Shown here in pieces: positions 1 to 64,000 of a stretch of DNA of 64,000 nucleotides (the stretch's first letter is position 1; each line of letters begins with the position of its first letter). The translations under genes and the position numbers were made by a program. Below the pieces are notes generated by a model, which did not search any database, had not been told where the DNA came from, and saw nothing but the letters and a program-made list of their open reading frames with translations. The DNA is taken from positions 4,854-68,853 of the forward strand of contig JBEQCG010000005.1 in assembly GCA_041639395.1 (NCBI GenBank), given 5' to 3'. This DNA comes from Thiobacillus sp. (GTDB lineage Bacteria > Pseudomonadota > Gammaproteobacteria > Burkholderiales > Thiobacillaceae).

Positions 1-371
1 CTCTGCACGCCGGAGACCGGTGCGGTCTTGTTCACGAAATACGGAAAGCGCATTTCGATATAACCGGCATCGGCTTCCAGGCGCTCCACCATCTGGCGCA
101 GCATGTCCTCGAAGTTCTCGATGGAAATCTCGCGCTCGCGGGTGTTGAGGATGTCGATGAAGCGCGACATGTGCGTGCCCTTGAAGTTATGCGGCAGGTA
201 CACATACATGCTGAAGGTGGCGACGGTGTGCTGCACGCCGCCGCTCTTATCGGCCACGCGCACGGGGTGGCGGATGCTCTTGATGCCGACCTTGTTGATG
301 GCGATCTGCCGGGTGTCGGCCGAGCTTTGCACGTCGGGCATGCAAACGGCGGTGTCGCAAATCTGGTTCAT
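1..371 (-). CDS. folE2: GTP cyclohydrolase I type B (partial, runs off left edge)
   Basis: Hand translation from ATG at 371 (AAGGAG RBS upstream): [37 protein letters not shown]...FKGTHMSRF, the FolE2 signature; usual position after dxs. Confidence 0.92.
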
Positions 372-467
372 GGCAGGCTCCTTGTTCGATATCCGCCCGG
401 ATCGGGGAGGGCGGCTGGCAATTTAGACTGAGTCTACACCGCCGAAATACTTGAGTAAACTACTAGG

Positions 468-2342
468 TTAATCGGGCCGGCGTGGGCTGGTTTGATAAGC
501 GCGAACGGTGCGTTCGATGCCCGCCGCGTCCAGGCCGCAGTCGGCCAGCATCTTCTGCGGGTCGCCGTGCTCGATGAACACATCGGGCAAGCCCAGATAC
601 AACACCGGCACCTGGATCCCCAGTGCAGAGAGTGTTTCTGCAACGCCCGTACCGGCCCCGCCCGCCACGGCGTTCTCTTCCAGCGTGACCAGCAGGCTGT
701 GGCTTGCGGCCAGCTCGCGCAGCAAATCCCCATCCAGCGGTTTGACGAAGCGCATGTCGGCTACGCTGGCGTTAAGCGCTTCGGCGGCGGCGAGCGCGGG
801 CGCGACCAGGCTGCCAAACGCGATCAGGGCGACCGACTGGCCGCGCCGGCGCAACACGCCCTTGCCGATTTCGACCGGTTCGAGGCCCGGTGCAACCGCT
901 GCGCCCGTGCCGCTGCCGCGCGGGTAACGCACGGCCGACGGCCCGTTGTGCAGAAACGCCGTGGTCAGCAAGCGGCGGCATTCGTCCTCGTCCGACGGTG
1001 CGGCGATGAGCAGATTGGGCAGACAGCGCAGGTAGGAAAGATCGAAACTGCCCGCGTGGGTGGGGCCGTCCGCACCCACCAGCCCGGCGCGGTCGATGGC
1101 CAGCATCACCGGCAGGTTTTGCAGCACCACGTCGTGGATGAGCTGGTCGTAGGCGCGTTGCAGAAAGGTGGAGTAGATCGCGACGACAGGTTTGATGCCT
1201 TCGCACGCCAGGCCCGCAGCAAACGTCAGCGCGTGCTGTTCGGCAATGCCCACGTCGAAATAGCGCTTGGGGTAGTCCTGAGAAAACCGTACCAGTCCCG
1301 AGCCTTCGCGCATGGCCGGGGTAATGCCTACCAGCCGGGCGTCGGCGGCGGCCATGTCGCACAGCCAGTCGCCGAACACCTGGGTGTAGGTGGGGCGGGT
1401 GGCTGCCGCGCCAGCGGGTTTTTCCGCGATGCCGGCGGCCGGATCAAAGCGCGACACGCCGTGATACAGGCAGGGATTGGCTTCGGCCGGTTCGTAGCCC
1501 TTGCCTTTGCGGGTGACGACGTGCAAGAACTGCGGGCCGTCGAGCCGCTTGATGTTGGTCAGCGTGTCGACCAGCACATCGAGGTCGTGGCCGTCGATGG
1601 GGCCGATGTAGTTGAAGCCGAATTCCTCGAACAGCGTGCCGGGTGTGACCATGCCCTTCATGTGTTCCTCGGCGCGCTTGGCCAGTTCACGGATGGGCGG
1701 GGCGACCGACAACACCTTTTCGCCGGCGCGGCGGGCGGCGGCGTAAAACTTGCCCGACATCAGCCGCGCCAGGTAATTGTTCAGCGCGCCTACGTTGGGC
1801 GAAATCGACATGTCGTTGTCGTTCAGCACCACCAGCAAGGGCAGGTTGGTGGCCCCGGCATTGTTCAGCGCTTCGAAGGCCATGCCGGCGGTCATGGCAC
1901 CGTCGCCGATCACCGCCACCGCGCGCTGCGTCGAGCCGGTCTGGCGGAAGGCTTCGGCCATGCCGAGCGCGGCCGAAATCGAGGTGCTGGAATGACCGGT
2001 GCCAAAAGCGTCGTAGGCGCTCTCGGCGCGGCGCGGAAAACCGGCAATGCCGCCACCCTGGCGCAGCCCGGCCATGGCCTCGCGGCGGCCGGTAAGAATC
2101 TTGTGCGCGTAGCTCTGGTGGCCCACGTCCCACACGATGCGGTCGGCGGGGGTGTCGAACACGTAGTGCAGGGCGAGGGTGAGTTCCACCGCGCCGAGGT
2201 TGGACGCCAGATGCCCGCCTGTTTGCGCGACAGAATCCACCAGAAACGTGCGCAGTTCTTCGGCAAGCTGCGGCAGATCGCTGGCCGGGAGCGCGCGCAG
2301 GTCGGCGGGCGAACGGATGAAATCGAGAATCGGCGTGCTCAT
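468..2342 (-). CDS. dxs: 1-deoxy-D-xylulose-5-phosphate synthase
   Basis: [25 protein letters not shown]...NDN TPP motif, [20 protein letters not shown]; start trimmed to MSTPILD. Confidence 0.98.
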
Positions 2343-2344
2343 GG

Positions 2345-3232
2345 TCAGAAGGCGCGCTCCACGACAAAATCGGCCAGCGCGCGCAGATGCGGTGCCGGGG
2401 CGGCAAGTGAATCCAGCGCGGCGCGGGCATCCGCACGCAGTTCCTGCGCGAGTTCGCGGGCGCGTGTCACGCCCAGCAGGCTCACGTACGTGGGCTTGTT
2501 CTGCGCCGCATCCTTGCCGGCGGTTTTGCCGAGCGTGGCGGTGGGCGCTTCGGCGTCGAGCACGTCGTCCACCACCTGAAACGCCAGCCCGATGCACTTG
2601 GCGTAGTGGTCGAGCGCCGCCAGCGTGGCGTCGTCCGGCGAACCGCAGTGTGCGCCCAGCAGCACCGAGGCGCGGATCAGCGCGCCGGTTTTGTGGATGT
2701 GCATGAATTCGAGTTCGGCCAGATCCAGCGGCTTGCCCACGCTCGCCAGGTCGATGGCCTGCCCGCCCGCCATGCCGCGCGAACCGGCGGCCAGCGCCAG
2801 CAGATGCACCATCTTCAACTGTGCGGCAGGCATGTCGGCCAGGGGCTGCGCACAGAGCACGTCGAACGCCAGACTTTGCAACGCGTCGCCCACCAGCAGC
2901 GCGGTGGCTTCGTCGAACTCCACATGCACCGTGGGTTTGCCGCGCCGCAGCGCGTCGTCGTCCATGGCCGGCATGTCGTCGTGCACCAGTGAATAGGCGT
3001 GGATGAGCTCGACGGCTGCCGCCGCAAACTGAACCCGTTCCGGGATAGCGTCCACTACCTCGCCTGCCGCAAAAGCGAGCAGGGGGCGTACCCGCTTGCC
3101 GCCATCCAGTACCGCGTAGCGCATGGCTTCGTGCAGGCGTTGCGGGGCAATATGCACGGGCGGCAGGCAGTCGGCCAGCACCGATTCCATGCGCGACTGG
3201 CAGCCTTGCATCCAGACAGTGAAATCAGTCAT
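2345..3232 (-). CDS. ispA: Farnesyl diphosphate synthase
   Basis: [28 protein letters not shown] prenyltransferase motifs; overlaps xseB stop. Confidence 0.96.
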
Positions 3233-3488
3233 CGGTCGCGTCGTTTTTGAACGGCACAAGTACGCCGTTTTCGAGTATCTGAACCTGCTGCTCGGCGTCT
3301 GCGAGTTGCTGGCGGCAATACGTCAGCAGCTCCGCACCGCGCTTGTAGGCACCGAGCGAGGCATCCAGCGACAATTGCCCACCTTCCATGTCGGCCACAA
3401 TGGCTTCGAGTTCGGTAAGCGCGGATTCGTAATCTTTGGGGGCTGCGTGTTCTTTGGGAAAAAGTGACGCGGCGCGGGCTTTGGCCAT
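3225..3488 (-). CDS. xseB: Exodeoxyribonuclease VII small subunit
   Basis: YESALTELEAIVADMEGGQLSLDASLGAYKRGAELL; xseB-ispA-dxs synteny. Confidence 0.95.
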   Translation of the reverse strand: MAKARAASLFPKEHAAPKDYESALTELEAIVADMEGGQLSLDASLGAYKRGAELLTYCRQQLADAEQQVQILENGVLVPFKNDATDD

Positions 3489-3725
3489 CGGGAATCCCGG
3501 CGTGAAATAAGACCCACACTTTAACAAATTGGCCCTGCCCCTGTCTTCTCCATGCTGGGCTGCGTGGTATGATTCAAGCCGTCCCCGCCCGTCATGGCGG
3601 GGATTTTTCATCCGTACCCGTGCCTTGCACGGGAGAGTCGGGCAGACGCTGCCCGCTCTCGATCCGGTGGGTTCAATCGCCGCTCCAGTCGTCTGGAGGG
3701 GGCTTGGTTTTGAGTAGGGTGCGCC

Positions 3726-4838
3726 ATGAGCAATCTCGCCGAATCCAGCGCCTTGTCGCTAATTTCGCCGCAACTTCCTGTTTCCTGGTATTTCGACCCG
3801 GCCATCTACGCGCTGGAGCTCGAACATCTCTTCAAGCGCGGGCACGGCTACGCCGGCCACCAGCTCATGGTGCCCGAGCCCGCCGACTACCACGCGCTGG
3901 AACTGTTCGAAGGCGCAAAAATGCTCGTCAACAGCGGTTCCAGCATTGAACTGCTGTCCAACGTGTGCCGCCATCGCCAGGCCCTCATGCTCGACGGGCG
4001 CGGCAAGCTGTCTTCGAACCACATCGTCTGCCCCATCCACCGCTGGACCTACGACAGCCACGGCCGGCTCATGGGCGCACCCGAATTCCCCGGCAATCCC
4101 TGCCTCAACCTGAACCGCACCGGCCTGCAGAACTGGCAGGGCCTGCTGTTTGCCGGCCAGCGCGACGTCAACGCCGACTTGGCCGGCATGCAGGCCGCAC
4201 GCAACCTGGATTTTTCCGGCTTCATGCTCGACCGCGTGCAGGTTGACCACTACGCCTGCAACTGGAAAACCTTCATCGAGGTGTATCTGGAGGATTACCA
4301 CGTTGCCCCGTATCACCCCGGCCTCGGCCACTTCGTCACCTGCGACGACCTTACGTGGGAATACGGCGACTGGTGGTCCGTGCAGACCGTTGGCGTAAAC
4401 CGCGGGTTGTCCAAGGCCGGCTCACCGGTCTACCAGAAATGGCACGACCAAGTCATGGCCTACCGTGGCGGCCAGCCTCCCCGGCACGGCTCCATCTGGC
4501 TCACTTATTACCCTGGCCTCATGGTCGAGTGGTACCCGCATGTGCTGGTCGTCTCGTCCATCGTGCCCACCGGTGTGGAATCGTGCAGCAACGTCGTCGA
4601 GTTCTACTACCCCGAAGACATCGTCCTGTTTGAACGCGCCTTCATCGAAGCCGAACAGGCCGCCTACCTGGAAACCGCCGAGGAAGACCGCGACATCTGC
4701 ACACGTATGCACCAAGGCCGGCGCGCGCTATACAAACAAGGTAGTTCTGAAACCGGCCCGTACCAGTCGCCGCTGGAAGACGGCATGATGCACTTCCATG
4801 CTTTTTTGCGGCGGGAGATCGAGCCACACATCAAATAG
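3726..4838 (+). CDS. Rieske non-heme iron oxygenase alpha subunit
   Basis: CRH...CPIH Rieske ligands; NWK..EVYLEDYHVAPYH mononuclear-iron motif. Confidence 0.9.
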   Translation: MSNLAESSALSLISPQLPVSWYFDPAIYALELEHLFKRGHGYAGHQLMVPEPADYHALELFEGAKMLVNSGSSIELLSNVCRHRQALMLDGRGKLSSNHIVCPIHRWTYDSHGRLMGAPEFPGNPCLNLNRTGLQNWQGLLFAGQRDVNADLAGMQAARNLDFSGFMLDRVQVDHYACNWKTFIEVYLEDYHVAPYHPGLGHFVTCDDLTWEYGDWWSVQTVGVNRGLSKAGSPVYQKWHDQVMAYRGGQPPRHGSIWLTYYPGLMVEWYPHVLVVSSIVPTGVESCSNVVEFYYPEDIVLFERAFIEAEQAAYLETAEEDRDICTRMHQGRRALYKQGSSETGPYQSPLEDGMMHFHAFLRREIEPHIK

Positions 4839-4909
4839 GCCATGCGCATAACAAGGACCGCCCTTGTTATTTTCGGCCTCGGTGTCCGCGCGCCGGTGAT
4901 GACCGGCCC

Positions 4910-7378
4910 TCACCCCATCGCCCGAATCGACTGCATCGGCGGCACCCGCGTGATGTGCCGGGTGGTGAGCCAGCCGCTGGTAATCACCAGCAGCGCGCCG
5001 GCGGTGGGCAGCGCCAGCCACAGCCAGGGGTGGGCGCGGCCGGGCAGGTCGAACAGGCGCTCACTGATCGCGAGCATGGCGAGTTCGGCGCAGGCGCTGG
5101 CGATGAGGCCGGCCAGAATGCCGAGCGCGGCAAATTCGGCGATGAGACCCTTGGCGAGCCAGGTGCGTTCGGCACCCAGGGTGCGCAGCAGCACGGCTTC
5201 TTGCTGGCGGGCGTCGAGGCTGGCCAACAGCGTGGCGACGACGACGGCCATGCCGGCGGCGAGCAAGAATCCCAACAGCAGTTGAATGGCACCGATGATG
5301 CGGGCGAACACGGCTTCGAGCTTGCCGATGAGGGTGTCGAGCGCGAGGACGGTGATGCCGGGGAAGGTTTTGACGAACCCGGGCATGACGTCAACGCCGG
5401 GCGGCACATACACGCTGGCGATGTAGCTGGCGGGCAGGGCGTCGAGCGCGCCGGGCGAAAAGATGACGAAGAAGTTGGGCTGCATGGATTCCCACTTCAC
5501 GCTGCGGAGGCTGCCGATGCGGGCGCGCACGGTCTGGTCGCCGATCTGGAAGCCCAGGGTGTCGCCGATTTTGAGGTCCAGACGTTCGGCCATACCGGAT
5601 TCGACGGAAATGTCGTTGGCCACCTGTGCGCCGTGCCAGCGGCCCGCGAGAATCTGGTTGTTGGCGGGTAAATCGCCGGCCCAGGTGAGGTTGAGCTCGC
5701 GCCGCAGGGTGTTGCTGTCACGCGATTCGGGGGGCAGGGTGTCGGCGATGGGCTGGCCGTTTTTTTCCACCAGCCGGCCGCGAATCATGGGGTAGAGGCG
5801 CGAGGCTTCGAGCTGGTGCTGATCGAGCCAGCGGCCCACGTCGGCCTGCTGTTCCGGCGCAATGTTCACCAGAAAATGATTCGGCGCGCCCGGAGGCAGT
5901 TGCTGCCGCCAGCCGTCGACGAGGTCGCTGCGCACCAGCGCGAGCAGGGCGACGAGAAACAGCGCCAGGGTGAAGGCACCCAGTTGCAGGGTGCTATCAA
6001 GACGATGACGCAGCAGTTGCGACAAACCGAAGCGCAGCGGCCCGGTGGCCAGATGCTGCACGCCGCGCCCGGCGACGAGCGCCAGCCGGGCGAGGATCGC
6101 CAGCACCAGCGCGAGTGCAGCCAGTGCTCCGACAAAGCCGGCAACGAGCTGGATGTCGCCCGCGTAGGCAGCGATCAGCGCCAGCAGCACTGCGCCGCTC
6201 AGCGAGGCACCGATCCAGGCCGACAGTGGCAGTGGCGGTAGATCGCGCCGCAGCACGCGTAGCGGCGGCACGCGGATGAGCCGCATCAGCGCGGGCAGCG
6301 CCGCGCCGGCCAGCGCGGCAAGACCGCTCGCCAGCGCGATGAACACCGGGGCTGCGCCCAGCCGGGGCAGGGTAGCCAGCGTGTCGGGCAGTACCAGGCC
6401 CGCGAGCAGATGTTGCAATGCCGCGCCAAGCGCCACACCAGCCAGGCTGCCGAGCAGACCCAGCAGCAGGAACTGGGTGAGATACAGCGTGCGCAACTGC
6501 GCGGTGGTGGCCCCCATGCAGCGCAAGAGCGCGGCCTGGTCGTAGTGCCGCCGGGCGTGACGATGCGCGGCAATGGCAATGGCGGCCACGGCCAACAGCA
6601 GGCTCACCAGCGCGGTGAGTTGCAGGTAGGTGTCGAGCTTGTCGAAACCGTCGCGCAGGTTTTCCACGCCCTCGCGCGCGCCAATCAGGCGCTGGGTGTC
6701 GTCGAGCGCCGGCTTCAGCGCGGCGGTGAAGGCGGCGGTGGCCTGCGGGCTGCCGGCAAACTGATACAGATAGGTGAGACGGCTGCCGGGCTGGAGCACG
6801 CGGGTGGCGGCCACGTCGTCGCCACGCAGGAATACGCGCGGGGCCAGGCCGAATACGCCGCCCAACTGGCCCGGTTCTTCGGCCACCACGCCGGCGATGC
6901 GAAAGTGCGCCTCGCCGATTTGTACGGTGTCGCCCACGGCGGCGTCGAGTAGCGGCAGCAGTTGTTGATCGACATAGATCGAGCCCGGAGGGGGCTGCGC
7001 GGGTCGCGGCGCACCGGCCGCAAAGGCGCGGTCGGCGATGCGCACGTTGCCCGAAAGCGGCCAGGCGGCGTCAACGGCACGCACGGTGGCCAGCTGGAAG
7101 GCGTCGGCCCGGCTCACCATGCTGGCGAATTCCAGCGCGGTGCTGGTGTTGAGGGTGTGCGCGGGCCAGGCTTCCACCGGGCGCGGGCTGGTCACCAGCA
7201 GGTCGGCCCCCAGAAACCGTGCGCCTTCGTCGCGCATGGCCCGCTGCATCCGGTCGCCCAGAAAGCCGGTGGTGGCCACGCTGCCCACGCCGATAACCAG
7301 CGCGAGCAGCAGTACGCGCCATTCACCGCTCGCACGTTCGCGGGCGAGCAGCCACAGGGCCAGCCGGACGAGGCTCAT
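4910..7378 (-). CDS. ybbP: ABC transporter permease, FtsX/YbbP type
   Basis: 822 aa, two FtsX-like multi-TM halves, VKWESMQPNFFVIF; overlaps ATPase gene. Confidence 0.88.
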   Translation of the reverse strand: MSLVRLALWLLARERASGEWRVLLLALVIGVGSVATTGFLGDRMQRAMRDEGARFLGADLLVTSPRPVEAWPAHTLNTSTALEFASMVSRADAFQLATVRAVDAAWPLSGNVRIADRAFAAGAPRPAQPPPGSIYVDQQLLPLLDAAVGDTVQIGEAHFRIAGVVAEEPGQLGGVFGLAPRVFLRGDDVAATRVLQPGSRLTYLYQFAGSPQATAAFTAALKPALDDTQRLIGAREGVENLRDGFDKLDTYLQLTALVSLLLAVAAIAIAAHRHARRHYDQAALLRCMGATTAQLRTLYLTQFLLLGLLGSLAGVALGAALQHLLAGLVLPDTLATLPRLGAAPVFIALASGLAALAGAALPALMRLIRVPPLRVLRRDLPPLPLSAWIGASLSGAVLLALIAAYAGDIQLVAGFVGALAALALVLAILARLALVAGRGVQHLATGPLRFGLSQLLRHRLDSTLQLGAFTLALFLVALLALVRSDLVDGWRQQLPPGAPNHFLVNIAPEQQADVGRWLDQHQLEASRLYPMIRGRLVEKNGQPIADTLPPESRDSNTLRRELNLTWAGDLPANNQILAGRWHGAQVANDISVESGMAERLDLKIGDTLGFQIGDQTVRARIGSLRSVKWESMQPNFFVIFSPGALDALPASYIASVYVPPGVDVMPGFVKTFPGITVLALDTLIGKLEAVFARIIGAIQLLLGFLLAAGMAVVVATLLASLDARQQEAVLLRTLGAERTWLAKGLIAEFAALGILAGLIASACAELAMLAISERLFDLPGRAHPWLWLALPTAGALLVITSGWLTTRHITRVPPMQSIRAMG

Positions 7379-8076
7379 GCCGGCACCGCAACTTGCACGC
7401 GACCTGCCACCAGATGCAGCCGGCGTGCGCAGCGCGCGGCCAGCGTGGCGTCGTGGGTGACGAGGATGAGCGTGGTGCCGGCCGACGCGTTCAACTCGAA
7501 CAGCAGATCGATGATGCGCGCGCCGGTGTCGGCGTCGAGATTGCCGGTGGGCTCGTCGGCAAACACCACGGCGGGGTCGGTGGCAAAGGCGCGCGCCAGC
7601 GCCACGCGCTGCTGTTCGCCGCCGGAGAGCTGGCGCGGCGTGTGGCCGGCGCGGTCGGCCAGTCCCACGCGCGCGAGCCAGTGCGCGGCGCGCTCGCGGG
7701 CGTCGTGGCGGCCGGCGAGTTCCAGCGGCAGCAGCACGTTTTCCAGCGCACTGAGCGCGGGCAGCAGTTGGAACGACTGGAACACAAAGCCAACACGGCC
7801 GGCTCGCAGCCGCGCGCGGGCGTCTTCGTCCAGATCGGCCAGGCGCTGGCCGAGCAGATGGATGTCGCCGGACGAAGCCAGATCCAGCCCGGCCAGTAAG
7901 CCCAGCAGCGTGGACTTGCCCGAGCCCGACGCGCCGGTGATCGCCAGCGTGTCGCCGGCTTTGACCGCCAGCGTTACATCGCTGAGTATCGCAAGCGCGC
8001 CGTCGGCGGTGGCCACGCGCTGCGAAAGGCCGTGTGCCTGAACAATGGGGAACCGGGCGCTGTCAGGGGGCGTCAT
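7375..8076 (-). CDS. ybbA: ABC transporter ATP-binding protein
   Basis: GASGSGKST Walker A, LSGGEQQRV signature, ADEPTGNLD; divergent from tesA as in E. coli. Confidence 0.9.
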   Translation of the reverse strand: MTPPDSARFPIVQAHGLSQRVATADGALAILSDVTLAVKAGDTLAITGASGSGKSTLLGLLAGLDLASSGDIHLLGQRLADLDEDARARLRAGRVGFVFQSFQLLPALSALENVLLPLELAGRHDARERAAHWLARVGLADRAGHTPRQLSGGEQQRVALARAFATDPAVVFADEPTGNLDADTGARIIDLLFELNASAGTTLILVTHDATLAARCARRLHLVAGRVQVAVPA

Positions 8077-8102
8077 TGAAAGAGTCTCGAAAAGGAGTGC
8101 GT

Positions 8103-8738
8103 GTGAAAAGCAGGGTCGATTATCGCGTGTGGCTGTTTGTCTTGTCGCTGTTCGCGACGGGCAGCGCAGTCGCGGCACAATGCTCGGTGTTGATCGTGGG
8201 CGACAGCCTGAGTTCCGGCTACGGGCTGGCTGCTGGCACCAGCTGGGTGGACAAGCTCGATGCCCGCCTGAAAAAGCAGGCCCCTGCCTGGCGGGCGGTG
8301 AATGCCAGCGTGTCGGGCGATACCACGCAGAACGGCCTGCAACGCCTGAGGCCGGCGCTGGCGCGGCAACAGCCGCAGGGCGTGGTGATCGAACTCGGTG
8401 GCAACGATGCGCTGCGCGGCACGCCGCCTGCCGTCATCCGCAATAACCTGCGCACGATGATCCGCGAGGCCAAGGCCGCCGGCGCGTGGGTGCTGCTGCT
8501 GGATGCGCCGGTGCTGCCCAACTACGGCCGCGCCTACGGCGAGGCGGTGGCAAAACTCTATGTGGATCTGGCGCGCGAAGAGAACATCGCGCGCGTGCCG
8601 TGCTTCGTCTGTGGCGTGGGCGTGAAGGCCGGCATGATGCAGGCCGACGGCATCCATCCCAACGAAAAGGCGCAGGCGGCGATGCTTGACGCAGTGTGGC
8701 CGGCGCTGAAACCCCAACTGCGATGCCGGGCAAAATGA
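8103..8738 (+). CDS. tesA: GDSL arylesterase/thioesterase
   Basis: GDSLS, ELGGND, DGIHP SGNH blocks; GTG start after AAGGAG. Confidence 0.9.
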   Translation: MKSRVDYRVWLFVLSLFATGSAVAAQCSVLIVGDSLSSGYGLAAGTSWVDKLDARLKKQAPAWRAVNASVSGDTTQNGLQRLRPALARQQPQGVVIELGGNDALRGTPPAVIRNNLRTMIREAKAAGAWVLLLDAPVLPNYGRAYGEAVAKLYVDLAREENIARVPCFVCGVGVKAGMMQADGIHPNEKAQAAMLDAVWPALKPQLRCRAK

Positions 8739-9124
8739 AGATCTCAGACGAACCCTGTCCTTGCGGTTCGGGCCAGACCTATGCGCAGTGTTGCGGGGTG
8801 TTTCACGCCGGGGCGGCGGCACCGGATGCCGAGCGGCTCATGCGTTCGCGCTACAGCGCCTACGTGGGTGGACTGGGCGACTATCTCTTTGCTACCTGGC
8901 ATCCCGACACGCGGCCGGCACAGCTCGGGCTGGATGCCACACCGCGTCCGCAGTGGCAGGCGCTGACGGTCAAATCACACGTCGTTCAAGGCAGCGATCA
9001 CGCCACGGTGGAATTCGTCGCCCGCTACAAACTCAATGGCCGCGCGTGCAGATTGCACGAGACCAGCCGCTTTGTCCGCCTGCAAGGTCGCTGGGTTTAC
9101 GTGGACGGTGACGTGCGCGAATGA
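8735..9124 (+). CDS. ychJ: YchJ/SEC-C family protein
   Basis: CPCGSG..Y..CC, LMRSRYSAY, HETSRF...WVYVDG. Confidence 0.9.
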   Translation: MKISDEPCPCGSGQTYAQCCGVFHAGAAAPDAERLMRSRYSAYVGGLGDYLFATWHPDTRPAQLGLDATPRPQWQALTVKSHVVQGSDHATVEFVARYKLNGRACRLHETSRFVRLQGRWVYVDGDVRE

Positions 9125-9342
9125 GGCGCTGCGTGAGCGAACTCGAAACGTCGTCCGCGCTTGAGCGCGTAGCCTCCACCGTGGGCAGGATGCGCTGCCG
9201 GCGCGCCCGCATGGCGGGCCTTGCGGGTGGCCAGTTGCCGCACGAGCTCGACGCAGTCCAGGTCGGCGCGCTGGCAGCGACGCCCGAGCTGTGGTTGTGC
9301 AGGCGAACGCGCGGCCTCCCCGGCCCGGAAGAGGTGTCGCAT
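9097..9342 (-). CDS. Possible hypothetical protein (~81 aa)
   Basis: Central codons show GC3 bias, but no RBS and no recognised motif. Confidence 0.25.
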   Translation of the reverse strand: MRHLFRAGEAARSPAQPQLGRRCQRADLDCVELVRQLATRKARHAGAPAAHPAHGGGYALKRGRRFEFAHAAPHSRTSPST

Positions 9343-9419
9343 CCATGTGCTCACGCCGTCATGGCGCGTGAAACCGAGCCACGAACCGGGCAGGACGATA
9401 CCGCCCACCGATGAAGCAC

Positions 9420-9662
9420 TCACCGCGCGCTCAGCATCAGCCATACCAGACGGCGCGCCATTTCACGGCGGCGTTCAGGGGTGACAGCGTGGTCTGCCCG
9501 GCGGTCTTCGCCCGGCGCGATCTGGCGACTGGTCTGCACCGCCACAGGCTTTTCGCTGGCGTAGCCCACGCGGTCAAAACCGGGCGTGTCGCCCATCGTG
9601 GCCGCCTGTGCGCTGCCGATGACGAGGCCGGCGGCCAGCAGGGAAAGAGTCAGTGTGTTCAT
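9420..9662 (-). CDS. Small secreted hypothetical protein (80 aa)
   Basis: AGGAG RBS; signal peptide MNTLTLSLLAAGLVIGSAQA. Confidence 0.65.
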   Translation of the reverse strand: MNTLTLSLLAAGLVIGSAQAATMGDTPGFDRVGYASEKPVAVQTSRQIAPGEDRRADHAVTPERRREMARRLVWLMLSAR

Positions 9663-9842
9663 GATGGGCTCCTGGTTTGCTTGCCCGCGCACCCTGCGCG
9701 AGACCATGACTGCATGGTGGGCGAGACCCGTCGCCGGGGTAAGCAACCGGGTCGAAACCGGGACGGCCAACCGGGTTGGCGTTCACGCGCGCGCAATCTG
9801 TTCCGGGCACACTGCGGCTGAACAGACCCATCAGGAGAGCCC

Positions 9843-11258
9843 ATGTCCACTACCCGCCGCCAGTTTCTTCGTCACATGAGCACGGCTGCACTCGCTGCAC
9901 TGGCCGCCCACGCCCGCTGGGTGCAGGCAGGCAGCGCCGCCGGCCATGGTGTCGGCTACGGTGCCGTACGGCCGGTCACGGATCAGCGCGGGGTTGCCGT
10001 GCTGGCGTTGCCGGCAGGCTTTGCGCTTACGACCTTCAGCCGCATAGGTGAAACATTTGATGGCGGCGTGGTGGCAAAAAACCTCGACGGCATGGCAGCG
10101 TTTGCCCGCGCCGGCGGCGTGCGGCTGATTCGCAACCACGAGGTGCGCAACCTGCCCGGCGTGACTGCGGGCGGGGTGCCGGGCGCGGGTTACGACGCGC
10201 TGGCCGGCGGCGGATGCAGCGTGCTGGATCTCGACGCGTCGGGACAGTTGTTACGCCAGTTCGTGGGACTGGCCGGCACCCACGTCAACTGCGCGGGCGG
10301 CTACGCCTGGCGGCAGCGCGCGTGGCTTTCGTGCGAAGAAACGACCGACGGGCCCAAGCAGGGCTATGCACGCAAACACGGCTATGTGTTCGCCGTACCG
10401 GCCGATCTTGATGGCACGGTCACCCCAGAGCCGATCACCGCAATGGGCCGCTTCAAGCACGAAGCCGCCTGTGCCGACGCCGTCGGCGTGGTGTATCTCA
10501 CCGAAGATGCAGGGGGCGCACGCGGCAGCGGCTTCTATCGTTTTCTGCCACGCGACGCCACCAATCTGGCCCGGGGCGGGCGCTTGCAAATGCTGCGCGC
10601 GAGCGAAGCGTTTCTCGATGCGCGGCAGCGTCGCATCGTGGGGGTGGGCATGGTGTGCGACTGGGTCGAGATTGCCGACCCCGATCCGGATATGGAAGCC
10701 GCTCAGCCCGGTTGCTTCGAGCAGGGACGGGCTACCGGTGCCACCCAGTTCAACCGCCTCGAAGGGCTGTGGCTGGGTCACGACGGCAGGACGGTCTACT
10801 TCACCTCCACTTCCGGCGGCGACGCCAAAGGGCCGGACATCAACGCCGACGGTTTCGTGCAGGGCTACGGCCAGGTGTGGCGCTACACCCCGACCGGCGA
10901 GAATCGCGGCGTGCTGACCCTGCACTTTGAATCCCCCGGCGGCAGCGCACTCGATTCGCCGGACAACCTCTGCGTCACGCCGCAAGGCGGCCTCTTGCTG
11001 TGCGAGGACGACGCCAGCCCCAGGGATGGCGATCGCCACCCCCTGGCCGGCTTCGACAACGTGAACCGTCTGGTGGGGCTGGGTGCCAACGGCGCGCCCT
11101 TTGTTTTTGCCGTGAACCTGCTGAACGACAGCGAACTCGCCGGGGCCTGCTTCAGCCCCGACGGCCGCACGCTTTTCGTTAACGTGTACGGCGACGGCAC
11201 ACCCGACAGCGGCATGACCTGCGCAATCAGCGGGCCCTGGCAACGCGGGCCATTGTGA
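9843..11258 (+). CDS. phoX: PhoX-family alkaline phosphatase, Tat-exported
   Basis: TRRQFL twin-arginine signal; RNHE, LSCEE, GRFKHEA, RLEG, SPDN, GELAG-like motifs. Confidence 0.85.
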   Translation: MSTTRRQFLRHMSTAALAALAAHARWVQAGSAAGHGVGYGAVRPVTDQRGVAVLALPAGFALTTFSRIGETFDGGVVAKNLDGMAAFARAGGVRLIRNHEVRNLPGVTAGGVPGAGYDALAGGGCSVLDLDASGQLLRQFVGLAGTHVNCAGGYAWRQRAWLSCEETTDGPKQGYARKHGYVFAVPADLDGTVTPEPITAMGRFKHEAACADAVGVVYLTEDAGGARGSGFYRFLPRDATNLARGGRLQMLRASEAFLDARQRRIVGVGMVCDWVEIADPDPDMEAAQPGCFEQGRATGATQFNRLEGLWLGHDGRTVYFTSTSGGDAKGPDINADGFVQGYGQVWRYTPTGENRGVLTLHFESPGGSALDSPDNLCVTPQGGLLLCEDDASPRDGDRHPLAGFDNVNRLVGLGANGAPFVFAVNLLNDSELAGACFSPDGRTLFVNVYGDGTPDSGMTCAISGPWQRGPL

Positions 11259-11270
11259 GGGCCACAAAGC

Positions 11271-11296
11271 ACAAAGCCCGCTTGCGCGGGCTTTGT
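11271..11296. terminator. Bidirectional intrinsic terminator between phoX and the tRNA operon
   Basis: ACAAAGCCCG-N6-CGGGCTTTGT perfect 10-bp stem. Confidence 0.8.
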
Positions 11297-11309
11297 ATCG
11301 GTAATGTTT

Positions 11310-11386
11310 TGGGGTGGATGATGGGACTCGAACCCACGACAACAGGAATCACAATCCTGGACTCTACCAACTGAGCTACATCCACC
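11310..11386 (-). tRNA. tRNA-His(GTG)
   Basis: GGTGGATGTAGCTCAGTTGG...GATT-GTG-ATTC...GTTCGAGTC...CCCA with G-1 and encoded CCA. Confidence 0.97.
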
Positions 11387-11413
11387 ACGGACTGAATCAA
11401 CTACTGAAACTGA

Positions 11414-11490
11414 TGGCCTGCCCGACAGGAATCGAACCTGTAACCCCCAGCTTAGAAGGCTGGTGCTCTATCCAGTTGAGCTACGGGCAG
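11414..11490 (-). tRNA. tRNA-Arg(TCT)
   Basis: CTGCCCGTAGCTCAACTGG...CCAGC-CT-TCT-AA-GCTGG...GTTCGATTC...GCCA. Confidence 0.97.
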
Positions 11491-11533
11491 AGACTCTTTT
11501 CTTGCTCGGGCATTGCGTGCTGCATAGTCGGGG

Positions 11534-11610
<77 letters not shown>

Positions 11611-11746
11611 AAATCCGCGCGACCACAAGTTCAGCCGCGTTTCGGAGAGGCGAGACTATACCGTGGCGATGCGGACGGGTCAATTTTCGCTTGAGTCGGC
11701 AGGGGGGTTTCCGGGAAAATCGCGCTTTTGCTTCAGGGTGGTTTCA

Positions 11747-12601
11747 ATGAGCGCACGCATACTCGATGGCAAGACGATGGCCGACACCATCCTCGCTGTC
11801 ATCCACGACAAGGTCGCCGAGCGCGAGGTGCAGGGGAAGCGCCGCCCCGGGCTGGCGGTGATCCTGGTGGGCGACGATGCGGCGTCGGCGGTGTACGTCA
11901 GAAATAAAAAGCGTGCTTGCGAACGCGCGGGCGTCACCAGCGTGGCGCACGACCTGCCCGGTGCCACCACGCAGGATCAACTGCTGGCGCTGATCGATAC
12001 GCTCAACGCCGATGCCACCATCGACGGCATTCTGGTGCAGCTGCCGCTGCCCGCGCATATCGACGCCGAGACGGTGATCGAGCGCATCCGACCCGATAAA
12101 GATGTGGATGGATTTCATCCCTACAACATCGGCCGGCTGGCGGTGAAGATGCCCACCCTGCGGCCGTCCACGCCGCGCGGCATCATGACGTTGCTGCGCG
12201 CCACCAACGAGGAACTGCGCGGCAAGAATGCGGTGATGGTCGGCGCGTCCAACATCGTCGGCCGGCCGATGAGCCTGGAACTGCTGTTGGCCGGTTGCAC
12301 CATCACCGTGTGCCACAGCGCCACGCGCGATCTGGAAAGTTTTGTGCGGTCAGCCGAAATTCTGGTGGTGGGCGTGGGCCGCCCGCGCATGATTCCCGGC
12401 GACTGGATCCGCGAAGGCGCGATTGTCATTGATGTGGGCATCAACCGCCTCGACGACGGCAAGCTCTGCGGCGACGTGGATTACGACAGCGCTGCGCAAC
12501 GTGCCAGCTGGATCACCCCCGTGCCCGGCGGCGTGGGGCCCATGACCGTGGCGACGCTGTTGGAGAACACGCTCGAAGCAGCGTTAATGCACAATCCCTG
12601 A
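11747..12601 (+). CDS. folD: Methylenetetrahydrofolate dehydrogenase/cyclohydrolase
   Basis: [32 protein letters not shown]. Confidence 0.97.
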
Positions 12602-12625
12602 GCGTGCGGCAGGCGTGTGGGCGGT

Positions 12626-13384
12626 TCAGGCCGCGTGCAGTGCCCGCAAATAAGCCACATCCACGAACGACCGCCCCAGATCGACGCCGGCAAGCCGCTG
12701 GCAGGGTGCGTCGGGTTCACCCAGGTCAGACAACACCACGGCAGCCCCGCTGAAATCGTGGCCGAGCGTGTAGTCGTTCACCGTCACCAGCGTTTTCAGG
12801 CCCGCGCCGAGGCTGGCGCGGATGCCGTTTTCTGAATCCTCGAAAGCGAGACATTCGGCGGGCGAGATGCCCATTTTTTCCATCGCGTAAAAGTAGATAT
12901 CCGGCGCAGGTTTTTTGGCCGGGACGATGTCGCCGGCGGCGATCACCTCGAACCAGTCCTGTGTGCCCGGGCCGAGGCTGTGTTCCAGCAGCACGGTCAC
13001 GTTTTCCGGCGTGGTGGTGGTGGCGATGGCAAGCCGCAGGCCGGCCGCGCGCGCTTCTTCCAGCAGCCGCTTCACGCCGGGGCGCATGGGGATGCCGCCG
13101 CGCGCGGCCAGCGCGCTGTAATGCCGGGTCTTGGCTTTGTGCAGGTTCACCACCATCTCGTCGAAATCGGCAGACTTCACGTAATCCGGACGGAACTGGT
13201 CGACGTAGAACTTCATGCGTTCCTTGCCGCCGGTGACGGCGAGGAGCTTGCCGTAGAGTTCTGCATCCCAGTGCCAGTCGAGACCGGCGTCGGCAAAAGC
13301 CTGATTGAAGGCGGGGCGGTGGCCGTCGCGCTCGGTATCGGCGAGCGTGCCGTCCACGTCGAAGAGCAGGGCGTGTAGCGTCAT
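12626..13384 (-). CDS. cbbY: CbbY-like HAD sugar phosphatase
   Basis: FDVDGTLADTERDGHRPAFN, KKPAPDIY, FEDSENG. Confidence 0.85.
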   Translation of the reverse strand: MTLHALLFDVDGTLADTERDGHRPAFNQAFADAGLDWHWDAELYGKLLAVTGGKERMKFYVDQFRPDYVKSADFDEMVVNLHKAKTRHYSALAARGGIPMRPGVKRLLEEARAAGLRLAIATTTTPENVTVLLEHSLGPGTQDWFEVIAAGDIVPAKKPAPDIYFYAMEKMGISPAECLAFEDSENGIRASLGAGLKTLVTVNDYTLGHDFSGAAVVLSDLGEPDAPCQRLAGVDLGRSFVDVAYLRALHAA

Positions 13385-13573
13385 GGTGTGTTTGGAATGG
13401 TGGGACACGCGGCGGCTGGCGCGGGCTGCGTGCCGGGTCAAAAAAAGCCAGGCCGGGCATTTTCGCAAATTGCGCGGCGCGGTGAAAGCCGTGAATCGTG
13501 CCGGCACGGCACTTCTGGCAGAATGCACGAATCAATAAACCGACCGGTTAGACCGGCCCTGCGGAGAACGAAC

Positions 13574-14017
13574 ATGCCCGATACCTCAGAATTCGACCGC
13601 TACTACGACGGCCTGCTCTACAGCGTGATGCGCTGGGAACAGCTCACTGCTTTCTGGGACAAGGTCGATGCCGGTGCGGGCTGGTATTTGTACGCGGTCG
13701 GCCAGGGCGTACCCGAAGCCCCCGCCCCGGCCGACAAGGTGAGACAGTTCATGCGTGAACTCGACGAGCTGCTGCGCCGTGAGCACCACGAAGACTACTG
13801 CGCGATTGTCTATGCGGACAATCTGGACGCGCCCAATTTCATCAAGATCTACGACCCCAATCATCTGGGCAGTTCGTGTGGGTCGAGCGCCACGAAATCC
13901 TCCGTGTTGCCTGGCTGGCTGATGAGCCTGACGCCGCCGCGCGAACTGGAAACGCGCATCCCGGTGACGGGGCAGCGCAGGCGATGGTGGGAAACCCTGC
14001 TCGGCACCCCCGCATGA
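13574..14017 (+). CDS. Conserved hypothetical protein (147 aa)
   Basis: GGAG RBS, coding-like codon use; HHEDYCAIVYAD, KIYDPNHLGSSCG, RRRWW tail. Confidence 0.75.
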   Translation: MPDTSEFDRYYDGLLYSVMRWEQLTAFWDKVDAGAGWYLYAVGQGVPEAPAPADKVRQFMRELDELLRREHHEDYCAIVYADNLDAPNFIKIYDPNHLGSSCGSSATKSSVLPGWLMSLTPPRELETRIPVTGQRRRWWETLLGTPA

Positions 14018-14044
14018 ACATAACCGCGCCCCTGGGCGCGGTTT

Positions 14045-14920
14045 TCAATTCGGGCCTTGAGTCGTGGCGGCTTGCGCTCTTTCGGCTATTGCCAACTCTC
14101 TCAACCCTGCCAGCGCCTGCCCCAGCGTGGGGTTGTCGCTGTCGCGCGGAAACACCATCCACGCCGGCAAGGTGAAGGCGGGGCGGTCGGTGATGCGCCA
14201 GAGGCGGCCGGCTTCGAGGTGGTGGCGCACGAGCCGCAGCGGAAAGTAGCCGCTGCCGCCGTAGGCGAGCAGTTGCTGCACGCCCAGCCAGCCGATGTTG
14301 GCGACGAGTGCGGGCGGCGGCACCTCGGGGTGGTGTTCGCTGAACCGGGCGTGGAATTCGGGGCCCCAGTCGATGTGGATGTAGCCGGGGTCGGGCCAAC
14401 TTCGTGTGCGCTCGCTGGCGACCAGCACCAGGGTTTCGTCGAACAGGGCTTCGACGACGAGGCCGCTGCGCGAGGTGGGGGTGTACATCACGCCGATGTC
14501 CACGGTGCCTTCGATGAGGCCCTGCATGATGTCGGCCTCGAAGCCGATTTCCAGACGCAGCGAAGTTTCCGGCGCGGCGTCGCGCATCCACGCCACCCAG
14601 TGCGGCAGAAAACCTTCCCACAGCGCGATGCGGCCGGAGAGCGTGAGCACGCCGGAAAAGCCCAGCGGCAGGCCGACGTCGTGGCGCGCCTGTTCCACCG
14701 TGCGCACCAGCCGCTTGGCGTGCGCCAGGAAACGGCGGCCGGCGGGAGTGAGCTCGGCCCCGTTGCGGCCGCGTTGGAACAGGCGCGCGCCGAGCGTGGT
14801 TTCCAGGGTGTGGATGCGCGCGCTGACGGTGGACTGGGTGACGAACAGCCGGCTGGCGGCTGCGACGAAGTTGCCGGTGGCGGCGACGGCAAGAAAGGTG
14901 CGGGCGAGTTCGGTGTCCAT
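14045..14920 (-). CDS. LysR-family transcriptional regulator
   Basis: N-terminal HTH FVAAASRLFVTQSTVSARIHTLE; substrate-binding domain. Confidence 0.93.
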   Translation of the reverse strand: MDTELARTFLAVAATGNFVAAASRLFVTQSTVSARIHTLETTLGARLFQRGRNGAELTPAGRRFLAHAKRLVRTVEQARHDVGLPLGFSGVLTLSGRIALWEGFLPHWVAWMRDAAPETSLRLEIGFEADIMQGLIEGTVDIGVMYTPTSRSGLVVEALFDETLVLVASERTRSWPDPGYIHIDWGPEFHARFSEHHPEVPPPALVANIGWLGVQQLLAYGGSGYFPLRLVRHHLEAGRLWRITDRPAFTLPAWMVFPRDSDNPTLGQALAGLRELAIAERAQAATTQGPN

Positions 14921-14928
14921 GATGATGT

Positions 14929-14943
14929 ATCGGTAATGCCGAT
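14929..14943. promoter_or_regulatory. LysR-type T-N11-A box
   Basis: ATCGG-N5-CCGAT palindrome in the AT-rich divergent intergenic region. Confidence 0.6.
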
Positions 14944-15026
14944 AGCAAATACAAAAAATAATCGTTAGTCAAATACAAATGCGTTCCGTAGACTGGCCTT
15001 GTCGTCATTCAACACGGGAGCCCATC

Positions 15027-15359
15027 ATGAACATGGCATTGACCACCGCCTTGCCAGAGCGCGACGCCGAAGGCTATCTGATCGAGCCGGCCGACTGGAA
15101 CGAAACCATTGCCGAGGCGCTCGCCGCCGAGGAAAACATCACGCTCAACCACGACCACTGGGATGCGCTGCGCTTCATGCGCGAGTATTACGAAGAACAT
15201 CAGGTTGCCGCCGACGCGCGCTATGTCATCAAGCACCTGGGCCTGCGCTACGGGCGCGAGGCACAGAAGAAACTGTTCGAGCTGTTCCCCTATGGCTACG
15301 TGAAGCAGGCGTGCAAGCTGGCCGGCATGAAGCGGCCGCGCGCGTGGAGCACGGGCTGA
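15027..15359 (+). CDS. TusE/DsrC/DsvC family protein lacking the C-terminal Cys
   Basis: DAEGYL..P.DWNE, HWDALRFMREYY, LFELFPYG...ACKLAGM; ends RPRAWSTG. Confidence 0.88.
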   Translation: MNMALTTALPERDAEGYLIEPADWNETIAEALAAEENITLNHDHWDALRFMREYYEEHQVAADARYVIKHLGLRYGREAQKKLFELFPYGYVKQACKLAGMKRPRAWSTG

Positions 15360-15487
15360 GGCAGCGCGGGCCGGGCGCAGGCTTTGCCTGCTTACGGCAG
15401 GGTTTGTCGCAGAGTGGTAAGGGCGGCACGGGAGGAAGTCCGTCGTATTCCTCCGTCCCGCTGCTACCTTTGTGTTACCCGCGCGAC

Positions 15488-15515
15488 GCAGGTCGGTAAC
15501 ACGTTGCCGACCTAC
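15488..15515 (-). repeat. GTAG-type REP-like palindrome (family A)
   Basis: Reverse complement GTAGGTCGGCAA-CGTG-TTACCGACCTGC; related copies at 18818 and 63889. Confidence 0.7.
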
Positions 15516-15567
15516 GGGCTGGACGCAGAGAGAGCGGGCAGGTTTTATGCGCCGGCGGTATGCCTTC

Positions 15568-15598
15568 CTCCTGCCCTCTTGTCCTCCTTGTAAAAAAA
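15568..15598 (-). repeat. Purine-rich interspersed repeat (family B)
   Basis: Reverse complement contains TTTTTTACAAGGAGGACAAGAGGGCAGGAG; 28/30 to 58280-58309, 27/30 to 55323-55352. Confidence 0.7.
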
Positions 15599-15647
15599 TC
15601 AGGCAACGCCAGACTCCCCGCAGGTCAACTGCTTTCCGTCATCACGC

Positions 15648-16370
15648 ATGGTCAGAAAAATCGCTTATTCGGTGTCGTCGCGCGAGCAGTGGATTTCTGC
15701 GGCGGGCGGCATACTGGGCATCCTCGCGGTGCTCACGGTGTCGCATACGCTGATGCCGGGACACACGGCCTATTTCATCGTGGCGTCGATGGGCGCGTCG
15801 GCGGTGTTGCTGTTTGCCGCGCCGCACGGGGCGTTGTCGCAGCCGTGGCCGCTGGTCGGCGGGCATCTGGTGTCAGCAGCGGCGGGGGTGACGGTGGCGC
15901 AGTGGGTGAACGATCCCATGCTGGCATCGGCGCTGGCGGTCGGGCTGGCGATCGGGCTCATGTACGGGTTGCGCTGTCTGCATCCGCCGGGCGGGGCGAC
16001 GGCGCTGTTCGCGGTGCTGGGTGGCGACGCCATCCACGCGCTGGGCTACGGCTATCTCATCACGCCGGTGCTGCTGAATGCGCTGACGCTCTTGATCGTT
16101 GCGGTGTTGTTCAACTACCCCTTTGCGTGGCGGCGCTATCCGCAGGCCTGGCAGCGCGAAACGGCGGAAGTGGTCTGCGCCGTGGAGCCCGAAGCGCACC
16201 CGGAAAAATGCATGATTCCGCACAGCGCGCTGGTGTATGCGCTGTCGCAGCTCGATACCTTCGTCGACGTGAGCGAAGACGATCTGCAACGCATTTACGC
16301 ACTGGCATTGCACGCCGAGGCTCCCATGGCAGCCGCGGCCGGCGCGTCTACAATCCAAGCACCCTCCTGA
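15648..16370 (+). CDS. HPP-family membrane protein
   Basis: SMGASAVLLFAAP...SQPW, CLHPPGGATAL. Confidence 0.9.
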   Translation: MVRKIAYSVSSREQWISAAGGILGILAVLTVSHTLMPGHTAYFIVASMGASAVLLFAAPHGALSQPWPLVGGHLVSAAAGVTVAQWVNDPMLASALAVGLAIGLMYGLRCLHPPGGATALFAVLGGDAIHALGYGYLITPVLLNALTLLIVAVLFNYPFAWRRYPQAWQRETAEVVCAVEPEAHPEKCMIPHSALVYALSQLDTFVDVSEDDLQRIYALALHAEAPMAAAAGASTIQAPS

Positions 16371-16398
16371 ATCCGGCGCGGCGCGTCCGCGTACTGCC

Positions 16399-18747
16399 AT
16401 GCACGAAGCCACCAGCGGACACGCCTTCGGCGCGCCCGGCATCGCCCCCACCTGGACCTCCAGCGACAAGGATCTGGTCGGCACCGCGCTAGGCTCCGCG
16501 CGGCTGTGGTTCACGCTCGGCCACGGCATCGTCAACGAGGTGTACACCCCGCGCATCGACATTCCACAGGTGCGCGATCTGGGTTTCATCGTCGCCGACG
16601 GCGCGGGCTTCTGGATGGAGGTGAAACGACTGGGCGACTTCGACTGCACGCTGCCCGCACCCGGGGTGCCGTTGCCCGTCATCACGCATCGCCACCCGCG
16701 CTTCACGCTGACTGTGCGCGTCTGCCCCGACACCGCGCGCGACGTGCTGCTCATCGACGTGGCGTTGGCAGGCGACCCCGGGCTAGCCGTCTATGCGCTG
16801 CTGGCCCCGCATCTGGGCGGCACCGGGCAGGGCAACCGCGCGTGGGCCACGCGCTATCGCGGCACGCGCGTGCTGTGGGCGGAGCAGGGGCCGTTCGGGC
16901 TCGCGCTTGTCGCCCGTACGCCGGCAGGCGAGGACGGTTTTGCCAACGGCTCGGTGGGCTATGTTGGCGCGTCCGACGGCTGGCAGGATTTTCAGGCGCA
17001 CGGGCGCATGGCCTGGCAGTTCGATGCGGCCGGGCCGGGCAACGTGGCGCTGATGGGTCGGCTGGGGTCGCGCGCCACGCTGGCGCTGGGCTTTGCCAGC
17101 AGCAAGCAGGCCGCCGCCACGCTTGCGCGCGCCGCGCTGGCGCAGCCCTTCGACGCGCATCGCGCGGCACAACTGGCCGCCTGGCAGGGCTGGCACGCGC
17201 GCTGCGGGGCCACCGCGCCGCCGCCCGATCTGCCGGACGCGCTGCGCACCCTCTGGGTCGCGTCCGCGCAAGTGCTGAAAACCCACGCCGACAAGACCCA
17301 CCTGGGGGCCATGGTCGCCAGCCTGTCGATTCCCTGGGGCAATCGCGGCGAGGAACGCGGGGGATATCACTTGGTGTGGCCGCGCGATCTGGTCGAATCG
17401 GCCCAGGCGCTGATTGTGCTGGGCGGTCTGGACGAAGCGCGCCAGGTACTCGCGTACCTGCTCGCCACGCAGAACGACGACGGCCACTGGCACCAGAACC
17501 AGTGGCTCGGCGGCAAGCCGTACTGGGCCGGCGTACAGCTCGACGAAACCGCATTCCCCGTGCTGCTCGCCGCGCAGCTCGCCGAGCGCAACCAGCTCGC
17601 CGGCATCAACGTTGCCGACGGCGTGCGCCGCGCACTCGGTTTCCTCATCGCGCACGGCCCCGCCAGTCCGCAGGACCGCTGGGAAGAAGACGCCGGCGTC
17701 AACGCCTTCACGCTGGGCGCGTGCATCGCCGCGCTGGTCGGCGGCGCAGCCTGCCTGCCGCAAGACGAACGCGCGCTTGCGCTCGCCGTGGCCGACGACT
17801 GGAACGCGCGGCTCGAAGACTGGTGCGTGGCGCGCGACACGCCGCTGGGACGCGCACACGGCATCGCCGCCTACTACGCGCGCATCGCGCCGGCCGAGAT
17901 CGTCTGCGACGACCGCGCGATGCAGCGTCGCATCGCGGTGAAAAACCATGCCGACGGGCTGGCCCCTGAAGCCGATGAACAGGTCGCGCTGGATTTCCTG
18001 CAACTGGTGCGCCTGGGCCTGCGCCGTGCCGACGACGCGATCGTCGCCGACAGCGTGCGGCTCGCCGATGCGCTACTCAAGACCGACACCCCCGCCGGCC
18101 CGGTGTGGCACCGCTACACCGGCGACGGCTATGGCGAACACGACGACGGTACGCCGTTTGACGGCACCGGGCGCGGGCGCGGCTGGCCGCTCCTCACCGG
18201 CGAACGCGGCCATTACGCGCTCGCCGCCGGCGACGACCCGCTGCCGTATTTGCAAGCCATGGCCGCCATGGCCCCGCGCGGCCTGCTACCCGAACAGGTG
18301 TGGGACGCCGAGCCGGCCGGGCGGATGCAGCCCGGCCGCCCCACCGGCGGGGCCATGCCGCTGGTGTGGGCGCACGCCGAATTCATCAAGCTCGCCGCCG
18401 CGCGCGCCGCCGGCCGGCCACTGGAACGGCTGGACGCGGTGTGGGCACGCTATCGCGGCGAGCGCCTGCTGACGACCGCCCGCGTGTGGACGACCGCCGC
18501 GCCTTTCCTGCATCTGCCACGCGGTCTGGATGTGCTGCTGGCCCTACCGCATCCCGCCCGCCTGCACCTTGGCTGGAACGGCTGGGAAAACGCACGGGAC
18601 ATCGAATGCGAACCGCTCGGCCTGGGCCACTACGGCGTGCGGCTCGCCGCCGCCACGCTGGCCGCGCAGCAGAGCGTCGAATTCACCTGGCAGGACACGC
18701 GCGACGGCCGCTGGCACGACGCGCGTTACGCCATCACGCTGGGGTGA
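16399..18747 (+). CDS. Glucoamylase/glucodextranase, GH15
   Basis: WTSSDK N-terminus, YHLVWPRDL, DRWEE, LLPEQVWD, PLVWAHAEF. Confidence 0.9.
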   Translation: MHEATSGHAFGAPGIAPTWTSSDKDLVGTALGSARLWFTLGHGIVNEVYTPRIDIPQVRDLGFIVADGAGFWMEVKRLGDFDCTLPAPGVPLPVITHRHPRFTLTVRVCPDTARDVLLIDVALAGDPGLAVYALLAPHLGGTGQGNRAWATRYRGTRVLWAEQGPFGLALVARTPAGEDGFANGSVGYVGASDGWQDFQAHGRMAWQFDAAGPGNVALMGRLGSRATLALGFASSKQAAATLARAALAQPFDAHRAAQLAAWQGWHARCGATAPPPDLPDALRTLWVASAQVLKTHADKTHLGAMVASLSIPWGNRGEERGGYHLVWPRDLVESAQALIVLGGLDEARQVLAYLLATQNDDGHWHQNQWLGGKPYWAGVQLDETAFPVLLAAQLAERNQLAGINVADGVRRALGFLIAHGPASPQDRWEEDAGVNAFTLGACIAALVGGAACLPQDERALALAVADDWNARLEDWCVARDTPLGRAHGIAAYYARIAPAEIVCDDRAMQRRIAVKNHADGLAPEADEQVALDFLQLVRLGLRRADDAIVADSVRLADALLKTDTPAGPVWHRYTGDGYGEHDDGTPFDGTGRGRGWPLLTGERGHYALAAGDDPLPYLQAMAAMAPRGLLPEQVWDAEPAGRMQPGRPTGGAMPLVWAHAEFIKLAAARAAGRPLERLDAVWARYRGERLLTTARVWTTAAPFLHLPRGLDVLLALPHPARLHLGWNGWENARDIECEPLGLGHYGVRLAAATLAAQQSVEFTWQDTRDGRWHDARYAITLG

Positions 18748-18817
18748 GTTACGGGGTAAAGAGACTATGGCCCGAGCGGCGATTGGGCTTGCCAGCCATG
18801 ACGTCAGCAACGATGGC

Positions 18818-18845
18818 GTAGGTCGGCAATACCTTGCCGACCTGC
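18818..18845 (+). repeat. GTAG-type REP-like palindrome (family A)
   Basis: GTAGGTCGGCAA-TACC-TTGCCGACCTGC. Confidence 0.72.
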
Positions 18846-18899
18846 GCGCATCATCAGGTGGATACTGGGGAGGGGGCGTGCAGAGAGGACAAGCATTCG

Positions 18900-18964
18900 A
18901 CAGGGAGGGAAGAGAGGTACGGGAGGAGACGGGGGTTACTCCCGTACCTCACTTGCCTCCCTGT
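18900..18964. repeat. Long hairpin related to family B
   Basis: 26-bp arms 18900-18925 and 18939-18964, 24/26 complementary, 13-nt loop. Confidence 0.75.
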
Positions 18965-19016
18965 AAATACCCCCCTCGTGTTCGTTTGTACGCATGTAAA
19001 AACCGGGCTGGCGGCC

Positions 19017-20492
19017 TCAGCCGATGCGCACCGGCACGAACAGGCGCTGGCCGTTGCGCTGCACCAGCAAGGCGACCGATTTGCCGGCCCCGTCGAGGAT
19101 GCGTTTCACCGTTTCGATACTATCGACCGGCTTGCCATTGACCGACACCAGCACGTCGCCCGGCTGTACGCCGGCGCGCGCAGCGGGGCCGCTGGCGTCT
19201 TCCACCACGAGACCGGATTCCACACCGGTGGCGCGCGATTCTTCCGGCGCGAGCGGACGCAGGGCCAGCCCCAGCCGCGCTTTGTCGAGATCGCGTTTGG
19301 CTTGCTGGGCGCGGGGTTCGGCGAATTTGTCGAGGGTGACGGTGAGCGTCATCGGCTTGCCGTTGCGCCAGACGTCGAGCCGGGCCGGCTTGCCGGGCGC
19401 GGCCTGGCCGACCAGCACCGGCAGCTCGCCGGCGTTGGCGACCGGTTGGCCGTTGAAGCTGCGGATCACGTCGCCGGTTTTCACCCCGGCGCGGTCAGCG
19501 GCGCTGCCTTTTTCCACCTGCGCGACCAGCGCACCTTCGGGCTTGGCGAGCTTGAACGAGTCGGCCAGCGCCTGATCCACTTCCTGGATCGCCACGCCGA
19601 GCCGGCCGTGGGTGGCGTGGCCGGTGGCGACGATCTGATCCTTGATGCGCACCGCAAGATCGATGGGAATCGCGAACGACAAGCCCTGGTAGCCGCCCGA
19701 ACGGCTGAAAATCTGCGAGTTGATGCCGATCACTTCGCCGCGCGAATTGATGAGCGGGCCGCCGGAGTTGCCGGGGTTCACCGCCACGTCGGTCTGGATG
19801 AAGGGCACGTAGCCGTCGTCGGGCAGCGAGCGGCCCTTGGCGCTGACCACGCCGGCGGTGACGCTGTTCTCAAATCCAAAGGGCGAGCCGATGGCGAGCA
19901 CCCATTCGCCCACTTTCAGGTCGGCCGGGTTGCCGAGCGGAACAGTGGGCAGATTTTGCGCGGCTATCTTCAGCACCGCCACGTCGGTCTTGTCGTCGCG
20001 GCCGATCACTTTGGCCTGGAATTCGCGGCGGTCGGTGAGTTTCACCGTCACCGTATTCGCGCCGCGCACCACGTGGGCGTTGGTGAGTATGAGGCCGTCC
20101 GGGCTGACGATGAAGCCCGAGCCTTCGCCGCGCGCGGGTTGGCCGCCGCGCGGGCCTTGTGGTATCGGCAGGCCGTGGCGGCGGAAGAATTGCCACACCG
20201 GATCGTTGGCGTCGGGCGCAGCGCGTGCGCTGTCATCCTCGCTGCCGGCGTTGGCCACGGCGATGTTGACGACCGCAGGGCCAAAGCGTTCGACGATGCC
20301 AGTGAAGTCCGGCGCGCCGGCCAGCGGTGCAGCGAGCGGCGCGCTGGCCGCCGGCGCCACCAGCACGGTGGGCGCGGGCGCGCTGGCGCTGGCGTGGCCG
20401 CCCAGCGTCCAGGCGGCAGCGCCGCCGCCGAGCACGCCGGCGGTGAGAAGCGCAAGAATCAGGCGGGTGGGAGACAGGGCAATCGGGGACAT
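19017..20492 (-). CDS. degQ: HtrA/DegQ periplasmic serine protease with two PDZ domains
   Basis: Intact triad LTNAHVV / KTDVAVL / VNPGNSGGP; N-terminal signal or anchor. Confidence 0.92.
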   Translation of the reverse strand: MSPIALSPTRLILALLTAGVLGGGAAAWTLGGHASASAPAPTVLVAPAASAPLAAPLAGAPDFTGIVERFGPAVVNIAVANAGSEDDSARAAPDANDPVWQFFRRHGLPIPQGPRGGQPARGEGSGFIVSPDGLILTNAHVVRGANTVTVKLTDRREFQAKVIGRDDKTDVAVLKIAAQNLPTVPLGNPADLKVGEWVLAIGSPFGFENSVTAGVVSAKGRSLPDDGYVPFIQTDVAVNPGNSGGPLINSRGEVIGINSQIFSRSGGYQGLSFAIPIDLAVRIKDQIVATGHATHGRLGVAIQEVDQALADSFKLAKPEGALVAQVEKGSAADRAGVKTGDVIRSFNGQPVANAGELPVLVGQAAPGKPARLDVWRNGKPMTLTVTLDKFAEPRAQQAKRDLDKARLGLALRPLAPEESRATGVESGLVVEDASGPAARAGVQPGDVLVSVNGKPVDSIETVKRILDGAGKSVALLVQRNGQRLFVPVRIG

Positions 20493-20581
20493 GGGCTCTC
20501 CATCAAAATGCGTTGAACAGGCGCGGCGTGTGCGGTCGCGTGTCGCTCCGACCGTCCGCCACGCGCGCGGGTTCCTGGGGT

Positions 20582-20725
20582 TTACTTGTCGAACGGAATC
20601 TCGCCGTCGCGCCGGTAGCGGGCGCGCGCCGAGGGCCGGTACACCCACGCGATCACCGCAAGGAGCGCGAGCGGCGGGCCGACCATCCAGCCGTAGTCAC
20701 GCAGGAAAGCGAGCAGGGTATTCAT
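20582..20725 (-). CDS. CcoQ/FixQ-like small membrane protein (47 aa; below ORF-track cutoff)
   Basis: Hand translation MNTLLAFLRDYGWMVGPPLALLAVIAWVYRPSARARYRRDGEIPFDK; starts 3 bp after the upstream stop. Confidence 0.7.
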   Translation of the reverse strand: MNTLLAFLRDYGWMVGPPLALLAVIAWVYRPSARARYRRDGEIPFDK

Positions 20726-20728
20726 GGG

Positions 20729-21103
20729 TCAGTACCACGGCCCGGGCCAGCCGTAAGGCCCGCCGCCGTACCACCAGCCGCCGTCAAAATTCCAGCGGTT
20801 CCAGTCGGCCAGCCGTTCGTCGCGGCGCACGGCCTTGAGGTAGCTCTGCTGCATGGCGTTGATGACCGCGTCGGGCACGCCCTGGTCGCGCAGGTCGGCG
20901 AGCTGGCTGGCGGTGAGGCGGTAGACGGTGTCGGACGCGCGCATTTTGGCGAGGATGGTGTCGGCGGGCACGCCTTCGCGCGCCAGTGCGACGATTTCCG
21001 GCACGGTGACGCGCGGTGGCGGCGGGCTGCCGAGGGTGGCGCAGCCGCCGGCCAGCAGGGCGGGCACGGCGACGAGGGCAAGACGCAGGGTCGAGGGCAT
21101 CAT
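20729..21103 (-). CDS. Predicted lipoprotein (124 aa)
   Basis: GAGGAG RBS, lipobox LAGGC, G/W/Y/P-rich tail. Confidence 0.8.
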   Translation of the reverse strand: MMPSTLRLALVAVPALLAGGCATLGSPPPPRVTVPEIVALAREGVPADTILAKMRASDTVYRLTASQLADLRDQGVPDAVINAMQQSYLKAVRRDERLADWNRWNFDGGWWYGGGPYGWPGPWY

Positions 21104-21114
21104 GGTGGGTCTCC

Positions 21115-21612
21115 TCAGGCAGCGGCTTCGACGGGTTTCAGCAGCGCGCGCGCGGCGTCGATTTCCGCCTCGGTGCCGTGCACGAACAGCAGGTAGCGGT
21201 CGGCCTTCAGGTCGCGTTCGTACTTGATCGCCTGTTCTTTCGACAGCCCCAGGCCCACCAGGCCTGCGCCCACGGCCGACAGCCCGCCGACCACGGCTGC
21301 GCCTTCGAGCGCGCCCACCAGCGCGGCGGCGAGCGAACCCGCCACCGCCACCGGGCCGATGCCGGGCACAAAGAAGAACGCGCTGCCGAACAACAGCCCC
21401 CACAGGCCGCCCCAGGCCGCGCCGATGCCGCCCCAGGTTTTCATGCGGTCGCCGGTGGTGTAAAAGCCGACGGCGTGTTCTTCGCTTTGATAGCCCTTGC
21501 CGATGATCGACAGGCGCTTAATGTCGAAGCCGCCGCGTTGCAGGGCGCGAATCGCGGTTTCGGCGTCGCTGTGGCGTTCGTAGACGCCGATGACGGAATG
21601 CAGGTCTTTCAT
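21115..21612 (-). CDS. General-stress/DUF1269-like membrane protein
   Basis: AAWGGLWGLLFG..FFVPGIGPVAVAG, AIKYE..LK...LLFVHG pattern; AAGGAG RBS. Confidence 0.75.
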   Translation of the reverse strand: MKDLHSVIGVYERHSDAETAIRALQRGGFDIKRLSIIGKGYQSEEHAVGFYTTGDRMKTWGGIGAAWGGLWGLLFGSAFFFVPGIGPVAVAGSLAAALVGALEGAAVVGGLSAVGAGLVGLGLSKEQAIKYERDLKADRYLLFVHGTEAEIDAARALLKPVEAAA

Positions 21613-21635
21613 GATGAAGCTCCTTGGCGTGAGGG

Positions 21636-22130
21636 TCAGTTGAGTGCGTCCGTGGGGGTGAGCTGAACGTCCAGGGCCAGACGCGAACCGGGGTCGTAGG
21701 GAAGAGTGGTGTGGAAAACGTGGCCCCGGTAGCGGTAGGTCACGTCGTAGCCGGCGAGCGTGTTCGACGGCCGGTCGGCCGGCGTGCACCGCGTTTCCCA
21801 GCGCTCGCCGTCGTCGTTGCCGACCTGGCCGCCGATCACGCTGCCGGCCAGCGCGCCCACGGCCCCGGCGGCGACACGTCCGTCGCCGTGGCCAAAGCGC
21901 GAGCCCAAGAGGCCGCCGAGAATGCCGCCAAAAATCTGCCGGCCGGTGGCGTCATAAGGCGTGGCGTTGACCAGCGTCTGGCGACAGACCGGCTGGCGGT
22001 CGATGCGGGTCTGGTAGACCGGCGTGGCCGACAGTACCTCGGCGCTGTCGCCGAAATCGGCCGCCCCGGCCGGCGCGGTGAGGAGGCAGCTTGCGCCGAG
22101 CACGCATGCGGTTTGCAGCAGCGGATTCAT
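21636..22130 (-). CDS. Glycine-zipper 2TM secreted protein (YcfJ-like)
   Basis: Signal peptide; GGILGGLLGSRFGHGDGRVAAGAVGALAGSVIG; GYDVTYRYRG...PG. Confidence 0.82.
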   Translation of the reverse strand: MNPLLQTACVLGASCLLTAPAGAADFGDSAEVLSATPVYQTRIDRQPVCRQTLVNATPYDATGRQIFGGILGGLLGSRFGHGDGRVAAGAVGALAGSVIGGQVGNDDGERWETRCTPADRPSNTLAGYDVTYRYRGHVFHTTLPYDPGSRLALDVQLTPTDALN

Positions 22131-22139
22131 GATGGCCTC

Positions 22140-22844
22140 CTAGCGCGCGGTGCGCACGACATCGACGCCGTGCACCACTTCAAAAATCGACCCCAGCGCG
22201 CGGTCGATCGCCTGCTGCGCGGCGGCGGGCTGGGCCGGGTTCGCGGCGAGTGCGGCTTGCGCCACGTGGATCTGGTCGGCGACGCGGTTGAGCGGCAGGT
22301 AGACCGTGGTGGCGCGCAGCGCTTCGCCCACTTCTTCGAGCGTGGTGCGCGCGGCGGCGGATTGGCCGACCCGCGCCTGCGACTCGGCGTGCTTCACGCC
22401 GGTTTTTGCCTGGCGGGCGAGCACCGGCGCGTAGGCGTCCATTTCGTCGAGGCTGGCGTAGATGGGCAGCAGATCGTCGTAGAACGCCGTGTTGTCGTCG
22501 GCGACGAGGCGGTTTTTGGCGTTGACGATGGCGTCGTTCACGTCGACAAACGGCATGGTGCGCTGCCAGGCCCCGGCGAATTCGCTCGCCACGCGCAAGG
22601 CGCTCTGCGCCAGTTCGGGCGAATCGGCCACCAGGAAGGCGCGCGCCGAGCGCAACTGCTCGACCAGCGCGCGGCCCGACGCGGCAGCGGCGCGCGCGAG
22701 CTGGGGCGAGGCCCAGCCGGCGTCGGCGTCCACGCTCTGGATGTCGGTGAGCGGGGCGGGTGCGGCCAGCGCCGGGCCGGCGAATACGGGCAACAGCGCA
22801 ACGGCGAGTACGGTGCGGCGGAGGGGGCGGGAAAGATGCAACAT
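22140..22844 (-). CDS. Secreted helical protein, YfdX-like
   Basis: Signal peptide; DLLPIYASLDEMD matches DLVPLYASLDAIE of the divergent gene. Confidence 0.65.
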   Translation of the reverse strand: MLHLSRPLRRTVLAVALLPVFAGPALAAPAPLTDIQSVDADAGWASPQLARAAAASGRALVEQLRSARAFLVADSPELAQSALRVASEFAGAWQRTMPFVDVNDAIVNAKNRLVADDNTAFYDDLLPIYASLDEMDAYAPVLARQAKTGVKHAESQARVGQSAAARTTLEEVGEALRATTVYLPLNRVADQIHVAQAALAANPAQPAAAQQAIDRALGSIFEVVHGVDVVRTAR

Positions 22845-22900
22845 GGTGGTCTCCTTGAAGTGCGGTTGGACGACGGCAGCAGGCCGCCTGTGCTATGCGT

Positions 22901-22916
22901 AGCGGGCTTCGTGCCA
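22901..22916 (-). promoter_or_regulatory. sigma54 -24/-12 promoter of the leftward operon
   Basis: TGGCAC-GAAGC-CCGCT with GG-N10-GC spacing; IHF-like ATTCAACAACTTG at 22923-22935. Confidence 0.62.
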
Positions 22917-22990
22917 GTTCTGCAAGTTGTTGAATGCACGGCGTTTACGGGTGTTTTTGGCGCGATGCCTGCGGGCGTTTTGCGCCGCTG

Positions 22991-23055
22991 CGGGGGAAAA
23001 CCCCCGGTCACCGGAGTGGGGGCTTTGCGCCAGCCGGGCCGGGGCATTTCCCCCG
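22991..23055. promoter_or_regulatory. Putative enhancer (UAS) array
   Basis: CGGGGGAAAACCCCCG (22991), weak TGGGGGCTTTGCGCCA (23017), CGGGGCATTTCCCCCG (23040). Confidence 0.6.
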
Positions 23056-23107
23056 CGCTGGTCGGGGTGTGGTGCGCAAGTATTTGATGAATCAGGATAA
23101 ATCGTGC

Positions 23108-23123
23108 TGGCACAGCGCCTGCA
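23108..23123 (+). promoter_or_regulatory. sigma54 -24/-12 promoter of yfdX-HK-RR-cyo
   Basis: TGGCAC-AGCGC-CTGCA, correct spacing, about 45 bp before ATG 23169. Confidence 0.7.
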
Positions 23124-23168
23124 TAGGCTGGGTTGGCACGCTACTGTGCTGCATCCAAGGAGATCGCA

Positions 23169-24443
23169 ATGAACCGTCCGTCCACCCCGCTCGTGCTTGC
23201 CCTGTCCGTTTTTCTCAGCGGCGGGGCGCTGGCGGCCAACCCGCCCGCCCGCATCCTCGAAAACCAGCAGATCGTGCCGCTGCGCACGATCAGCGCCGCC
23301 GACCAGGCCGCACTCTCGCGCGCCGCGATGAAAACGCTCAACCACATCGGCGAGGCGCGTGCCGCGCTCGCCCGCAAGGACGCCGGCACCGCGCGCGCCA
23401 ACCTGCGCCAGGCCGACACTCTGCTCGACATCATCCAGGCGGGTCTGCCCACCGCGCAGGTGCGCGACCAGATCCGGGTGGCCGAAAGCAAGCTCAAACT
23501 GCAATACCAGGACACCAAAGTGGTCGAGCCCGACCTCGTGCCCCTCTACGCCTCGCTCGACGCGATCGAGGACTTTGCCGCCGTGCCGCAGGCGCGCGCC
23601 CACCTCGACCAGGCGCAGGCCAAACTCAAGACCGGCGACAAATCCGGTGCCGCGCAGGAACTGCAAGCGATGGACGCTGCCTTGCTCTACCAGGAAGCCG
23701 ACCTGCCGTTGGCGGCCACGCGCGGTTTTGTGCGCGCGGCCGAAAGCGAACTCGCGCGCGGCAACCTCAAGCTCGCCGACGAACATCTGCGCGCGGCGGA
23801 AGACAACGTGGTGACCTACACCGCCTTTGTCGACGAACCCATCGTCGCCGCCCGCGCCAACCTCGCCCGCGCGCAGCGCAACTACGTCGCCGGCCGGCTC
23901 GACGCCGCCCGCGCCGACCTCGGCCGCGCCGTCACGCAGCTCGACCGTGCTGTCGCCCGCGCCGACGGCGCGGTGAAACAGGACGTGAGCGCGCTCGCGC
24001 AGGATGCCCGTGCACTCGGCGGCAAGCTCGACGCCAGCGCCCACGCCGACGCCCGCGATACCAGCCGCGACCTCTCGCTGCTGTGGCATCGCACCCGCGC
24101 GCTGGCCGACCGCAGCATGGATTACACCGCCGTCGGCTGGAAACGCCTGAGCGTGCACAATCCGGTCGAGCAGCACCTGATCGAGGCGCGCCTGCACGCG
24201 CGCTACGCCGAGATCGACGCCGGGATCGGCAACAACCCGGCGCGCGCCGCCACCGACCTGGCGGAAACCTGGCGCTATCTGGAAGAAGCGCGCGGCACGC
24301 CCGGCATCGCGCCGCACACGCGGCAGACGGTCGAAGCGCTGATGAAACAGCTCGACGCGCTGCGCCAGCCCGGCAGCACGCCGGATGCCGCCGCGCTCGC
24401 CGGGCTGCAAAGCAGCATCGCCGGTGCGCTGCGCAGCCTGTAA
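23169..24443 (+). CDS. Secreted YfdX-family protein with C-terminal helical extension (424 aa)
   Basis: AAGGAG RBS, signal peptide, HIGEARAALARKD...ANLRQA and DLPLAATR segments resembling YfdX from recall. Confidence 0.7.
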   Translation: MNRPSTPLVLALSVFLSGGALAANPPARILENQQIVPLRTISAADQAALSRAAMKTLNHIGEARAALARKDAGTARANLRQADTLLDIIQAGLPTAQVRDQIRVAESKLKLQYQDTKVVEPDLVPLYASLDAIEDFAAVPQARAHLDQAQAKLKTGDKSGAAQELQAMDAALLYQEADLPLAATRGFVRAAESELARGNLKLADEHLRAAEDNVVTYTAFVDEPIVAARANLARAQRNYVAGRLDAARADLGRAVTQLDRAVARADGAVKQDVSALAQDARALGGKLDASAHADARDTSRDLSLLWHRTRALADRSMDYTAVGWKRLSVHNPVEQHLIEARLHARYAEIDAGIGNNPARAATDLAETWRYLEEARGTPGIAPHTRQTVEALMKQLDALRQPGSTPDAAALAGLQSSIAGALRSL

Positions 24444-24485
24444 CGCGCTTGTCCGCGTGCGGCCGATCCGGTACAAGGTGAGCGC

Positions 24486-25916
24486 ATGAAACGCATCTTC
24501 GTGCGCTCGCTGGCCTTTCCCGCGCTCGTTGCCGCCGGGCTGGTCGCGCTGGCGGTGGCGTTTGCGCTGGTGTCGCTGGCGCGCAATCTCGGGCAGTTCG
24601 AGCCGCTGCGCGCGCACACCGCCGCCATGCAGCGGGTGCAGGCGCAGAGTTTGGCCATGCAGTACGCGCTGGCGCGCACGCTGTCGCCCGACGCCCCCGT
24701 CGATCACGCCGTGTTCAGGCGGCTGCGCGACGAAGTCGACAGCCTCGTCGCCGACCCCGCGCTGCTCTCGCCGCAGGGGCAGGCGCGGCTCGAACGCGCG
24801 CGGGTGCTGCTCGACCAGCCGGGCAACGATCCGCGCGCGCAACTGCTCGCCGCCACCACCTTGCTGCACGAGGCGCTGGCCGACGAGAGCCGCGCGCACG
24901 ACGCCCTGCTCGCCAAGGTGGCGGCGCAGGCGCGCTTCGAATTCCAGCTGGTGGCGGCGGCGTTTGCCCTGCTGCTGCTCGCCGGCGCGGTGGCCTGGGT
25001 GGGCGTGCGTCGTCGCGTGCTCGAACCACTGCGCGATCTGGACGCCTGGATGGGACGGCTCGCACAGCATGATTTTTCGCGCATCGAGGCCCGTCGCGCC
25101 GACAGCCTGATTGCGCCGCTGTTTGCGCGCTACAACGCCATGGTCGAGCGGCTGGCCGAGCTCGAAGCCGCGCAGGCCGCGCGCGAAGCCAGCCTCGAAG
25201 CCGAAGTGCGCAGCGCTACCCGCGAACTCATCGCGCACAACCGCAGCCTGGCCGAAGCCGAAAAACTCGCCGCCGTCGGCGAACTCGCCGCGAGCCTCGC
25301 GCACGAACTGCGCAATCCGCTCGCCGGCATCACGCTCGCGCTTTCCAATCTCCAGCACGACCTGGCCGACCCGGCCGCGCGCGAGCGGCTCGCCGCCGTG
25401 CTCGCCGAGCTCACCCGGCTGGCGCGATTGATGAACCGTCTGCTCGACGCGGCGCGTCACGCGCCCGAAGCCGCGCAGCGCGTGCATCTGGCGCGTGCGG
25501 TCGAAGAAGTGGCGGCGCTGGCGCGCTACCAGATCGCGCCCGACATCCGGCTAGACGTGGACATCGACGTCGCCTGCCAGTGCCTGTTGCCGCCCGACCG
25601 CCTGCGCCAGGCCGTGCTCAACCTGCTGCTGAACGCCGCGCAGGCGCTGTCGGGACACGGCCGCATCCGTGTCGTCGGCCGGCGCGAACACGACACCGTC
25701 GAGCTGGCAGTGGAAGACGACGGCCCCGGCTTTCCCGAGGCGATGCTGCGCGACGGCGTGACCGCGTTTGCCAGCCACCGCGACGGCGGCACCGGGCTCG
25801 GGCTCGCGTCGGTGCGCCGTTTCGCGCAGGACCACGGCGGCCGCTTTGCGCTGGCCAATCTGAGCCCGCACGGCGCGCGCGTGTCGCTTTTTCTGCCTTG
25901 CCCCGAGCCTGCCTGA
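24486..25916 (+). CDS. Membrane sensor histidine kinase (2 TM, HAMP)
   Basis: AHELRNPLAGI H-box, NLLLNA N-box, DDGPG and GGTGLGL G-boxes. Confidence 0.93.
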   Translation: MKRIFVRSLAFPALVAAGLVALAVAFALVSLARNLGQFEPLRAHTAAMQRVQAQSLAMQYALARTLSPDAPVDHAVFRRLRDEVDSLVADPALLSPQGQARLERARVLLDQPGNDPRAQLLAATTLLHEALADESRAHDALLAKVAAQARFEFQLVAAAFALLLLAGAVAWVGVRRRVLEPLRDLDAWMGRLAQHDFSRIEARRADSLIAPLFARYNAMVERLAELEAAQAAREASLEAEVRSATRELIAHNRSLAEAEKLAAVGELAASLAHELRNPLAGITLALSNLQHDLADPAARERLAAVLAELTRLARLMNRLLDAARHAPEAAQRVHLARAVEEVAALARYQIAPDIRLDVDIDVACQCLLPPDRLRQAVLNLLLNAAQALSGHGRIRVVGRREHDTVELAVEDDGPGFPEAMLRDGVTAFASHRDGGTGLGLASVRRFAQDHGGRFALANLSPHGARVSLFLPCPEPA

Positions 25917-25918
25917 CC

Positions 25919-27295
25919 ATGCCGCACACGCTCCTCATCATCGAAGACGAAACCCTGCTCGGTCAGGAACTGCAACGCCATTTCCAGCGCGAAGGCTGGG
26001 ACGCGCGGCTCGCCAGCACGCTGGCCGAAGCACGCCGGCTGCTGTTCGATGAAGCGATCGAACCGTCGGCTGTGCTCTCCGACATGAACCTGCCCGACGG
26101 CAACGCGCTCGACCTGCTGGAGGCCGCGCGCGAAGCGGGGCTGGCGGGCGAATGGGTGTTCGTCACCGGCTACGGCGGCGTGCCCGATTCGGTGCGCGCG
26201 CTCAAATTGGGCGCGCTCGACTTTCTGGAAAAACCGGTCGATATGGCGCGGCTCGCGCTGGTGCTGAACGGCGCGGCGCGCAGCGCACGCGCCGAGCGGC
26301 GGCTGGCCGACCACACCGCCGGCGAAGGCCGGCGTTTCACGCCCGAAGCCTACGCCGGCGAATCGGCCGCCGCGCGCGAGGCGCGCGACATGCTGGCGCG
26401 GCTCGCCGGGGTGCCGTTTTCGGCGCTGTTGATCGGCGGCGAAACCGGCACCGGAAAGGGGCTCGCCGCGCGCATCCTGCATTACGCCGGGGCCCGCCGG
26501 CGCGGCCCGCTGGTCGAAGTGAACTGCGCCGCGCTGCCGCGCGAACTCATCGAAGGCGAACTCTTCGGCCACGAAGCCGGCGCGTTCACCGGTGCCAAGG
26601 GGGCGCGGCGCGGCCTGGTCGAACAGGCGCACGGCGGCACCTTGTTCCTCGACGAAATCGGCGAGCTGCCGCTGGATTTGCAGGCCAAACTGCTGCGCGT
26701 GATCGAGGACAGCCAGATCCGCCGTCTGGGCGGCGAACGCGCCGTGCCGGTGGACGTGCGCTTTGTCGCCGCGAGTAACCGCGACCTCGAAGCCGAGGCG
26801 CGCAACGGCGGCTTCCGCGCCGATCTCTATCACCGGCTGTCGGTGTTTCGCCTGGTGCTGCCGCCGCTGCGTGCGCGGCGCGAGGACATCCGTCAGCTGG
26901 TGCCGCTGTTCGTGCGCGAATTCAACGCCAAGGCCGGCAAGCGCGTGAGCCGCATTGGCGAGCCGGTGTGGTCGCAACTGCTCGCGCACGACTGGCCGGG
27001 CAACGTGCGCGAACTCCGCAACGTGGTCGAACGCTGCGTACTGTTCGCCGACGGCGAGGACTTTCCCGCGCGCTGGCTGCAACTGTCGGCCGCGCCGGCG
27101 TCGCCCGCGCCCGCCGGCGACGGCGTGTGGCTGCCGCTCGACGGCAGCCAGAGCCTGGAAGACATGGAACGCCAGCTGGTCGAAGCCGCGCTGGCGCAGG
27201 CCGGCGGCAACGTCACGGGGGCTGCGCGCCTCTTGAAAAGCACGCGCGAAACCCTGCGCTACCGGGTGGAGAAATTCGGCCTGGGCAAGGGCTGA
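25919..27295 (+). CDS. sigma54-dependent response regulator (NtrC/AtoC class)
   Basis: Receiver EDE..SDMNLPD..KP; GETGTGK, GAFTGA, LDEIG; Fis-type HTH. Confidence 0.95.
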   Translation: MPHTLLIIEDETLLGQELQRHFQREGWDARLASTLAEARRLLFDEAIEPSAVLSDMNLPDGNALDLLEAAREAGLAGEWVFVTGYGGVPDSVRALKLGALDFLEKPVDMARLALVLNGAARSARAERRLADHTAGEGRRFTPEAYAGESAAAREARDMLARLAGVPFSALLIGGETGTGKGLAARILHYAGARRRGPLVEVNCAALPRELIEGELFGHEAGAFTGAKGARRGLVEQAHGGTLFLDEIGELPLDLQAKLLRVIEDSQIRRLGGERAVPVDVRFVAASNRDLEAEARNGGFRADLYHRLSVFRLVLPPLRARREDIRQLVPLFVREFNAKAGKRVSRIGEPVWSQLLAHDWPGNVRELRNVVERCVLFADGEDFPARWLQLSAAPASPAPAGDGVWLPLDGSQSLEDMERQLVEAALAQAGGNVTGAARLLKSTRETLRYRVEKFGLGKG

Positions 27296-27312
27296 GCAGA
27301 GGGAGGGACAAG

Positions 27313-28200
27313 ATGGCAGGAAAGCGTTGGGCCGCGCTGGCGGCCACGATGTTGCTCGGCGGCTGCGCGCTGCGCGATGCGCCCATCATCGCGCCGCCGG
27401 GGCCGGTGCTGCACACCACGGCAGAACTCTTCGTCGTCGCCACGCTGCTGATGCTGATCGTGGTGCTGCCGGTACTGGTGCTGACCGCGTGGTTTGCCTG
27501 GCGCTACCGCGCGTCGCGCCGCGCGGCCGACTACGCGCCGGAGCTGGCCGGCTCGACGCGCATCGAGTTCTTCATCTGGGCAGCCCCCGTGGCCATCGTG
27601 CTCACCCTGGGCGTGCTGGTCTGGCATTACACGCACAAGCTCGATCCCTACCTGCCGCTGGGGCCCCAACCCTACGTCGTCGAGGCGATCGGGCTGGACT
27701 GGAAATGGCTGTTCCTGTACCCCGAGGACGGCGTCGCCAGCGTCGGCACGCTGGCGTTTCCGGCCGACCGCCCGCTGGAATTGCGCATCACCACCGACAC
27801 GGTGATGAATTCGCTGATGATCCCCGCGCTGGGCGGGCAGATTTACGCGATGGCCGGCATGGAGACGCGGCTCAATCTGAAGGCCGACCGCCCGGGCGTG
27901 TACGCGGGGCGCAACTACCAGTTTTCGGGCAACGGCTTTCCCGCGCAGCGCTTCGACGCGCACGCGCTCGACGCCGCCGGCTGGCAGGCCTGGCTGGCGG
28001 GCGCAAAGGCGGCCGGTGCGCTCGACCGGGCGGGCTATCTGGCGCTGGCCAAACCCGGTGTGCTGGCGTCGCCGCAGCTGTATTCGGCGTACCCCGCCAC
28101 GCTGTTCGACGCCATCGTCGGCCAGTACCGCGACCCGGCGATGTGCCGGCCCCTGTCCCTTGCTGCTGGAGCATCCCGTGTTCGGACGACTGGGCGTTGA
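27313..28200 (+). CDS. cyoA: Ubiquinol oxidase subunit II
   Basis: Lipobox LGGC, two TM, DWKWLF.YP, TVMNS..IPALGGQIYAMAGM; no CuA motif. Confidence 0.92.
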   Translation: MAGKRWAALAATMLLGGCALRDAPIIAPPGPVLHTTAELFVVATLLMLIVVLPVLVLTAWFAWRYRASRRAADYAPELAGSTRIEFFIWAAPVAIVLTLGVLVWHYTHKLDPYLPLGPQPYVVEAIGLDWKWLFLYPEDGVASVGTLAFPADRPLELRITTDTVMNSLMIPALGGQIYAMAGMETRLNLKADRPGVYAGRNYQFSGNGFPAQRFDAHALDAAGWQAWLAGAKAAGALDRAGYLALAKPGVLASPQLYSAYPATLFDAIVGQYRDPAMCRPLSLAAGASRVRTTGR

Positions 28201-30139
28201 CGCGCTTCCCTTCTACAGCGGCATCGCGGCCGGCGGTGCGCTGGTCACCGTGCTGGGCGCGCTGGCGATTGCCGCGCTGCTCACCCGTTACCGCAAGTGG
28301 GGCGTGCTGTGGCGCGACTGGCTGACCAGTTGCGACCACAAGAAAATCGGCATCATGTACATCGTCATCGCGCTGGTGATGCTGCTGCGCGGCTTCATCG
28401 ACGCGGCGATGATGCGCGCGCAGCAGGCGATGGCGCTGGACAGCGGCGGCTATCTGCCGGCCGAGCATTTCGCGCAGATTTTTTCCTCGCACGGCACGAT
28501 CATGATCTTCTTCGTGGCGATGCCGTTTCTCACCGGGCTCATCAATTTCGTCGTGCCGCTGCAACTCGGCAAGCGCGACATGACCTATCCCTTCCTCAAT
28601 CTGGCGAGCCTGGCGCTGACCGCCGCCGGGGCCGGGCTGATGCTCCTGAGCCTGGCGCTGGGGCGCTTTTCCACCGCCGGCTGGACCGGCTATCCGCCGT
28701 ATTCGGAGCTGGGCTTCAGCCCGGGCGTGGGCGTCGATTACTGGATCTGGGCGACCATGCTCGCCGGCGTCGGCTCGACCCTGTCGGGGGTGAACTTCAT
28801 CGCCACCATCCTGTTCGAGCGCGCGCCGGGCATGACGCTGATGCGCATGCCCATGTTCTCCTGGACGGCGCTGTGCGCATCGATCCTGATGGTGTTCGCG
28901 TTTCCCGGGCTGACCGTCGCCACGCTGATGCTGGCGCTCGACCGCGCGTTTGATTTCCAGTTTTTCAGCAACGGGCTCGGCAACCCCATGCTGTACATCA
29001 ACCTGTTCTGGATCTGGGGCCACCCCGAGGTATACATCCTCATCTTGCCGGCCTTTGGCGTGTTTTCCGAAGTGGTGGCGACCTTCTCGCGCAAGACGCT
29101 GTTCGGCTATCCCTCGATGGTGTATGCCACCGCCGCCATCGCGCTGTTGTCCTTTGGCGTGTGGCTGCATCACTTTTTCACCATGGGCGCGTCGGCGAAC
29201 GTCAACGCCGCCTTCGGCATTGCCACCATGGTGATCGCGATTCCCACCGGGGTGAAGGTGTACGACTGGCTGTTCACGATGCATCGCGGGCGCATCGAAT
29301 TCCACTCGTCGATGCTGTGGGCGATGGCCTTCATGGTCACCTTCGTCATCGGCGGCATGACCGGCGTGATGCTGGCGATTCCGCCCATCGACTACCTGGT
29401 GCACAACACCGCTTTCCTCGTCGCGCACTTTCACAACATGCTCATCCCCGGCGCGCTGTTCGGCTACTTTGCCGGCTACGCCTACTGGTTTCCCAAGGCC
29501 TTTGGCTTCACCCTCGACGAACGCTGGGGCAAGCGCGCGGTCGGTTTCTGGGTGGCGGGTTTCTGGCTCGCCTTCATGCCGCTGTACGCGCTGGGTTTTC
29601 TGGGCATGCCCCGGCGCATGGAGCAATACAGCGATCCCGCCTGGCAGCCGCTTTTGATCGTCGCCGCCGTCGGCGCGGGGCTCATCGCCTGCGGCATCGC
29701 CAGCCAGATCGTGCAGCTGGTGGTGTCGATCCGCCGGCGCGCGGCGCTGAGGGATACCACCGGCGACCCGTGGGACGGCCGCACGCTCGAATGGGCCACC
29801 GCCTCGCCGCCACCACCGTGGAACTTTGCCGCCACCCCGGTGGTGCACGGGCTCGACGCCTACGCCGCGATCAAGGCCGGGCGCGCGCCGGCGGACACAT
29901 TGCCGCTGACCGACATCGAACTGCCGCGCAACACGCCGCTGGGCGTGGCGGTGCTGGGGCTGTCTTTCCTGTTCGGCTTCGCCATGATCTGGTGGATATG
30001 GTGGCTGGCCGTGCTCGCCGGGCTGGGGCTGCTCGGTGTCATCCTCCTGCGCGCCTTCGACGACCATCCAGAGAAAACCGTATCCGCCGCCGAGCTTGCG
30101 CGCGACGATGACACTACGCTTGCGGAGGGCCGCGCATGA
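28178..30139 (+). CDS. cyoB: Ubiquinol oxidase (bo3-type) subunit I
   Basis: GTG start after GGAG (MFGRLG); HGTIM, WGHPEVY, WLHH, HFHN; quinol-site R/D/H/Q equivalents (RGFIDA, HFAQ). Confidence 0.95.
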   Translation: MFGRLGVDALPFYSGIAAGGALVTVLGALAIAALLTRYRKWGVLWRDWLTSCDHKKIGIMYIVIALVMLLRGFIDAAMMRAQQAMALDSGGYLPAEHFAQIFSSHGTIMIFFVAMPFLTGLINFVVPLQLGKRDMTYPFLNLASLALTAAGAGLMLLSLALGRFSTAGWTGYPPYSELGFSPGVGVDYWIWATMLAGVGSTLSGVNFIATILFERAPGMTLMRMPMFSWTALCASILMVFAFPGLTVATLMLALDRAFDFQFFSNGLGNPMLYINLFWIWGHPEVYILILPAFGVFSEVVATFSRKTLFGYPSMVYATAAIALLSFGVWLHHFFTMGASANVNAAFGIATMVIAIPTGVKVYDWLFTMHRGRIEFHSSMLWAMAFMVTFVIGGMTGVMLAIPPIDYLVHNTAFLVAHFHNMLIPGALFGYFAGYAYWFPKAFGFTLDERWGKRAVGFWVAGFWLAFMPLYALGFLGMPRRMEQYSDPAWQPLLIVAAVGAGLIACGIASQIVQLVVSIRRRAALRDTTGDPWDGRTLEWATASPPPPWNFAATPVVHGLDAYAAIKAGRAPADTLPLTDIELPRNTPLGVAVLGLSFLFGFAMIWWIWWLAVLAGLGLLGVILLRAFDDHPEKTVSAAELARDDDTTLAEGRA

Positions 30140-30741
30140 ATACGCTTGCCACACACGCCCCGCACGACGAAGCCAATGCCCCCGACAACAGCGTCGTCGC
30201 GCTGGGCTTCTGGATTTTTTTGCTCTCCGACCTGGTGCTGTTCCTGCTGCTCCTCACCAGCTATCTGGCGCTGCTGCCCAACACCGGCAGCGGGCCCGGC
30301 CCCACCGCCTTGTTCGACCTGTCGCGCACCGCGCTGCAAACCGGCGCGCTGCTCCTGTCCAGCCTCACCTGCGGGCTGGCGACACTGGCGCTGGGCGAAG
30401 CCCGCCGCCGCGCGCTGCTGGGCTGGCTCATCGCCACAGCGCTGTTCGGGGTGGCTTTCATCGGCCTGGAACTGGCCGAATTCAGTGGCTTGCTCGCGCG
30501 CGGCGCGGCCCCGCAGGCAAGCGGTTTTCTGTCCGCTTACTGGTTGCTGGTCTCGACCCACGGCGTGCACGTCAGCGCCGGCCTCGTGTGGATCGTGGTG
30601 CTCGCGGCGCAGATCGGGCTGCGCGGACTCACGCCCCGCATCGTCTCGCGCTTCACGCGCTTTGCGCTGTTCTGGCACATGCTCGACGTGGTCTGGATCG
30701 GCATCTATTCCTTTGTGTATCTGTACGGGAGCCTGCCATGA
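30136..30741 (+). CDS. cyoC: Ubiquinol oxidase subunit III
   Basis: GFWIFLLSD, FLSAYWLLVSTHGVHV, FWHMLDVVW. Confidence 0.93.
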   Translation: MNTLATHAPHDEANAPDNSVVALGFWIFLLSDLVLFLLLLTSYLALLPNTGSGPGPTALFDLSRTALQTGALLLSSLTCGLATLALGEARRRALLGWLIATALFGVAFIGLELAEFSGLLARGAAPQASGFLSAYWLLVSTHGVHVSAGLVWIVVLAAQIGLRGLTPRIVSRFTRFALFWHMLDVVWIGIYSFVYLYGSLP

Positions 30742-31028
30742 CGCGCACGCAACTGGCCGCCGGATTCGCGCTTGCCGTGGGCCTCACGGTGCTGCCCTTC
30801 GCGGCGGTCATGGGCGGCGCGCTGTCGCGCGAATCGCTGCTGGCGCTGATCGCCGGCAGCGGACTGTTCCAGGTGGTGGTGCACCTGCGGCTGTTTCTCG
30901 ACCTGCGCAGCGGCGGGCGCGGCACCGCGCGCGTGCTCGCCACCGTATTCGGCGTGCTGCTGATGGCGATCATGCTGGTGGGCACGCTGTGGGTGATGCG
31001 CGATCTGCACCTGCGCATGATGCTGTAA
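30738..31028 (+). CDS. cyoD: Ubiquinol oxidase subunit IV
   Basis: QVVVHLRLFL, GTLWVM; ATGA overlap with cyoC. Confidence 0.9.
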   Translation: MTRTQLAAGFALAVGLTVLPFAAVMGGALSRESLLALIAGSGLFQVVVHLRLFLDLRSGGRGTARVLATVFGVLLMAIMLVGTLWVMRDLHLRMML

Positions 31029-31042
31029 GTGCGCCCGCAGAC

Positions 31043-32344
31043 TCAGGCGTGGCCCTCGATGGGGTTGCCGTAGAGCGGGCGCGTGCCGGCGCGGGTGCCG
31101 ACCACGTAGGCAATGCCGGCGGCGAGCATCACCGGCACCGCCAGCGCGTATTGCCCGGTCATTTCCAGCACCATCACGATAGCCATCAGGGGTGCCTGCG
31201 TGGCCGCCGCCAGCGCCGCCGCCATGCCGATCACCGCCGTGGCGGCGGGCGTGCCCACCCATTCGACTGGCAACACGCCGAGCGCGGTGTCGCCGAGCAG
31301 AAAACCGCCGGCGGCCCCGATGAACAGCGTGGGCGTGAACAGGCCGCCGACCGCGCCCGAGCCCGCGCTCGCCAGCGTCGCCAGAAACTTGATCGCCAGC
31401 ACCAGGAGCAGCCATTCGGCCAGCACACCACCGTGCAGCACGCGCGACACCGTGCTGAAGCCGTTGCCCCACACCTCGGGCGCGAGCGCGGCGAGAATGC
31501 CCGCCACCAGCCCGCCCGCCGCCAGCCGCGCGGGCAGCGGGCCGATATGCGCGAAGGCGCGGCGGCTCGCCGCCACCGCATGCAGCAGCGCTGCACCGAG
31601 CGCGCCGCAGAGCAGTCCGGCGACGGCGGCGAACAGCAGGCTGCCGCTGTCGGCCTGGATCGACGGCATGGCGTAGAGCGGCTGCGACAGCCCCAGTCCG
31701 TGGATCAGCACGCTGGACGCCGCCACCGCGATCAGCACCGGGGCCACGGTGTGGCGCGCCATGAATCCCAGCGCGAGTTCGAGCACGAAAATCACCCCGG
31801 CGATGGGCGCGTGATACGCCGCGCCGATACCCGACGCGATGCCGCACACCAGCAGCGCGTTGCGCTGTTCGGGGGCCAGCCGCACCGCGCGCCCGAGCAC
31901 CACCGCTGCCCACGCGGCGAGCTGCACCATCGGCCCTTCGCGTCCGACCGACGCGCCGCTCACCACCGACACCAGCGACGAGGCGCTGCGCGCGAGCGTG
32001 GTGCGGTCGTTGAGCTCGGCCTCGCCGGCGCGCGCAGCGTCGATGTAGTCGATATGCTTTTCGCCGCGCGGGCCGCGTGCCGCCCAGCGCGCGCCCAGCC
32101 AGAGCACGCCGCCGGCGATGAGCCCGCCGGCCGCGCCGATGACGATGCGCAGCCACGGCGGCAGCGCGGCCGCAGCGGCGACCAGTCCCGCGTCCTGCGA
32201 ACTCAGCCACCACTCGCCCACACCGATCAGCGTGCGAAACGCCGAGGTGACGCTGGCCGCGAGCAAGCCCGCCACGGCGGCCCACAGCCAGAACAGGGCG
32301 GCGGGCGCGGGCGGGGTGCGGGGGGCGGTGTCGGACGCGGGCAT
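31043..32344 (-). CDS. clcB: ClC-family chloride channel, ClcB-like
   Basis: GREGP, GGLFTP, PLY motifs; multi-TM. Confidence 0.82.
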   Translation of the reverse strand: MPASDTAPRTPPAPAALFWLWAAVAGLLAASVTSAFRTLIGVGEWWLSSQDAGLVAAAAALPPWLRIVIGAAGGLIAGGVLWLGARWAARGPRGEKHIDYIDAARAGEAELNDRTTLARSASSLVSVVSGASVGREGPMVQLAAWAAVVLGRAVRLAPEQRNALLVCGIASGIGAAYHAPIAGVIFVLELALGFMARHTVAPVLIAVAASSVLIHGLGLSQPLYAMPSIQADSGSLLFAAVAGLLCGALGAALLHAVAASRRAFAHIGPLPARLAAGGLVAGILAALAPEVWGNGFSTVSRVLHGGVLAEWLLLVLAIKFLATLASAGSGAVGGLFTPTLFIGAAGGFLLGDTALGVLPVEWVGTPAATAVIGMAAALAAATQAPLMAIVMVLEMTGQYALAVPVMLAAGIAYVVGTRAGTRPLYGNPIEGHA

Positions 32345-32413
32345 GTGCGCATCCTACCGTGATCAGCGCCTGAAACACTGGCGTGCGCGGAGGCGATCGC
32401 GCACACTTCGCGC

Positions 32414-33085
32414 ATGAAATTCCTGCTACCCCTGCCGCATCACGAACTGCACCCGCTGGCCCGCCTGCGTGCCTGGCATCGCCTGCTTGCGGCGGGGTTG
32501 GCGGGCTTGATGACCGGCGCGGCGATGGCCGGCGCGCTGTGGGAGACGCGACTGCTCGGCGGCTGGCTCGCCGCCGCGCTGGTGTATCTCGTCGTCGCCT
32601 GGTGGGGCGTGGGCCGGCTCGACGCGGCGCACACCCGGCTGCGCGCGTCGAGCTTCGACCCCGGCGTGGCGGCGCTGGTCGCGCTGGTCGTCGCGGCGTC
32701 GTGGGTGAGCCTGGTCGGCGTGCTGCTGGTCACCCACGCCGCGCGCCAGTTCGACGGGCTTGCGCGCTGGGGCCACATCGGGCTGGCGTTCGCCGCGCTG
32801 GCGGCGACCTGGCTGTTGATCCAGACGGTGTTCGCACTGCATTACGCGCGCCGCTACTACCGCGAGGATCGCGGCGGGCTGGTGTTTCCCGGCACCACCG
32901 CGCCCACCTACCTCGACTTCGCCTACTTCGCGGCGGTGATCGGCATGACCTCGCAGGTCGCCGACGTCGGCATCGCGCGGCCTGCGTTGCGCAGGCTGGT
33001 GCTGGCGCACGGGCTGATTTCTTTTGCCTTCAATCTGATGGTGCTGGCGCTGGTGCTCAATCTGGTGGCCGGCGCGCTGGGCTGA
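32414..33085 (+). CDS. DUF1345-family membrane protein
   Basis: FALHYARRYY, P.YLDFAYFA..IGMTSQVADV, AHGLISF.FN. Confidence 0.88.
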   Translation: MKFLLPLPHHELHPLARLRAWHRLLAAGLAGLMTGAAMAGALWETRLLGGWLAAALVYLVVAWWGVGRLDAAHTRLRASSFDPGVAALVALVVAASWVSLVGVLLVTHAARQFDGLARWGHIGLAFAALAATWLLIQTVFALHYARRYYREDRGGLVFPGTTAPTYLDFAYFAAVIGMTSQVADVGIARPALRRLVLAHGLISFAFNLMVLALVLNLVAGALG

Positions 33086-33117
33086 ACGGCCCCATGGAAT
33101 CCGCCGCGCCGGCCCGA

Positions 33118-33222
33118 CGGGGCATACGCGCCAATCGAAACGGGGGATATCCCCCGATTGCTGGCGCTTCCCAGAATAATCCAAGCTGAATCAATCGGTT
33201 GCGATCTGGCACACAGCCTGCT
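33118..33222 (+). promoter_or_regulatory. UAS + IHF site + sigma54 promoter of the sqr operon
   Basis: CGGGGGATATCCCCCG (33141-33156); AATCAATCGGTTG exact IHF consensus (33189-33201); TGGCAC-ACAGC-CTGCT (33207-33222). Confidence 0.75.
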
Positions 33223-33266
33223 GTAAGGGAGTCATCCACGCTCGCGTGTTTATTCAGGAGACTCCC

Positions 33267-34565
33267 ATGACCCCACAAATTCCCTCGTCCCGTCCGCACG
33301 TTGTCGTGCTGGGCGGCAATTTTGCCGGCTTTGGCGCGGCGCAGAAAATCCGTGAATTCGCCGGCGACGCGGTGCGCATCACCGTGGTGGATCGCAAGTC
33401 GCGCCTGCTCTACGTGCCCAATATTCCGCTCGAAGTGTTCGAGAACCGCAACCCGGCGGCGAGCCTGTTCATGGACATCGTCAAGCCGCTGGCCGACGAC
33501 GGCATCGACTTTGTGCGCGCCGAGGTGAACGCCATCGACCCGGTGGCCTCGACGGTGACGTGGACGCCCGACGAGCGTCCCGGCGCGGCGAGCGAAACCC
33601 ACGGCTACGACTATCTGGTGGTGGCGCTGGGCAACCGGCTGGCGTTCGACCGCATCGAGGGCTACGCCGAACACGGCCACAGCCTCACCGACACGGTGCA
33701 GGGCGAAAAGCTGCGCCGCTACCTGCACGAAGACTATCGCGGCGGGCCGATTGCCATCGGCTCGGCGCGCTTTCACCAGGGCGACGGCGCACGCGGGCTG
33801 GAACCCTACCCGCACGGTTCGATTCCCTACGCGCTGGCCGCCTGCGAAGGCCCGCCGGTGGAGGTGATGCTGTCGATGGCCGACTGGCTGAAGCGGCACA
33901 AACAGGGCGGCCCGGACAAGGTCACCGTGTTCACGCCGGGCGAATTGATCGCCGAGGACGCGGGGGTGCAGGTGGTCGATCAGCTGCTCGGTATCGCCGG
34001 CAAGATGGGCTTCCACTATCTCAACAAGGTCGGTGACATCGAACGCCTCACTGCGCACGGCGTCGAGTTTGCCGATGGCCGCAGCGTCGAGGCCGAACTC
34101 AAGATCGTGTTCCCCGACTGGCGCGCGCACGAATTCCTGCGCGGCCTGCCGATTGCCGACAGCGAAGGTTTCATCGTCACCGATCTCACCATGCGCAACC
34201 CGGCGTTCCCGAACGTGTTTGCGGTGGGCGACTGCGCAGCGGTGACGGTGCCCAAGCTCGGTGCCATCGGTCACCAGCAGGCCGAGATCGTCGGCCGCCG
34301 GCTCGCGCACGAACTCGGCCGGCTGGACGACCCCGGCGAGCCGCTCGCACCGGTGGTGTACTGCATCGGCGACATGGGTAGCGGCCAGGCGTTTTACATC
34401 CGCTCCAACAGCTGGTTCGGCGGCGACACCCAGGTGCTGAAAATGGGCCGCGTGCCGCATCTCTTGAAGATGCACTACAAGACGATGTTCTACGAACGCC
34501 ACGGCAAGGTGCCGGCCTGGGGGCTGGATGCCGCCGAGCTGCTGGCGGAAAAAGTGTTTGCCTGA
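33267..34565 (+). CDS. sqr: Sulfide:quinone oxidoreductase (type V/SqrE-like)
   Basis: VVVLGGNFAG FAD fold, ACEGP and YCIGDMG cysteine pair, AVGD..VPKLG. Confidence 0.78.
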   Translation: MTPQIPSSRPHVVVLGGNFAGFGAAQKIREFAGDAVRITVVDRKSRLLYVPNIPLEVFENRNPAASLFMDIVKPLADDGIDFVRAEVNAIDPVASTVTWTPDERPGAASETHGYDYLVVALGNRLAFDRIEGYAEHGHSLTDTVQGEKLRRYLHEDYRGGPIAIGSARFHQGDGARGLEPYPHGSIPYALAACEGPPVEVMLSMADWLKRHKQGGPDKVTVFTPGELIAEDAGVQVVDQLLGIAGKMGFHYLNKVGDIERLTAHGVEFADGRSVEAELKIVFPDWRAHEFLRGLPIADSEGFIVTDLTMRNPAFPNVFAVGDCAAVTVPKLGAIGHQQAEIVGRRLAHELGRLDDPGEPLAPVVYCIGDMGSGQAFYIRSNSWFGGDTQVLKMGRVPHLLKMHYKTMFYERHGKVPAWGLDAAELLAEKVFA

Positions 34566-34710
34566 CGCAGCCCGTGCTGCGCGTTGTTACCCAACGGGTA
34601 GGGCGACTGGATGCGCCGGATCATGGAACGCCCTACCCGTTTCCCTCACCCCGGCCCTCTCCCGCAAGCGGGAGAGGGGGACGCAGCCAACGCTGCGCGT
34701 TGTTACCCAA
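34564..34710. repeat. Composite palindromic element: 31-bp direct repeats flanking two hairpins
   Basis: 34564-34594 vs 34680-34710 (28/31); GTAGGGCG/CGCCCTAC IR; CCCTCTCCCGC-AA-GCGGGAGAGGG hairpin. Confidence 0.65.
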
Positions 34711-34727
34711 ACGAGAAGGAGACAGAC

Positions 34728-34943
34728 ATGGCCAATGCCCTGCAACGGGAAGCGATCCCGACCCTCAACGCCGGAGGTGATTTCGCCTCGGTCGTGCTGC
34801 GCGTGCTGCTCGGCGCGGCGATGCTGTTGTGGCTCGCCGCCGGCATGTTCGTGTGGACGGCGCTCGCGCTGTTCACCCTGCTGCTGGCGACGCTGCGCCT
34901 GCCCTTCGTGCTGCTGGGGCGCCTGATGGCGCGTCGGCCATGA
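34728..34943 (+). CDS. Small membrane protein (71 aa)
   Basis: AAGGAG RBS, long hydrophobic stretch, ATGA overlap with emrA. Confidence 0.7.
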   Translation: MANALQREAIPTLNAGGDFASVVLRVLLGAAMLLWLAAGMFVWTALALFTLLLATLRLPFVLLGRLMARRP

Positions 34944-35932
34944 CGCGGGGGCGCATCGTGGCGATCGCGCTGGTGTGCTCTGCGGTGGCGCTGGCGGGTG
35001 GCGCGGCCTGGTGGCGCGTGGCCAGCCGCGAGGTGTCGACCAGCGACGCCTACGTCGGCGCGCAGGTGGTGCAGATCGCGCCGCAGATCGGCGGGCGGGT
35101 GAATTCGGTCGCGGTGTGGGAAGGCCAGTCGGTGAAGCGCGGCGACGTGCTGTTCCGCATCGACCCGGCCCCCTACGAACTGGCGCTCGACGCCGCGCGC
35201 GCGCGGCTTACCCAGGCGCGCGAAGGCGCGCGCGCCGGGCAGGCGGCGGTGGGCGCGGCGCGCGCCGAAGTGCAGGCACAGGCGCAAACCGCGCACAACG
35301 CCGAATCGCTCGCGGCGCGCGACACCGCGCTGGTGGCACGCGGCTTTCTCTCACCGCAGGCCGGCGAAACGGTCGACGCCCAGGCCGCCGCGGCGCGCGC
35401 GGCCACCCGCGCCGCGCGCGAACGCGAAGCGCAGGCGGTGGCCGCCGCCGGCGCGGCGGGGCGCGACAACGCCGGCATTCGCGCGGCCGAGGCGGCGCTC
35501 GCGCAGGCGCAGCTCGATCTGGCGCACACCGTGGTGCGCGCGCCGGCCGACGGGCGCATCAGCCAGTTGACGTTGCGGCCCGGAGCCATGGTCGAGGCCA
35601 GCACGCCGCTGTTCGCGCTGGTCGATTCGAGCCGCTACTGGGTCGATGCCAACTTCAAGGAAACCGATCTGGCGCAGATCCGCAGCGGGCAGCGCGCCAG
35701 GGTCACGCTCGACATGCAGCCCGGCCAGGTGTACCGGGGGTCGGTGATCGCCATCGGTGCCGGGGCGGGCAGCGCGTTTTCGCTGCTGCCGCCAGAAAAC
35801 GCCAGCGGCAACTGGGTGAAGGTGACGCAGCGGGTGCCGGTGCGCATCCTGCTCGACGGCGTCGAAGCGGGTGCACTGCCGGCGGTGGGTGCCAGCGCAA
35901 CCGCCACGGTGATGCTTGGCCATGACGGCTGA
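34940..35932 (+). CDS. emrA: EmrA/HlyD-family membrane fusion protein
   Basis: STSDAYV, APQIGGRV, VDANFKET, PPENASGNWVKVTQRVPVRI. Confidence 0.9.
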   Translation: MTRGRIVAIALVCSAVALAGGAAWWRVASREVSTSDAYVGAQVVQIAPQIGGRVNSVAVWEGQSVKRGDVLFRIDPAPYELALDAARARLTQAREGARAGQAAVGAARAEVQAQAQTAHNAESLAARDTALVARGFLSPQAGETVDAQAAAARAATRAAREREAQAVAAAGAAGRDNAGIRAAEAALAQAQLDLAHTVVRAPADGRISQLTLRPGAMVEASTPLFALVDSSRYWVDANFKETDLAQIRSGQRARVTLDMQPGQVYRGSVIAIGAGAGSAFSLLPPENASGNWVKVTQRVPVRILLDGVEAGALPAVGASATATVMLGHDG

Positions 35933-37457
35933 ATCCGGCCGCACCGAACCCAACCGCGCGCTCATCATCCTCGCGGTGATGAGCGCCGCCGTGCTGGTGG
36001 TGCTCGACATGACCATCGTCAACGTGGCGATGCCGCACATGGCGGGCGCGCTGGGGGCCAGTCAGGAAGAAATCAGCTGGGTGCTCACCAGCTATCTGGT
36101 GGCGTCCGCCGTGTTCATGCCGCTCACCGGGTTTCTGGTCGACCGTTACGGCCAGCGCCGCGTGCTGCTGGTGTCGATAGCCGGCTTCGTGACCGCCTCG
36201 GCGGCCTGCGGGCTGGCGCAGAATCTTTCGACCATGCTGATTTTTCGTGGCTTGCAAGGCCTATTCGGGGCCTCGCTGGTGCCGCTGTCGCAGGCCATCC
36301 TCACCGCCGTCACGCCGCCCGAACAGCGTGGCCGCGCGATGGCGCTGTGGGGCATGGGCGTGATGCTGGGGCCGGTGCTGGGCCCCACGCTCGGCGGCTG
36401 GCTCACCGAAACTTTCGACTGGCGCTGGATTTTCTACATCAACCTGCCGGTGGGGCTGATGGCGCTGGCGATCGGTGCGCGCGCGGTGCCCGAATCGGCG
36501 CGCATCGCGCGCGTGCTCGACTGGCGCGGTCTGGCGCTGGCGTCGGTGGCGATTGCCGCGCTGCAATTCGCGCTCGACCGGGGCAACACCGACGGCTGGC
36601 TGGGGTCGCCCGTCATCGTCGGCTGTTTCGTGCTGTCAGCCACGGCTTTCGTCGCCTTTCTGGCGTATGCGCTGACGACCAAACGGCATCCGGTGTTCGA
36701 CCTCCACGTCTTCGCCGACCGCAATTTCGCCACCGCGTCGGCGATCATCGGCGTGCTGGGCCTCGGCATGTTCGGCGCGCTGGCGGTGCAGCCGGTGATG
36801 CTCGAAACCCTGCTCGGTTACCCCGCGCTTACCGCCGGCGAAGTGATGGCCCCGCGCGGGCTGGCGAGCCTGTTGGCGATGGTCGTCGCCGGTCGCCTGA
36901 TTGGCCGCGTCGATACGCGCTGGATCGTCGGCAGCGGCATGCTGCTTGCGGCCGCCGGCAGCTACGCCATGGCCGGACTCACGCTCGATCTGTCGCCCTG
37001 GCAGGCGGTGTGGCCGGGCCTGCTGCAAGGCGCGGGCATGGGGCTGATGATGGTGCCGCTGTCGGCGCTTGCGCTGTCCACGCTCAAGCCTGCGATGCAG
37101 GCCGAGGCGGCGGGCATTTTCAGCTTGGTGCGCACGCTTGGTTCGTCGGTGGGCATCGCCGTCGTCGCCAGCGTAGTGAGCCGGCAGACGCAGACCATGT
37201 GGCAGCAGCTCGGCGCGCACGTCGATCCCTACAACCCGGCGCTTGGCACCTGGCTGGAACGCCTGCACGCCACCCCGCACGACCCGCAGGCGATGGCGGT
37301 CGTCACCGCCGAACTCGCGCGCCAGGCGTCGATGCAGGGCGTGCTCGACGCCTACGCGCTGATCGCCTGGAGTTTCCTCGCCATGCTGCCGCTGCTGGGC
37401 TTCCTGCACGGCGGCAAGGTGGCGCGTCCCCAGGCTGCGCCGGCGGAGGCGGGGTGA
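35922..37457 (+). CDS. emrB: DHA2 MFS transporter, EmrB-like
   Basis: LDMTIVNVAMP, WVLTSYLV, GPVLGPTLGGWLT, WRWIFYINLPVG. Confidence 0.9.
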   Translation: MTAESGRTEPNRALIILAVMSAAVLVVLDMTIVNVAMPHMAGALGASQEEISWVLTSYLVASAVFMPLTGFLVDRYGQRRVLLVSIAGFVTASAACGLAQNLSTMLIFRGLQGLFGASLVPLSQAILTAVTPPEQRGRAMALWGMGVMLGPVLGPTLGGWLTETFDWRWIFYINLPVGLMALAIGARAVPESARIARVLDWRGLALASVAIAALQFALDRGNTDGWLGSPVIVGCFVLSATAFVAFLAYALTTKRHPVFDLHVFADRNFATASAIIGVLGLGMFGALAVQPVMLETLLGYPALTAGEVMAPRGLASLLAMVVAGRLIGRVDTRWIVGSGMLLAAAGSYAMAGLTLDLSPWQAVWPGLLQGAGMGLMMVPLSALALSTLKPAMQAEAAGIFSLVRTLGSSVGIAVVASVVSRQTQTMWQQLGAHVDPYNPALGTWLERLHATPHDPQAMAVVTAELARQASMQGVLDAYALIAWSFLAMLPLLGFLHGGKVARPQAAPAEAG

Positions 37458-38368
37458 AGCCGCCCCTTTGGCAGGCCGTCGCAGCCTTGCTTGTCATTGC
37501 CGTTGCGCTGCTGGGGTGGCATCGCAGCAGCGACACGGTGCCGGCCGGCGCGCCGGCCGTGCCGTCGGCGCAGGCGGTTCAGCGCGCTGCGGCGGCACAG
37601 GTACGCGTCGAAGCGCCGGGCGGCGTCGGCAGCGGGCTGCGTCTCGACGACAGCGGCGACGTGCTGGCCGCAGCCGGCGTGCTTGGCGGCGCGGGTACGG
37701 TGAACGTGCGCGACGCGCTCGGCGTGCAGCATCGCGCGCAGGTGCGCGGCGTCGATCGGGTGACCGGGCTGGCGCTGCTGGAAACCGCCGCGCTTGCGGG
37801 CGGGCCGCTGGACTTCGACGCGGTGGAAACGCTCCGCGCCGGGCAGGCGGTCTACGCGCTCGGGGCGGACACGACCTCGCGCGGGCAGGTGACGCAGGCC
37901 GCCAGTACGCTGGCTGGCGCGGCCGACGTGGCGGTGATCGTCACCGACGCCCGCGCCTGTCCGCAAGACGCCGGCGGCGCACTGGCCGACGCCGCCGGGC
38001 GCATCGTCGGCGTGCTGCTGCCGCTGCCGCGCTGCGGCCACGCCATTGCGCTGCCGCTCGCCGCCGCGCACCGGCTGGCGGCGCAACTCAAAACCGGCGG
38101 CCACGCCCGGCGCGGCTGGATCGGCGTCACCGTGGCAGACACCGCCGGCGGCGTGCGCATCGAGTCGGTTGTGCCGGACAGCCCTGCCGCGCAAGCCGGC
38201 CTGCGCGTCGGCGATACGGTGATCGCGTGCGACGGGGCGCTGCCGCGTGCCGCAGGATTTGCCCCGCGCGTGGCGGCGATGCCGCCCGGCCACGATGCCG
38301 CACTGACCATCCGGCGCGACGGCCATGTCCTGGGTGTGACCGTCATCGTGGCGGAGGCGCCGGCGTAG
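37454..38368 (+). CDS. HtrA/DegS-like trypsin-fold + PDZ protein, catalytic triad absent
   Basis: GTG start overlapping emrB stop; TM anchor, GSG motif, RRGWIGV PDZ; triad positions read LAAAGVL, VTGLALL, QDAGG. Confidence 0.75.
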   Translation: MKPPLWQAVAALLVIAVALLGWHRSSDTVPAGAPAVPSAQAVQRAAAAQVRVEAPGGVGSGLRLDDSGDVLAAAGVLGGAGTVNVRDALGVQHRAQVRGVDRVTGLALLETAALAGGPLDFDAVETLRAGQAVYALGADTTSRGQVTQAASTLAGAADVAVIVTDARACPQDAGGALADAAGRIVGVLLPLPRCGHAIALPLAAAHRLAAQLKTGGHARRGWIGVTVADTAGGVRIESVVPDSPAAQAGLRVGDTVIACDGALPRAAGFAPRVAAMPPGHDAALTIRRDGHVLGVTVIVAEAPA

Positions 38369-38371
38369 CGC

Positions 38372-39304
38372 TCAGCCCAGCGTGGTGTCGAGCACCATCA
38401 TTACCGCGAAGCCGGCCATGAGGCCGAGCGTGGCGGGGGTCTGGTGGCCGTTGCGGTGCGTTTCGGGGATGACTTCGTGGCTCACCACAAAAATCATTGC
38501 GCCGGCTGCGAGTCCCATCCCGAGCGGGTAGGCAAGTGCGAGTCCGCTGGCGAGCCCCACGCCGAGAAGTGCGCCGACCGGTTCCATCAAGCCGCTGGCC
38601 GCGGCGATGCCGACGGCGCGGCGCGGTGCGAGCCCGGCGGCTTTCAGCGCCATGGCGACGGCGAGGCCTTCGGGCAGATCCTGCAGGGCGATGGCGATCG
38701 CCAGCGGCAGGCCGGTGGAAAGCTCGCCCTGTGAGAACCCCACCCCCACGGCCATGCCTTCCGGCAGGTTGTGCAGCGCGATGGCGAACACGAACAGCCA
38801 CACCCGGCCGAGGCGCGCGGAGCCTGCACCGCAAGGGCCGCCATGCGCGTGTTCGTGCGGCGTGAACTGATCGAGGCCGAGCATGAGCAGCGTCCCTAGC
38901 CCGAGGCCCATCACCACCACCAGCGCACCCAGCGCGCGGCTGCCGCTGATCGCTTCGCCCGCCGCCAGCCCCGGCAGGATCAGCGAGAACGCGCTGGCGG
39001 CGAGCATCATGCCGGCGGCGAGCCCGAGCAGCGTGTCTTCGGTGCGGCTGGAGATGCGCCGCAGAAACAGCGCCGGCAATGCCCCTGCCGCAGTGGCGGC
39101 CAACCCCGCCAAGCCGCCCAGCAGGGCCAGACGCACGCCGGCGTCGGCCTCACCCCCCGCCACCTGCCATAGGCTCGACAGCAACAGCACGGCGACCGTC
39201 GCGGCGGCCAGCGCCAGTCCGGCACTGATCCACGGATGCGCCTGGGCTTCGGCGATCCAGACGGCGCGCCAACCGGACGCGAGGTGGGCGCGCACGAGTT
39301 CCAT
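38372..39304 (-). CDS. ZIP (GufA-type) metal transporter
   Basis: PHEH loop, LHNLPEGMAVG, QDLPEG, HEVIPE. Confidence 0.9.
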   Translation of the reverse strand: MELVRAHLASGWRAVWIAEAQAHPWISAGLALAAATVAVLLLSSLWQVAGGEADAGVRLALLGGLAGLAATAAGALPALFLRRISSRTEDTLLGLAAGMMLAASAFSLILPGLAAGEAISGSRALGALVVVMGLGLGTLLMLGLDQFTPHEHAHGGPCGAGSARLGRVWLFVFAIALHNLPEGMAVGVGFSQGELSTGLPLAIAIALQDLPEGLAVAMALKAAGLAPRRAVGIAAASGLMEPVGALLGVGLASGLALAYPLGMGLAAGAMIFVVSHEVIPETHRNGHQTPATLGLMAGFAVMMVLDTTLG

Positions 39305-39853
39305 TCAGCGTGTCCCCGTTTGCGGCGCTGCTGGCGCGCTCGCCGCGACGGGCGGCGTATCGACTGCGAACCAGTAGCGATGCGGGTAATCGCGTCCGGG
39401 GTCATGCACCGGCAGCAAACGCATGCCGTACGCGACAAAGAATCCGACGGCGTCGGCCTGCGCCTTGACCAGCACGCCGTCGCAGCCTTGCACGCGCGCC
39501 GCTTCGACCGCCGCGTCGAGCAGTTGGCTGCCGATGCCCTGGCGCAGCGACGCCGGATCGACGTAGAGCCCGTGCAGCAGCAGGCCGGCAAGACCGATCG
39601 GCAGGTCGCGCGCGTCGGCCGCTTCCCAGGCCGCCACGCCGACGATGTGCTGCGCACGCTCGGCGACCACGATGCGCAGAAAGTCGAGGTCGATGGCGCG
39701 GTAACGATAGCTCGGCAGGCTCAGGCGCTTCACCCGTTCGGGCAGCGTCCAGGTCATGAATGCGCGTTCGACCACGCTGTTCAGCGCCGCAAGATCGCCG
39801 ATGCCGGCGGCGCGCAAGCGCACGGGCGCGGGGGGCGAATGCGGGGCGAGCAT
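39305..39853 (-). CDS. GNAT acetyltransferase
   Basis: LHGLYVDPASLRQGIGSQLL acetyl-CoA motif A. Confidence 0.85.
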   Translation of the reverse strand: MLAPHSPPAPVRLRAAGIGDLAALNSVVERAFMTWTLPERVKRLSLPSYRYRAIDLDFLRIVVAERAQHIVGVAAWEAADARDLPIGLAGLLLHGLYVDPASLRQGIGSQLLDAAVEAARVQGCDGVLVKAQADAVGFFVAYGMRLLPVHDPGRDYPHRYWFAVDTPPVAASAPAAPQTGTR

Positions 39854-39870
39854 GGTCGGACGGCCCGGGT

Positions 39871-40050
39871 TCAGACGCCGAGAACGTCGTCGTCGAGCGC
39901 GGCCACGCCGCCGACGCCGAGACCGATCATCGACAACGCGCGCATGACCGCACGGCGCAGCGGGTGTGCGGGCGGGGGATACACCGGCGCGTGGGGGATG
40001 CGCTCGCGACGGTATTCTTCGTAGGTGCTCATCAGGCTCATGGCGATCAT
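39871..40050 (-). CDS. Small hypothetical protein (59 aa)
   Basis: GGAG-N6-ATG; MIAMSLMSTYEEYRRERIP...GLGVGGVAALDDDVLGV. Confidence 0.55.
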   Translation of the reverse strand: MIAMSLMSTYEEYRRERIPHAPVYPPPAHPLRRAVMRALSMIGLGVGGVAALDDDVLGV

Positions 40051-40141
40051 GGTGTTCTCCCGGTTGTCCAAACGACGCATTGCGATGCGCCGCGCCGGCG
40101 TGCGGCATGAGCGTATTGAAGCCGCCCCGGGAAAATTTAGC

Positions 40142-40189
40142 CAATGAATAGTCTAGAATCTGGCTATCGACAAAATCGAATGCGGATAC
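40142..40189. promoter_or_regulatory. Putative OxyR-binding site
   Basis: Tetrads every 11 bp: CAAT(40142), CTAG, CTAT, ATCG, ATAC, resembling ATAG-N7-CTAT repeats. Confidence 0.4.
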
Positions 40190-41095
40190 ATGACGCTGCA
40201 AGAGCTGAAATACCTCGTTGCGCTGGCCGATCTGGGCCACTTTGGCCGCGCCGCCGAAGCCTGTTTCATCACCCAGTCCACGCTTTCCACCCAGATCAAG
40301 AAGCTGGAGGATTACCTTGGCGTGACGCTGTTCGACCGCAGCCTCAAGCGGGTAACGCCCACGCCCATCGGGCGCGAAATCCTGCGGTCGGCACGCAACA
40401 TCGTCGAGGAAGCCGAGCGTATCCGCGAGGTCGCCCGGCACGCGCAGGATCCGATGTCGCGCACCCTCCATCTCGGCGTGATTCCCACCCTGGGCCCGTA
40501 CTACCTGCCGCACGCGCTCACCCTCATCCACAAAAAACACCCCGGCCTGCGCACGCTGCTGCACGAGGAAATGACGCCCAACATCCTCGACCATCTACAG
40601 GACGGCAAGCTCGATACCGCCCTGCTGGCGCTGCCGGTCAACGACGACAACCTCAAGATCGAGCCGCTGTTTCACGAGCCTTTCTATGCCGCACTGCCGG
40701 CGGGCCACGCGCTGGCCACGCACGACACGCTGAAGGTAGCCGACCTGGATGGCGAAAAGCTCATGCTGCTCGACGAGGGCCATTGTCTGCGTGACCAGGC
40801 GCTCGACGTGTGCGGTACCCACGCCGGCAGCCGCGAGGAAGTGCGCGCGACCAGCCTGGAAACCCTGCGCCAGATGGTGGGCATGGGGCTCGGTGTGACA
40901 CTCCTGCCCGCCCTGGCGGTGGACGCCGCGCCGCGTATCAGCAAGAAGTCGGTCGAAATCCGGCCGTTTCGCGCCCCCGGCCCGGGCCGCACCATTGGCT
41001 TGGTGTGGCGCAAGCGCGCGCCGTTTCCCGAAACCTTCGAGCGGCTTGCCGCTACTCTCAAATCCCATTTGCCCGATGGCGTGGAGCCTGTCTGA
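40190..41095 (+). CDS. oxyR: Peroxide-sensing LysR regulator
   Basis: LysR HTH; GVIPTLGPY; EGHCLRDQALDVC redox Cys pair; ATSLETLRQMV. Confidence 0.85.
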   Translation: MTLQELKYLVALADLGHFGRAAEACFITQSTLSTQIKKLEDYLGVTLFDRSLKRVTPTPIGREILRSARNIVEEAERIREVARHAQDPMSRTLHLGVIPTLGPYYLPHALTLIHKKHPGLRTLLHEEMTPNILDHLQDGKLDTALLALPVNDDNLKIEPLFHEPFYAALPAGHALATHDTLKVADLDGEKLMLLDEGHCLRDQALDVCGTHAGSREEVRATSLETLRQMVGMGLGVTLLPALAVDAAPRISKKSVEIRPFRAPGPGRTIGLVWRKRAPFPETFERLAATLKSHLPDGVEPV

Positions 41096-41469
41096 TGTCC
41101 GATCTCAACGACCCCCGCGTTTTTTTCGCCGCCGAACGCACGCTGATGGCGTGGAACCGCACCGGCCTTACGCTGATGGCGTTCGGTTTCGTGCTGGAAC
41201 GCTTCGGCCTGTTTCTGCACATGCTGCGGCCGACGGTACACGCCGAGACGGGGGCGGGACGCGACCTGTCGTTCTGGATCGGCGTGGCGTTCATCAGCCT
41301 GGCGCTGGTGGTGATGAGTTTTTCCATCGTCCAGTTCCGCCGTGTGCTGCGCACGCTGCGGCCCATCGAAATCCCCGCGCGCTACTGCACCTGGGGCGGC
41401 ATGGCGATGAATCTCTCGGTTGTCGTGCTCGGACTGGCGCTGCTGGCCTATCTTTTTTCCGAGCTCTGA
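41095..41469 (+). CDS. YidH/DUF202 membrane protein
   Basis: DPRVFFAAERTLMAWNRT. Confidence 0.88.
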   Translation: MSDLNDPRVFFAAERTLMAWNRTGLTLMAFGFVLERFGLFLHMLRPTVHAETGAGRDLSFWIGVAFISLALVVMSFSIVQFRRVLRTLRPIEIPARYCTWGGMAMNLSVVVLGLALLAYLFSEL

Positions 41470-41487
41470 ACGCCGGGGGCTGACGGA

Positions 41488-42843
41488 CTACAACTGGAAG
41501 GCGGTGAGCAGCACCGTGCCTTCGAGCAATTCGCGCAGGATGCCCACCGGCTCGGCGGAGGCGTCCTCGCTGCGTGCGTCGAGCGCGCCGAGCCAGTCTG
41601 CCAGCCACGCGGTTTCCGGCTCGCCGCGCAGACGCAGCATCAGTTCGAAATTGAGGAAAAGACTGCGCAGGTCGAGGTTGGCCGAGCCCGCCAGCGCGTC
41701 GTCGTCGATGAGCCAGGCCTTGGCGTGCAGCATCGCGCCGGGCAGCAGGCGCACACGCACGCCGGCGTCGATCAGCTCGCGCAGATAACGGCCCCGCGCG
41801 ATGTCGGCGAGGCGATGGTTGGAGCGCGCAGGCAGCAACAGGCTGACCGCCACACCGCGCCGCGCCGCAAGGCACAGGGCAAGCTGAACGGCGTCGTCCG
41901 GCACGAAATACGGCGTGGTCAGCACGATGCGGCGGCGCGCCGAAAACAGCAGCGTGAGCAGGCTTTCGTGCAGCAGGTCGCGCGCGTGGTCGGGGCCGGC
42001 CGCCACCAGTTGCACCTGCGCTTCACCCACGGCGGTCGGCAACGCCTCGGCGGGGCGTGCCTGGGTGCGGCTGGCAAATGACCAGTCGTGTTCGTATAGG
42101 CGCAGCAGGTCGCCGACCGCCGGGCCTTCGAGGGTAAGACTGAGATCGACCCAGACGGTAGCGGCGGCGAAGTATTCGTCGGCGACGTTGCGCCCGCCCA
42201 CCCAGGCGCGCGCGCCGTCGGCTATCGCCAGCTTGCGGTGGTTGCGCAGATTGCTGCGCGCGCGGAACGGGCGGTGCAGCAGCGGAATGAACCAGGTGAC
42301 GGTGATGCCGGCTGCGCGCAGGCGTGCCAACACCGTGCGCTGGAGGCGGAACGCGCCGACGCCGTCGATGAGCAGGCGCACGCGCACCCCGGCGGCGGCG
42401 CGTGCTTCCAGCGCAGTGAAGAAATCGTGCCCGGCCGCGTCGTCGGCGAGCAGAAAGAGCGCAATGTCCAGCCGTGTGGTGGCGGATTCGATCAGCTTCA
42501 GCAAGGCGCGCCGGGCGGCGGTACCGTCGGCGTGCCAGTGCAGGCGATGGCCGCCCCGCAGCGGCGGCGCGGCGGCGCTCTCCAGCAGACGGTCGAGCCC
42601 GCTTGCCGGCGCGTTCACCGGCACTGCAGGCAAGTGCTCGGTCGGGCGCGGACGCAGCTTGCGCGTGCCGAAGCTGAGATAAGCCGGCACCGCGAGCCAG
42701 GGCAGGGTGACAACGAACAGCACCCAGGCGATGGTGGCCGCCGGATGCCGCCGCTGCCGCAGGATATGGCCGACGAGCAGCGCCGCGAACGCCACGCCGA
42801 CTGCCAGGGAGAATTGCAGCAGCGAAAGATGGAGGTCGCTCAT
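41488..42843 (-). CDS. cls: Cardiolipin synthase (PLD family)
   Basis: Two N-terminal TM; HRKLAIAD and HAKAWLIDD HKD motifs. Confidence 0.85.
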   Translation of the reverse strand: MSDLHLSLLQFSLAVGVAFAALLVGHILRQRRHPAATIAWVLFVVTLPWLAVPAYLSFGTRKLRPRPTEHLPAVPVNAPASGLDRLLESAAAPPLRGGHRLHWHADGTAARRALLKLIESATTRLDIALFLLADDAAGHDFFTALEARAAAGVRVRLLIDGVGAFRLQRTVLARLRAAGITVTWFIPLLHRPFRARSNLRNHRKLAIADGARAWVGGRNVADEYFAAATVWVDLSLTLEGPAVGDLLRLYEHDWSFASRTQARPAEALPTAVGEAQVQLVAAGPDHARDLLHESLLTLLFSARRRIVLTTPYFVPDDAVQLALCLAARRGVAVSLLLPARSNHRLADIARGRYLRELIDAGVRVRLLPGAMLHAKAWLIDDDALAGSANLDLRSLFLNFELMLRLRGEPETAWLADWLGALDARSEDASAEPVGILRELLEGTVLLTAFQL

Positions 42844-42955
42844 GCCGGCATGATACCGGCGCGCCGGGTTCTGCCGGGGTTACAAAGCAGACAGGTGGAA
42901 GAATGTATGCAGAGGCAAGCGAGGCCTGTCGAGAATCGCAGACCCTCTGTGTCGA

Positions 42956-43792
42956 TCAAATTTCAGCCGGCAGTGTTCCGTCTGCCCGGCTGGCGAATTT
43001 CAGCGCGAGAGTGTCGCCGGCAGTGGCACGCACGCCGGGCAGGTCGAGCGTCTGGCCGGCGATTTCGATGCAGCAGCCGGCGTCGTCGGCGTGCAGCACC
43101 CGCGCCGACAGATGCTGGATGCCCTGTGCGGCGAGCCCTTCGGCGACCGTGCCGTTCCAGATCACGCGGCCGGATTCCAGCACCACCAGATGATCCGCCA
43201 GCCGCGCGACTTCCTCGGTGGAATGCGTGACGTAGAGCAGCGGAATCGCCAGCTCGCCGTGCAGCGCCTCCAGGTACGGCAGGATTTCCGCGCGCCGGCG
43301 GTCGTCCAGCGCGGCCAGCGGCTCGTCCATCAGCAGCACCCGGGGTTTTAGCGCCAGCGCGCGGGCAATCGCCACCCGCTGCGCCTCGCCGCCGGACAGC
43401 CGTGCGGGTTTGCGTTCGAGCAGCGGGCCGATGCCGAGCAGCTCGACCAGATGCGCGAGCTCGGCGTCGGTCATCGCCGCGTCGGCGCGGCGGCGGCCGA
43501 ATTCGATGTTGGCGCGTGCGGTCAGATGCGGAAACAGCGCAGCGTCCTGGAACACGAAACCGATGGGGCGACGGTGCGGCGGCAGAAAATGCTGCGCGTC
43601 CTGCCAGACCTCGCTGCCCAACGCGATGCGTGCGGGTGCGCGTTCGAGCCCGGCAACCAGCCGCAGCAGTGTGGTCTTGCCCGACCCCGAATGGCCGAAC
43701 AGGGCAGTGATGCCACGCGCGGGCAGGTCAAGATCGAGGTCGAGGTCGAAGCCGCCGCGCGCCCAATGGGCAGAGAGTTGTAGCGCGCTCAT
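42956..43792 (-). CDS. modC: Molybdate ABC ATPase
   Basis: [29 protein letters not shown]. Confidence 0.92.
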
Positions 43793-44460
43793 GCGGCACG
43801 GGGGCGGCGCGCGTAGACCGCGAGCAGCACCAGGAAACTGAACACCATCAGTACGGCCGCCAGGCGATGCGCGCCGGCGTAGTCGAAGGCTTCGACATAA
43901 TCGTAAAGCTGCACCGAAGCGACGCGCGTTTCACCGGCCAGGTTGCCGCCCAGCATCAGCACCACGCCGAATTCGCCGACGGTGTGCGCAAATGCCAGCA
44001 CGCCGGCGGTGAGAAAACCCGGCCACGACAGCGGTACCACCACGCTGAAAAAAGTATCGAGCGGGGAGGCGCGCAGCGTGGCGGCGGACTCCAGCGGGCG
44101 GCGACCGATGGCCTCGAACGCCGCTTGCAGCGGTTGCACCATGAAAGGCAGCGAATAGATCACCGAGGCGACCACCAGTCCCCAGAAGGTGAACGGCAGC
44201 AGGCCGATGCCGATCGCCTGCGTAAACTGGCCGCCCGGCCCGTTGGGGCCCAGCGCAATCAGCAGATAAAACCCGATCACCGTGGGCGGCAGCACGATGG
44301 GCAGCGCCACCACCGCCATCACCGGCCCGCGCCAGTTTGAGGTCGTGCGCGCCAGCCACCAGGCGAGCGGCGTACCGAGTACGAAAAGAATCAGCGTGAC
44401 CAGCGCCGCGAGCTGGGCGGTGAGCGCCAGCGCTGTCCAGTCGTCTGCACTGAGCGTCAC
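43789..44460 (-). CDS. modB: Molybdate ABC permease
   Basis: [27 protein letters not shown]. Confidence 0.94.
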
Positions 44461-45206
44461 GTGCCGTAGCCGTAGGACTGGATGATGCGTTGGGTGGCGG
44501 GTTGTTTCATCCAGTCGAGCAGGGCGCGGGCAGCGGCGTTGTTCTGGCCGCGGGTGAGCAATACCGCATCCTGGCGGATGGGCGTGTGCAGCGAATCCGG
44601 CACCACCCAGGCCGAGCCGCGCGTCAGCTTGCCGTCTTTCCAGATTTGCGACAGCGCGACGAAGCCGAGTTCGGCGTTGCCGCTGGCGGCAAACTGCCAG
44701 GTCTGCGCGATGCTCTCGCCGACCACGCGCTTGTTGTCGGGCACGTCGATCTGCATCGACTTCAGCGTTTCCAGTGCGGCGCGGCCGTAGGGGGCGGTTT
44801 TGGGATTGGCGACCGCGAGGAAACGGAACTGGCCGTTGCGCAGCGCGGTGGCGGCAGGGTCAACCTTCTTGTCGTCGGCCGACCACAGTGCCAGCCTGCC
44901 GACCGCATAGGTGAAGGCGCTCCCCGGCACCGCCTGTTTGCCTGCGATCAGGCGGGCGGGCGTTTCGTCGTCGGCGGCGAGCAGCACGTCGAACGGCGCG
45001 CCGTTGACGATCTGCGCGTAGAACTTGCCGGTTGCACCGCCGGAAATGTGGACGCTATGCCCGGTCGCGCGGGTGAATGCCGCGCTGATGACCCTGGCGG
45101 GTTCGAGAAAGTTGGCGGCGACAGCGAGCGCGACCTCGCCCGCGTGGGCAGACGTGCCGGGCAGCCCCAGGCCCAGGGCGAACATAAGCGCGGAAAGTCG
45201 GTGCAT
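44457..45206 (-). CDS. modA: Molybdate-binding protein
   Basis: AVAANF, GATGKFYAQI.NGAPFD, ANPKTAPYG. Confidence 0.94.
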   Translation of the reverse strand: MHRLSALMFALGLGLPGTSAHAGEVALAVAANFLEPARVISAAFTRATGHSVHISGGATGKFYAQIVNGAPFDVLLAADDETPARLIAGKQAVPGSAFTYAVGRLALWSADDKKVDPAATALRNGQFRFLAVANPKTAPYGRAALETLKSMQIDVPDNKRVVGESIAQTWQFAASGNAELGFVALSQIWKDGKLTRGSAWVVPDSLHTPIRQDAVLLTRGQNNAAARALLDWMKQPATQRIIQSYGYGT

Positions 45207-45226
45207 GGTGGTGGGTCTCTTGATGA

Positions 45227-45256
45227 TTTCGATATATCCATGATGTCATATCGAAA
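45227..45256. promoter_or_regulatory. ModE-box-like operator
   Basis: TTTCGATAT-N12-ATATCGAAA inverted repeat just upstream of modA. Confidence 0.7.
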
Positions 45257-45299
45257 CAGGAAGGAGCAAGCAGGGCGGAAAAATGCCGGCGGCCGGCGC

Positions 45300-45647
45300 T
45301 CAGTCGGAAGCGAGGAGGTGCTGTGCCAGCGCGGCGAAATCGTCGGCGACGGCGTCGCGGGCGTGGCGTTCGAGCAGGCGGTAGCGGGCGATGATTTCGT
45401 GGCCGAGCGGCGTGACCACCGCCCCGCCGCCGTGTGCGCCGCCCTTGGCCGTTTCGACCAGCGGCGAGGCAAAGCAGCGGTTCAGGGTGTCGACCAGATG
45501 CCAGGCGCGCTTGTAGCTCATGGCCATGCTGCGGCCGGCGGCGGCAATCGAGCCGGTTTCGACGATGGCTTCGAGCAGGCGCACCTTACCGGGGCCGAGC
45601 GCGATGTCGTCGCCAAGCAGGATTCGGAAAGCGAGACGGGGAGGCAT
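45300..45647 (-). CDS. modE: ModE-like regulator, HTH-only (115 aa)
   Basis: GPGKVRLLEAI..TGSIAAAGRSM.MSYKRAW, GG..GGGA..T. Confidence 0.85.
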   Translation of the reverse strand: MPPRLAFRILLGDDIALGPGKVRLLEAIVETGSIAAAGRSMAMSYKRAWHLVDTLNRCFASPLVETAKGGAHGGGAVVTPLGHEIIARYRLLERHARDAVADDFAALAQHLLASD

Positions 45648-45761
45648 CAGCCGATGATAGCCGCTGCGCAACGCCGGGCCCAGACGGCGACACGGATCGT
45701 GGCCGGGGTGTCCGGTTGGTCTATACGGGCTGTGTATCGAGAGCTGACTGGCGCGCCCCAC

Positions 45762-46163
45762 TCAGATCAGCCATGCCAGCGCGGCGTAGCGCGCGAGCTT
45801 GCCTGCGCTTACCAGCAGCAAGAAATGGAGGAAGGGAACGCGCAGCAAACCTGCGACCAGACACAAGGGATCGCCCACCACCGGCAGCCAGGCCAGCAGC
45901 AGGCTGGGCTGGCCGAGCCGTCTGAACCAGGTTTCCGCCCGCCGTATCCGTGGTTCGGCTGTTTCGCTGCGGGCGAGCGCCTGCCGCCCGAAACGCCCCA
46001 TTCCCCAGGTGATCACGCTACCGAGCACGTTACCGGTCGTGGCAATGAGCACGCTGTTCAGGGGATCGGCTCCGGCATTCAGGCGAACCAGCAGCAAAGC
46101 CTCCGAACCGCCCGGAAACAGGGTGGAGGAAAGCAAGGCGGAGCCGAACAGGAGCCAGTCCAT
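45762..46163 (-). CDS. yqaA: YqaA/DedA-family membrane protein
   Basis: SSTLFPGGSE, LAWLPVVGDPL...AG, GKLARY. Confidence 0.85.
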   Translation of the reverse strand: MDWLLFGSALLSSTLFPGGSEALLLVRLNAGADPLNSVLIATTGNVLGSVITWGMGRFGRQALARSETAEPRIRRAETWFRRLGQPSLLLAWLPVVGDPLCLVAGLLRVPFLHFLLLVSAGKLARYAALAWLI

Positions 46164-46339
46164 CAGGCGGGTAGGGTGAGCAAAGCGGAAGCGGGCATGT
46201 GAGTCAGGTGCCGGGATAATCGCAATTATCAATCATCTGCATGCAGAGGGTTGCGGCGACTTGGGGCCAGTCGCTCACCCCAGCCCGGCGGCGGGCCGCT
46301 GGCCGGAAACGTGGCTGTATGCTGGGCTACACTGGCGAC

Positions 46340-46558
46340 ATGAATGCACCCGTACTCGAATCCCTGCTGACCTGTCCGCTGTGTGGGGATACCCGCCCCT
46401 ACACCATGCCCACCGACGCCTGCCAGTGGTATCTGGAATGCCCGGCATGCCAGACGCTGCTCAAACCGAAACCGGGCGATTGCTGCGTGTTCTGCTCCTA
46501 CGGCAGCGTGCCGTGTCCGCCGGTGCAGCTCGCCGGGCGGTCGGGCTGTTGCGGCTGA
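46340..46558 (+). CDS. GDCCVxC-domain Cys-rich protein
   Basis: TCPLCG...MPTDACQWYLECPAC...KPGDCCVFCSYGSVPCPP. Confidence 0.88.
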   Translation: MNAPVLESLLTCPLCGDTRPYTMPTDACQWYLECPACQTLLKPKPGDCCVFCSYGSVPCPPVQLAGRSGCCG

Positions 46559-46559
46559 T

Positions 46560-47000
46560 TCAGCAGGTCTTGCAGGCTTCGGTAGGCAGGCCGCGCGCGA
46601 TCCAGCCCGGGCCGGCACCGCTGCCGACCATGCCTTCCTTGACGTTGACCACGCGGGTGAAGCCGGCGTCGATCAACACTTTCTGCATCTGCGTGGTGCG
46701 GTTTCCCGTGCGGCAGATCAGCGCGATGGGCGCATCCTTGCTGCCCACTTCGGCTTCCACCTGCCTGACGAAACCGGCTGTGCCCTGCGGGTGTGCCATG
46801 TTGATTTCCAGCGCGCCTTTGGCGACGCCGGTCTGTTTCCATTCATCCGGACGGCGGATGTCGATCAGTGTGACCGCACCGGCTTGTGCCTGCGTCCAGG
46901 CGGCGGGGGCTTCGAGGGTGGGGCCGGCGTCGCGGGCGCAGGCACTCAGCGCAAGGACGGAGGCGGTGGCAGCGGCGGCAAGGGCAAGCGAGAGGTTCAA
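46560..47000 (-). CDS. Rhodanese-domain lipoprotein
   Basis: Probable TTG start after GGAG; LSAC lipobox; IDIRRPDEW, LICRTGNRT. Confidence 0.8.
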   Translation of the reverse strand: MNLSLALAAAATASVLALSACARDAGPTLEAPAAWTQAQAGAVTLIDIRRPDEWKQTGVAKGALEINMAHPQGTAGFVRQVEAEVGSKDAPIALICRTGNRTTQMQKVLIDAGFTRVVNVKEGMVGSGAGPGWIARGLPTEACKTC

Positions 47001-47096
47001 GGGGAGCTCCAGGCAAGAGGGACGCAGAATAGGCGTGCACGCCCGGCGGGAAGTTCCCGTGCTGGCCGCCAGCGCGCGCCTGCGCGACAATGCGGC

Positions 47097-47453
47097 ATGG
47101 ATATTTTCCGCGTTTTTCACCTGCAATGCGCGCGCCGGCTATCCGCGCTGCCCGTGTCTCACCCTTGCTCGCGCGTACACGGGCATTCGTTCCGCGTGGA
47201 GCTGACCGTGAGCGGCCCGCTCGATCCGGCGCTCGGCTGGGTATTGGATTTCGCCGATCTCGAAGCCGCCTGGCAGCCCATTCATGCGGCGCTCGACCAC
47301 CGGTATCTCAATGAAATTGGCGGGTTGGACAACCCCACCAGCGAAGGTCTGGCGGTGTGGCTGTGGGCGCGGCTCAAACCCGCGCTGCCGGGCCTGTCGC
47401 AGATCCGGGTGATGGAAACCCACGACGCCGGCTGCGTGTATCGCGGCGACTGA
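47097..47453 (+). CDS. queD: 6-carboxytetrahydropterin synthase family (variant)
   Basis: CSRVHGHSF, LDHRYLN, NPTSE, GCVYRGD; first Zn-ligand His replaced. Confidence 0.8.
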   Translation: MDIFRVFHLQCARRLSALPVSHPCSRVHGHSFRVELTVSGPLDPALGWVLDFADLEAAWQPIHAALDHRYLNEIGGLDNPTSEGLAVWLWARLKPALPGLSQIRVMETHDAGCVYRGD

Positions 47454-47458
47454 GCGTC

Positions 47459-48766
47459 TCAGTCGGGGGCCGGCTCTGGCGCAGGCTGGCAGGCCACCAG
47501 CACCTGATCGACGCGGTTCTTGTCCATGTCCACCACCTCGAAGCGGCAGCCGTTCCAGTCGAAGTGATCCGCCACGGCGGGTATGCGGCCGAGCATGTGC
47601 ATCATGAAGCCGCCCAGCGTGTGGTAGGCGTTTTCTTCCTCACCCGGCAGGTCGTCATCCAGCTCCAGCGCGGACTTGAAGCGTTCCACGGAGAGGCCGC
47701 CGTCCATTAGCCACGAGCCGTCCTCGCGCCGCACCACGTCCTGTTCTTCGTTGATGTCTTCGGAAGGCAGGTCACCCACAATCGAGGTGAGCACGTCGGT
47801 GAGCGTGACCAGGCCCTGGAGTTCGCCGTATTCGTCGACGATGAGGGCGGACTGCACGCGTGCCTTGCGGAAGTTTTCCAGCAGCTGTGTGGTGCTGACG
47901 CCCGCCGGCACGTAGAGCGCAGGCCGCATCGACTGCTCGACATCCAGCGGCGCGTTATCGAGTGCCGCCTTGAGCAGGTCGGACGTGCGCAGTACGCCGA
48001 CGATGTGGTCGAGGCCATCGCGGCAGACCACGATGCGGGTGTACGGGCTTTCGGCAATCCCGCGCCGGATGTCGTCTTCGGGGTCGATCAGGTCGAGGGC
48101 GTAAATGTCCTTGCGCGGCGTCATGATCGACTCGATCCGCTGATCATCGAGCCGCAGCACGTTGGAGACGATGGCCCGTTCGCTGGCGTGGAACACGCCG
48201 GCTTCAGCACCCTGTTCCATCAGCACCTTGATCTCGTCGTCGGTGACCGGCGGCTCTTCCTTCTGGCGAGCGCCGCTGAGACGCAGAATGAGGCTGGACG
48301 ACGCGGACAGCAGCCAGACCAGCGGGCGTGCCGAACGCGCGAGCCAGGTCATGGGCCGCGAAATGAGCGAGGCGATGCCTTCGGGGGCCATCAGGGCCAG
48401 CCGCTTCGGCACGAGTTCACCCACGACGACAGCAAAGTAGGTGAGGCCGGCTACCACGAGGGTCAGCGCGACCGGTTTGGCGTAGGGCTCAAGCAGCGGG
48501 AAATCGGCCAGCCAGATCGCCAGCGGGTCGGCCAGCGCGGTTTCCCCGATGGCTCCGGACAGGATGCCGATGGTGGTGATGCCGACCTGGATAGTCGAGA
48601 GGAAATTGGAGGGTTCGGCGTGCAGCGAGAGCGCGGTGTGCGCGCCCGGGCTGCCGTCGTCGGCGAGCCGTTGCAACCGGGCCTTGCGGGAAGACACCAC
48701 GGCAATTTCGGACATGGCGAAAAGGCCGTTGAGGAGAATCAGAAACAGCAGTAAGGCTATATCCAT
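47459..48766 (-). CDS. TlyC/CNNM hemolysin-family protein (CBS + CorC domains)
   Basis: NGLFAMSEIA, VQIGIT-like, GELVPK, MTPR, VDEYG. Confidence 0.92.
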   Translation of the reverse strand: MDIALLLFLILLNGLFAMSEIAVVSSRKARLQRLADDGSPGAHTALSLHAEPSNFLSTIQVGITTIGILSGAIGETALADPLAIWLADFPLLEPYAKPVALTLVVAGLTYFAVVVGELVPKRLALMAPEGIASLISRPMTWLARSARPLVWLLSASSSLILRLSGARQKEEPPVTDDEIKVLMEQGAEAGVFHASERAIVSNVLRLDDQRIESIMTPRKDIYALDLIDPEDDIRRGIAESPYTRIVVCRDGLDHIVGVLRTSDLLKAALDNAPLDVEQSMRPALYVPAGVSTTQLLENFRKARVQSALIVDEYGELQGLVTLTDVLTSIVGDLPSEDINEEQDVVRREDGSWLMDGGLSVERFKSALELDDDLPGEEENAYHTLGGFMMHMLGRIPAVADHFDWNGCRFEVVDMDKNRVDQVLVACQPAPEPAPD

Positions 48767-48854
48767 ACAGGGGTTGCCCATGCCCGCAGGGCACGCAACC
48801 GGGGGAACGCAGGGCCGGCGATTCTAGCATTCCGGCCGGGCGGGTCTGGCGGGC

Positions 48855-49613
48855 CTACTTCAGCACGCGCACCCACACCCGCCGGTTCTGGCCGCGCCCT
48901 TCCAGCGTCACATTGCTGGCCACCGGTTTCAGGTCGCCATAGGAAATCGTCGACATGCGGTCGAGCGGAATGCCGCCGGTTTCGTGCAGGTAGCGGCGCA
49001 CGGATTCGGCGCGTTCGAGCGCAATGCGGCGGTTCTGGCTGTCGAGGCTGAGGTTGTCGGTGTAGCCGACGATTTCCACGAACACGTGCGGCAGCTTCGG
49101 CCGGATGCCGGCGATCAGCGTATCCAGCGCGGCGCGGCCGGTTGCGGTGAGTTCGGGTTGTTCGTAGCCGTACAGCACCATGCTCTCGTTGAGAACCAGC
49201 TCGTCGGCGAGCTTGCCGCTGACCAGGCGGCTATCACGCGCGATCTTCACCGCGTCGTCGGCCTGCTCGCGCGCGGCGGCGATGCCGGTTTGCACGGCGT
49301 CGATGCGGCCGGCAAGCAGGCTGGCGTCGGCCTGTCGGGCAGCGTCGAGCCGGGCAAGGTCGGCGCGCAGCGCGTCGAGCGCGGTCTGGCCGGGGGTGGC
49401 CGCATCGAGGCGGCTGGCCAGCAGCGCCTGGCCGGATTCGAGTTTGCCCAGCCGGGTGTCGGCATCCCTCTGGTCGGCAGCGAGTTGCGCCACGCGCTGC
49501 TTCAGCGCGTCGAGATCGCGTGCGGCAGTGGCCTGCGCGTCGAGCGTCTGCTGCGAGGCGCAGCCGGCGAGCACGGCGGGCAGCAGGAGGGCAAGGGGAA
49601 GCAGGCGGGTCAT
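48855..49613 (-). CDS. OmpA-family lipoprotein with coiled coil
   Basis: LAGC lipobox; GYTD, N...ALERA, GRGQNRRV. Confidence 0.87.
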   Translation of the reverse strand: MTRLLPLALLLPAVLAGCASQQTLDAQATAARDLDALKQRVAQLAADQRDADTRLGKLESGQALLASRLDAATPGQTALDALRADLARLDAARQADASLLAGRIDAVQTGIAAAREQADDAVKIARDSRLVSGKLADELVLNESMVLYGYEQPELTATGRAALDTLIAGIRPKLPHVFVEIVGYTDNLSLDSQNRRIALERAESVRRYLHETGGIPLDRMSTISYGDLKPVASNVTLEGRGQNRRVWVRVLK

Positions 49614-49751
49614 GGGGCACTCCAGAGCGGCAAAAGGCAAAATTCTAGCGGGATGCCGTGAACACCCGACGGAACCGGGCTGGGCAATTCGTACCTTGAT
49701 TTATTCTAATAATCGTTTGAATATAGATTCGTCGCCCGCCCGGAAGCCTGT

Positions 49752-50414
49752 ATGGATGCCCGCAAAACCAAGGATCTGCTCTACGAACACGTCGCCCAGA
49801 TCGGCAAGGCGGTGTCCAGCCCCAAGCGGCTGGAACTGCTGGAAATCCTCGCCCAGGGCGAGAAGACGGTGGACGCGCTGGCGGGCGACGCCAGTATTTC
49901 GATCAAGCTCGCCAGCGCGCATCTCAAGGTGCTGAAAGCGGCGCGGCTGGTGGCGGCGCGGCGCGACGGCCGCAACATCGCCTACAGCCTTTCCGGCCCG
50001 GATGTATCGGCGCTGTGGGTGAACCTGCGCACGGTGGCAGAAGAACATCTGCTCGAACTCAAGCTGGCGATGGACGGCCTGTTTACCGCACCGGAAAAGC
50101 TGGATACGGAAACCCGTCGTTCGCTGCTCGACAAGGCAAAACGCGGCGAGGTGGTGGTGATCGACGTGCGCCCGGCAGCCGAATACGACCACGGCCACCT
50201 GCCGTTCGCGCGGTCGATGCCGGTGGCCGAATTGCGCCAGCGCCTGAAGGAGCTGCCTGCCGACAAGGAAATCGTCGCCTACTGTCGAGGCCCGTTCTGC
50301 ATGATGTCCGCCGAAGCGGTGGCGCTGCTGAAAAAGCACGGTTACCGCGCCCGCAAGATCGCCGACGGCACGCCCGAATGGCAAGCCGCAGGTCTGCCGC
50401 TTGCTGCCAGATGA
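49752..50414 (+). CDS. ArsR-family regulator fused to rhodanese
   Basis: AVSSPKRLELLE ArsR HTH; IDVRP..EY..GH, YCRGPFC. Confidence 0.9.
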   Translation: MDARKTKDLLYEHVAQIGKAVSSPKRLELLEILAQGEKTVDALAGDASISIKLASAHLKVLKAARLVAARRDGRNIAYSLSGPDVSALWVNLRTVAEEHLLELKLAMDGLFTAPEKLDTETRRSLLDKAKRGEVVVIDVRPAAEYDHGHLPFARSMPVAELRQRLKELPADKEIVAYCRGPFCMMSAEAVALLKKHGYRARKIADGTPEWQAAGLPLAAR

Positions 50415-50522
50415 ATGCACCGTGCCGGCCCACCGCCCCGATTGCCGCAGATCCGGCCGGGATGGAACGCATGATCGCGTTCAACCTCGGTCAGGCCTGA
50501 GCCTGCGGGGACGGCCCTGCCC

Positions 50523-51815
50523 ATGACTTACCGCTACGGCATCCGCGCCAATCTCGGCCAGTTTGTCCACCAGCTGGTGCAGGTGTTTTTCGTCGGCTTG
50601 ATGATCGGCCTGTTCCGCACCGTGGTGCCGGCGCTGGCGGAAAGCGATTTTGGCGTGGCCAGGGGCTCGTTCATGATGCTCACCGCCTTCGTCACCGCCT
50701 TCGGGTTTGTCAAGGGCGCGATGAATTTTGTCGCCGGCCGGCTGTCCGAGCGCGTCGGCCGCAAAAGGGTGCTGTTCGCCGGTTGGCTCGCCGCCGTGCC
50801 CATTCCCTTCATGATCTTTTATGCGCCCAGCTGGAGCTGGATCGTGGCGGCCACCGTGCTGCTGGGGGTGAACCAGGGTCTGACGTGGTCGATGACGCAG
50901 ACGTCCAAGCTCGACCTCACCACCGCGGATCAGCGCGGGCTGACCATCGGGCTGAACGAGTTCTCGGGCTATTTCGGCGTGGCGCTGGCCGGCATCGCCA
51001 CGGGCTATCTCGCCATCCATCTGGGCGTGCGCGAAGGACTCCTGCTGTTCGGTAGCGTGGTTGTGCTCGCCGCCGGTCTCATCACGCTGGTCTGGGTGCA
51101 AGACACCCTGCCGTGGGCGCAGGCAGAAGGCCGCCAGCAGGCGGCAGGCAAGGCCACGGGCCTGCGGCCGCGCTATCCGCAGAACATTGCCGCCACGCCC
51201 GGCACCTGGGAAGTCTTCACGTTGATGTCGTGGCGCGATACGCGCATGGCGTCGATCAGCCAGGCGGGGCTCACGGAAAAGTTCGTCGATGCGCTGGTGT
51301 GGGTGTTCTTCCCGGTTTACCTCTACCAGCACGGCCTTTCGCTCGCCGGTATCGGCTGGGTAGTGGGCGTCTACGGCTTCGTCTGGGGGCTGTCGCAATT
51401 CTTCACCGGCCACTGGTCCGACCGCATCGGCCGCAAACAACCCATCGTCGCCGGGATGTGGCTGTGCGGCGTGGGCGTGGCGCTGGTGCTGCTGGGCGAG
51501 GGCGAACTGTGGTGGTCGTTTGCCGCTGCCGTCATGGGCTTGGGCATGGCCTTGCTGTATCCCACGCTGTCCGCTGCGGTGTCCGATATCGCCCACCCCA
51601 ACTGGCGCGGCTCGGCCATCGGCATCTATCGCTTCTGGCGCGACACCGGCTACGGCATCGGCGGGCTGCTGCTCGGCGCGGTGGCCGCCGCCTTCGGCAG
51701 CATCGAAGCCGGCTTCTGGTTCACCGCCGCCGCCATGTTCGTCTCCGGCCTCATCGTGCTGCTGATGTGCGAGGAAACGCATCCGCGTCTGAATCCGCAG
51801 CCGCCTGCGCCCTAA
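50523..51815 (+). CDS. MFS transporter
   Basis: [11 protein letters not shown] and WSDRIGRK loop motifs; about 12 TM. Confidence 0.9.
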
Positions 51816-54057
51816 GCGCCCGCGCTGCCGCCACCATGTTGGCGAGCGCGGCTTCGGTCTCGGGCCAGCCGCGTGTCTTCAGCCCGCAGTCCGGGTTCAC
51901 CCACAGGTTGCCGGGCGGAATCACGGTGGCGGCCTTGTCGAGCAGGCGCGTCATTTCGGGCGTGGCGGGCACGCGCGGACTGTGGATGTCGTACACGCCG
52001 GGGCCGATTTCGTTAGGGTAGGCAAAGTCACCAAAACCCCGCAGCAGTTCCATGTCCGAACGGCTGGTTTCAATGGTGATGACATCGGCGTCCATCGCCG
52101 CAATCGCGGGCAGGATGTCGTTGAATTCCGAATAGCACATGTGGGTGTGGATCTGCGTCGCGTCGGCCACGCCGGAGGCAGAGAGCCGGAACGCGCGGCT
52201 CGCCCAGTCCAGATACGCGGGCCAGTCGGCGCGGCGCAGCGGCAGGCCTTCGCGGTAGGCCGGTTCGTCGATCTGGATGATGCCGATGCCGGCGGTTTCG
52301 AGATCGACGACTTCGTCGCGCAGCGCCAGCGCAATCTGCAACGCGGTGGTGGCACGCGGCTGGTCGTCGCGCACGAAGGCCCATTGCAGCATCGTCACCG
52401 GGCCGGTGAGCATGCCTTTCATCGGCTTTTTCGTGAGCGATTGCGCATAGGTGCTCCAGGCGACCGTCATCGGCGCGGGGCGCGACACGTCGCCATAGAT
52501 GATCGGCGGTTTCACGCAGCGGCTGCCGTAGCTCTGCACCCAGCCGAATTGCGTGAACGCGTAGCCCGCCAATTGTTCGCCAAAGTATTCGACCATGTCG
52601 TTGCGCTCGGCTTCGCCGTGCACCAGCACGTCGATCCCCAGCGCCTCCTGTTTTGTGACGGCGAATCCGATTTCGCGCTGCATCGCGGCTTCGTAGTCGG
52701 CGGTGGCGAGTTCGCCGCGTTTATGCGCGGCGCGCGCAGCGCGGATTTCAGGCGTCTGCGGGAAGGAGCCGATGGTGGTGGTGGGAAAAAGCGGCAAATT
52801 GAACCGTGCGCGCTGCGCCGCCTGACGCGCGGGGAAGGCGCTGGTGCGCTGGTCGGCGTGGGCATCCAGCGCAGCCAGCCTTGCCGCCACCGCCGGGTTG
52901 TGTACCCGGGCCGAGGCGCGACGCGCGGCCAGCGCGGCGGCGTTGTCTGCCAGCGCGCCGGCGACGGCGGCGCGGCCGAGATTGAGCGCGGTGGCGAGCG
53001 TCTGCAATTCGCCGAGTTTCTCGTCGGCAAACGCCAGCCAGGTTTTCAGCTCGGGGTCGAGCGCGGTTTCCGCCGCGAGGCTGGCGGGCACATGCGCGAG
53101 CGAACACGACGACGCCAGCCACAGCCGGTCGCCGAATTTCTGCGCGAGGCCATCAAGCCGGTCGAGCGTGGCGGCCAGATCGGTCTTCCAGACATTGCGG
53201 CCATCGACCGCGCCCACCGACAGCACCTTGGTCGCGGGCAGCCAGTCGATCACCTGCGCCAGTTCGGCGCGGCCGCGCACGGCATCGACGTGCAAGCCCG
53301 CGACGGGCAGGGTGGTGGCGACGCGCAGGTTTTCGGCCAGCGGGCCGAAGGGGCTGGCGAGCAGTATCTTCACGCTGGCCGCATGGAGGCTGTGATGCGC
53401 GCGCTCGAACGCGGCGCGCCAGGTGGCGGGCAGGTCGAGCGCAAGAATCGGCTCGTCGAGTTGCACCCATTCGATACCCATGGTTTTCAGGCGCGCGAGA
53501 ATCTGGCCGTACACCGGCAGCAGGCGGTCGAGCAGGTCGAGGCGGTCGAAGCCTGCGATTTTTTCCTTGCCGAGGTAGAGGAAAGTAAGCGGCCCGATCA
53601 GCACCGGTTTGGCCGCAAAGCCAGCGGTCTGCGCTTCGGCGACCTCGTTAAACAGCCAGCCGTCGTCCAGCGCAAACGCGGTGTCGGGATGAAACTCCGG
53701 TACCAGATAGTGGTAGTTGGTGTCGAACCACTTGGTCATTTCCATCGCGTGCTGGCCAGCGTTGCCGCGCGCAAGCTGGAAGTATTCGGAGAGCCCGATT
53801 CGCGCGCCAAAGCCGAAGCGTGTGGGCGCGCAGCCCAGAAGCGCAATGTGCGTGAGCATGGGGTCGTAGTACGCAAAGTCGCCCACCGCGACGTGCGCGC
53901 AGCCCGCCTGCCGCTGCCAGTTGGCCTGGCGGATGCCGCTGCCCACCGCACGCAGCGCGGCTTCGTCGATTTCGCCACGCCAGAATTGTTCGAGTGCAAA
54001 TTTGAGTTCGCGCCGCGCGCCGATGCGCGGCATGCCCGATACGTGTGTCTGCGCCAT
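51751..54057 (-). CDS. metE: Cobalamin-independent methionine synthase
   Basis: [38 protein letters not shown]. Confidence 0.97.
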
Positions 54058-54118
54058 GTTGGTTTCCCCCTGATTGAACGATGGCGGCATGATGCGGATC
54101 GTCGTACCATGAATCAAA

Positions 54119-54131
54119 CGAATAGTTTTCA
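54119..54131. promoter_or_regulatory. MetR-box-like site
   Basis: CGAA-TAGTT-TTCA vs TGAA-N5-TTCA, in the AT-rich metE/metR gap. Confidence 0.45.
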
Positions 54132-54139
54132 TTTTTTAT

Positions 54140-55066
54140 ATGAACAATGCTCATATTGAGCTGCGCCACCTGCGCCTACTGGCGGCCGTGGCCGACAGCG
54201 GCGGACTCACGGCCGCCGCCGAGCGTCTGCACCTCACGCAGTCGGCGGTGTCGCATCAGTTGAAAGCGCTGGAAGACGCGCTGGGCCTGCCGCTGGTCGA
54301 ACGCGCCGCGCGGCCGCTGGGTTTGACGGCGGCGGGCCGGCGCTTGCTGGCGCTGGCGCGCGAGAGCCTACCGCAGGTGGACGCCGCGCTGCGCGATCTC
54401 GCCAAGCTGCGTGACGGCGCGGCGGGCGAGCTGCGCGTGGCGGTGGAATGCCATACCTGCTACGACTGGCTGATGCCGGCGATGGACGCCTACCGCGACG
54501 TGTGGCCGGCGGTCGAGCTCGATCTGCTCGGCGGTTTTCAGGCTGACCCGCTGGCGCTCTTGACCGAGCATCGCGCCGATCTGGTGGTGACCTCCGACGG
54601 CGCGCCGCGTGCGGGGCTCGCGATGCTGCCGCTGTTTGGCTACGAGATGCTTGCGCTCTTGCCACCGGGCCACGCGCTGGAAAAAAAGAACGTGCTCTTG
54701 CCCGCCGATTTTGCCGGCCAGACGCTCATCACCTACCCGGTGCCGGAAGACCGGCTCGATTTCGTGCGCCGCGTGCTCGCCCCCGCCGGCGTGCAGCTGC
54801 CGCGCCGCGAGGCCGAACTCACCGTCGCCATCCTGCAACTGGTCGCCAGCCGGCGCGGCGTGGCGGCGCTGCCGGCGTGGGCGGTCGCGCCGTATCTGGA
54901 GCGCGGCTACGTCGCCGCACGCCGCATCGGCCGCCACGGCCTGTGGGCCGAACTGCACGCCGCCGTGCGCGAGACCGATGCACCGCGCGCCTACCTAGCG
55001 GATTTTGTGGAGACGGTGCGGCGGGAGAGTTTTGCGCGCCTGCCGGGGGTGCGGGCGCTGGTTTGA
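54140..55066 (+). CDS. metR: LysR regulator MetR
   Basis: IELRHLR, AVECHTCYDWLMP, YPVPEDRLD; divergent from metE. Confidence 0.95.
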   Translation: MNNAHIELRHLRLLAAVADSGGLTAAAERLHLTQSAVSHQLKALEDALGLPLVERAARPLGLTAAGRRLLALARESLPQVDAALRDLAKLRDGAAGELRVAVECHTCYDWLMPAMDAYRDVWPAVELDLLGGFQADPLALLTEHRADLVVTSDGAPRAGLAMLPLFGYEMLALLPPGHALEKKNVLLPADFAGQTLITYPVPEDRLDFVRRVLAPAGVQLPRREAELTVAILQLVASRRGVAALPAWAVAPYLERGYVAARRIGRHGLWAELHAAVRETDAPRAYLADFVETVRRESFARLPGVRALV

Positions 55067-55302
55067 ACCTGGAAACCGCAGTTGGACGCGCCCGAGGGTG
55101 CGTCGGGTTGGGTGACTGCCGCGAAGCAACGACGCGGCAGGCCGGGGCCTGCAAGGAGGCGCGACAAAGGCAGGCGCACGAGCCGGCGTGCCATCGGGTG
55201 TGTAGCGATCTCACCCGGCAGGTGAACGTGACCGGAACGGAAATCGTCAGATTTCATGCGCGATTCACGAGGGTGGTGAGCGGTCAACTGCGGTTTTTAG
55301 GT
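55067..55302. mobile_element. 236-bp MITE-like element
   Basis: 18-bp terminal IRs ACCTGGAAACCGCAGTTG / CAACTGCGGTTTTTAGGT (16/18); flanked both sides by TGA. Confidence 0.65.
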
Positions 55303-55322
55303 TGAGTGTGTGGGGGGTAGGC

Positions 55323-55352
55323 TTTTTTACAAAGAGGACAAGAGGACAAGAG
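55323..55352 (+). repeat. Purine-rich interspersed repeat (family B)
   Basis: TTTTTTACAAAGAGGACAAGAGGACAAGAG. Confidence 0.65.
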
Positions 55353-55391
55353 CAGAGATGTTCACGGGGAGGGGGAGGAAGCAAGCCCGGG

Positions 55392-55520
55392 TGCACCAAT
55401 TTGTGCTGCGGTCGGGGGTGATGCGCACCAAGTCGGGGCGGCATGAGGGGGAGGGTTGGGTCGCTGGGTCGACAAGCATTTGATCTAAAACAACTCTTGC
55501 AGGCTGGCACAGACCCTGCT
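55392..55520 (+). promoter_or_regulatory. NtrC-like sites + sigma54 promoter of nasA
   Basis: GCAC half-sites at 55393 and 55424 (31 bp apart); TGGCAC-AGACC-CTGCT at 55505-55520; TTGAT-N4-AACAA (FNR-like or IHF overlap) at 55480. Confidence 0.62.
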
Positions 55521-55543
55521 GTAGAGGGGTCGAGGAGTGGTTC

Positions 55544-58240
55544 ATGTCTGCTGTGTCATCTGTCTGTTGTTACTGCGGCACCGGTTGCGGTGTGCTGATC
55601 GAGTCTGACGCCGGGAAAATCACCAGCGTGCGCGGCGATCCCGCGCATCCGGCCAATGCCGGCAAGCTGTGCACCAAAGGCGCAACGCTGCATCTGGCGG
55701 CGCGGGCATCGGGGCGTGCGCTGCGCCCTGAAATGCGCCCGGATCGCAGTGCGCCGCGCCAGCCGGTGAGCTGGGACGCGGCGCTTACCCGCGTGGCCGA
55801 AAAATTCAACGCGATCATCCGTGAGCACGGGCCGGATGCCGTCGCCTTCTACATTTCCGGCCAGCTCACCACCGAGGCGTATTACGTCTTCAACAAGCTC
55901 GCCAAGGGGCTCATCGGCACCAATAACGTCGATACCAATTCGCGGCTCTGCATGTCGTCCGCCGTGGCGGGGTACAAGGCCACGCTGGGCGCGGATTCGC
56001 CGCCGGGCTGCTACGACGACATCGACGCCGCCGGCACCCTCTTCATCGCCGGGTCGAACACGGCGTACGCGCACCCCATCGTGTTCCGCCGCATCGAGGC
56101 AGCGCGCAAGAAGAACCCCGCGCAAAAGCTCATCGTCGTCGACCCGCGCCGCACCGATACTGCCGCCGAGGCCGACCTGCACCTGGCGATCCTGCCCGGC
56201 ACCGACGTGGCGCTGTACCACGCCATGCTGAACGTGCTGCTGTGGGAAGAGCGCATCGACCGCGACTATATCGCCGCGCACACCGAAGGCTGGGACGCGC
56301 TGCGCGACACGGTGCGCGAAATGACGCCGGAAAAAGCCGCTGCCCTCTGCGGCGTGGCGGCGGACGACATCATCACCGCTGCGCGCTGGTTTGCGGCCGG
56401 GCCGACGCTGTCGCTGTATTGCCAGGGGCTCAATCAATCCAGTTGCGGTGTCGACAAGAACGCCGCGCTCATCAACCTGCACCTGGCCACCGGGCAGATC
56501 GGCAGGCCCGGAGCCGCGCCGCTGTCGCTCACCGGCCAGCCCAACGCCATGGGCGGGCGCGAGGTCGGCGGGCTGGCCAACCTGCTGTCCGCGCATCGCG
56601 ATCTGGCCAACCCCGAACACCGGGCCGAAGTCGCGCGTCTGTGGGGCGTGGACAGCGTGCCGGATGCGCCCGGCAAGACGGCGGTGGAACTCTTCGACGC
56701 GCTGGCGAAGGGCGAGGTGAAGGCGGTGTGGATCGCCTGCACCAATCCCGCGCAGTCGCTGCCCAACCAGAACGCCGTGCACGCGGCGCTGGCCAACGCC
56801 GAACTCGTGGTGGTGCAGGAAGCCTACGCCGACACCGAAACCGTGGCGTTTGCCGACGTGCTGCTGCCCGCTGCCACCTGGGGCGAGATGGACGGCACCA
56901 TGACCAACTCGGAACGCTATATCAGCCGCGTGCACGCCGCCGTGCCCGCGCCCGGCGAGGCGCGCCCGGACTGGGCCATCGTCAGCGATTTCGCGCGCCG
57001 GCTGGATCCCGTCGCCGGTCCGCGCCTGTTTCCCTACGCCAGCGCCGAAGCCGTATTCAACGAGCACCGCGAAACCACGCGCGGCCGCGACCTCGACATC
57101 ACCGGGCTCAGCTACGCGCTGCTCGACGAAAAGCCGCGTCAGTGGCCGTTTGTCGAAGGCGCGAGCGAAGGCCAGACCCGGCTGTATGCAGACGGCGTCT
57201 ACCCCACTGCGACCGGCCGCGCGAAGTTCCACCCGGCGGCGTATCGCCCCGTCGCCGAGCCGGTCGACGCGCGCTATCCGCTGCGCCTCAACACCGGCCG
57301 GCTGCGCGACCACTGGCACGCCATGAGCCGCACCGGCAAGGTGGCACGCCTGTTTTCCCACGTCGACGCGCCGGTGCTGAGCCTGTCGCCGCGTGATCTC
57401 GAACTGCGCCGTTTGCAGGCCGGCGACCTGGTGCGCGTGAAAAGCCGGCGCGGTGAAGTCGTCGTCGCGGTCGAAGCCAGCGACAGCATGCGCACCGGCC
57501 AGGCCTTTCTGCCCATGCACTGGGGCGCGCGCTTCATGGGCGGGCTGGGCGTTAACGCGCTCACCCTGCCGGTGTTCGACGCCGTGTCCAAGCAACCCGA
57601 ACTCAAGCACGCCGCCGTGCAAATCGAAAAAGCCGAGCTGCCCTGGCGCATGGTTGCGCTGGCAGCCGGCGACGGTGCATCGCTGCTCGACGCCGTGCAG
57701 CCCTTGCTGCGCGCCTGCGACTACGCGGCGGCGGGGCTGGCCGGGCGCGAGCGTACCGTGCTCACCTTGCGCCTTGCCCACCGCGAAGCGCCGCCGCCCG
57801 AACTGCTGGCCGCGCTTGATGTGGCACTCGGGTTGACCGACCCGCTTGCGGTGATGCAGTACGAAGACCGCCCGCGCGGCATCTCCAAAAAGGTTCGCTT
57901 CGCCGAAGGCCGCGTGGTCGCTGCCCGGCTTGCCGGCGAAACCGCCGCTTTCGACTGGCTGCGCGACCTCGTCGTCGAAGGCGCGGACATGGCCGCCGGT
58001 GAAGCCGCCAGCCTGCGCGCGTGGATGCTCGCCCCGGTGGCGCGTCCGCCTGCCGCCGGCGGCGGACGGGGCCGCATCGTCTGCAACTGCCTCAACGTCG
58101 CCGAGCCCGACATCGTCGCCGCCATCGCCGCCGGCGCTGACCTCGCCGCTCTGCAGAACACGCTCAAATGCGGCACCGAATGCGGCTCCTGTGTGCCCGA
58201 ACTGAAACGGCTGCTTTCAGCCAGACAGGCGGCGGCATGA
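55544..58240 (+). CDS. nasA: Assimilatory nitrate reductase catalytic subunit
   Basis: CCYCGTGCG...LCTKG [4Fe-4S]; NSRLCMSSA, GQPNAMGGRE, LNTGRLRDHWH; C-terminal BFD-like CNC...CGTECGSC. Confidence 0.93.
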   Translation: MSAVSSVCCYCGTGCGVLIESDAGKITSVRGDPAHPANAGKLCTKGATLHLAARASGRALRPEMRPDRSAPRQPVSWDAALTRVAEKFNAIIREHGPDAVAFYISGQLTTEAYYVFNKLAKGLIGTNNVDTNSRLCMSSAVAGYKATLGADSPPGCYDDIDAAGTLFIAGSNTAYAHPIVFRRIEAARKKNPAQKLIVVDPRRTDTAAEADLHLAILPGTDVALYHAMLNVLLWEERIDRDYIAAHTEGWDALRDTVREMTPEKAAALCGVAADDIITAARWFAAGPTLSLYCQGLNQSSCGVDKNAALINLHLATGQIGRPGAAPLSLTGQPNAMGGREVGGLANLLSAHRDLANPEHRAEVARLWGVDSVPDAPGKTAVELFDALAKGEVKAVWIACTNPAQSLPNQNAVHAALANAELVVVQEAYADTETVAFADVLLPAATWGEMDGTMTNSERYISRVHAAVPAPGEARPDWAIVSDFARRLDPVAGPRLFPYASAEAVFNEHRETTRGRDLDITGLSYALLDEKPRQWPFVEGASEGQTRLYADGVYPTATGRAKFHPAAYRPVAEPVDARYPLRLNTGRLRDHWHAMSRTGKVARLFSHVDAPVLSLSPRDLELRRLQAGDLVRVKSRRGEVVVAVEASDSMRTGQAFLPMHWGARFMGGLGVNALTLPVFDAVSKQPELKHAAVQIEKAELPWRMVALAAGDGASLLDAVQPLLRACDYAAAGLAGRERTVLTLRLAHREAPPPELLAALDVALGLTDPLAVMQYEDRPRGISKKVRFAEGRVVAARLAGETAAFDWLRDLVVEGADMAAGEAASLRAWMLAPVARPPAAGGGRGRIVCNCLNVAEPDIVAAIAAGADLAALQNTLKCGTECGSCVPELKRLLSARQAAA

Positions 58241-58279
58241 ACACGCGGGATTCACACAATGCGGCAGGGTGGGCGAGTG

Positions 58280-58340
58280 TTTTTTACAAGGAGGACAGGA
58301 GGACAGGAGAACCCCCCTCTTGTCCTCCTGTCCGCCTTGT
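58280..58340. repeat. Family B long hairpin
   Basis: Arms 58286-58309 and 58317-58340, 22/24 complementary, 7-nt loop. Confidence 0.75.
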
Positions 58341-58394
58341 TCAGGATTTTTATGCACTGCCTGCCGGCAAGCCCGACGGTACGGGGGTGCACGC

Positions 58395-59360
58395 ATGAGC
58401 TACGCCACACTCATCCGCCAGATCGAAACGGGGCAGGGGCTGGACTACGCGCAGGCGCGCGGCTTGGGCGCAGCGCTGTTCGACGGCGGGGTGCCGGAAC
58501 TGGAAACCGCCGCCTTTCTGGTAGCGCTGAATCAGCACGACCCCGGACTCGACGCCTGGCTGGGGCTGCACGCTGCGCTGGCGGAGCGGCTGCCGGTATT
58601 CGTCCCACCCGGTAGCGCTTACCGCACGGTGGTGCTACCGGCGTATCACGGCGTGCGCGCGCACCCGCATCTCACGCCCCTGCTGGCCCTGTTGCTGAAA
58701 AGTTTTGGCATCCCGGTGCTGATCCACGGCGTGCTCGAAGGCGGCGGCGGCACGGCGGCAGCCTACGTGCTGCGGGAACTGGGCGTGTTGCCCTCTACAA
58801 CGGTATCGCAGGTGAACGCCGCGCTGGCTGGAGACGGCATTGCGTTTGCGCCGGTGGCGTTGCTCAACCCCGGACTTGCTGCCCTGCTCGCGCTGCGCGC
58901 GCGATTGGGTATCGACGGCTGGGCGACACGGCTCGCCGCGCTGGCCGAGCTGACGGAGCCGGCGTCGGTGCGGGTGGTGCCGGCGCAGGACGCGCGCAGT
59001 CTGCATGCGCTGCGCGCAGTGCTCGAAGCCCTGGGTGGGGTCGCCCTGTTGCTCGAAGGCTGCGAGGGCGAAGCCTTTGCCGACCCGCTACTACGCCCCG
59101 ACATGGAGCTGATCGTCGACGGTCAATCGCAGCGCGTGTACGAGGCGCAGGCCACGGCGTCGCCGCCAGCCAACCTGCCTGCGGGGGATGCACGCGCCAC
59201 CGGTGCATGGATCGCCCAGGTGCTGCGCGACGCGCTACCGCTGCCGCTGCCGATCCGCAACCAGCTCGCGGTATGTCTTTATGCGGCGGGGTATACGGAG
59301 GACCTCAACCAGGCGCGCGCGATCACCGCCATCAACGGCTTCGGGCGCGTGGCTGCATGA
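58395..59360 (+). CDS. ybiB: YbiB-like protein (anthranilate phosphoribosyltransferase fold)
   Basis: VVLPAYHGVR..P.LTPLLALLL..GIPVLIHG, EGCEGEAFADP. Confidence 0.75.
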   Translation: MSYATLIRQIETGQGLDYAQARGLGAALFDGGVPELETAAFLVALNQHDPGLDAWLGLHAALAERLPVFVPPGSAYRTVVLPAYHGVRAHPHLTPLLALLLKSFGIPVLIHGVLEGGGGTAAAYVLRELGVLPSTTVSQVNAALAGDGIAFAPVALLNPGLAALLALRARLGIDGWATRLAALAELTEPASVRVVPAQDARSLHALRAVLEALGGVALLLEGCEGEAFADPLLRPDMELIVDGQSQRVYEAQATASPPANLPAGDARATGAWIAQVLRDALPLPLPIRNQLAVCLYAAGYTEDLNQARAITAINGFGRVAA

Positions 59361-59487
59361 TGGTGCGCCGTATCCGGGTTTGCACGATTCCGGTGCATGT
59401 TGTGCCGGAGAAATTCGAGCAATATGCGTGAAAGCCCCGACCTATGAGGGTTCCGGGTTCCGGGATTTGATTGGCACAATGTTTGCT
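59361..59487 (+). promoter_or_regulatory. NtrC sites + sigma54 promoter of nirBD
   Basis: TGCACGATTCCGGTGCA (59381-59397, GCAC-N7-GTGC) plus upstream half-site; consensus TGGCAC-AATGT-TTGCT at 59472-59487. Confidence 0.85.
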
Positions 59488-59551
59488 TTGGCTCATGCCT
59501 GTAGGGTGCATTGTGCGTGCTGCAACTCGCGCCCTGTGCGGCTGAAAGACC

Positions 59552-59569
59552 GGATGCAACGGCGTATCC
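59552..59569 (+). promoter_or_regulatory. ANTAR (NasT/NasR)-type leader hairpin
   Basis: GGAUGC-AACGGC-GUAUCC, hexaloop with A1 and G4. Confidence 0.55.
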
Positions 59570-59605
59570 AGGTCATCGCTTGAAACAGTATTTTGGAGTG
59601 GTGAG

Positions 59606-62077
59606 ATGGATATGAGTACGCCTTCAGGGTCGGGCATGAACCCCGGCCCGAAAATGAAACTGGTGATGGTCGGCAACGGCATGGCGGGGGTGCGTACCCT
59701 CGAGGAACTGCTGAAGCATGCGCCGGAGATGTACGACATCACCGTGTTCGGTGCCGAGCCGCACCCCAATTACAACCGCATCCTGCTGTCCCCCGTGCTC
59801 GCGGGTGAGCAGACCGTGGACGACATCATCCTCAATCCGCTCGATTGGTACGCAGAGCACAACATCACCCTGCATAAGGGCAAGAAAGTGGTGAAGATCG
59901 ACCGCACCGCGCGCAAGGTGGTGGCTGACGACGGCACCGAGGCGGGCTACGACCGCCTGCTGCTCGCCACCGGTTCCGATCCTTTCATCCTGCCGGTGCC
60001 CGGCAAGGAGCTGCCCGGCGTGATCGCCTTCCGCGACATTGCGGACGTCGACGCGATGATCAGCGCCGCCAGTACCTACAAACACGCGGTCGTCATCGGC
60101 GGCGGCCTGTTGGGGCTGGAAGCGGCCAACGGCCTGATGAAACGCGGCATGGACGTGAGCGTGGTGCACATCGGCCCGTGGCTGATGGAGCGCCAGCTCG
60201 ACGAGCCCGCCGCGCGTCTGCTGCAAAAATCGTTGGAAGCCAAGGGCATGAAATTCCTGCTGCAAAAACAGACCGCCGAACTGGTGGCGGGCAGCGACGG
60301 CAGGGTTGCCGCGATCAAGTTCAAGGACGGCGACGAAGCGCCGGCCGACCTGGTGGTGATGGCCGTCGGCATCCGCCCCAACAGCGCGCTCGCCGAATCC
60401 GCCGGCATCCATTGCAATCGCGGCATCGTCGTCACCGACACGCTGCAAACCGTGACCGACCCGCGCGTGTATTCCATCGGCGAATGCGCCGCGCATCGCG
60501 GCATTGCCTACGGTCTGGTTGCACCGCTGTTCGAACAGGCCAAGGTTGCCGCCAACCATCTGGCGCATTTCGGCATTGGCCGCTACGAAGGCTCGGTCAC
60601 CTCGACCAAGCTCAAGGTCACCGGCATCGACCTCTTTTCCGCCGGTGATTTCATGGGCGGCGAGGGCACCGAATCCATCCTCTATTCCGACCCCATCGGC
60701 GGCGTCTACAAAAAGCTCGTCATCAAGGACAACAAGCTCGTCGGCGGCGTGATGTACGGCGACACCGTCGATGGCGCGTGGTACTTCTCGTTGCTGCGCG
60801 ACGGCAAGGACGTGACCGAACTGCGTGACCACCTGATGTTCGGCCAGGACCATTGCGGCAACCTCGGCCACCAGGGCATCAACAAGGCCGCCGCCATGAC
60901 CGACGACATGGAGGTGTGCGGCTGTAACGGCGTGTGCAAGGGCGACATCGTCAAGGCGATCCGCGAGAAGGGCCTGTTCACGCTGGAAGACGTGCGCAAG
61001 CACACCAAGGCCTCGTCGTCGTGCGGGTCGTGCACGGGCCTGGTCGAGCAGATTCTGGCGGTGACGGCAGGTGGCGACTATTCCGCCGCCCCCACCAAGA
61101 AATCGATGTGTGGTTGCACCGATCACACCCACGAAGAAGTGCGCGCGGCGATCCGCCAGCACAAATACCTGTCGATCCCCGAGGTGCAGCAGGCGATGGA
61201 ATGGCAGACGCCCAACGGCTGCGCGTCGTGCCGCCCCGCGCTCAACTACTACCTGCTCTCCACCTGGCCGGGCGAAGTGGAAGACGACCCGCAGTCGCGC
61301 TTCATCAACGAACGCGCGCACGCCAACATCCAGAAGGACGGCACCTACTCGGTGATTCCGCGCATGTGGGGCGGCGAGACGACGCCGTCGGAACTCAAGC
61401 GCATCGCCATCGTGGCGGAGAAGTACAACATTCCCACCGTGAAAGTGACCGGCGGCCAGCGCATTGACCTGCTCGGCGTGAAGAAGGAAGACCTGCCCAA
61501 GGTATGGGCCGATCTCGACATGCCTTCGGGCCACGCCTACGGCAAGGCATTGCGCACGGTGAAAACCTGCGTCGGCTCGGAATGGTGCCGCTTCGGCACG
61601 CAGAATTCCACGCAGATGGGCATCGACCTGGAGAAAACCTTCTTCAAGATGTGGGCCCCGCACAAGGTCAAGTTGGCCGTCTCGGGCTGCCCGCGCAACT
61701 GCGCCGAAGTCGCGATCAAGGACGTGGGCGTGATCGGCGTCGATTCCGGCTGGGAAATCTACGTGGGCGGCAACGGCGGCATCAAGACCGAAGTCGCGCA
61801 GTTCCTCGTCAAGGTGAAAACCGCTGACGAAGTGCTCGAATACTCGGGCGCGTTCTTGCAGCTCTACCGCGAGGAAGCGCGCTATCTCGACCGCACCGTG
61901 CACTACCTGGAGCGCGTCGGCCTCGACTACGTGAAGAAGAAAGTTCTCGACGACGAAGCCGGCCGCCGTGCGCTCTACGAGCGTCTCATCTTCGCGCTGT
62001 CGGTGGAGAAAGACCCGTGGGTCGAGCGCGCAAAGGAAGGCAAGCTCAAACACGAATTCGAAACCGTCGTCGCATGA
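59606..62077 (+). CDS. nirB: NAD(P)H nitrite reductase large subunit
   Basis: GNGMAG FAD, GGGLLGLE NAD, BFD Cys clusters, CVGSEWC and GCPRNC siroheme/FeS. Confidence 0.97.
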   Translation: MDMSTPSGSGMNPGPKMKLVMVGNGMAGVRTLEELLKHAPEMYDITVFGAEPHPNYNRILLSPVLAGEQTVDDIILNPLDWYAEHNITLHKGKKVVKIDRTARKVVADDGTEAGYDRLLLATGSDPFILPVPGKELPGVIAFRDIADVDAMISAASTYKHAVVIGGGLLGLEAANGLMKRGMDVSVVHIGPWLMERQLDEPAARLLQKSLEAKGMKFLLQKQTAELVAGSDGRVAAIKFKDGDEAPADLVVMAVGIRPNSALAESAGIHCNRGIVVTDTLQTVTDPRVYSIGECAAHRGIAYGLVAPLFEQAKVAANHLAHFGIGRYEGSVTSTKLKVTGIDLFSAGDFMGGEGTESILYSDPIGGVYKKLVIKDNKLVGGVMYGDTVDGAWYFSLLRDGKDVTELRDHLMFGQDHCGNLGHQGINKAAAMTDDMEVCGCNGVCKGDIVKAIREKGLFTLEDVRKHTKASSSCGSCTGLVEQILAVTAGGDYSAAPTKKSMCGCTDHTHEEVRAAIRQHKYLSIPEVQQAMEWQTPNGCASCRPALNYYLLSTWPGEVEDDPQSRFINERAHANIQKDGTYSVIPRMWGGETTPSELKRIAIVAEKYNIPTVKVTGGQRIDLLGVKKEDLPKVWADLDMPSGHAYGKALRTVKTCVGSEWCRFGTQNSTQMGIDLEKTFFKMWAPHKVKLAVSGCPRNCAEVAIKDVGVIGVDSGWEIYVGGNGGIKTEVAQFLVKVKTADEVLEYSGAFLQLYREEARYLDRTVHYLERVGLDYVKKKVLDDEAGRRALYERLIFALSVEKDPWVERAKEGKLKHEFETVVA

Positions 62078-62088
62078 AGGAAAACACC

Positions 62089-62421
62089 ATGAACCACTGG
62101 CTCGACATCCTGGATGTGACCGACATCCCCAAACTCGGCGCACGCGTGGTGCGCCACGGCAGCCTCGACATTGCCGTGTTCCGCAACGCCGAAGACGAGA
62201 TCTTCGCCCTGGAAGACCGCTGTCCGCATAAAGGCGGGCCGCTGTCGCAAGGCATCGTCCACGGCAAGAAGGTTACCTGCCCGCTGCACAGCTGGAACAT
62301 CGAGCTCGATTCCGGTTGTGCCGTGGCCCCCGACGTTGGCTGCGCGCGCGAGTTTCCGATCAAGATCGAAGCCGGCCGGGTGTTTCTCGACCTGGCCGCG
62401 GTGGAGCAGGCCGCCGCCTGA
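62089..62421 (+). CDS. nirD: Nitrite reductase small subunit (Rieske)
   Basis: CPHKGGPLSQG, CPLHSW; AAGGA RBS. Confidence 0.93.
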   Translation: MNHWLDILDVTDIPKLGARVVRHGSLDIAVFRNAEDEIFALEDRCPHKGGPLSQGIVHGKKVTCPLHSWNIELDSGCAVAPDVGCAREFPIKIEAGRVFLDLAAVEQAAA

Positions 62422-62562
62422 CCCCTGGAGTCGGTCGGGCAGAGCAGGCGCGCCTGTGTCTGTCCGGCCTGTTCGTTTAGTCCGGACATACGCAGGTAGT
62501 GCCGCAGGCGCACTCGCGCAAAAAAATACGGATGCTTGTCGTCCATCGGTTGGAGCTACACC

Positions 62563-63774
62563 TTGAATTCAAGTTTCTGGAAATCCGGGCATACGCCCAC
62601 GCTGCTGTCTGCGTTTCTGTATTTCGACATCGCCTTCATGGTGTGGGTCATGCTGGGCCCCCTCGGCGTGCAGATCGCCACCAGTCTCGAACTCACCCCC
62701 GCACAAAAAGGCCTCATGGTCGCTACACCCGTGCTCGCCGGCGCGGTGCTGCGCATCGTCATGGGCGTGCTGGTCGATCACCTCAAACCCAAGAAGGCCG
62801 GAATCATCGGGCAGGTGATCGTGATGGCGGGGCTGGCGTGGGCGTGGCTTGCCGGCATCGATTCCTACCGCGAAATCCTCGTCATGGGCTTAATGCTGGG
62901 CTTCGCCGGCGCGTCGTTCGCAGTCGCCCTGCCGCTTGCCTCGCGCTGGTATCCGCCGCAGCATCAGGGCACGGCGCTCGGCATCGCCGGCGCGGGCAAC
63001 TCCGGCACGGTATTCGCCGCGCTGTTCGCCCCCGGTCTGGCGGTGGCGTTTGGCTGGGAAAACGTTTTCGGCATTGCACTCATCCCGGTCGGCATCGCCT
63101 TCCTCGTGTATCTGCTGCTGGCGAAAGACGCGCCCGACTGTCCGCAACCCAAATCGCTCGCGCAATACCTGGGCGTGCTCAAAGACCGCGATGCGTGGTG
63201 GTTCATGTTCTTCTACTTCGTCACCTTCGGCGGCTTTGTCGGGCTGGCCTCCAGCCTCACCATCTACTTCAACGACCAGTACGGGCTCACTCCCGTGCAC
63301 GCCGGCTACTTCACCGCCGCGTGCGTGTTTGCCGGTTCCCTGGTGCGCCCCTTCGGCGGGCTGGTCGCCGACCGCATCGGGGGCATCCGCACCCTGCTCG
63401 GGGTGTACCTCGCCGCAGCGATCCTGCTTGCCATCGTGAGTTTCGGCACCGACAGTAGCGTGCTCGCGCTCGCCGGCTTCATGGCGACCATGGCCACGCT
63501 GGGCTTTGGCAACGGCGCGGTGTTCCAGCTCGTGCCGCAGCGTTTCCGCAAGGAAATCGGTGTGATGACGGGCCTGGTCGGCATGGCCGGCGGCGTCGGC
63601 GGGTTTTACCTTGCCGCGAGCCTGGGCTACGTGAAAGGCCTCACCGGCAGCTATCAACTGGGCCTCTTGATTTTTGCCGGCCTGGCTATCGTCGCGCTGC
63701 TGGGCTTGAACCTGGTGAAGAAACGCTGGCGCACCACCTGGGGGGCAGCGGCGATTGCCGGTGCCAAGGTGTGA
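62563..63774 (+). CDS. NarK/NasA-family nitrate/nitrite MFS transporter
   Basis: TTG start after GGAG; GFAGASFAVALP, AGAGNSG, GFGNGAVFQLVP nitrate signature. Confidence 0.92.
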   Translation: MNSSFWKSGHTPTLLSAFLYFDIAFMVWVMLGPLGVQIATSLELTPAQKGLMVATPVLAGAVLRIVMGVLVDHLKPKKAGIIGQVIVMAGLAWAWLAGIDSYREILVMGLMLGFAGASFAVALPLASRWYPPQHQGTALGIAGAGNSGTVFAALFAPGLAVAFGWENVFGIALIPVGIAFLVYLLLAKDAPDCPQPKSLAQYLGVLKDRDAWWFMFFYFVTFGGFVGLASSLTIYFNDQYGLTPVHAGYFTAACVFAGSLVRPFGGLVADRIGGIRTLLGVYLAAAILLAIVSFGTDSSVLALAGFMATMATLGFGNGAVFQLVPQRFRKEIGVMTGLVGMAGGVGGFYLAASLGYVKGLTGSYQLGLLIFAGLAIVALLGLNLVKKRWRTTWGAAAIAGAKV

Positions 63775-63853
63775 TTGGCATTGGGAGGGGGGCGGCAGTG
63801 TGCAGTGGTTGCCGCTTCATCGGCATGGCAAATTCGGCCTCCCCTTTGCGGGG

Positions 63854-63912
63854 AACACGTTGCCGACGTCTTGGTGGATTTGAACCGTGTCGGCAAAGTG
63901 TTGCCGACCTAC
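63854..63912. repeat. Family A REP-like doublet
   Basis: AACACGTTGCCGAC (63854-63867) inverted against GTCGGCAAAGTGTT; ends TTGCCGACCTAC. Confidence 0.65.
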
Positions 63913-63930
63913 CCTGACTGACCTGCACCC

Positions 63931-64000
63931 ATGCCCCTTTCCACCACCTACGGCTCCGCCACCGCTACCGGCCCGCGCCCGCGCAACGAAGATCGCAGCG
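63931..64000 (+). CDS. PP2C-type phosphatase or kinase/phosphatase N-terminus (partial)
   Basis: MPLSTTYGSATATGPRPRNEDRS contains the G.R..NED PP2C motif; such genes are common in nas clusters. Confidence 0.6.
   Translation, partial: MPLSTTYGSATATGPRPRNEDRS

Follow-up and report, generated by a model that had tools for sequence, protein, structure and literature searches.

The gene block at positions 19017 to 38368 of the window, the whole 64-kb stretch of Thiobacillus sp. DNA analysed here, is probably (at a probability of about 0.58) the form taken here by an as yet uncharacterised two-component stress regulon that depends on sigma-54, best read as a Zra/Cpx-like envelope-stress type with modular cargo. 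The conserved core consists of a long YfdX (~424 aa; YfdX2, the hallmark of the module), a histidine kinase (HK) and an NtrC-type response regulator (RR), usually with a FixQ-like 47-aa protein as a further conserved member, and this switch of kinase, sigma-54 activator and periplasmic YfdX is apparently undescribed. A sulfide enzyme, an O2-reducing oxidase and an efflux pump are local additions to the conserved switch, which speaks against reading the block as a conserved system dedicated to passing electrons from sulfide to oxygen.

Gene content and organization

Gene identities were taken from Pfam and NCBIfam profile matches (Table 1), which recovered every gene listed in an earlier note on this DNA. 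Contigs from independent metagenomes cross the regulator-cyoA and DUF1345-sqr junctions, so the gene arrangement is no assembly artefact; contigs from metatranscriptomes were short and possibly DNA. The 3.6-Mb genome also encodes rpoN.

Table 1. Genes, promoters and dyads of the block, in window coordinates
Feature	Position	Strand	Evidence
Do-family HtrA/DegQ-type serine protease, two PDZ	19017-20492	-	TIGR02037 487 bits, Trypsin_2, PDZ
FixQ/CcoQ-like 47-aa membrane protein	20582-20725	-	PF05545 28.3 bits (cut-off 29)
Small lipoprotein	20729-21103	-	Signal peptide, LAGGC lipobox
YflT/DUF1269-like general-stress membrane protein	21115-21612	-	PF11181 31.2 bits
Glycine-zipper (Rick_17kDa/SlyB-like) protein, signal peptide	21636-22130	-	PF05433 32.3 bits
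yfdX1, short YfdX paralogue, 234 aa, signal peptide	22140-22844	-	PF10938 E 1.6e-12
Sigma-54 -24/-12 promoter, yfdX1-htrA unit	22902-22916	-	TGGCACGAAGCCCGC
Enhancer-type dyad, shared by divergent promoters	22992-23005	.	Motif GGGGGAAAACCCCC
Enhancer-type dyad, shared by divergent promoters	23041-23054	.	Motif GGGGCATTTCCCCC
Sigma-54 -24/-12 promoter, yfdX2-HK-RR-cyoABCD unit	23108-23122	+	TGGCACAGCGCCTGC
yfdX2, long YfdX, 424 aa	23169-24443	+	PF10938 82.8 bits
Sensor histidine kinase	24486-25916	+	Pfam
NtrC-type response regulator/sigma-54 enhancer-binding protein	25919-27295	+	Response_reg, Sigma54_activat 204.6 bits, HTH_8
cyoABCD, bo3-type quinol oxidase	27313-31028	+	TIGR01433, TIGR02843, COX3, COX4_pro
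cyoA	27313-28200	+	TIGR01433 263.5 bits
cyoB	28178-30139	+	TIGR02843 946.7 bits
cyoC	30136-30741	+	COX3
cyoD	30738-31028	+	COX4_pro
ClcB-like ClC channel/antiporter	31043-32344	-	PF00654 249.6 bits, NF002505 377.7 bits
DUF1345 membrane protein	32414-33085	+	PF07077 183.3 bits
Enhancer-type dyad before sqr	33119-33132	.	GGGGCATACGCGCC, 23 bp from next dyad
Enhancer-type dyad before sqr	33142-33155	.	GGGGGATATCCCCC, 23 bp from preceding dyad
Sigma-54 -24/-12 promoter, sqr unit	33207-33221	+	TGGCACACAGCCTGC
sqr, type V-like sulfide:quinone oxidoreductase candidate	33267-34565	+	Acidianus ambivalens SQR match
REP/MITE-like repeat with hairpin, between sqr and small-TM gene	34593-34689	.	20-bp direct-repeat flanks
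71-aa membrane protein (small TM)	34728-34943	+	Translation
EmrA-like adaptor	34940-35932	+	TIGR00998 242.6 bits
EmrB-like DHA2 MFS efflux permease	35916-37457	+	TIGR00711 429.5 bits
Membrane-anchored HtrA-fold pseudoprotease, one PDZ	37454-38368	+	Trypsin_2 41 bits, PDZ_2 42.2 bits

YfdX2 comprises a signal peptide, a YfdX domain and a helical C-terminal extension, and members of its family are ~420-430 aa long. The predicted structure is all-helical (pLDDT 75.7); YfdX crystal structures cover the N-terminal half of the model only, a fold search with the model returned nothing significant beyond the YfdX domain, and the family shows no cluster of conserved His or Cys residues. Enterobacterial YfdX is periplasmic and chaperone-like according to PMC4941729 and PMC6339873, as cited via PMC8067161, and is induced by acid (PMC6394985). 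In the kinase, two transmembrane helices flank a helical periplasmic domain of ~120 aa and are followed by a HAMP-like linker, HisKA and HATPase; its 24 orthologues share an invariant P..H after the first helix and E...H..L before the second. The AAA+ domain of the regulator has GAFTGA at residue 221, and its orthologues beside YfdX2 are 58-90% identical, versus 30-45% for paralogues in the same genome. The comparison with EvgAS of E. coli made in the earlier note holds as a functional likeness but not at the level of the regulator: EvgA is a NarL-type sigma-70 regulator, whereas the local protein is an NtrC-type sigma-54 activator.

The two periplasmic histidines and the glutamate that are invariant in 24 kinases would suit a narrow pH or metal system, in which either zinc, through a ZraSR-type sensor, or acid, through a histidine-based one, would switch on YfdX, ClC, bo3 and EmrAB as a set that gives acid or metal resistance in mine-drainage habitats. 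The organism occurs in mine-drainage and sediment metagenomes, a ZIP transporter gene adjoins the block, ZraS and ZraR score comparatively well among named families, and the acid induction of enterobacterial YfdX also fits. However, the ZraS and ZraR scores lie far under their cut-offs (120 versus 479 and 274 versus 760), no ZraP was found with this system, the residue clusters looked for in YfdX2 are missing, ClC occurs with the module in this genome only and no sigma-54 promoter precedes the ZIP gene, making this explanation quite improbable.

The minus-strand unit begins with yfdX1, which has orthologues of 82-85% identity in the closest relatives, L017 and L018; only these two also have the glycine-zipper gene. 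In relatives without yfdX1, yflT (orthologues 73-83% identical) is first in the sigma-54 unit. The small lipoprotein matched no Pfam family and has orthologues of 75-79% identity in L019-L021. The FixQ-like gene is present in almost every Thiobacillus-type locus, and in other genera (L113, L115 and L117) it is placed between yfdX2 and the kinase gene. The last gene encodes an HtrA that keeps the catalytic His, Asp and Ser, with orthologues of 73-81% identity in all Thiobacillus-type loci.

Conserved promoters and dyads

A sigma-54 promoter heads each of the three units, as the earlier note had proposed, 45-60 nt upstream of the start codon in each case. The element before yfdX2 is kept in Hydrogenophilales and Gammaproteobacteria, that of the yfdX1-htrA unit recurs unchanged at the matching place in both G021 and L018, and that before sqr is kept in G021, L018 and L008/L027. 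Upstream of the promoters, all three units have in common a 14-bp dyad, GGGGNAWWTNCCCC, usually paired ~22 bp apart; the sqr-upstream dyads align with GGCGCATTTGCGCC and GGTTGATATCCCCC ahead of sqr in L018 and L027. Thiobacillus-type loci and Endothiovibrio have these promoters and dyads again, at orthologous positions, ahead of yfdX2, of yflT/htrA and of sqr.

Independently regulated neighbours, with -24/-12 matches and GC-rich palindromes arising by chance in a region of 70% G+C, would fit the raw counts. In the window, matches to a loose sigma-54 pattern do not exceed expectation (74 versus 103 expected), so support for the promoters comes from their position and their conservation at orthologous places in ~20 other loci. 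GGGGG-N4-CCCCC (at most one mismatch) likewise occurs no more often than chance in the 64 kb (4 versus 5.7 expected), and three of the four lie in two promoter regions that make up ~0.8% of the window. Against chance, the sites are intergenic, stand a constant distance ahead of start codons and are kept at orthologous places in two proteobacterial lineages. A dyad matrix derived from hand-picked sites was also validated on five other-genus loci outside its building set, where 13 of 18 hits fell 30-230 bp upstream of sigma-54-like promoters (~2 expected by chance), before HSP20, G6PD, yflT, htrA and yfdX2. Because the sites are conserved, a chance origin is very unlikely.

With this matrix, a scan of the full 3.6-Mb genome gives 54 sites at a score of 13.5 or more. 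Only three loci have such a site 30-220 bp upstream of a sigma-54-like promoter of the TGGCA(C/T) type, namely the two promoter regions of the block and pgi-glk on contig C3, where two dyads 22 bp apart precede a sigma-54-like promoter. A fourth pairing (C6:62706) has a weaker TGGAAC element. Since the units share promoters and a dyad, the regulator gene would lie in an autoregulated operon and cyo has no promoter of its own, common control by the local two-component system, as the earlier note suggested, is the most economical reading of the sequence.

Lineage-specific cargo

The start of cyoA lies 17 nt past the regulator stop codon. CyoA has no CuA cysteines, and the nearest CyoB relative is at most 70% identical. 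Neither cyoABCD nor ClC occurs in any of ~90 other module loci; cyoABCD is read as a foreign operon, a lineage-specific cargo captured behind the regulator uniquely in this organism. One gammaproteobacterial clade (L032, L069 and L088) has cydAB within the same operon, behind a conserved sigma-54 promoter, where the dyad matrix scores poorly and only half-sites are evident. With bo3 here and bd there, a quinol oxidase has entered the module operon twice. The ClC gene is convergent with cyoD, and L019 has a 67% DUF1345 orthologue 3.5 kb past the regulator; no sigma-54 promoter was seen for the ClC or DUF1345 gene, so their membership of the regulon is unsupported.

The SQR-like protein aligns over residues 11-408 with its best solved relative, the proven SQR of Acidianus ambivalens (3H8I/3H8L, E 6.9e-51); it keeps both redox cysteines (ACEGP, VxC(I/V)xD), and the covalent-FAD cysteine is replaced (HSLTDT). 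In three close relatives sqr (79-91% identical) lies directly 3' of the regulator gene, and L019 has an 83-aa remnant. The REP/MITE-like repeat that follows sqr recurs as 10 or more partial copies across the genome and is absent from L018, where the gap to the small-TM gene is 17 bp. That gene is start/stop-coupled to emrA, and its orthologues (50-55%), like those of emrAB, were found among related loci in L017/L018 only. The pseudoprotease gene overlaps the emrB stop; in its product His and Asp have both become Gly and Ser has become Ala. The L018 orthologue is dead as well, and the syntenic gene of L020 is intact. EmrAB and the dead HtrA occur together in two relatives.

Distribution of the module

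Of 151 genomes in the family, 13 carry the core, which also occurs in gammaproteobacterial sulfur oxidisers; the regulators there are 58-74% identical. The YfdX2-HK-RR triad is found in Hydrogenophilales and at many loci of these oxidisers; several YfdX2 genes have no kinase or regulator nearby. Thiobacillus commonly carries cargo for periplasmic quality control (HtrA, YflT, short YfdX, glycine zipper), with HtrA and YflT throughout, and other lineages have G6PD, GH15, HSP20, rhomboid and DedA. The common cargo across taxa consists of proteostasis and carbohydrate genes (HtrA, YflT, HSP20, rhomboid, G6PD, GH15), not sulfur genes.

The earlier note had interpreted the block as a sulfide-detoxification and respiration system and expected YfdX, the two-component system, cyo, SQR and EmrAB to co-occur. 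They do not: cyo is in none of the ~90 loci, SQR in three relatives and EmrAB in two, and this want of co-conservation counts against the claim by that note's own reckoning. What favours such a system is the double recruitment of a quinol oxidase and G137, the one further genome of the genus in which cyo was found, where cyoABCD abuts a sigma-54-controlled SQR. A dedicated version, with a kinase that would respond to sulfide or reactive sulfur species by inducing SQR and bo3, the two forming a minimal sulfide-to-O2 chain while the envelope genes repair collateral damage, also draws on four genomes, this one included, in which sqr follows the regulator and has a sigma-54 promoter and dyads of its own, on the joining of cyo to the regulator operon, and on the taxa with long YfdX, all of which are sulfur-cycle organisms. 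The SQR-quinol-bo3/bd route is moreover the accepted model in Acidithiobacillus (PMC6335251). However, SQR occurs at no module locus outside one Thiobacillus subclade, YfdX2 (13 of 151 family genomes) and cyoB (6 of 151) coincide only in this genome, and direct regulon members elsewhere are HSP20, G6PD, HtrA and YflT. The genome also has, on another contig, a canonical FisR-like sigma-54 activator adjoining a type-I-like SQR, and micromolar sulfide inhibits the bo3 oxidase of E. coli but not its bd oxidase. We therefore regard this version as unlikely.

An energy or redox regulon, triggered by starvation or an over-reduced quinone pool, could instead run a dormancy-like programme that turns on quinol oxidases, protective proteins and the use of storage glucan (GH15, G6PD, perhaps pgi-glk). 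Across genera, no neighbours outside proteostasis are more frequent than G6PD and GH15, G6PD in L113 has a sigma-54 promoter and dyad of its own, PPK2 and SOD occur in some module loci, and both the oxidase recruitments and the pgi-glk site agree with it. Yet the kinase sensor is periplasmic, with no PAS or quinone-sensing cytoplasmic domain, YfdX2 is secreted, the GH15 gene in the window has neither sigma-54 promoter nor dyad, and pgi-glk is a single predicted match; this too seems doubtful.

Proposed mechanism

Under the envelope-stress reading, an envelope or periplasmic signal would lead the kinase to phosphorylate the activator at Asp55, and the activator would bind the paired dyads ~65-140 bp upstream and open the sigma-54 promoters, with positive autoregulation through the promoter driving yfdX2-HK-RR. 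By analogy with ZraP/ZraSR and CpxP/CpxAR, YfdX2 may be a periplasmic chaperone and possibly a co-sensor. The regulon here would additionally have gained the type V SQR, the EmrAB pump and the pseudo-HtrA. Because SQR and bo3 were captured, induction would also open a route from quinol to O2 that does not depend on bc1; if this reading is true, that route, usable by SQR-derived electrons, is an add-on to a stress response.

Gene content and genomic setting

Genes were called from third-position G+C first and family searches next, at a window G+C of 64-72%, and all of the genes that the earlier note had named were present, arranged in three units (table below). The regulator of the plus-strand unit is of NtrC type, with Response_reg, Sigma54_activat (204.6 bits) and HTH_8 domains and GAFTGA at residue 221. 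The HtrA-fold protein that closes the third unit lacks the catalytic triad, with His, Asp and Ser replaced by Gly, Gly and Ala. Its orthologue in one compared locus (L018) is also dead (55% identity), and another locus (L020) holds an intact single-PDZ HtrA at the equivalent position beside a ZIP transporter, so the pseudoprotease originated in place and was retained. G+C is 0.69-0.72 between window positions 16000 and 40000, versus 0.64-0.67 across most of the flanks, the exception being a single 2-kb bin (6-8 kb) at 0.71. The frame around the block (HPP-GH15 ... ZIP-LysR) is nevertheless syntenic in relatives, so an old accessory region fits, rather than a recent island. A REP/MITE-like element of ~100 bp, a GC-rich hairpin with a 20-bp direct repeat on either side, lies between sqr and the small membrane protein gene, which stand just 17 bp apart in the closest relative; the host genome contains at least ten partial copies. 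This element could attenuate or stabilise the sqr-emrAB transcript.

Features of the block, of the rest of the window and of compared loci (window positions unless a contig or locus is named)
Feature	Location	Strand	Content
Minus-strand unit	22844-19017	-	Secreted short YfdX, glycine-zipper protein, YflT-like membrane protein, lipoprotein, 47-aa FixQ-like protein, two-PDZ HtrA
Its -24/-12 element	22916-22902	-	TGGCACGAAGCCCGC
Plus-strand unit	23169-31028	+	424-aa YfdX with helical C-terminal extension (YfdX2), histidine kinase, NtrC-type regulator (GAFTGA), cyoABCD
Its -24/-12 element	23108	+	TGGCACAGCGCCTGC
Kinase sensor	24486-25000		Periplasmic domain
ClC gene, then DUF1345 gene		- (ClC)	Downstream of cyoABCD
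Third (sqr) unit	33267-38368	+	SQR-like flavoprotein, 71-aa membrane protein, EmrA, EmrB, membrane-anchored HtrA-fold protein
Its -24/-12 element	33207	+	TGGCACACAGCCTGC
SQR-like gene	33267-34565		Candidate type V-like sulfide:quinone oxidoreductase
REP/MITE-like element	34573-34709
HtrA-fold protein	37454-38368		Triad replaced
Sigma-54-type promoter	55505-55519		TGGCACAGACCCTGC, before assimilatory nitrate reductase-like gene
Sigma-54-type promoter	59472-59486		TGGCACAATGTTTGC, before nirB
pgi-glk promoter region	C3:~102975-103100		Sigma-54-like promoter TGGCATAGCCGTTGC and two dyad-like sites, own genome
FisR-like activator and SQR	C3:240785-243509		Divergent pair, own genome
Dead HtrA orthologue	L018:18400-19320
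Intact HtrA	L020:15130-16245		Single PDZ
SQR remnant	L019:14208-14459		83 aa, Thiobacillus MAG
cyoABCD beside FisR-like activator	L058 (G137:C6) 10855-17681		Another genome of the genus

Promoters and predicted activator sites

A sigma-54 promoter had been proposed ahead of each unit, and -24/-12 elements were found 45-60 nt ahead of the first start codon in all three, conserved at orthologous places. As a loose sigma-54 pattern is not enriched across the window, the evidence lies in where the elements sit and in their conservation. Across 64 kb there are four copies of the palindrome GGGGG-N4-CCCCC (≤1 mismatch), of which the two promoter regions contain three, and a 14-bp dyad, GGGGNAWWTNCCCC, was derived from the window palindromes and orthologous regions. 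It occurs mostly in pairs with centres 22-23 bp apart. The genome also encodes rpoN (an RpoN box ORF on contig C8), and the three promoters with their upstream predicted activator dyads have the sequence features of sigma-54 targets. A simple scan detected no sigma-70 consensus promoters in the block, and the matches of a terminator scan were mostly noise, except for one hairpin at the htrA stop.

The dyad matrix gives 54 sites at the chosen score across the whole 3.6-Mb genome, and sites 30-220 bp ahead of TGGCA(C/T)-type sigma-54-like promoters fall at three loci only, namely both window regions and pgi-glk; a fourth pairing, with a weaker TGGAAC element, is found on contig C6 of the same genome. 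Because the matrix was hand-built, it was tried on five further loci, all of other genera and none of them used in its construction, where 13 of 18 matches lay 30-230 bp ahead of sigma-54-like promoters (~2 expected), those promoters heading HSP20, G6PD, yflT, htrA and yfdX2. The matrix scores poorly in the clade with cydAB described below, in which there are half-sites only. Taken at the level of sequence, co-regulation of the three units within this genome is well supported.

Upstream of pgi and glucokinase, the promoter and its pair of dyad-like sites, spaced by 22 bp, mark a possible extra regulon member, which would agree with the G6PD and GH15 found as cargo in other genomes. GH15 is a frequent module neighbour in other genomes; as a regulon member here it was rejected, with neither promoter nor dyad preceding it in the window. 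The sigma-54-type promoters before the nitrate reductase-like gene and nirB, the latter a perfect match, are probably NtrC-controlled and unrelated to the block. A metatranscriptome (X18) contains exact short contigs within htrA, yflT, yfdX2, the kinase, the regulator and cyoA; no contig crosses a junction and the promoter region itself lies within one, a pattern compatible with DNA carry-over, and these contigs were therefore set aside as expression evidence.

A conserved core with lineage-variable cargo

Every window protein was mapped against ~90 loci from genomes and metagenomes, in a census anchored on YfdX2, so that the kinase-regulator pairs covered are those of YfdX2-bearing loci. The long YfdX is an accessory gene, with 3 carriers among 41 close relatives and 13 among 151 family genomes. 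The trio of YfdX2, kinase and regulator keeps together in Hydrogenophilales and across many loci of gammaproteobacterial sulfur oxidisers (Endothiovibrio and many gammaproteobacterial MAGs). Regulators next to YfdX2 are 58-90% identical to that of the window, compared with 44.5% for the best paralogue in its own genome, and are therefore orthologues. A FixQ-like gene is almost always present: Thiobacillus has it within the HtrA unit, other genera between yfdX2 and the kinase. HtrA and YflT are constant across Thiobacillus-type loci. Cargo in other loci comprises G6PD, GH15 glucan hydrolase, HSP20, a DedA/VTT protein, rhomboid, DUF202, PPK2 or SOD. EmrAB, the small membrane protein and the dead HtrA are shared with two relatives only, and cyoABCD and ClC with none of the ~90 other loci. 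The earlier note had read the block as one sulfide-to-O2 and acid-stress system and had set co-conservation of the whole (YfdX, two-component system, cyo, SQR and EmrAB) beforehand as the test that could refute it. That set is not conserved across the ~90 loci, and what stands of the proposal is co-regulation in this genome, as read from sequence.

The kinase has a helical periplasmic domain of ~120 aa between two TM helices, in which P..H after TM1 and E...H..L before TM2 are invariant among 24 orthologues. Two His and one Glu are thus fixed across two proteobacterial lineages, which would suit the sensing of protons or of metals but is proof of neither. YfdX2 carries a signal peptide, and its structural model is all-helical (pLDDT 75.7). 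A fold search with this model returned no match at E ≤ 0.001, YfdX crystal structures match its N-terminal half only, and helical-bundle matches (SMBP, NiSOD, FliS) were discarded as uninformative. To our knowledge, YfdX proteins are widespread and have no established molecular function, and the literature searched contained no paper linking YfdX with sigma-54, RpoN, NtrC or sulfur oxidisers.

An SQR-like protein and a bo3 oxidase as cargo

Pfam assigns the SQR-like protein to a flavoprotein fold only, and NCBIfam matches are weak. Its best solved relative is the type V SQR of Acidianus ambivalens (3H8I/3H8L, E 7e-51, residues 11-408), with which it shares the FAD fold, GGxFxG, ACEGP and C(I/V)xD as in 3H8I, and both redox cysteines. 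It differs in its bacterial host and in the covalent-FAD cysteine, reading HSLTDT instead of YSVCEP, and is a candidate enzyme. In three relatives the gene (79-91% identity) comes directly after the regulator and has a conserved promoter and dyads to itself. A Thiobacillus MAG has an SQR remnant directly after the regulator, indicating loss of this cargo gene. The host genome encodes a second, separately controlled sigma-54 SQR on contig C3, where a type-I-like SQR gene and a canonical FisR-like PAS-sigma-54 activator are arranged divergently, the SQR having the promoter TGGCATGGCTGTTGC and repeats of the GTCATGAC type; sulfide-specific sigma-54 control thus already exists elsewhere in this genome.

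The cyo genes encode four subunits in order, with COX3 and COX4_pro present, and CyoA (263.5 versus 266.2) and CyoB (946.7 versus 1020) both score just below the equivalog cut-offs. Subunit II lacks CxExC (the CuA ligands), and the cluster contains no cyoE. cyoA starts 17 nt past the regulator stop codon with no promoter-like element between them. Alignment of window and relatives holds up to that stop codon and resumes at the first sqr dyad; between these ends lie ~5.8 kb here (cyoABCD, ClC and DUF1345) and ~30 bp in relatives. The junctions are real, since independent metagenome contigs, one ~0.5% divergent, span them. Within the family, cyoB is rare (6 of 151 genomes) and co-occurs with YfdX2 in no other genome. 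Inheritance of cyo within the family was rejected, as the family copies of CyoB are only 58-64% identical to that of the window and sit elsewhere in their genomes, and the best matches among 5.8 billion proteins reach ≤70% identity and are mostly alphaproteobacterial, one 99% metagenomic twin aside. The gap at the junction and these distant matches indicate that a bo3 operon of foreign origin was taken up in this lineage and came to stand behind the regulator.

In one clade of Gammaproteobacteria the genes run yfdX2, yfdX, cydA, cydB, kinase, regulator, with a conserved sigma-54 promoter ahead of them, so a quinol oxidase has entered the module operon twice, independently. The only other genome of the genus found with cyo (G137) has cyoABCD ending 60 bp from a FisR-like PAS-sigma-54 activator, itself divergent from a small ORF and a type-I-like SQR with a perfect TGGCAC-N5-TTGC promoter; this is an independent cyo-sqr adjacency. 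Both arrangements keep the respiratory idea alive.

Comparison with known systems

The module resembles ZraPSR in joining a periplasmic accessory protein or chaperone to a sensor kinase plus a sigma-54 activator of NtrC type, with divergent sigma-54-dependent promoters and, as predicted here, autoregulation; its kinase and regulator also score with ZraS and ZraR, among other named families. The scores are nonetheless far from equivalog level (ZraS, 120.3 bits versus 479; ZraR, 273.9 versus 760), and the accessory protein is a 424-aa YfdX in place of ZraP; among the adjacent secreted proteins, no family other than YfdX was detected. The module regulon is also larger than that of ZraPSR and lineage-variable, and the zinc link is so far a ZraPSR trait.

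EvgAS of E. coli is a two-component system jointly controlling YfdX and an EmrAB/EmrKY-type MFS pump (PMC6339873), and the window shares with its regulon a YfdX and an EmrAB-type pump under two-component control. EvgA, however, is a NarL-family sigma-70 activator, whereas the window regulator is of NtrC rather than NarL/FixJ type, and EvgAS lacks sigma-54, the long YfdX, the oxidase and SQR. The resemblance is convergent.

The heat-resistance locus (LHR/tLST) of Enterobacteria and Pseudomonas carries two YfdX paralogues, DegP/HtrA and small heat-shock proteins, which serve quality control of the envelope and of proteins (PMC8067161). The window shares the YfdX pair and an HtrA with it, and HSP20 is module cargo in other genomes, but ClpK/ClpG, sHSP20, HdeD, Trx, KefB and PsiE are absent from 19-38.4 kb. 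Direct kinship was rejected because YfdX2 gave a single weak, partial YfdX-family match (30% over 24%) among 72,556 plasmids. We know of no sigma-54 or two-component control of LHR.

In FisR-sqr and TspSR-sox, a sigma-54 activator and a palindromic upstream site control sulfide or thiosulfate oxidation genes (PMC6335251). FisR is a one-component PAS/Cys sensor, whereas the module regulator has a receiver and a cognate kinase, and the TspR site TGTCCCAAATGGGACA is unlike the module dyad. FisR and TspSR drive sulfur oxidation, whereas the module regulon outside the subclade of the window is mainly proteostasis; FisR-like activators accompany SQR in the host genome and in G137.

A proposed sigma-54 stress module and its significance

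The conserved entity appears to be a sigma-54-dependent stress module of the Zra/Cpx-like kind, recognisable by its long YfdX and carrying cargo by lineage, and the block is one local, partly very recent composition of it. Its stimulus may be general envelope damage, acid, redox or energy state, or sulfide. A more far-reaching reading, to which we assign a probability of roughly 0.3, is that YfdX2, the FixQ-like protein, kinase and activator form an undescribed, widely conserved envelope-stress module of sulfur-cycle Proteobacteria with YfdX2 as periplasmic co-sensor. Envelope damage would then lead to respiratory rewiring through quinol oxidases recruited at least twice (bd and bo3), and the type V SQR added here would complete a path from sulfide to O2 that is induced by stress and independent of bc1.

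There is a genetic tie between a distinct long YfdX and one specific pair of kinase and sigma-54 activator, whose predicted motif can be read, and this tie offers a tractable handle on YfdX function and a regulon predictable from sequence. Cargo gain is visible nearly stepwise, with SQR added and then lost in one relative, a protease decayed to a pseudoprotease, and a foreign bo3 operon spliced directly behind the regulator. For some Thiobacillus populations, the prediction is that a quinol oxidase and a second SQR would be induced by stress and not by sulfide.

Follow-up and report, generated by a model that had tools for sequence, protein, structure and literature searches.

We predict that the 16-bp dyads upstream of three sigma54-type promoters in a 64,000-nucleotide stretch of Thiobacillus sp. 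DNA (hereafter the window) are upstream activator (enhancer) sites of the NtrC-family response regulator encoded at 25919-27295, an assignment that we consider highly probable. The earlier note on this DNA had already proposed that the palindrome is the binding site of this regulator, and comparative genomics supports the proposal. The same data support a model in which the regulator would activate its own gene, genes for periplasmic YfdX-type stress proteins and an SQR-like/efflux operon (Table 1). This amounts to a regulon prediction for an uncharacterised regulator; the mechanism itself is an ordinary, textbook one.

Table 1. Predicted sites, promoters and genes of the putative regulon (window coordinates)
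Feature	Position	Strand	Sequence	Remarks
yflT-like, lipoprotein, FixQ-like 47-aa ORF, DegQ/HtrA protease genes	19017..21612	-		PF11181, FixQ 28.3 bits, TIGR02037
yfdX-short	22140..22844	-		234 aa, secreted YfdX-family protein, PF10938; predicted target of leftward promoter
Predicted sigma54 promoter of yfdX-short	22901..22916	- (22916->22901)	TGGCACGAAGCCCGCT	
IHF-like site	22923..22935	-	ATTCAACAACTTG	Abuts leftward -24 element
Predicted upstream activator site (dyad)	22991..23006		CGGGGGAAAACCCCCG	Common to both divergent promoters
Predicted second ("weak") site	23017..23032		TGGGGGCTTTGCGCCA	91 bp before rightward TGGCAC
Predicted promoter-proximal site	23040..23055		CGGGGCATTTCCCCCG	68 bp before TGGCAC
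Predicted sigma54 promoter of yfdX-long/kinase/regulator	23108..23123	+	TGGCACAGCGCCTGCA	
yfdX-long	23169..24443	+		424 aa, YfdX domain plus C-terminal extension, PF10938; first gene of predicted autoregulated operon
Sensor histidine kinase	24486..25916	+		HisKA and HATPase_c
Sigma54-dependent response regulator, proposed dyad binder	25919..27295	+		REC, AAA+ with GAFTGA, Fis-type HTH
Predicted second site	33118..33133		CGGGGCATACGCGCCA	89 bp before TGGCAC
Predicted promoter-proximal site	33141..33156		CGGGGGATATCCCCCG	Perfect 16-bp palindrome, 66 bp before TGGCAC
IHF consensus match	33189..33201	+	AATCAATCGGTTG	Exact WATCAANNNNTTR; 5 bp before CTGGCAC
Predicted sigma54 promoter of oxidoreductase operon	33207..33222	+	TGGCACACAGCCTGCT	Conserved in G021
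Oxidoreductase like type V sulfide:quinone reductase	33267..34565	+		432 aa, PF07992; first gene of predicted third target operon
EmrA/EmrB-type efflux pump genes	34937..37457	+		TIGR00998, TIGR00711; downstream of oxidoreductase

Sigma54 promoters have -24 GG and -12 GC elements, with the consensus TGGCAC-N5-TTGCW; all three promoters of the window carry these elements, and the genome encodes rpoN (TIGR02395, 466 bits, above the cut-off; C8:19585-20991). The earlier note had listed 16-bp palindromes at 22991, 23040 and 33141, and all of them are present, although the one at 23040 is imperfect, with arms CGGGGC/CCCCCG. The promoter geometry that it described was likewise found in the sequence: weak sites ending in GCGCCA start 23 bp before the strong ones (23017/23040 and 33118/33141), the strong sites precede by 68 and 66 bp a TGGCAC (starting at 23108 and 33207), GAATCA lies 19 bp before TGGCAC in both plus-strand promoters (at 23089 and 33188), the site at 33189-33201 matches the IHF consensus without mismatch, and an IHF-like site is found at the leftward promoter. 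Both plus-strand TGGCAC elements fit TGGCAC-N5-CTGC, and the leftward IHF-like site has one mismatch to the consensus and a spacing to CTGGCAC equal to that at 33189. The genome has five genes assigned to the HU/IHF family as a whole. Transcription from the rightward promoter at 23108 is predicted to start near 23133. The shared dyad at 22991 is 117 bp away from the TGGCAC of the rightward promoter and 90 bp from that of the leftward promoter, and this leftward offset of 90 bp, rather than 67 bp, counts against our reading.

Palindromes could arise from composition alone in a genome of 3,626,211 bp (3.63 Mb) with 62.6% G+C and stand beside fortuitous TGGCAC matches; indeed, the three matches to CGGGG-N6-CCCCG in the window, where 0.36 are expected, were equalled in 1 of 100 shuffles of the window. 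However, CGGGG[GC]W4[GC]CCCCG occurs three times in the whole genome, each time in this block, against about 0.25 expected for the W4-centred motif as estimated from base composition. Described as CGGGGG-W4-CCCCCG with at most one mismatch, the three copies are located 66-117 bp upstream of TGGCAC-N5-CTGC promoters, all predicted to be sigma54-dependent and all within 10 kb. Matches to CGGGGGWWWWCCCCCG with 0-1 mismatch are these same three, and the ten with 2 mismatches are scattered over the genome. In the genome-wide scan for motif plus -24/-12 promoter that the earlier note had suggested, a matrix derived from other genera only ranked the window's promoters first to third among 436 promoter-like sites (20.1, 18.4 and 18.4 bits), followed by two intragenic matches of 13.7 and 13.5 bits. 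By this matrix, the 33141 dyad is the top promoter-associated site of the genome (20.1 bits), the 23040 dyad scores 18.4 bits, the 22991 dyad 15.2 bits, the 33118 site 9.4 bits and the 23017 site less than 9 bits, the low scores of these two weak sites counting against our reading. In 370 kb of sequence from 27 loci, 54 matches score at least 15 bits, and 44 of them fall within the 3% situated 50-215 bp before -24/-12 promoters; the matrix sites were initially chosen by eye, and since the added loci come from the same genera as the training loci, this cross-validation is just partly independent. Chance is contradicted by the comparative data as well, with the features conserved in 26 other genomes, and we give it next to no probability.

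Orthologues of the kinase/regulator pair were found in these 26 genomes, which belong to five families of the order, with regulators 57-91% identical, and the conservation of the motif upstream of orthologues, another check named earlier, was borne out by tandem 16-bp dyads. Where upstream sequence is available, the orthologous operon heads have one or two dyads of 6-4-6 structure before a -24/-12 promoter, with the general form YGG-N3-W4-N3-CCR. Arms with a G/C run are commonest in the window's family and in family f41, and GGTTG/CAACC arms are dominant in family f46; as GGTGG, GGTTG and GGTTC arms are also found, the G5/C5 run is apparently not required, and we refine the family motif to the general form. 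In the window's family, the recognition-helix sequence is RETLRYRVEK; at its variable position, f41, with its many G/C-rich arms, has E or D, and f46, with mostly GGTTG/CAACC arms, has N. Class I promoters of six of the seven orthologue-bearing f41 genomes and of G303 have the proximal site at 66-69 bp from TGGCAC. In the families closest in layout, a second site is placed 22-23 bp farther upstream, 89-91 bp from TGGCAC (occupied in G303, G165, G250, G444, G445, G456, G452 and G447), and because almost every class I promoter has a site at this position, we regard the "weak" sites as real second sites. Class II loci have dyad pairs 30-32 bp apart, 116-203 bp upstream. An IHF-like TCAA-N4-TTR abutting the -24 element is also conserved in the families closest in layout, with exact or near-exact matches at the same offset as the 33189 site in G250, G165, G444, G456 and G459. 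G444 and G455 each have a 16-mer identical to the 33141 dyad, located 68 bp ahead of a sigma54 promoter. G021, the closest relative, has degenerate left arms at several sites (TGGCTG..., TGGTTC...), which counts against our reading; it has TGGCTGAAATACCCCG at the same position as the 22991 dyad and TGGCGCATTTGCGCCA at the place equivalent to the 33118 site, the portion GGGGGCTTTGCGCCA of the 23017 site is identical at 15 of 15 positions with diverged flanks, and the leftward yfdX-short promoter sequence is identical.

The palindromes might instead be structural GC-rich hairpins, that is, terminators or REP-like repeats without a protein partner. The complement of the 33141 site, 33156-33141, was flagged as terminator-like, with a 6-bp GC stem and a 4-nt loop followed by TTTCGATT, and the site comes after a DUF1345 gene. 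However, no minus-strand gene ends at 33141-33156, the plus-strand tail is not T-rich, and the dyads are not a repeat family because the genome has just three copies. Moreover, the orthologous sites always precede a -24/-12 promoter by a fixed distance and keep their position and outer GG/CC, many being too weak as hairpins (e.g. TGGTTCATATCCCCCG and TGGTGGATATGCCCCG), which makes the hairpin explanation very improbable.

The proposed regulator has the domains PF00072, PF00158, PF25601 and PF02954 (HTH_8), and the GAFTGA loop can be read in its translation (...GHEAGAFTGAKG...). It shares the genome with eight other sigma54 activator genes matching at E<=1e-60, any of which, or a repressor or modulator, might bind the dyads, the two-component system then being nearby by coincidence of neighbourhood. 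This is unlikely, as the motif travels with the kinase/regulator orthologues over five families, in which most neighbours differ, and heads the operon of the regulator itself in those orthologous loci for which upstream sequence is available. In f41, the composite of motif and promoter occurs in 9/9 genomes that encode the regulator versus 4/18 that do not (Fisher one-sided 1.5e-4), and the reversed-pattern control gave 0. We retain the regulator at 25919-27295 as the probable dyad-binding protein.

Certain target types recur, also at unlinked loci: yfdX-long together with kinase and regulator, yfdX-short together with yflT, and a FixQ-like gene together with a lipoprotein gene. The yfdX-long product matches the YfdX structures 6uxt, 3dza and 6a02 in PDB, and in G021, G303 and f41 its orthologues precede the kinase gene. 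In G444, an unlinked operon made of a yfdX-short orthologue and a following yflT/DUF1269-like gene shares the site, the IHF-like site and the promoter, and in f41 lipoprotein, PRC-barrel and yflT-like genes are preceded by sigma54 promoters that have this site too. Accordingly refined, the predicted regulon also takes in yfdX-short on the leftward side and probably genes farther downstream; those at 19017..21612 are a possible downstream part of the leftward unit, separated from yfdX-short by a 527-bp gap. The oxidoreductase (best PDB match 3h8i/3h8l, 6.9e-51) is probably co-transcribed with the emrAB genes. Its copy in G021 is 92% identical, comes straight after the regulator gene, with promoter and site conserved, and is also followed by an HlyD-family gene. 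The oxidoreductase is present in G015 with neither promoter nor dyad upstream, and no regulator orthologue was detected there; this absence is uncertain, since the genome is just 67% complete. The one metatranscriptome with the locus has low-depth contigs only, one of them spanning the intergenic region, and is uninformative.

We infer binding, activation, transcription start sites and operon extents from sequence. The adjacent kinase would phosphorylate the regulator, whose dimers would then bind the tandem dyads, two helical turns apart here and three in another lineage, and form an active AAA+ ring. Helped by an IHF-type bend beside the -24 element, this ring would contact the sigma54 holoenzyme at TGGCAC-N5-CTGC and lead to open-complex formation. 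The promoters so controlled would be those of yfdX-long/kinase/regulator, the divergent yfdX-short and the SQR-like oxidoreductase with emrAB; the first would give positive autoregulation and possibly reads on into cyoABCD. We would guess that the stimulus is envelope or periplasmic stress.

Neither the kinase nor the regulator reaches an NCBIfam equivalog cut-off. AtoS/AtoC are the best-scoring named models for the pair, and we rejected this identity on scores (NF008468, 142.2 vs 646; NF008469, 340.6 vs 714 cut-off) and an unrelated regulon; no ato genes lie near the locus. FisR of Cupriavidus and Acinetobacter is a one-component, sigma54-dependent activator of sqr/pdo sulfide-oxidation genes, which it adjoins, with an N-terminal regulatory domain (PMC7315123). 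Our system similarly combines a sigma54 activator with a sulfide:quinone-reductase-family gene at a -24/-12 promoter, here under predicted control. However, the N-terminal receiver domain and cognate kinase rule out a FisR-type activator, the enzyme is similar to type V SQR, and the block has no identified pdo gene; YfdX and stress proteins appear to form the conserved core of the targets, the oxidoreductase being a predicted target in this genus only.

At enhancers of the NtrB/NtrC, glnAp2 type, tandem dyads located about 70-140 bp upstream on the same face of the DNA act by looping, with IHF at some promoters. The REC-AAA+-Fis-HTH activator and the predicted tandem upstream sites here resemble this arrangement, which may serve as the mechanistic template. 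NtrC binds TGCACC-N5-GGTGCA, whereas our dyads have a W4 centre flanked by G/C runs, and the regulator is not NtrC (TIGR01818, 334.6 vs 558.6 bits cut-off). As had been remarked earlier, the dyads differ in sequence from the NtrC boxes of the window, TGCAC-type boxes (e.g. TGCACGATTCCGGTGCA at 59381) that sit at the nasA/nirB-side promoters at 55505 and 59472. In ZraPSR, a periplasmic-protein gene is reportedly divergent from a kinase/sigma54-regulator operon with shared intergenic activator sites, sigma54 dependence of both promoters and positive autoregulation. Identity with ZraS/ZraR was rejected (NF007688, 120.3 vs 479; NF007689, 273.9 vs 760 cut-off): the periplasmic partners are YfdX (PF10938) proteins, not ZraP, the site sequence differs, and there is an extra target operon of the SQR-like oxidoreductase and emrAB. 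Our locus would share with ZraPSR the divergent periplasmic-protein gene, the kinase/regulator operon, common intergenic sites, as predicted here, and autoregulation. ZraPSR itself, known from E. coli and Salmonella, is a sigma54-dependent envelope stress two-component system (PMC4987338).

The earlier note had described three strong palindromic dyads, a fixed step from the weak to the strong sites and from the dyads to TGGCAC, a GAATCA element ahead of both rightward promoters, an exact IHF consensus and an IHF-like box at the leftward promoter, all of which can be read in the sequence where it had placed them. It had also stated that the motif is unlike NtrC boxes, and the window's other sigma54 promoters, at 55505 and 59472, indeed carry TGCAC-type NtrC boxes in place of dyads. 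The 'weak' sites of the window fit the general form YGG-N3-W4-N3-CCR and occupy a conserved second-site position. The same form is found in CGGGCGTTTTGCGCCG at 22972-22987, which begins 19 bp ahead of the dyad at 22991, is 71 bp away from the leftward TGGCAC and scores below 9 bits in a weight matrix built from dyads of other genera. Downstream of the yfdX-long promoter, at a distance of 26 bp, there is a second TGGCAC (TGGCACGCTACTGTGCTGCA, 23134-23153) with its -12 GC one base too far, while its counterpart TGGCACACCAGGTGC in the close relative G021 has canonical spacing; it may represent a tandem sigma54 promoter or a vestigial one, and the start predicted from it would be in the Shine-Dalgarno region. 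We considered the palindrome at 33141 as a terminator and rejected this assignment.

Genes and candidate regulatory features of the window
Feature	Position	Strand	Remark
DegQ/HtrA protease, lipoprotein and yflT-like genes	left of yfdX-short		with the FixQ-like ORF
GH15 glucoamylase-like gene	16399-18747		
FixQ-like ORF, 47 aa	20582-20725	-	PF05545, 28.3 bits (cut-off 29)
YfdX-family protein, 234 aa (yfdX-short)	22140-22844	-	
Third promoter, TGGCACGAAGCCCGCT	from 22916	leftward	
IHF-like box, ATTCAACAACTTG	leftward promoter, same offset		one mismatch to IHF consensus
Strong dyad, CGGGGGAAAACCCCCG	22991-23006		read from sequence
'Weak' site, TGGGGGCTTTGCGCCA	start 23017		23 bp ahead of strong-site start
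Strong dyad, CGGGGCATTTCCCCCG	23040-23055		read from sequence; one arm imperfect
Sigma54 promoter, TGGCAC-N5-CTGC	start 23108	rightward	68 bp from strong site; GAATCA 19 bp ahead
YfdX-family protein, 424 aa (yfdX-long)	23169-24443	+	
HisKA/HATPase_c kinase	24486-25916		
Response regulator, REC/sigma54-AAA+/HTH_8	25919-27295		GAFTGA loop
cyoABCD (bo3-type quinol oxidase)	within 27295-31030		starts 17 bp past regulator stop codon
ClC channel gene	31043-32344	-	beyond cyoABCD
DUF1345 gene	after ClC gene		
'Weak' site, CGGGGCATACGCGCCA	start 33118		23 bp ahead of strong-site start
Strong dyad, CGGGGGATATCCCCCG	33141-33156		read from sequence; perfect palindrome
IHF box, AATCAATCGGTTG	33189-33201		exact match to consensus WATCAANNNNTTR
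Sigma54 promoter, TGGCAC-N5-CTGC	start 33207	rightward	66 bp from strong site; GAATCA 19 bp ahead
Pyridine-nucleotide-disulfide oxidoreductase	33267-34565	+	
EmrA- and EmrB-type efflux genes	behind oxidoreductase		

Chance does not explain the dyads: for CGGGG-N6-CCCCG the window has three matches where 0.36 would be expected, and the full motif CGGGGG-W4-CCCCCG, with at most one mismatch, is found in the whole 3.63-Mb assembly at these three places only. The concern that the motif might be frequent in GC-rich sequence is thereby answered; two mismatches give ten scattered matches in the assembly. When we scanned the genome with the matrix, derived from other-genera sites only (initially selected by eye, with later-added loci congeneric with the training loci), in combination with the -24/-12 pattern, the three promoters of the window ranked first among 436 promoter-like matches (20.1, 18.4 and 18.4 bits), as the earlier note's proposal would have it. 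The next two promoter-associated matches (13.7 and 13.5 bits) both fall within coding regions, and such matches on contigs C99 and C102 were rejected as targets because they are intragenic. Other strong matrix matches (e.g. C133:1184, C4:105749 and C5:68725, the last being window position 63872) were taken as chance: they lie inside open frames of 300-800 codons, are not tRNAs, and no -24/-12 match was found within 300 bp of them.

We found dyads of the same design together with -24/-12 promoters upstream of orthologous loci in other genera, which bears out the expected conservation. Two layouts are seen among the 26 orthologous loci that we fetched. In class I (the window's family and family f41), the arrangement hardly varies: 66-69 bp separate the start of the proximal dyad from TGGCAC, a second dyad is at 89-91 bp and any extra ones are at about 100, 117 or 139 bp, and a TCAA-N4-TTR box ends 5-6 bp ahead of CTGGCAC. 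In class II (family f46 and genomes G113 and G156), a pair of dyads 30-32 bp apart lies 116-203 bp upstream of the promoter, and an efflux operon (membrane-fusion protein, RraA-like protein and RND pump) runs divergently from the two-component system. In f46 and G113 (L069 3792-8962 of G170; L070, L071), the two-component system stands without a yfdX gene and the dyad pair lies in the intergenic region that it shares with the efflux operon, on whose side we found no -24/-12 match.

Alignment of all sites gives a 6-4-6 dyad, YGG-N3-W4-N3-CCR, with an invariant outer GG/CC and AT-rich centre, while the inner arm varies by lineage with some overlap (GGGGG or GGGGC in the window; GGGGG, GGTGG and GGTTG in f41; GGTTG, GGTGG and some GGGGG in f46). 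In the window's family the regulator has the recognition helix RETLRYRVEK, whose variable position is occupied by E or D in f41 and by N in f46. The change goes along with that from mostly G/C-rich arms to arms mostly of the GGTTG type, a parallel that is suggestive only. Across 27 loci (370 kb), 44 of the 54 matches of at least 15 bits lie within the 3% of sequence located 50-215 bp upstream of a -24/-12 element. Most exceptions are either upstream of promoters with a non-T first base (GGGCAC or AGGCAT) or coding coincidences within the kinase gene. TGGATGAAATCAACCG (15.6 bits) recurs in the kinase CDS of f41 orthologues (L165:6893, L166:1557, L167:6828, L168:7084); it may be an intragenic site for the regulator, but most likely arises from the coding of a conserved peptide. 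Two f46 genomes share an extra dyad, CGGTGGATTTAAACCG (17.9 bits), some 3 kb away from the system (L161:1144, L163:32) with no recognised -24/-12 match nearby; it could mark another target or be a coincidence that has been conserved. Within f41, the composite GGNKSATATSMNCC-N51-76-TGGCAY is present in all nine genomes with the two-component system (20 matches) and in 4 of the 18 without it (one match each; Fisher one-sided 1.5e-4), and the reversed-pattern control gave 0 matches.

The same gene types stand behind dyad promoters across lineages. All class I loci have yfdX-long, the kinase and the regulator in this position, and in f41 the regulator is followed by a unit of PRC-barrel and lipoprotein genes, led in at least two genomes by a small membrane ORF that by eye resembles the window's FixQ-like ORF. 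An unlinked yfdX-short plus yflT/DUF1269-like operon of the f41 genome G444, about 30 kb away, has the same site, equally spaced, together with an IHF-like box; similar composite matches were also seen in G165, at roughly 25 kb from the system, and in G447, where they are on a separate contig. Since these f41 and G444 units match the leftward genes of the window, the window's leftward unit likely extends past yfdX-short despite a 527-bp gap. The window's FixQ-like ORF resembles by eye the one opening the sigma54-driven unit in G444 and G456, and looks like a conserved partner of the stress regulon rather than an oxidase subunit. As the 17-bp gap before cyoABCD holds no terminator-like hairpin, these genes may be read through from the presumably autoregulated promoter. 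GH15 and ClC genes are near the system in both the window and f41 (L066, L067); thus, the neighbourhood is conserved beyond the predicted regulon. Overall, the assignment of this regulon and motif to the regulator, as the earlier note had proposed, is a well-supported prediction.

The oxidoreductase/emrAB operon is a predicted target only in the window's own lineage. The top structural match of the oxidoreductase is 3h8i/3h8l (6.9e-51), deposited as 'NADH oxidase', which we take to be the Acidianus ambivalens type V SQR. In G021, the regulator gene is followed immediately by the oxidoreductase gene (92% identical), which has a TGGCAC-N5-CTGC promoter of its own and the site TGGTTCATATCCCCCG, and the cyo/ClC/DUF1345 block is absent between the two genes; this block therefore splits in the window what is a tight unit in G021. 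The yfdX intergenic region has diverged overall between the two genomes, but islands of conservation persist: the promoters on either side, the IHF-like boxes, GGGGGCTTTGCGCCA with 15/15 identical bases, and the positions of the dyads. The oxidoreductase upstream regions were compared by eye, since indels led MAFFT to misalign the sites. An SQR-like orthologue in G015 (L154, C1:320471-321730; 59% identical) has neither a sigma54 promoter nor a dyad upstream, and no regulator orthologue was detected in this 67%-complete assembly, a single case which indicates that the oxidoreductase is wired differently within the genus.

The regulator orthologue is rare within its own genus, being found in 2 of 24 genus-mates (G021, 91% identity; G007, 78%). 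A sample of 400 genomes of the order yielded full-length kinase orthologues in 8, and two of the families concerned have them in 13 out of 28 and 9 out of 27 genomes. A contig scan with the kinase alignment keyed on generic catalytic-core patterns and returned unrelated kinases only, with 0 orthologues. The only metatranscriptome run containing the locus (X18) has low-depth contigs, one across the intergenic region, which mark no transcription start and may stem from DNA carry-over.

In its anatomy, the locus matches a standard NtrC-type enhancer. Tandem dyads of dimer size on a single helical face would serve as the enhancer, an activator with REC, AAA+ and Fis-type HTH domains would act at the -24/-12 promoters with a probable IHF bend, and the regulator operon would be positively autoregulated; rpoN is present in the genome. 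The predicted transcription starts are near 23133, 33232 and 22891. From the predicted outputs (YfdX, HtrA, small membrane proteins and lipoproteins, efflux), the ZraPSR-like divergence and the occurrence of the source genome in sediment and mine-drainage metagenomes, we infer an envelope or periplasmic stress response. We tentatively suggest, as a possibility rather than a probability, an undescribed sigma54 envelope-stress response analogous to ZraPSR, patchy across the order, with periplasmic YfdX as its core output and perhaps also in a feedback role on the periplasmic sensor of the kinase; individual lineages would have added units of their own, such as the SQR-like oxidoreductase and EmrAB in the window, the FixQ-like/PRC-barrel/lipoprotein unit in f41 and the divergent RND efflux pump in f46.

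To our knowledge, the function of YfdX-family proteins is still unknown. The regulon prediction ties them to a defined stress circuit, which by lineage also recruits a protease, small membrane proteins and lipoproteins, an SQR-like oxidoreductase and efflux pumps; if the wider ZraPSR-like reading is true, this would be their first defined circuit outside the enterobacterial EvgAS context. The prediction assigns a recognition motif, promoter architecture and regulon to an uncharacterised sigma54 two-component system that is patchy in five families of the order, and provides a clean case of enhancer motif drift (GGGGG to GGTGG or GGTTG arms) under fixed geometry. Our literature search found no paper tying YfdX to sigma54-type regulation. 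FisR is the known sigma54 activator of sqr genes, but a one-component protein (PMC7315123). Together with a dyad sequence that differs from the NtrC boxes of the same window, and with the lack of any named NCBIfam equivalog (AtoSC, ZraSR, NtrBC and others) at cut-off for the kinase and regulator, this argues for a new system with a known type of mechanism. The mechanism is textbook, and the novelty lies in the regulon and motif assignment: the divergent layout is like that of ZraPSR, and the locus would work as NtrC- and ZraR-type systems do, yet belongs to no named equivalog.

Follow-up and report, generated by a model that had tools for sequence, protein, structure and literature searches.

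A bacterial SqrE-type sulfide:quinone oxidoreductase homologue with threonine at the flavin-link position, encoded in a predicted sigma54-promoted operon of Thiobacillus sp.

Results

An sqrE-like gene at the head of a predicted operon

The window, as we call the whole 64,000-nucleotide stretch of Thiobacillus sp. DNA that was analysed, carries an sqrE-like gene encoding a 432-aa homologue of type V sulfide:quinone oxidoreductases (SQRs), together with the features listed in Table 1. The ATG start codon lies 6 nt past an AGGAG sequence (33256-33260); an alternative GTG start at 33246 would give a longer product and is less likely. The translation contains GGPIAIGSARFHQG, AACEGP, VPKLG, YCIGD, SWFGG and HSLTDT, which include every motif quoted in an earlier note made from this DNA. 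The protein matches the Pfam family Pyr_redox_2 and lacks a signal peptide in its translation, with the Rossmann fold beginning at residue 11. Selection on the gene gave a dN/dS of 0.12 against a 91%-identical orthologue, within a range of 0.12-0.32 across the comparisons made.

Table 1. Features of the sqrE locus, in window coordinates
Feature	Position	Strand	Basis or remark
Histidine kinase and sigma54-dependent response regulator genes	24486..27295	+	Pfam
Haem-copper quinol oxidase subunits I, III and IV (cyo-like), 5' of sqrE	28016..31028	+	Pfam COX1 (E 3e-141), COX3, COX4_pro
16-bp palindrome CGGGGGATATCCCCCG, candidate enhancer site for the neighbouring sigma54 activator	33141..33156	.	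Role inferred
Sigma54-type promoter TGGCAC-N5-CTGCT, ~45 bp 5' of the start codon	33207..33222	+	Predicted, read from sequence
sqrE-like gene, 432-aa type V-related SQR homologue (P0001)	33267..34565	+	ORF, translation
Thr141 codon ACC, at the position of A. ambivalens Cys129 (covalent FAD link, YSVCEP)	33687..33689	+	phmmer alignment
Cys193 codon (AACEGP), equivalent of A. ambivalens Cys178, redox-active Cys	33843..33845	+	phmmer alignment
Cys366 codon (VVYCIGD), equivalent of A. ambivalens Cys350, redox-active Cys	34362..34364	+	phmmer alignment
REP/MITE-like insertion between sqrE and the next gene	34576..34710	.	Two strong hairpins, flanking 19-bp direct repeat
71-aa small membrane protein gene	34728..34943	+	Directly after sqrE in closest relatives (71-aa gene in L010-L012)
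EmrA/HlyD-type membrane fusion protein gene	34940..35932	+	Pfam HlyD_3, HlyD_D23
EmrB-type MFS transporter gene	35916..37457	+	Pfam MFS_1, E 1.5e-58
HtrA-like gene, final gene of the operon	37454..38368	+	Pfam Trypsin_2 and PDZ_2

The candidate sigma54 promoter upstream of the gene has its GG and GC elements at -24/-12 spacing. A similar promoter motif is found at 23108 and is likewise accompanied by a similar palindrome, a second copy with the sequence CGGGGGAAAACCCCCG at 22991-23006. Orthologues of the histidine kinase and sigma54 regulator pair were detected by tblastn upstream of sqrE at six further loci (L010, L015, L031, L032, L033 and L034). The association of sqrE with an efflux pump and a sigma54 regulon of the stress type is not in itself indicative of sulfide.

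Downstream, the 162-nt spacer that follows sqrE folds strongly (-78 kcal/mol, z -4.05). In relatives, the spacer between the same two genes is only ~10 bp. The REP/MITE-like insertion within it is bounded by the 19-bp direct repeat GCTGCGCGTTGTTACCCAA at 34576-34594 and 34692-34710, and parts of the element are repeated ~10 times in the genome. No Pfam family was found for the 71-aa small membrane protein; the start of the EmrA/HlyD-type gene overlaps its stop. The EmrA/HlyD-type gene occurs in the same order at loci L010 and L031, and the EmrB-type transporter is 83% identical at L010. As read from the promoter motif and gene order, sqrE is the first gene of a predicted sigma54-promoted operon that continues with the 71-aa protein, EmrA, EmrB and the HtrA-like protein.

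The protein resembles the archaeal type V enzyme in sequence and fold

The best PDB sequence match of the 432-aa protein is the Acidianus ambivalens SQR (3H8I/3H8L), with ~30% identity. For 3h8i_A, phmmer returned an E-value of 6.9e-51 and 176.7 bits, aligning query residues 11-408 with chain residues 3-392, a similarity far exceeding chance as scored from sequence. The next PDB matches were type I (58 bits), human type II (44 bits) and FCSD (37 bits). For a sister sequence, P0124, 3h8i is also the best match, at 217 bits. An AlphaFold (AF2) model of the protein had a pLDDT of 93.6, and its best Foldseek match was again 3h8i (TMt 0.85), the top 19 fold matches all being SQRs.

General SQR features are present, namely a fold of two dinucleotide-binding domains, the N-terminal FAD Rossmann motif, the GD motif and C-terminal amphipathic helices; residues G16, G21, G321 and D322 are conserved (alignment A1). 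The long loop before the first redox cysteine, a candidate for the extended capping loop of type V enzymes, is confidently modelled and, at query residues 167-192 aligned with 153-177 of the A. ambivalens enzyme, differs from its counterpart by only two residues in length. The two enzymes share the CEGP and VPKLG motifs and the lack of a signal peptide. Unlike the archaeal enzyme, the query has a C-terminus that is ~7 residues longer, with two helices predicted at 395-410 and 418-431 in the AF2 model, and it belongs to a deep, separate bacterial branch and comes from a mesophilic host.

Several other assignments were rejected. Type I (SqrA), marked by closeness to the A. aeolicus and A. ferrooxidans enzymes and by three conserved Cys, was ruled out by low scores (58 bits to 3hyv, 44 bits to 3sz0) and by placement in a different clade. 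The top NCBIfam match, type III (SqrC), was ruled out because NF049943 scored 68.5 bits where its cutoff is 525. Representatives of the type III-like group scored 205-290 bits and, with the Tyr at the flavin-link position that goes with this type, form separate Y/C/C clades in the tree. NDH-2/FCSD structures reached at most 38 bits, which, together with the missing signal peptide and the position of the genome's own FccB-like/NDH-2 paralogues outside the SQR clade, ruled out this family as well.

The query belongs to a large bacterial branch

A maximum likelihood tree places the query clade and P0124 together with 100/100 support, inside a 99/95 clade that holds the Acidianus, Thermoplasma and Saccharolobus enzymes. 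Within it, the query clade is sister (92/74) to those archaeal enzymes plus a bacterial Cys-bearing group, and its stem measures 0.57 + 0.83 substitutions per site. Sequences that fall outside the type V-containing clade include the type I SQR of this genome, the type III-like proteins and FccB. The query thus groups with the A. ambivalens SQR, as expected of type V/SqrE in the sense of Marcia 2010 and Sousa 2018, in a tree that set it against type I, type III-like and FccB sequences and not against types IV and VI. A phylogeny had been proposed in the earlier note, which judged that the protein matches A. ambivalens SQR better than typical proteobacterial type I or II enzymes; the PDB scores, the model scores and the tree all bear this out, also with regard to type III-like sequences, FCSD and NDH-2.

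The closest relatives of the query are all bacterial, at 53-92% identity, while the archaeal enzymes lie on a separate branch at 28-34% identity. Direct transfer from an archaeon was therefore ruled out, and with so deep a split nothing suggests a direct archaeal donor. The bacterial clade numbers at least 239 sequences, including Acidithiobacillus, Acidihalobacter, Thiobacillus, Sulfobacillus, Chlorobium and Rhodobacteraceae, and the homologue search returned at least 858 matches at E<=1e-5 among the 8000 candidates scored. Its wider members from Chlorobium sp., Acidithiobacillus, Sulfobacillus and Acidiferrobacter, at 53-67% identity, carry the pattern S/T / C / C at the flavin-link position and the two redox cysteines.

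The open reading frame encodes a member of the bacterial SqrE branch, a large group akin to the archaeal type V SQRs, and the finding is real but ordinary. This does not agree with the earlier description of an unusual SQR lineage in a betaproteobacterium, since the clade is large, Ser or Thr is the rule in it, and such genes, betaproteobacterial ones included, are already in the literature: SqrE has been reported in Acidithiobacillus (PMC5148195), and type V/SqrE genes are listed for C. tepidum (NP_661769), Thiomonas intermedia (ZP_05500015) and Ignavibacterium (IALB_0172). Their match to the query clade is drawn from organism names rather than exact accessions, and the sigma54/EmrAB operon context is not described for them. 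The branch is apparently without a biochemically characterised member: in the literature we found no published activity for the listed proteins and no published assay of any bacterial SqrE-clade enzyme.

Redox cysteines are invariant and the flavin-link cysteine is replaced

In the A. ambivalens enzyme, a type V SQR, FAD is linked to a Cys and a trisulfide bridge joins C178 and C350 (PMC8551704). The two redox-active cysteines that characterise the SQR family (C178/C350 in A. ambivalens, C156/C347 in A. aeolicus) are present in the query as Cys193 and Cys366. Both are invariant in the 237 clade members examined (120 + 117), the Cys366 column also being invariant across alignment A1. CEGP and PKLG do not vary either. 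By contrast, the covalent Cys-FAD linkage that is a type V trait lacks its residue here: Thr141 aligns with Cys129 of A. ambivalens, which agrees with the earlier reading that the flavin-linking cysteine is absent.

This replacement is not peculiar to the query. Among the 239 sequences of the bacterial clade, the flavin-link column holds Ser in 159, Thr in 63, Ala in 7 and Cys in 10. On this alignment the flavin-tethering cysteine is replaced almost everywhere in the bacterial SqrE branch, and its absence is normal for the branch as a whole. The Cys-bearing members are nested and scattered, with at least six state changes in the column; gradual loss with Cys-bearing members at the base was thereby ruled out, and the Cys states would represent regains or local retention.

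No other residue offers itself as a tether. The only further cysteine in the query, Cys323 (VGDCAAV), is kept in just 25 of 120 close homologues, and His138, near the flavin-link position, varies among relatives (GHS, GDS, GFS); as neither is conserved, an alternative tether at either residue was ruled out. Given a local motif with no other conserved Cys or His, it is a reasonable inference that FAD is most likely bound non-covalently in this branch. Several SQRs function with non-covalent FAD. One is reportedly the type I SQR of A. ferrooxidans (3T31), in which Cys128 is said to be non-essential; this enzyme resembles the query in fold (TM ~0.75) and in its two essential cysteines, but shares only ~20% identity and falls in a different clade. 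Its engineered Cys128Ser and Cys128Ala variants (3SZW, 3SXI) mimic the natural Ser/Thr/Ala state of the query clade. Human mitochondrial SQOR (type II; 6OI5) likewise combines a two-Cys active site with non-covalent FAD, and shares the fold (TM ~0.75) and a GDC motif after the second FAD-binding element; it differs in its ~20% identity, its soluble sulfane acceptor and its clade.

SqrE neighbourhoods and probable horizontal acquisition

SOR and DUF1641 recur as neighbours of SqrE in the bacterial branch. At 6 of 19 orthologue loci, SOR lies directly upstream of SqrE on the same strand and DUF1641 directly downstream; at a seventh, in Novosphingobium, SOR is directly downstream of SqrE, and DUF1641 follows SqrE at 9 of the 19 loci overall. 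This arrangement gives indirect support to a sulfide-oxidising role for SqrE, and the partnership with SOR recalls the Acidianus pathway. Cytochrome bd genes adjoin SqrE in Thiobacillus sp., Thermomonas and genome G275, and in Thermomonas a thioredoxin gene and a BLH/DUF442 phosphatase gene do so too.

Among the genomes sampled at each rank, 1 of 121 in the order carried the gene, as did 3 of 121 in the family, these three belonging to a single genus; the class sample gave 11 of 400. It sits within a block of 69-72% GC, against 62.6% for the genome. This patchy occurrence and the GC-rich block indicate that the gene was likely acquired horizontally, a transfer that had previously been raised as a possibility. 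A mis-binned contig was ruled out: contig C5 as a whole has a GC content of 63.4%, like the genome, and only its 15-45 kb stretch is GC-rich, which points to an island and not to contamination. The same genome encodes a true type I SQR (contig C3, 240788-242086; 552 bits to 3sz0) and three FccB/SoxF-like proteins. Neither SOR nor DUF1641 was found in it.

Discussion

Proposed function

We consider it probable, from the sequence, its relatives and its genomic setting, that the gene encodes a bacterial SqrE-branch SQR with non-covalently bound FAD, an accessory acquired gene in a sigma54 operon that serves inducible detoxification. The protein would most likely be a monotopic membrane flavoprotein on the cytoplasmic side, given that its Rossmann fold starts at residue 11 and no signal peptide precedes it. 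By homology with the A. ambivalens enzyme, Cys193 and Cys366 would hold a (poly)sulfide bridge that sulfide attacks; two electrons would travel through FAD to quinone in the membrane, and polysulfide or sulfane would be released as the product. With Ser or Thr (Thr141 here) in place of the tethering cysteine, FAD would most likely be held non-covalently.

In many Gammaproteobacteria, SqrE would act within the SOR-SqrE-DUF1641 cluster by re-oxidising the H2S made by SOR. The lack of these two partners in the present genome counts against the explanation that we favour. Here the operon lies just downstream of the quinol oxidase and the sigma54 two-component system, and the role is more likely to be inducible detoxification of sulfide, with the quinol passed on to the oxidase, than main sulfide respiration, for which the type I SQR and the three FccB/SoxF-like proteins would be available. 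On this picture, the sulfur oxidiser would supplement its type I SQR and FccB/SoxF-type sulfide dehydrogenases with an SqrE-type accessory enzyme, encoded on an acquired island and under predicted sigma54 control. As an annotation this is of modest weight; the more useful general result is the large Ser/Thr SqrE branch with its links to SOR and DUF1641.

One published observation touches on the activity of the branch. As Han & Perner 2015 recount it, citing Chan 2009, C. tepidum with its type IV and VI genes deleted had no membrane SQR activity left; C. tepidum carries the type V homologue NP_661769, and the result counts against detectable SQR activity of the branch under the conditions used.

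Alternative explanations

The setting of the gene would also suit an enzyme that keeps the SQR fold and two-Cys chemistry and acts on something other than free sulfide: a quinone-linked oxidoreductase for a persulfide, a polysulfide, a low-molecular-weight thiol or another stress-related compound, working with the EmrAB-type pump in a sigma54-controlled envelope or acid-stress response. In the window and the closest relatives, the gene shares an operon with the small TM protein, EmrA, EmrB and the HtrA-like protein, and this operon sits behind a YfdX/sigma54 two-component system; the genome is without SOR and DUF1641. The second-hand account of no residual SQR activity in the C. tepidum deletion strain points the same way, and the stem of 0.83 substitutions per site from the Cys-bearing relatives permits a functional shift. 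We nevertheless regard a different substrate as rather unlikely, since the SQR redox cysteines, CEGP and PKLG are all invariant, the top fold and sequence matches are all bona fide SQRs, and sulfide as the substrate best accounts for SOR and SqrE being so tightly and repeatedly linked in other families. Far less probable is that FAD is still covalently bound through a histidyl, tyrosyl or seryl/threonyl link instead of the equivalent of Cys129. The flavin-link column toggles among S, T, C and rarely A and seems to have regained Cys several times, which suggests that the side chain still contacts the flavin; on the other hand, seven clade members have Ala at this position, the neighbouring His138 is unconserved and no other cysteine is conserved. 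O-linked 8-alpha flavinylation via Ser or Thr does not, to our knowledge, count among the established linkages.

A patchy distribution, a high-GC island and a repeat element inserted directly behind the gene might also be expected of a decaying or non-functional passenger. That sqrE is such a passenger is hardly credible, however, with an intact frame, the dN/dS of 0.12 against the nearest orthologue, catalytic and FAD-binding motifs all in place, and a predicted promoter and ribosome-binding site. More speculative than our preferred detoxifying SQR, and in our judgement improbable, is the view that the bacterial SqrE branch is a distinct two-Cys, non-covalent-FAD flavoprotein rather than a classical respiratory SQR, normally a quinone-coupling partner of SOR and DUF1641 that in this Thiobacillus-like lineage would have been recruited to a sigma54 stress regulon alongside an EmrAB-type pump. 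Were this true, the pump would export the sulfane or organic persulfide product of SqrE, or SqrE would detoxify the substrate of the pump.

A type V-like sulfide:quinone oxidoreductase

The start codon of the sqrE-like gene lies 6 nt downstream of a ribosome-binding AGGAG, and an alternative in-frame GTG at 33246 is the less likely start. Among PDB sequences, phmmer places Acidianus ambivalens (Aa) SQR first (3h8i/3h8l, deposited under the title 'NADH oxidase'; E 6.9e-51, 176.7 bits), followed by A. aeolicus type I (58 bits), human type II and A. ferrooxidans type I (44 bits), FCSD (37 bits) and NDH-2 (33 bits). The sole Pfam match is Pyr_redox_2, and the top NCBIfam match, the type III selenoprotein SQR model, scores 68.5 bits where its cutoff is 525. 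The protein's AlphaFold2 model, made from an alignment of 70 sequences (mean pLDDT 93.6, pTM 0.91), again retrieved 3h8i first with Foldseek against the PDB (E 6e-32, TMt 0.85), then type I and type II SQRs, then NDH-2 and FCSD. Two C-terminal helices, at residues 395–410 and 418–431, were modeled at lower confidence and would match expectation for a monotopic membrane anchor.

AaSQR is a type V enzyme with a Cys-FAD linkage, in which three sulfur atoms bridge C178 and C350 (PMC8551704). In the phmmer alignment to 3h8i, Aa Cys129 (YSVCEP) corresponds to Thr141 of the query (HSLTDT), Cys178 to Cys193 (AACEGP) and Cys350 to Cys366 (VVYCIGD). The earlier note had found the Aa enzyme a better match than typical proteobacterial type I/II SQRs and read HSLTDT at the place of the FAD-linking Cys; this observation is correct in every detail, and every motif it quoted occurs in the translation.

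Features in and around the sqrE operon (window coordinates)
Feature	Position	Strand	Basis
High-GC block	~15000-40000		
GH15 glucoamylase-like gene	16447-18738		
16-bp palindrome upstream of sqrE	33141-33156		sequence reading
Sigma54-type promoter motif, TGGCAC-N5-CTGCT	33207-33222		sequence reading
sqrE-like ORF, 432 aa, intact, ATG start	33267-34565	+	ORF translation
116-bp REP/MITE-like insertion, between sqrE stop and 71-aa gene	34576-34710		

The query belongs to a large bacterial SqrE branch

A homologue search scoring 8000 candidates returned at least 858 sequences at E≤1e-5, the best 120 of which are 64–92% identical to the query. Sources of these 120 include Hydrogenophilales, Thiobacillus, Acidithiobacillus, Acidihalobacter, Metallibacterium, Thermomonas, Novosphingobium and Thioalkalispiraceae, and the JGI label sulfide:quinone oxidoreductase is common among them. 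In a library clustered at 50%, the query and all 120 are represented by a single sequence, P0122 (61%); next among full-length relatives comes P0124 (42%), a metagenomic singleton, and sequences beyond it stand at 28–34%. Seeding a search with P0124 widened the clade to Sulfobacillus thermosulfidooxidans, Desulfosporosinus, Thermodesulfobium, Chlorobium sp., Acidiferrobacter, Rhizomicrobium and several Rhodobacteraceae, at 53–64% identity to the query. Named type V anchors from the Sulfolobales (Acidianus brierleyi, A. sulfidivorans, Acidianus sp. RZ1, Metallosphaera and Saccharolobus) came from a search with a Thermoplasma representative, P0138.

These relationships were placed on an IQ-TREE phylogeny of 70 sequences (LG+C20+F+G4 PMSF), in which authentic type IV and type VI references were not included. 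P0124 groups with the query clade (100/100), and both are nested in a 99/95 clade with the archaeal Acidianus/Thermoplasma group. Also within it are a three-cysteine bacterial group (Venenivibrio, Saprospiraceae and others) and a small group with C/C/W at the Aa Cys129/Cys178/Cys350 positions. The sister of the query clade is a pair of archaeal and Cys-bearing bacterial groups, with moderate support (92/74). Because the genome's own type I SQR (contig C3:240788-242086; 552 bits to A. ferrooxidans 3sz0), type III-like Y/C/C clades (205–290 bits to NF049943) and the genome's FccB/SoxF-like proteins all lie well outside the 99/95 clade, the query does not cluster with types I–III, NDH-2 or FCSD, and the proposed resemblance to archaeal type V over other SQRs holds. 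In type VI the second cysteine is placed differently according to the literature, whereas the query retains the Aa-type CEGP cysteine. The SQR family assignment is right.

The same genome encodes a second SQR-like flavoprotein outside the window (within C1:439705-446346), of ~378 aa and with a C/R/C pattern lacking the first redox cysteine. It shares 56% identity with a 376-aa protein adjoining SqrE in Thermomonas, and its gene directly follows cydAB-like genes near a sigma54 regulator.

Bacterial members of this branch have been catalogued before. Type V/SqrE genes of Thiomonas intermedia and C. tepidum (NP_661769) are in published SQR reference sets; SqrE has been reported in Ignavibacterium and in Acidithiobacillus thiooxidans populations (PMC5148195); and type V has been described in Sulfurimonas autotrophica, in a paper whose tree also puts Sulfobacillus sequences in the type V lineage. 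We found no biochemical characterisation of any bacterial type V/SqrE member in the literature, and sulfide:quinone activity of the branch is putative. That a whole branch has no assayed member that we could find is mildly interesting.

Lack of the flavin-link cysteine is the norm in the clade

Among 239 bacterial clade members, the Cys129 column holds Ser in 159, Thr in 63, Cys in 10 and Ala in 7, and both redox cysteines are invariant in two clade sets (120 and 117 sequences). Thr141 is thus typical of the clade rather than special to this organism. The finding is real, but the earlier note's 'unusual SQR lineage' does not stand, since the features so described are the rule across a large bacterial branch that had already been catalogued.

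Most nearest outgroups carry Cys at this position, namely P0124, the three-cysteine bacterial group and all archaeal sequences. Within the clade, the members with Cys are scattered over nested positions of the tree (depth 4–13), with at least six state changes in total. The simplest history is one Cys loss on the clade's long stem (0.83 substitutions per site), then a few regains. The nearby His138 is variable among clade homologues (GHS, GDS, GFS) and Cys323 occurs in only 25 of 120 close homologues, so no alternative flavin tether is conserved in the local motif. Judged from these residues, the natural reading is that FAD would be bound non-covalently, as it is in A. ferrooxidans SQR and human SQOR. 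For the A. ferrooxidans enzyme, the PDB includes engineered forms with Cys128Ser and Cys128Ala. Such variants reportedly keep activity.

Distribution and likely acquisition

Among sampled genomes, an sqrE orthologue is present in 1 of 121 from the order, in 3 of 121 from the family (all of the window's own genus, at least 20 other genomes of which are without it) and in 11 of 400 from the class, across many families at 53–69% identity. GC content is 62.6% for the genome, 63.4% for the contig (C5) and 69–72% for C5 20–45 kb, a block covering the YfdX/sigma54 regulator genes, quinol oxidase, ClC, DUF1345 and the sqrE-emrAB operon. Neighboring ClC, EmrA and HtrA-like genes reach 74–76%; sqrE itself, at 66%, is not atypical. 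The block looks like an acquired island, and this together with the patchy distribution makes horizontal acquisition from a bacterial donor likely, in keeping with the suggestion that the gene was possibly transferred.

Gene neighborhoods and the case for sulfide

Downstream of sqrE, genes for a 71-aa membrane protein and EmrA-like, EmrB-like and HtrA-like proteins follow with overlapping starts and stops, an order common to the two closest relatives. The upstream region encodes a haem-copper quinol oxidase, of which subunits I, III and IV were confirmed, along with a histidine kinase, a sigma54 regulator and a DUF1345 protein; a ClC channel gene lies there on the opposite strand. A variant of the upstream palindrome recurs with a second sigma54 motif near 23000. 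An inducible route from sulfide through quinone to quinol oxidase is a reasonable reading for this organism. The sigma54/EmrAB setting is unusual and mildly interesting.

Nineteen orthologue loci in other genomes were scanned with a panel of neighbor proteins. In six (L013 from Acidihalobacter ferrooxydans, L033, L034, L035, L037 and L042), sulfur oxygenase reductase (SOR, PF07682) is encoded immediately upstream in the same orientation and a DUF1641 protein immediately downstream; in Novosphingobium ZN18A2, SOR is directly downstream of sqrE instead. SOR makes H2S in the cytoplasm, and an adjoining cytoplasm-facing SQR reproduces the Acidianus arrangement, in which the same two enzymes are paired (PMC8551704). 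A whole-assembly search found no SOR or DUF1641 homologue here, and SOR linkage elsewhere is the best available functional evidence that sulfide may be the substrate.

The conserved SOR-SqrE-DUF1641 cluster spans several gammaproteobacterial families (6996-10202 in L013); in some loci the gene for a homologous sigma54 response regulator stands ahead of it, accompanied by a kinase gene in L033. The pair in the alphaproteobacterium Novosphingobium sp. ZN18A2 (L018, 4605-9369) adjoins IS21-family IstB and retropepsin-like genes, which suggests a recent move by a mobile element.

A DUF1641-type protein is encoded 3' of sqrE in 9 of the 19 loci. The copies from Acidihalobacter and Acidithiobacillus are homologues of each other (E 1.8e-46), and both reach the Pfam DUF1641 threshold. 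This partner is an uncharacterised protein of ~280 aa. In B. subtilis, YjlC is a DUF1641 protein and YjlD an NDH-2; the two are modeled as a pair in a PDB entry, which suggests that partnership with DUF1641 proteins is general in this flavoprotein superfamily.

Other neighbors include cytochrome bd genes (Thiobacillus sp., Thermomonas and genome G275), a thioredoxin and a BLH/DUF442-type phosphatase gene 3' of sqrE in Thermomonas, and an upstream sigma54 response regulator homologue, mostly with a histidine kinase, in L010/L031, L015, L032, L033 and L034. In Hydrogenophilales 16-64-46 the sigma54 regulator directly abuts sqrE. A GH15 glucoamylase-like gene lies within a few kb of sqrE here and in L013, L014, L015 and L031, which are unrelated genomes, often accompanied by SDR, GMC-oxidoreductase and MFS genes; the reason for this link is not evident.

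A repeat element inserted after sqrE

The gap between sqrE and the 71-aa gene is ~10 bp in relatives and here holds a REP/MITE-like element, flanked on both sides by the 19-bp direct repeat GCTGCGCGTTGTTACCCAA. Two strong hairpins lie within the element, and the spacer folds at −78 kcal/mol (z −4.05); the element is not followed by a T-run and is therefore not an obvious terminator. Its core palindrome, CCCTCTCCCGCAAGCGGGAGAGGG, has ~10 copies in the genome.
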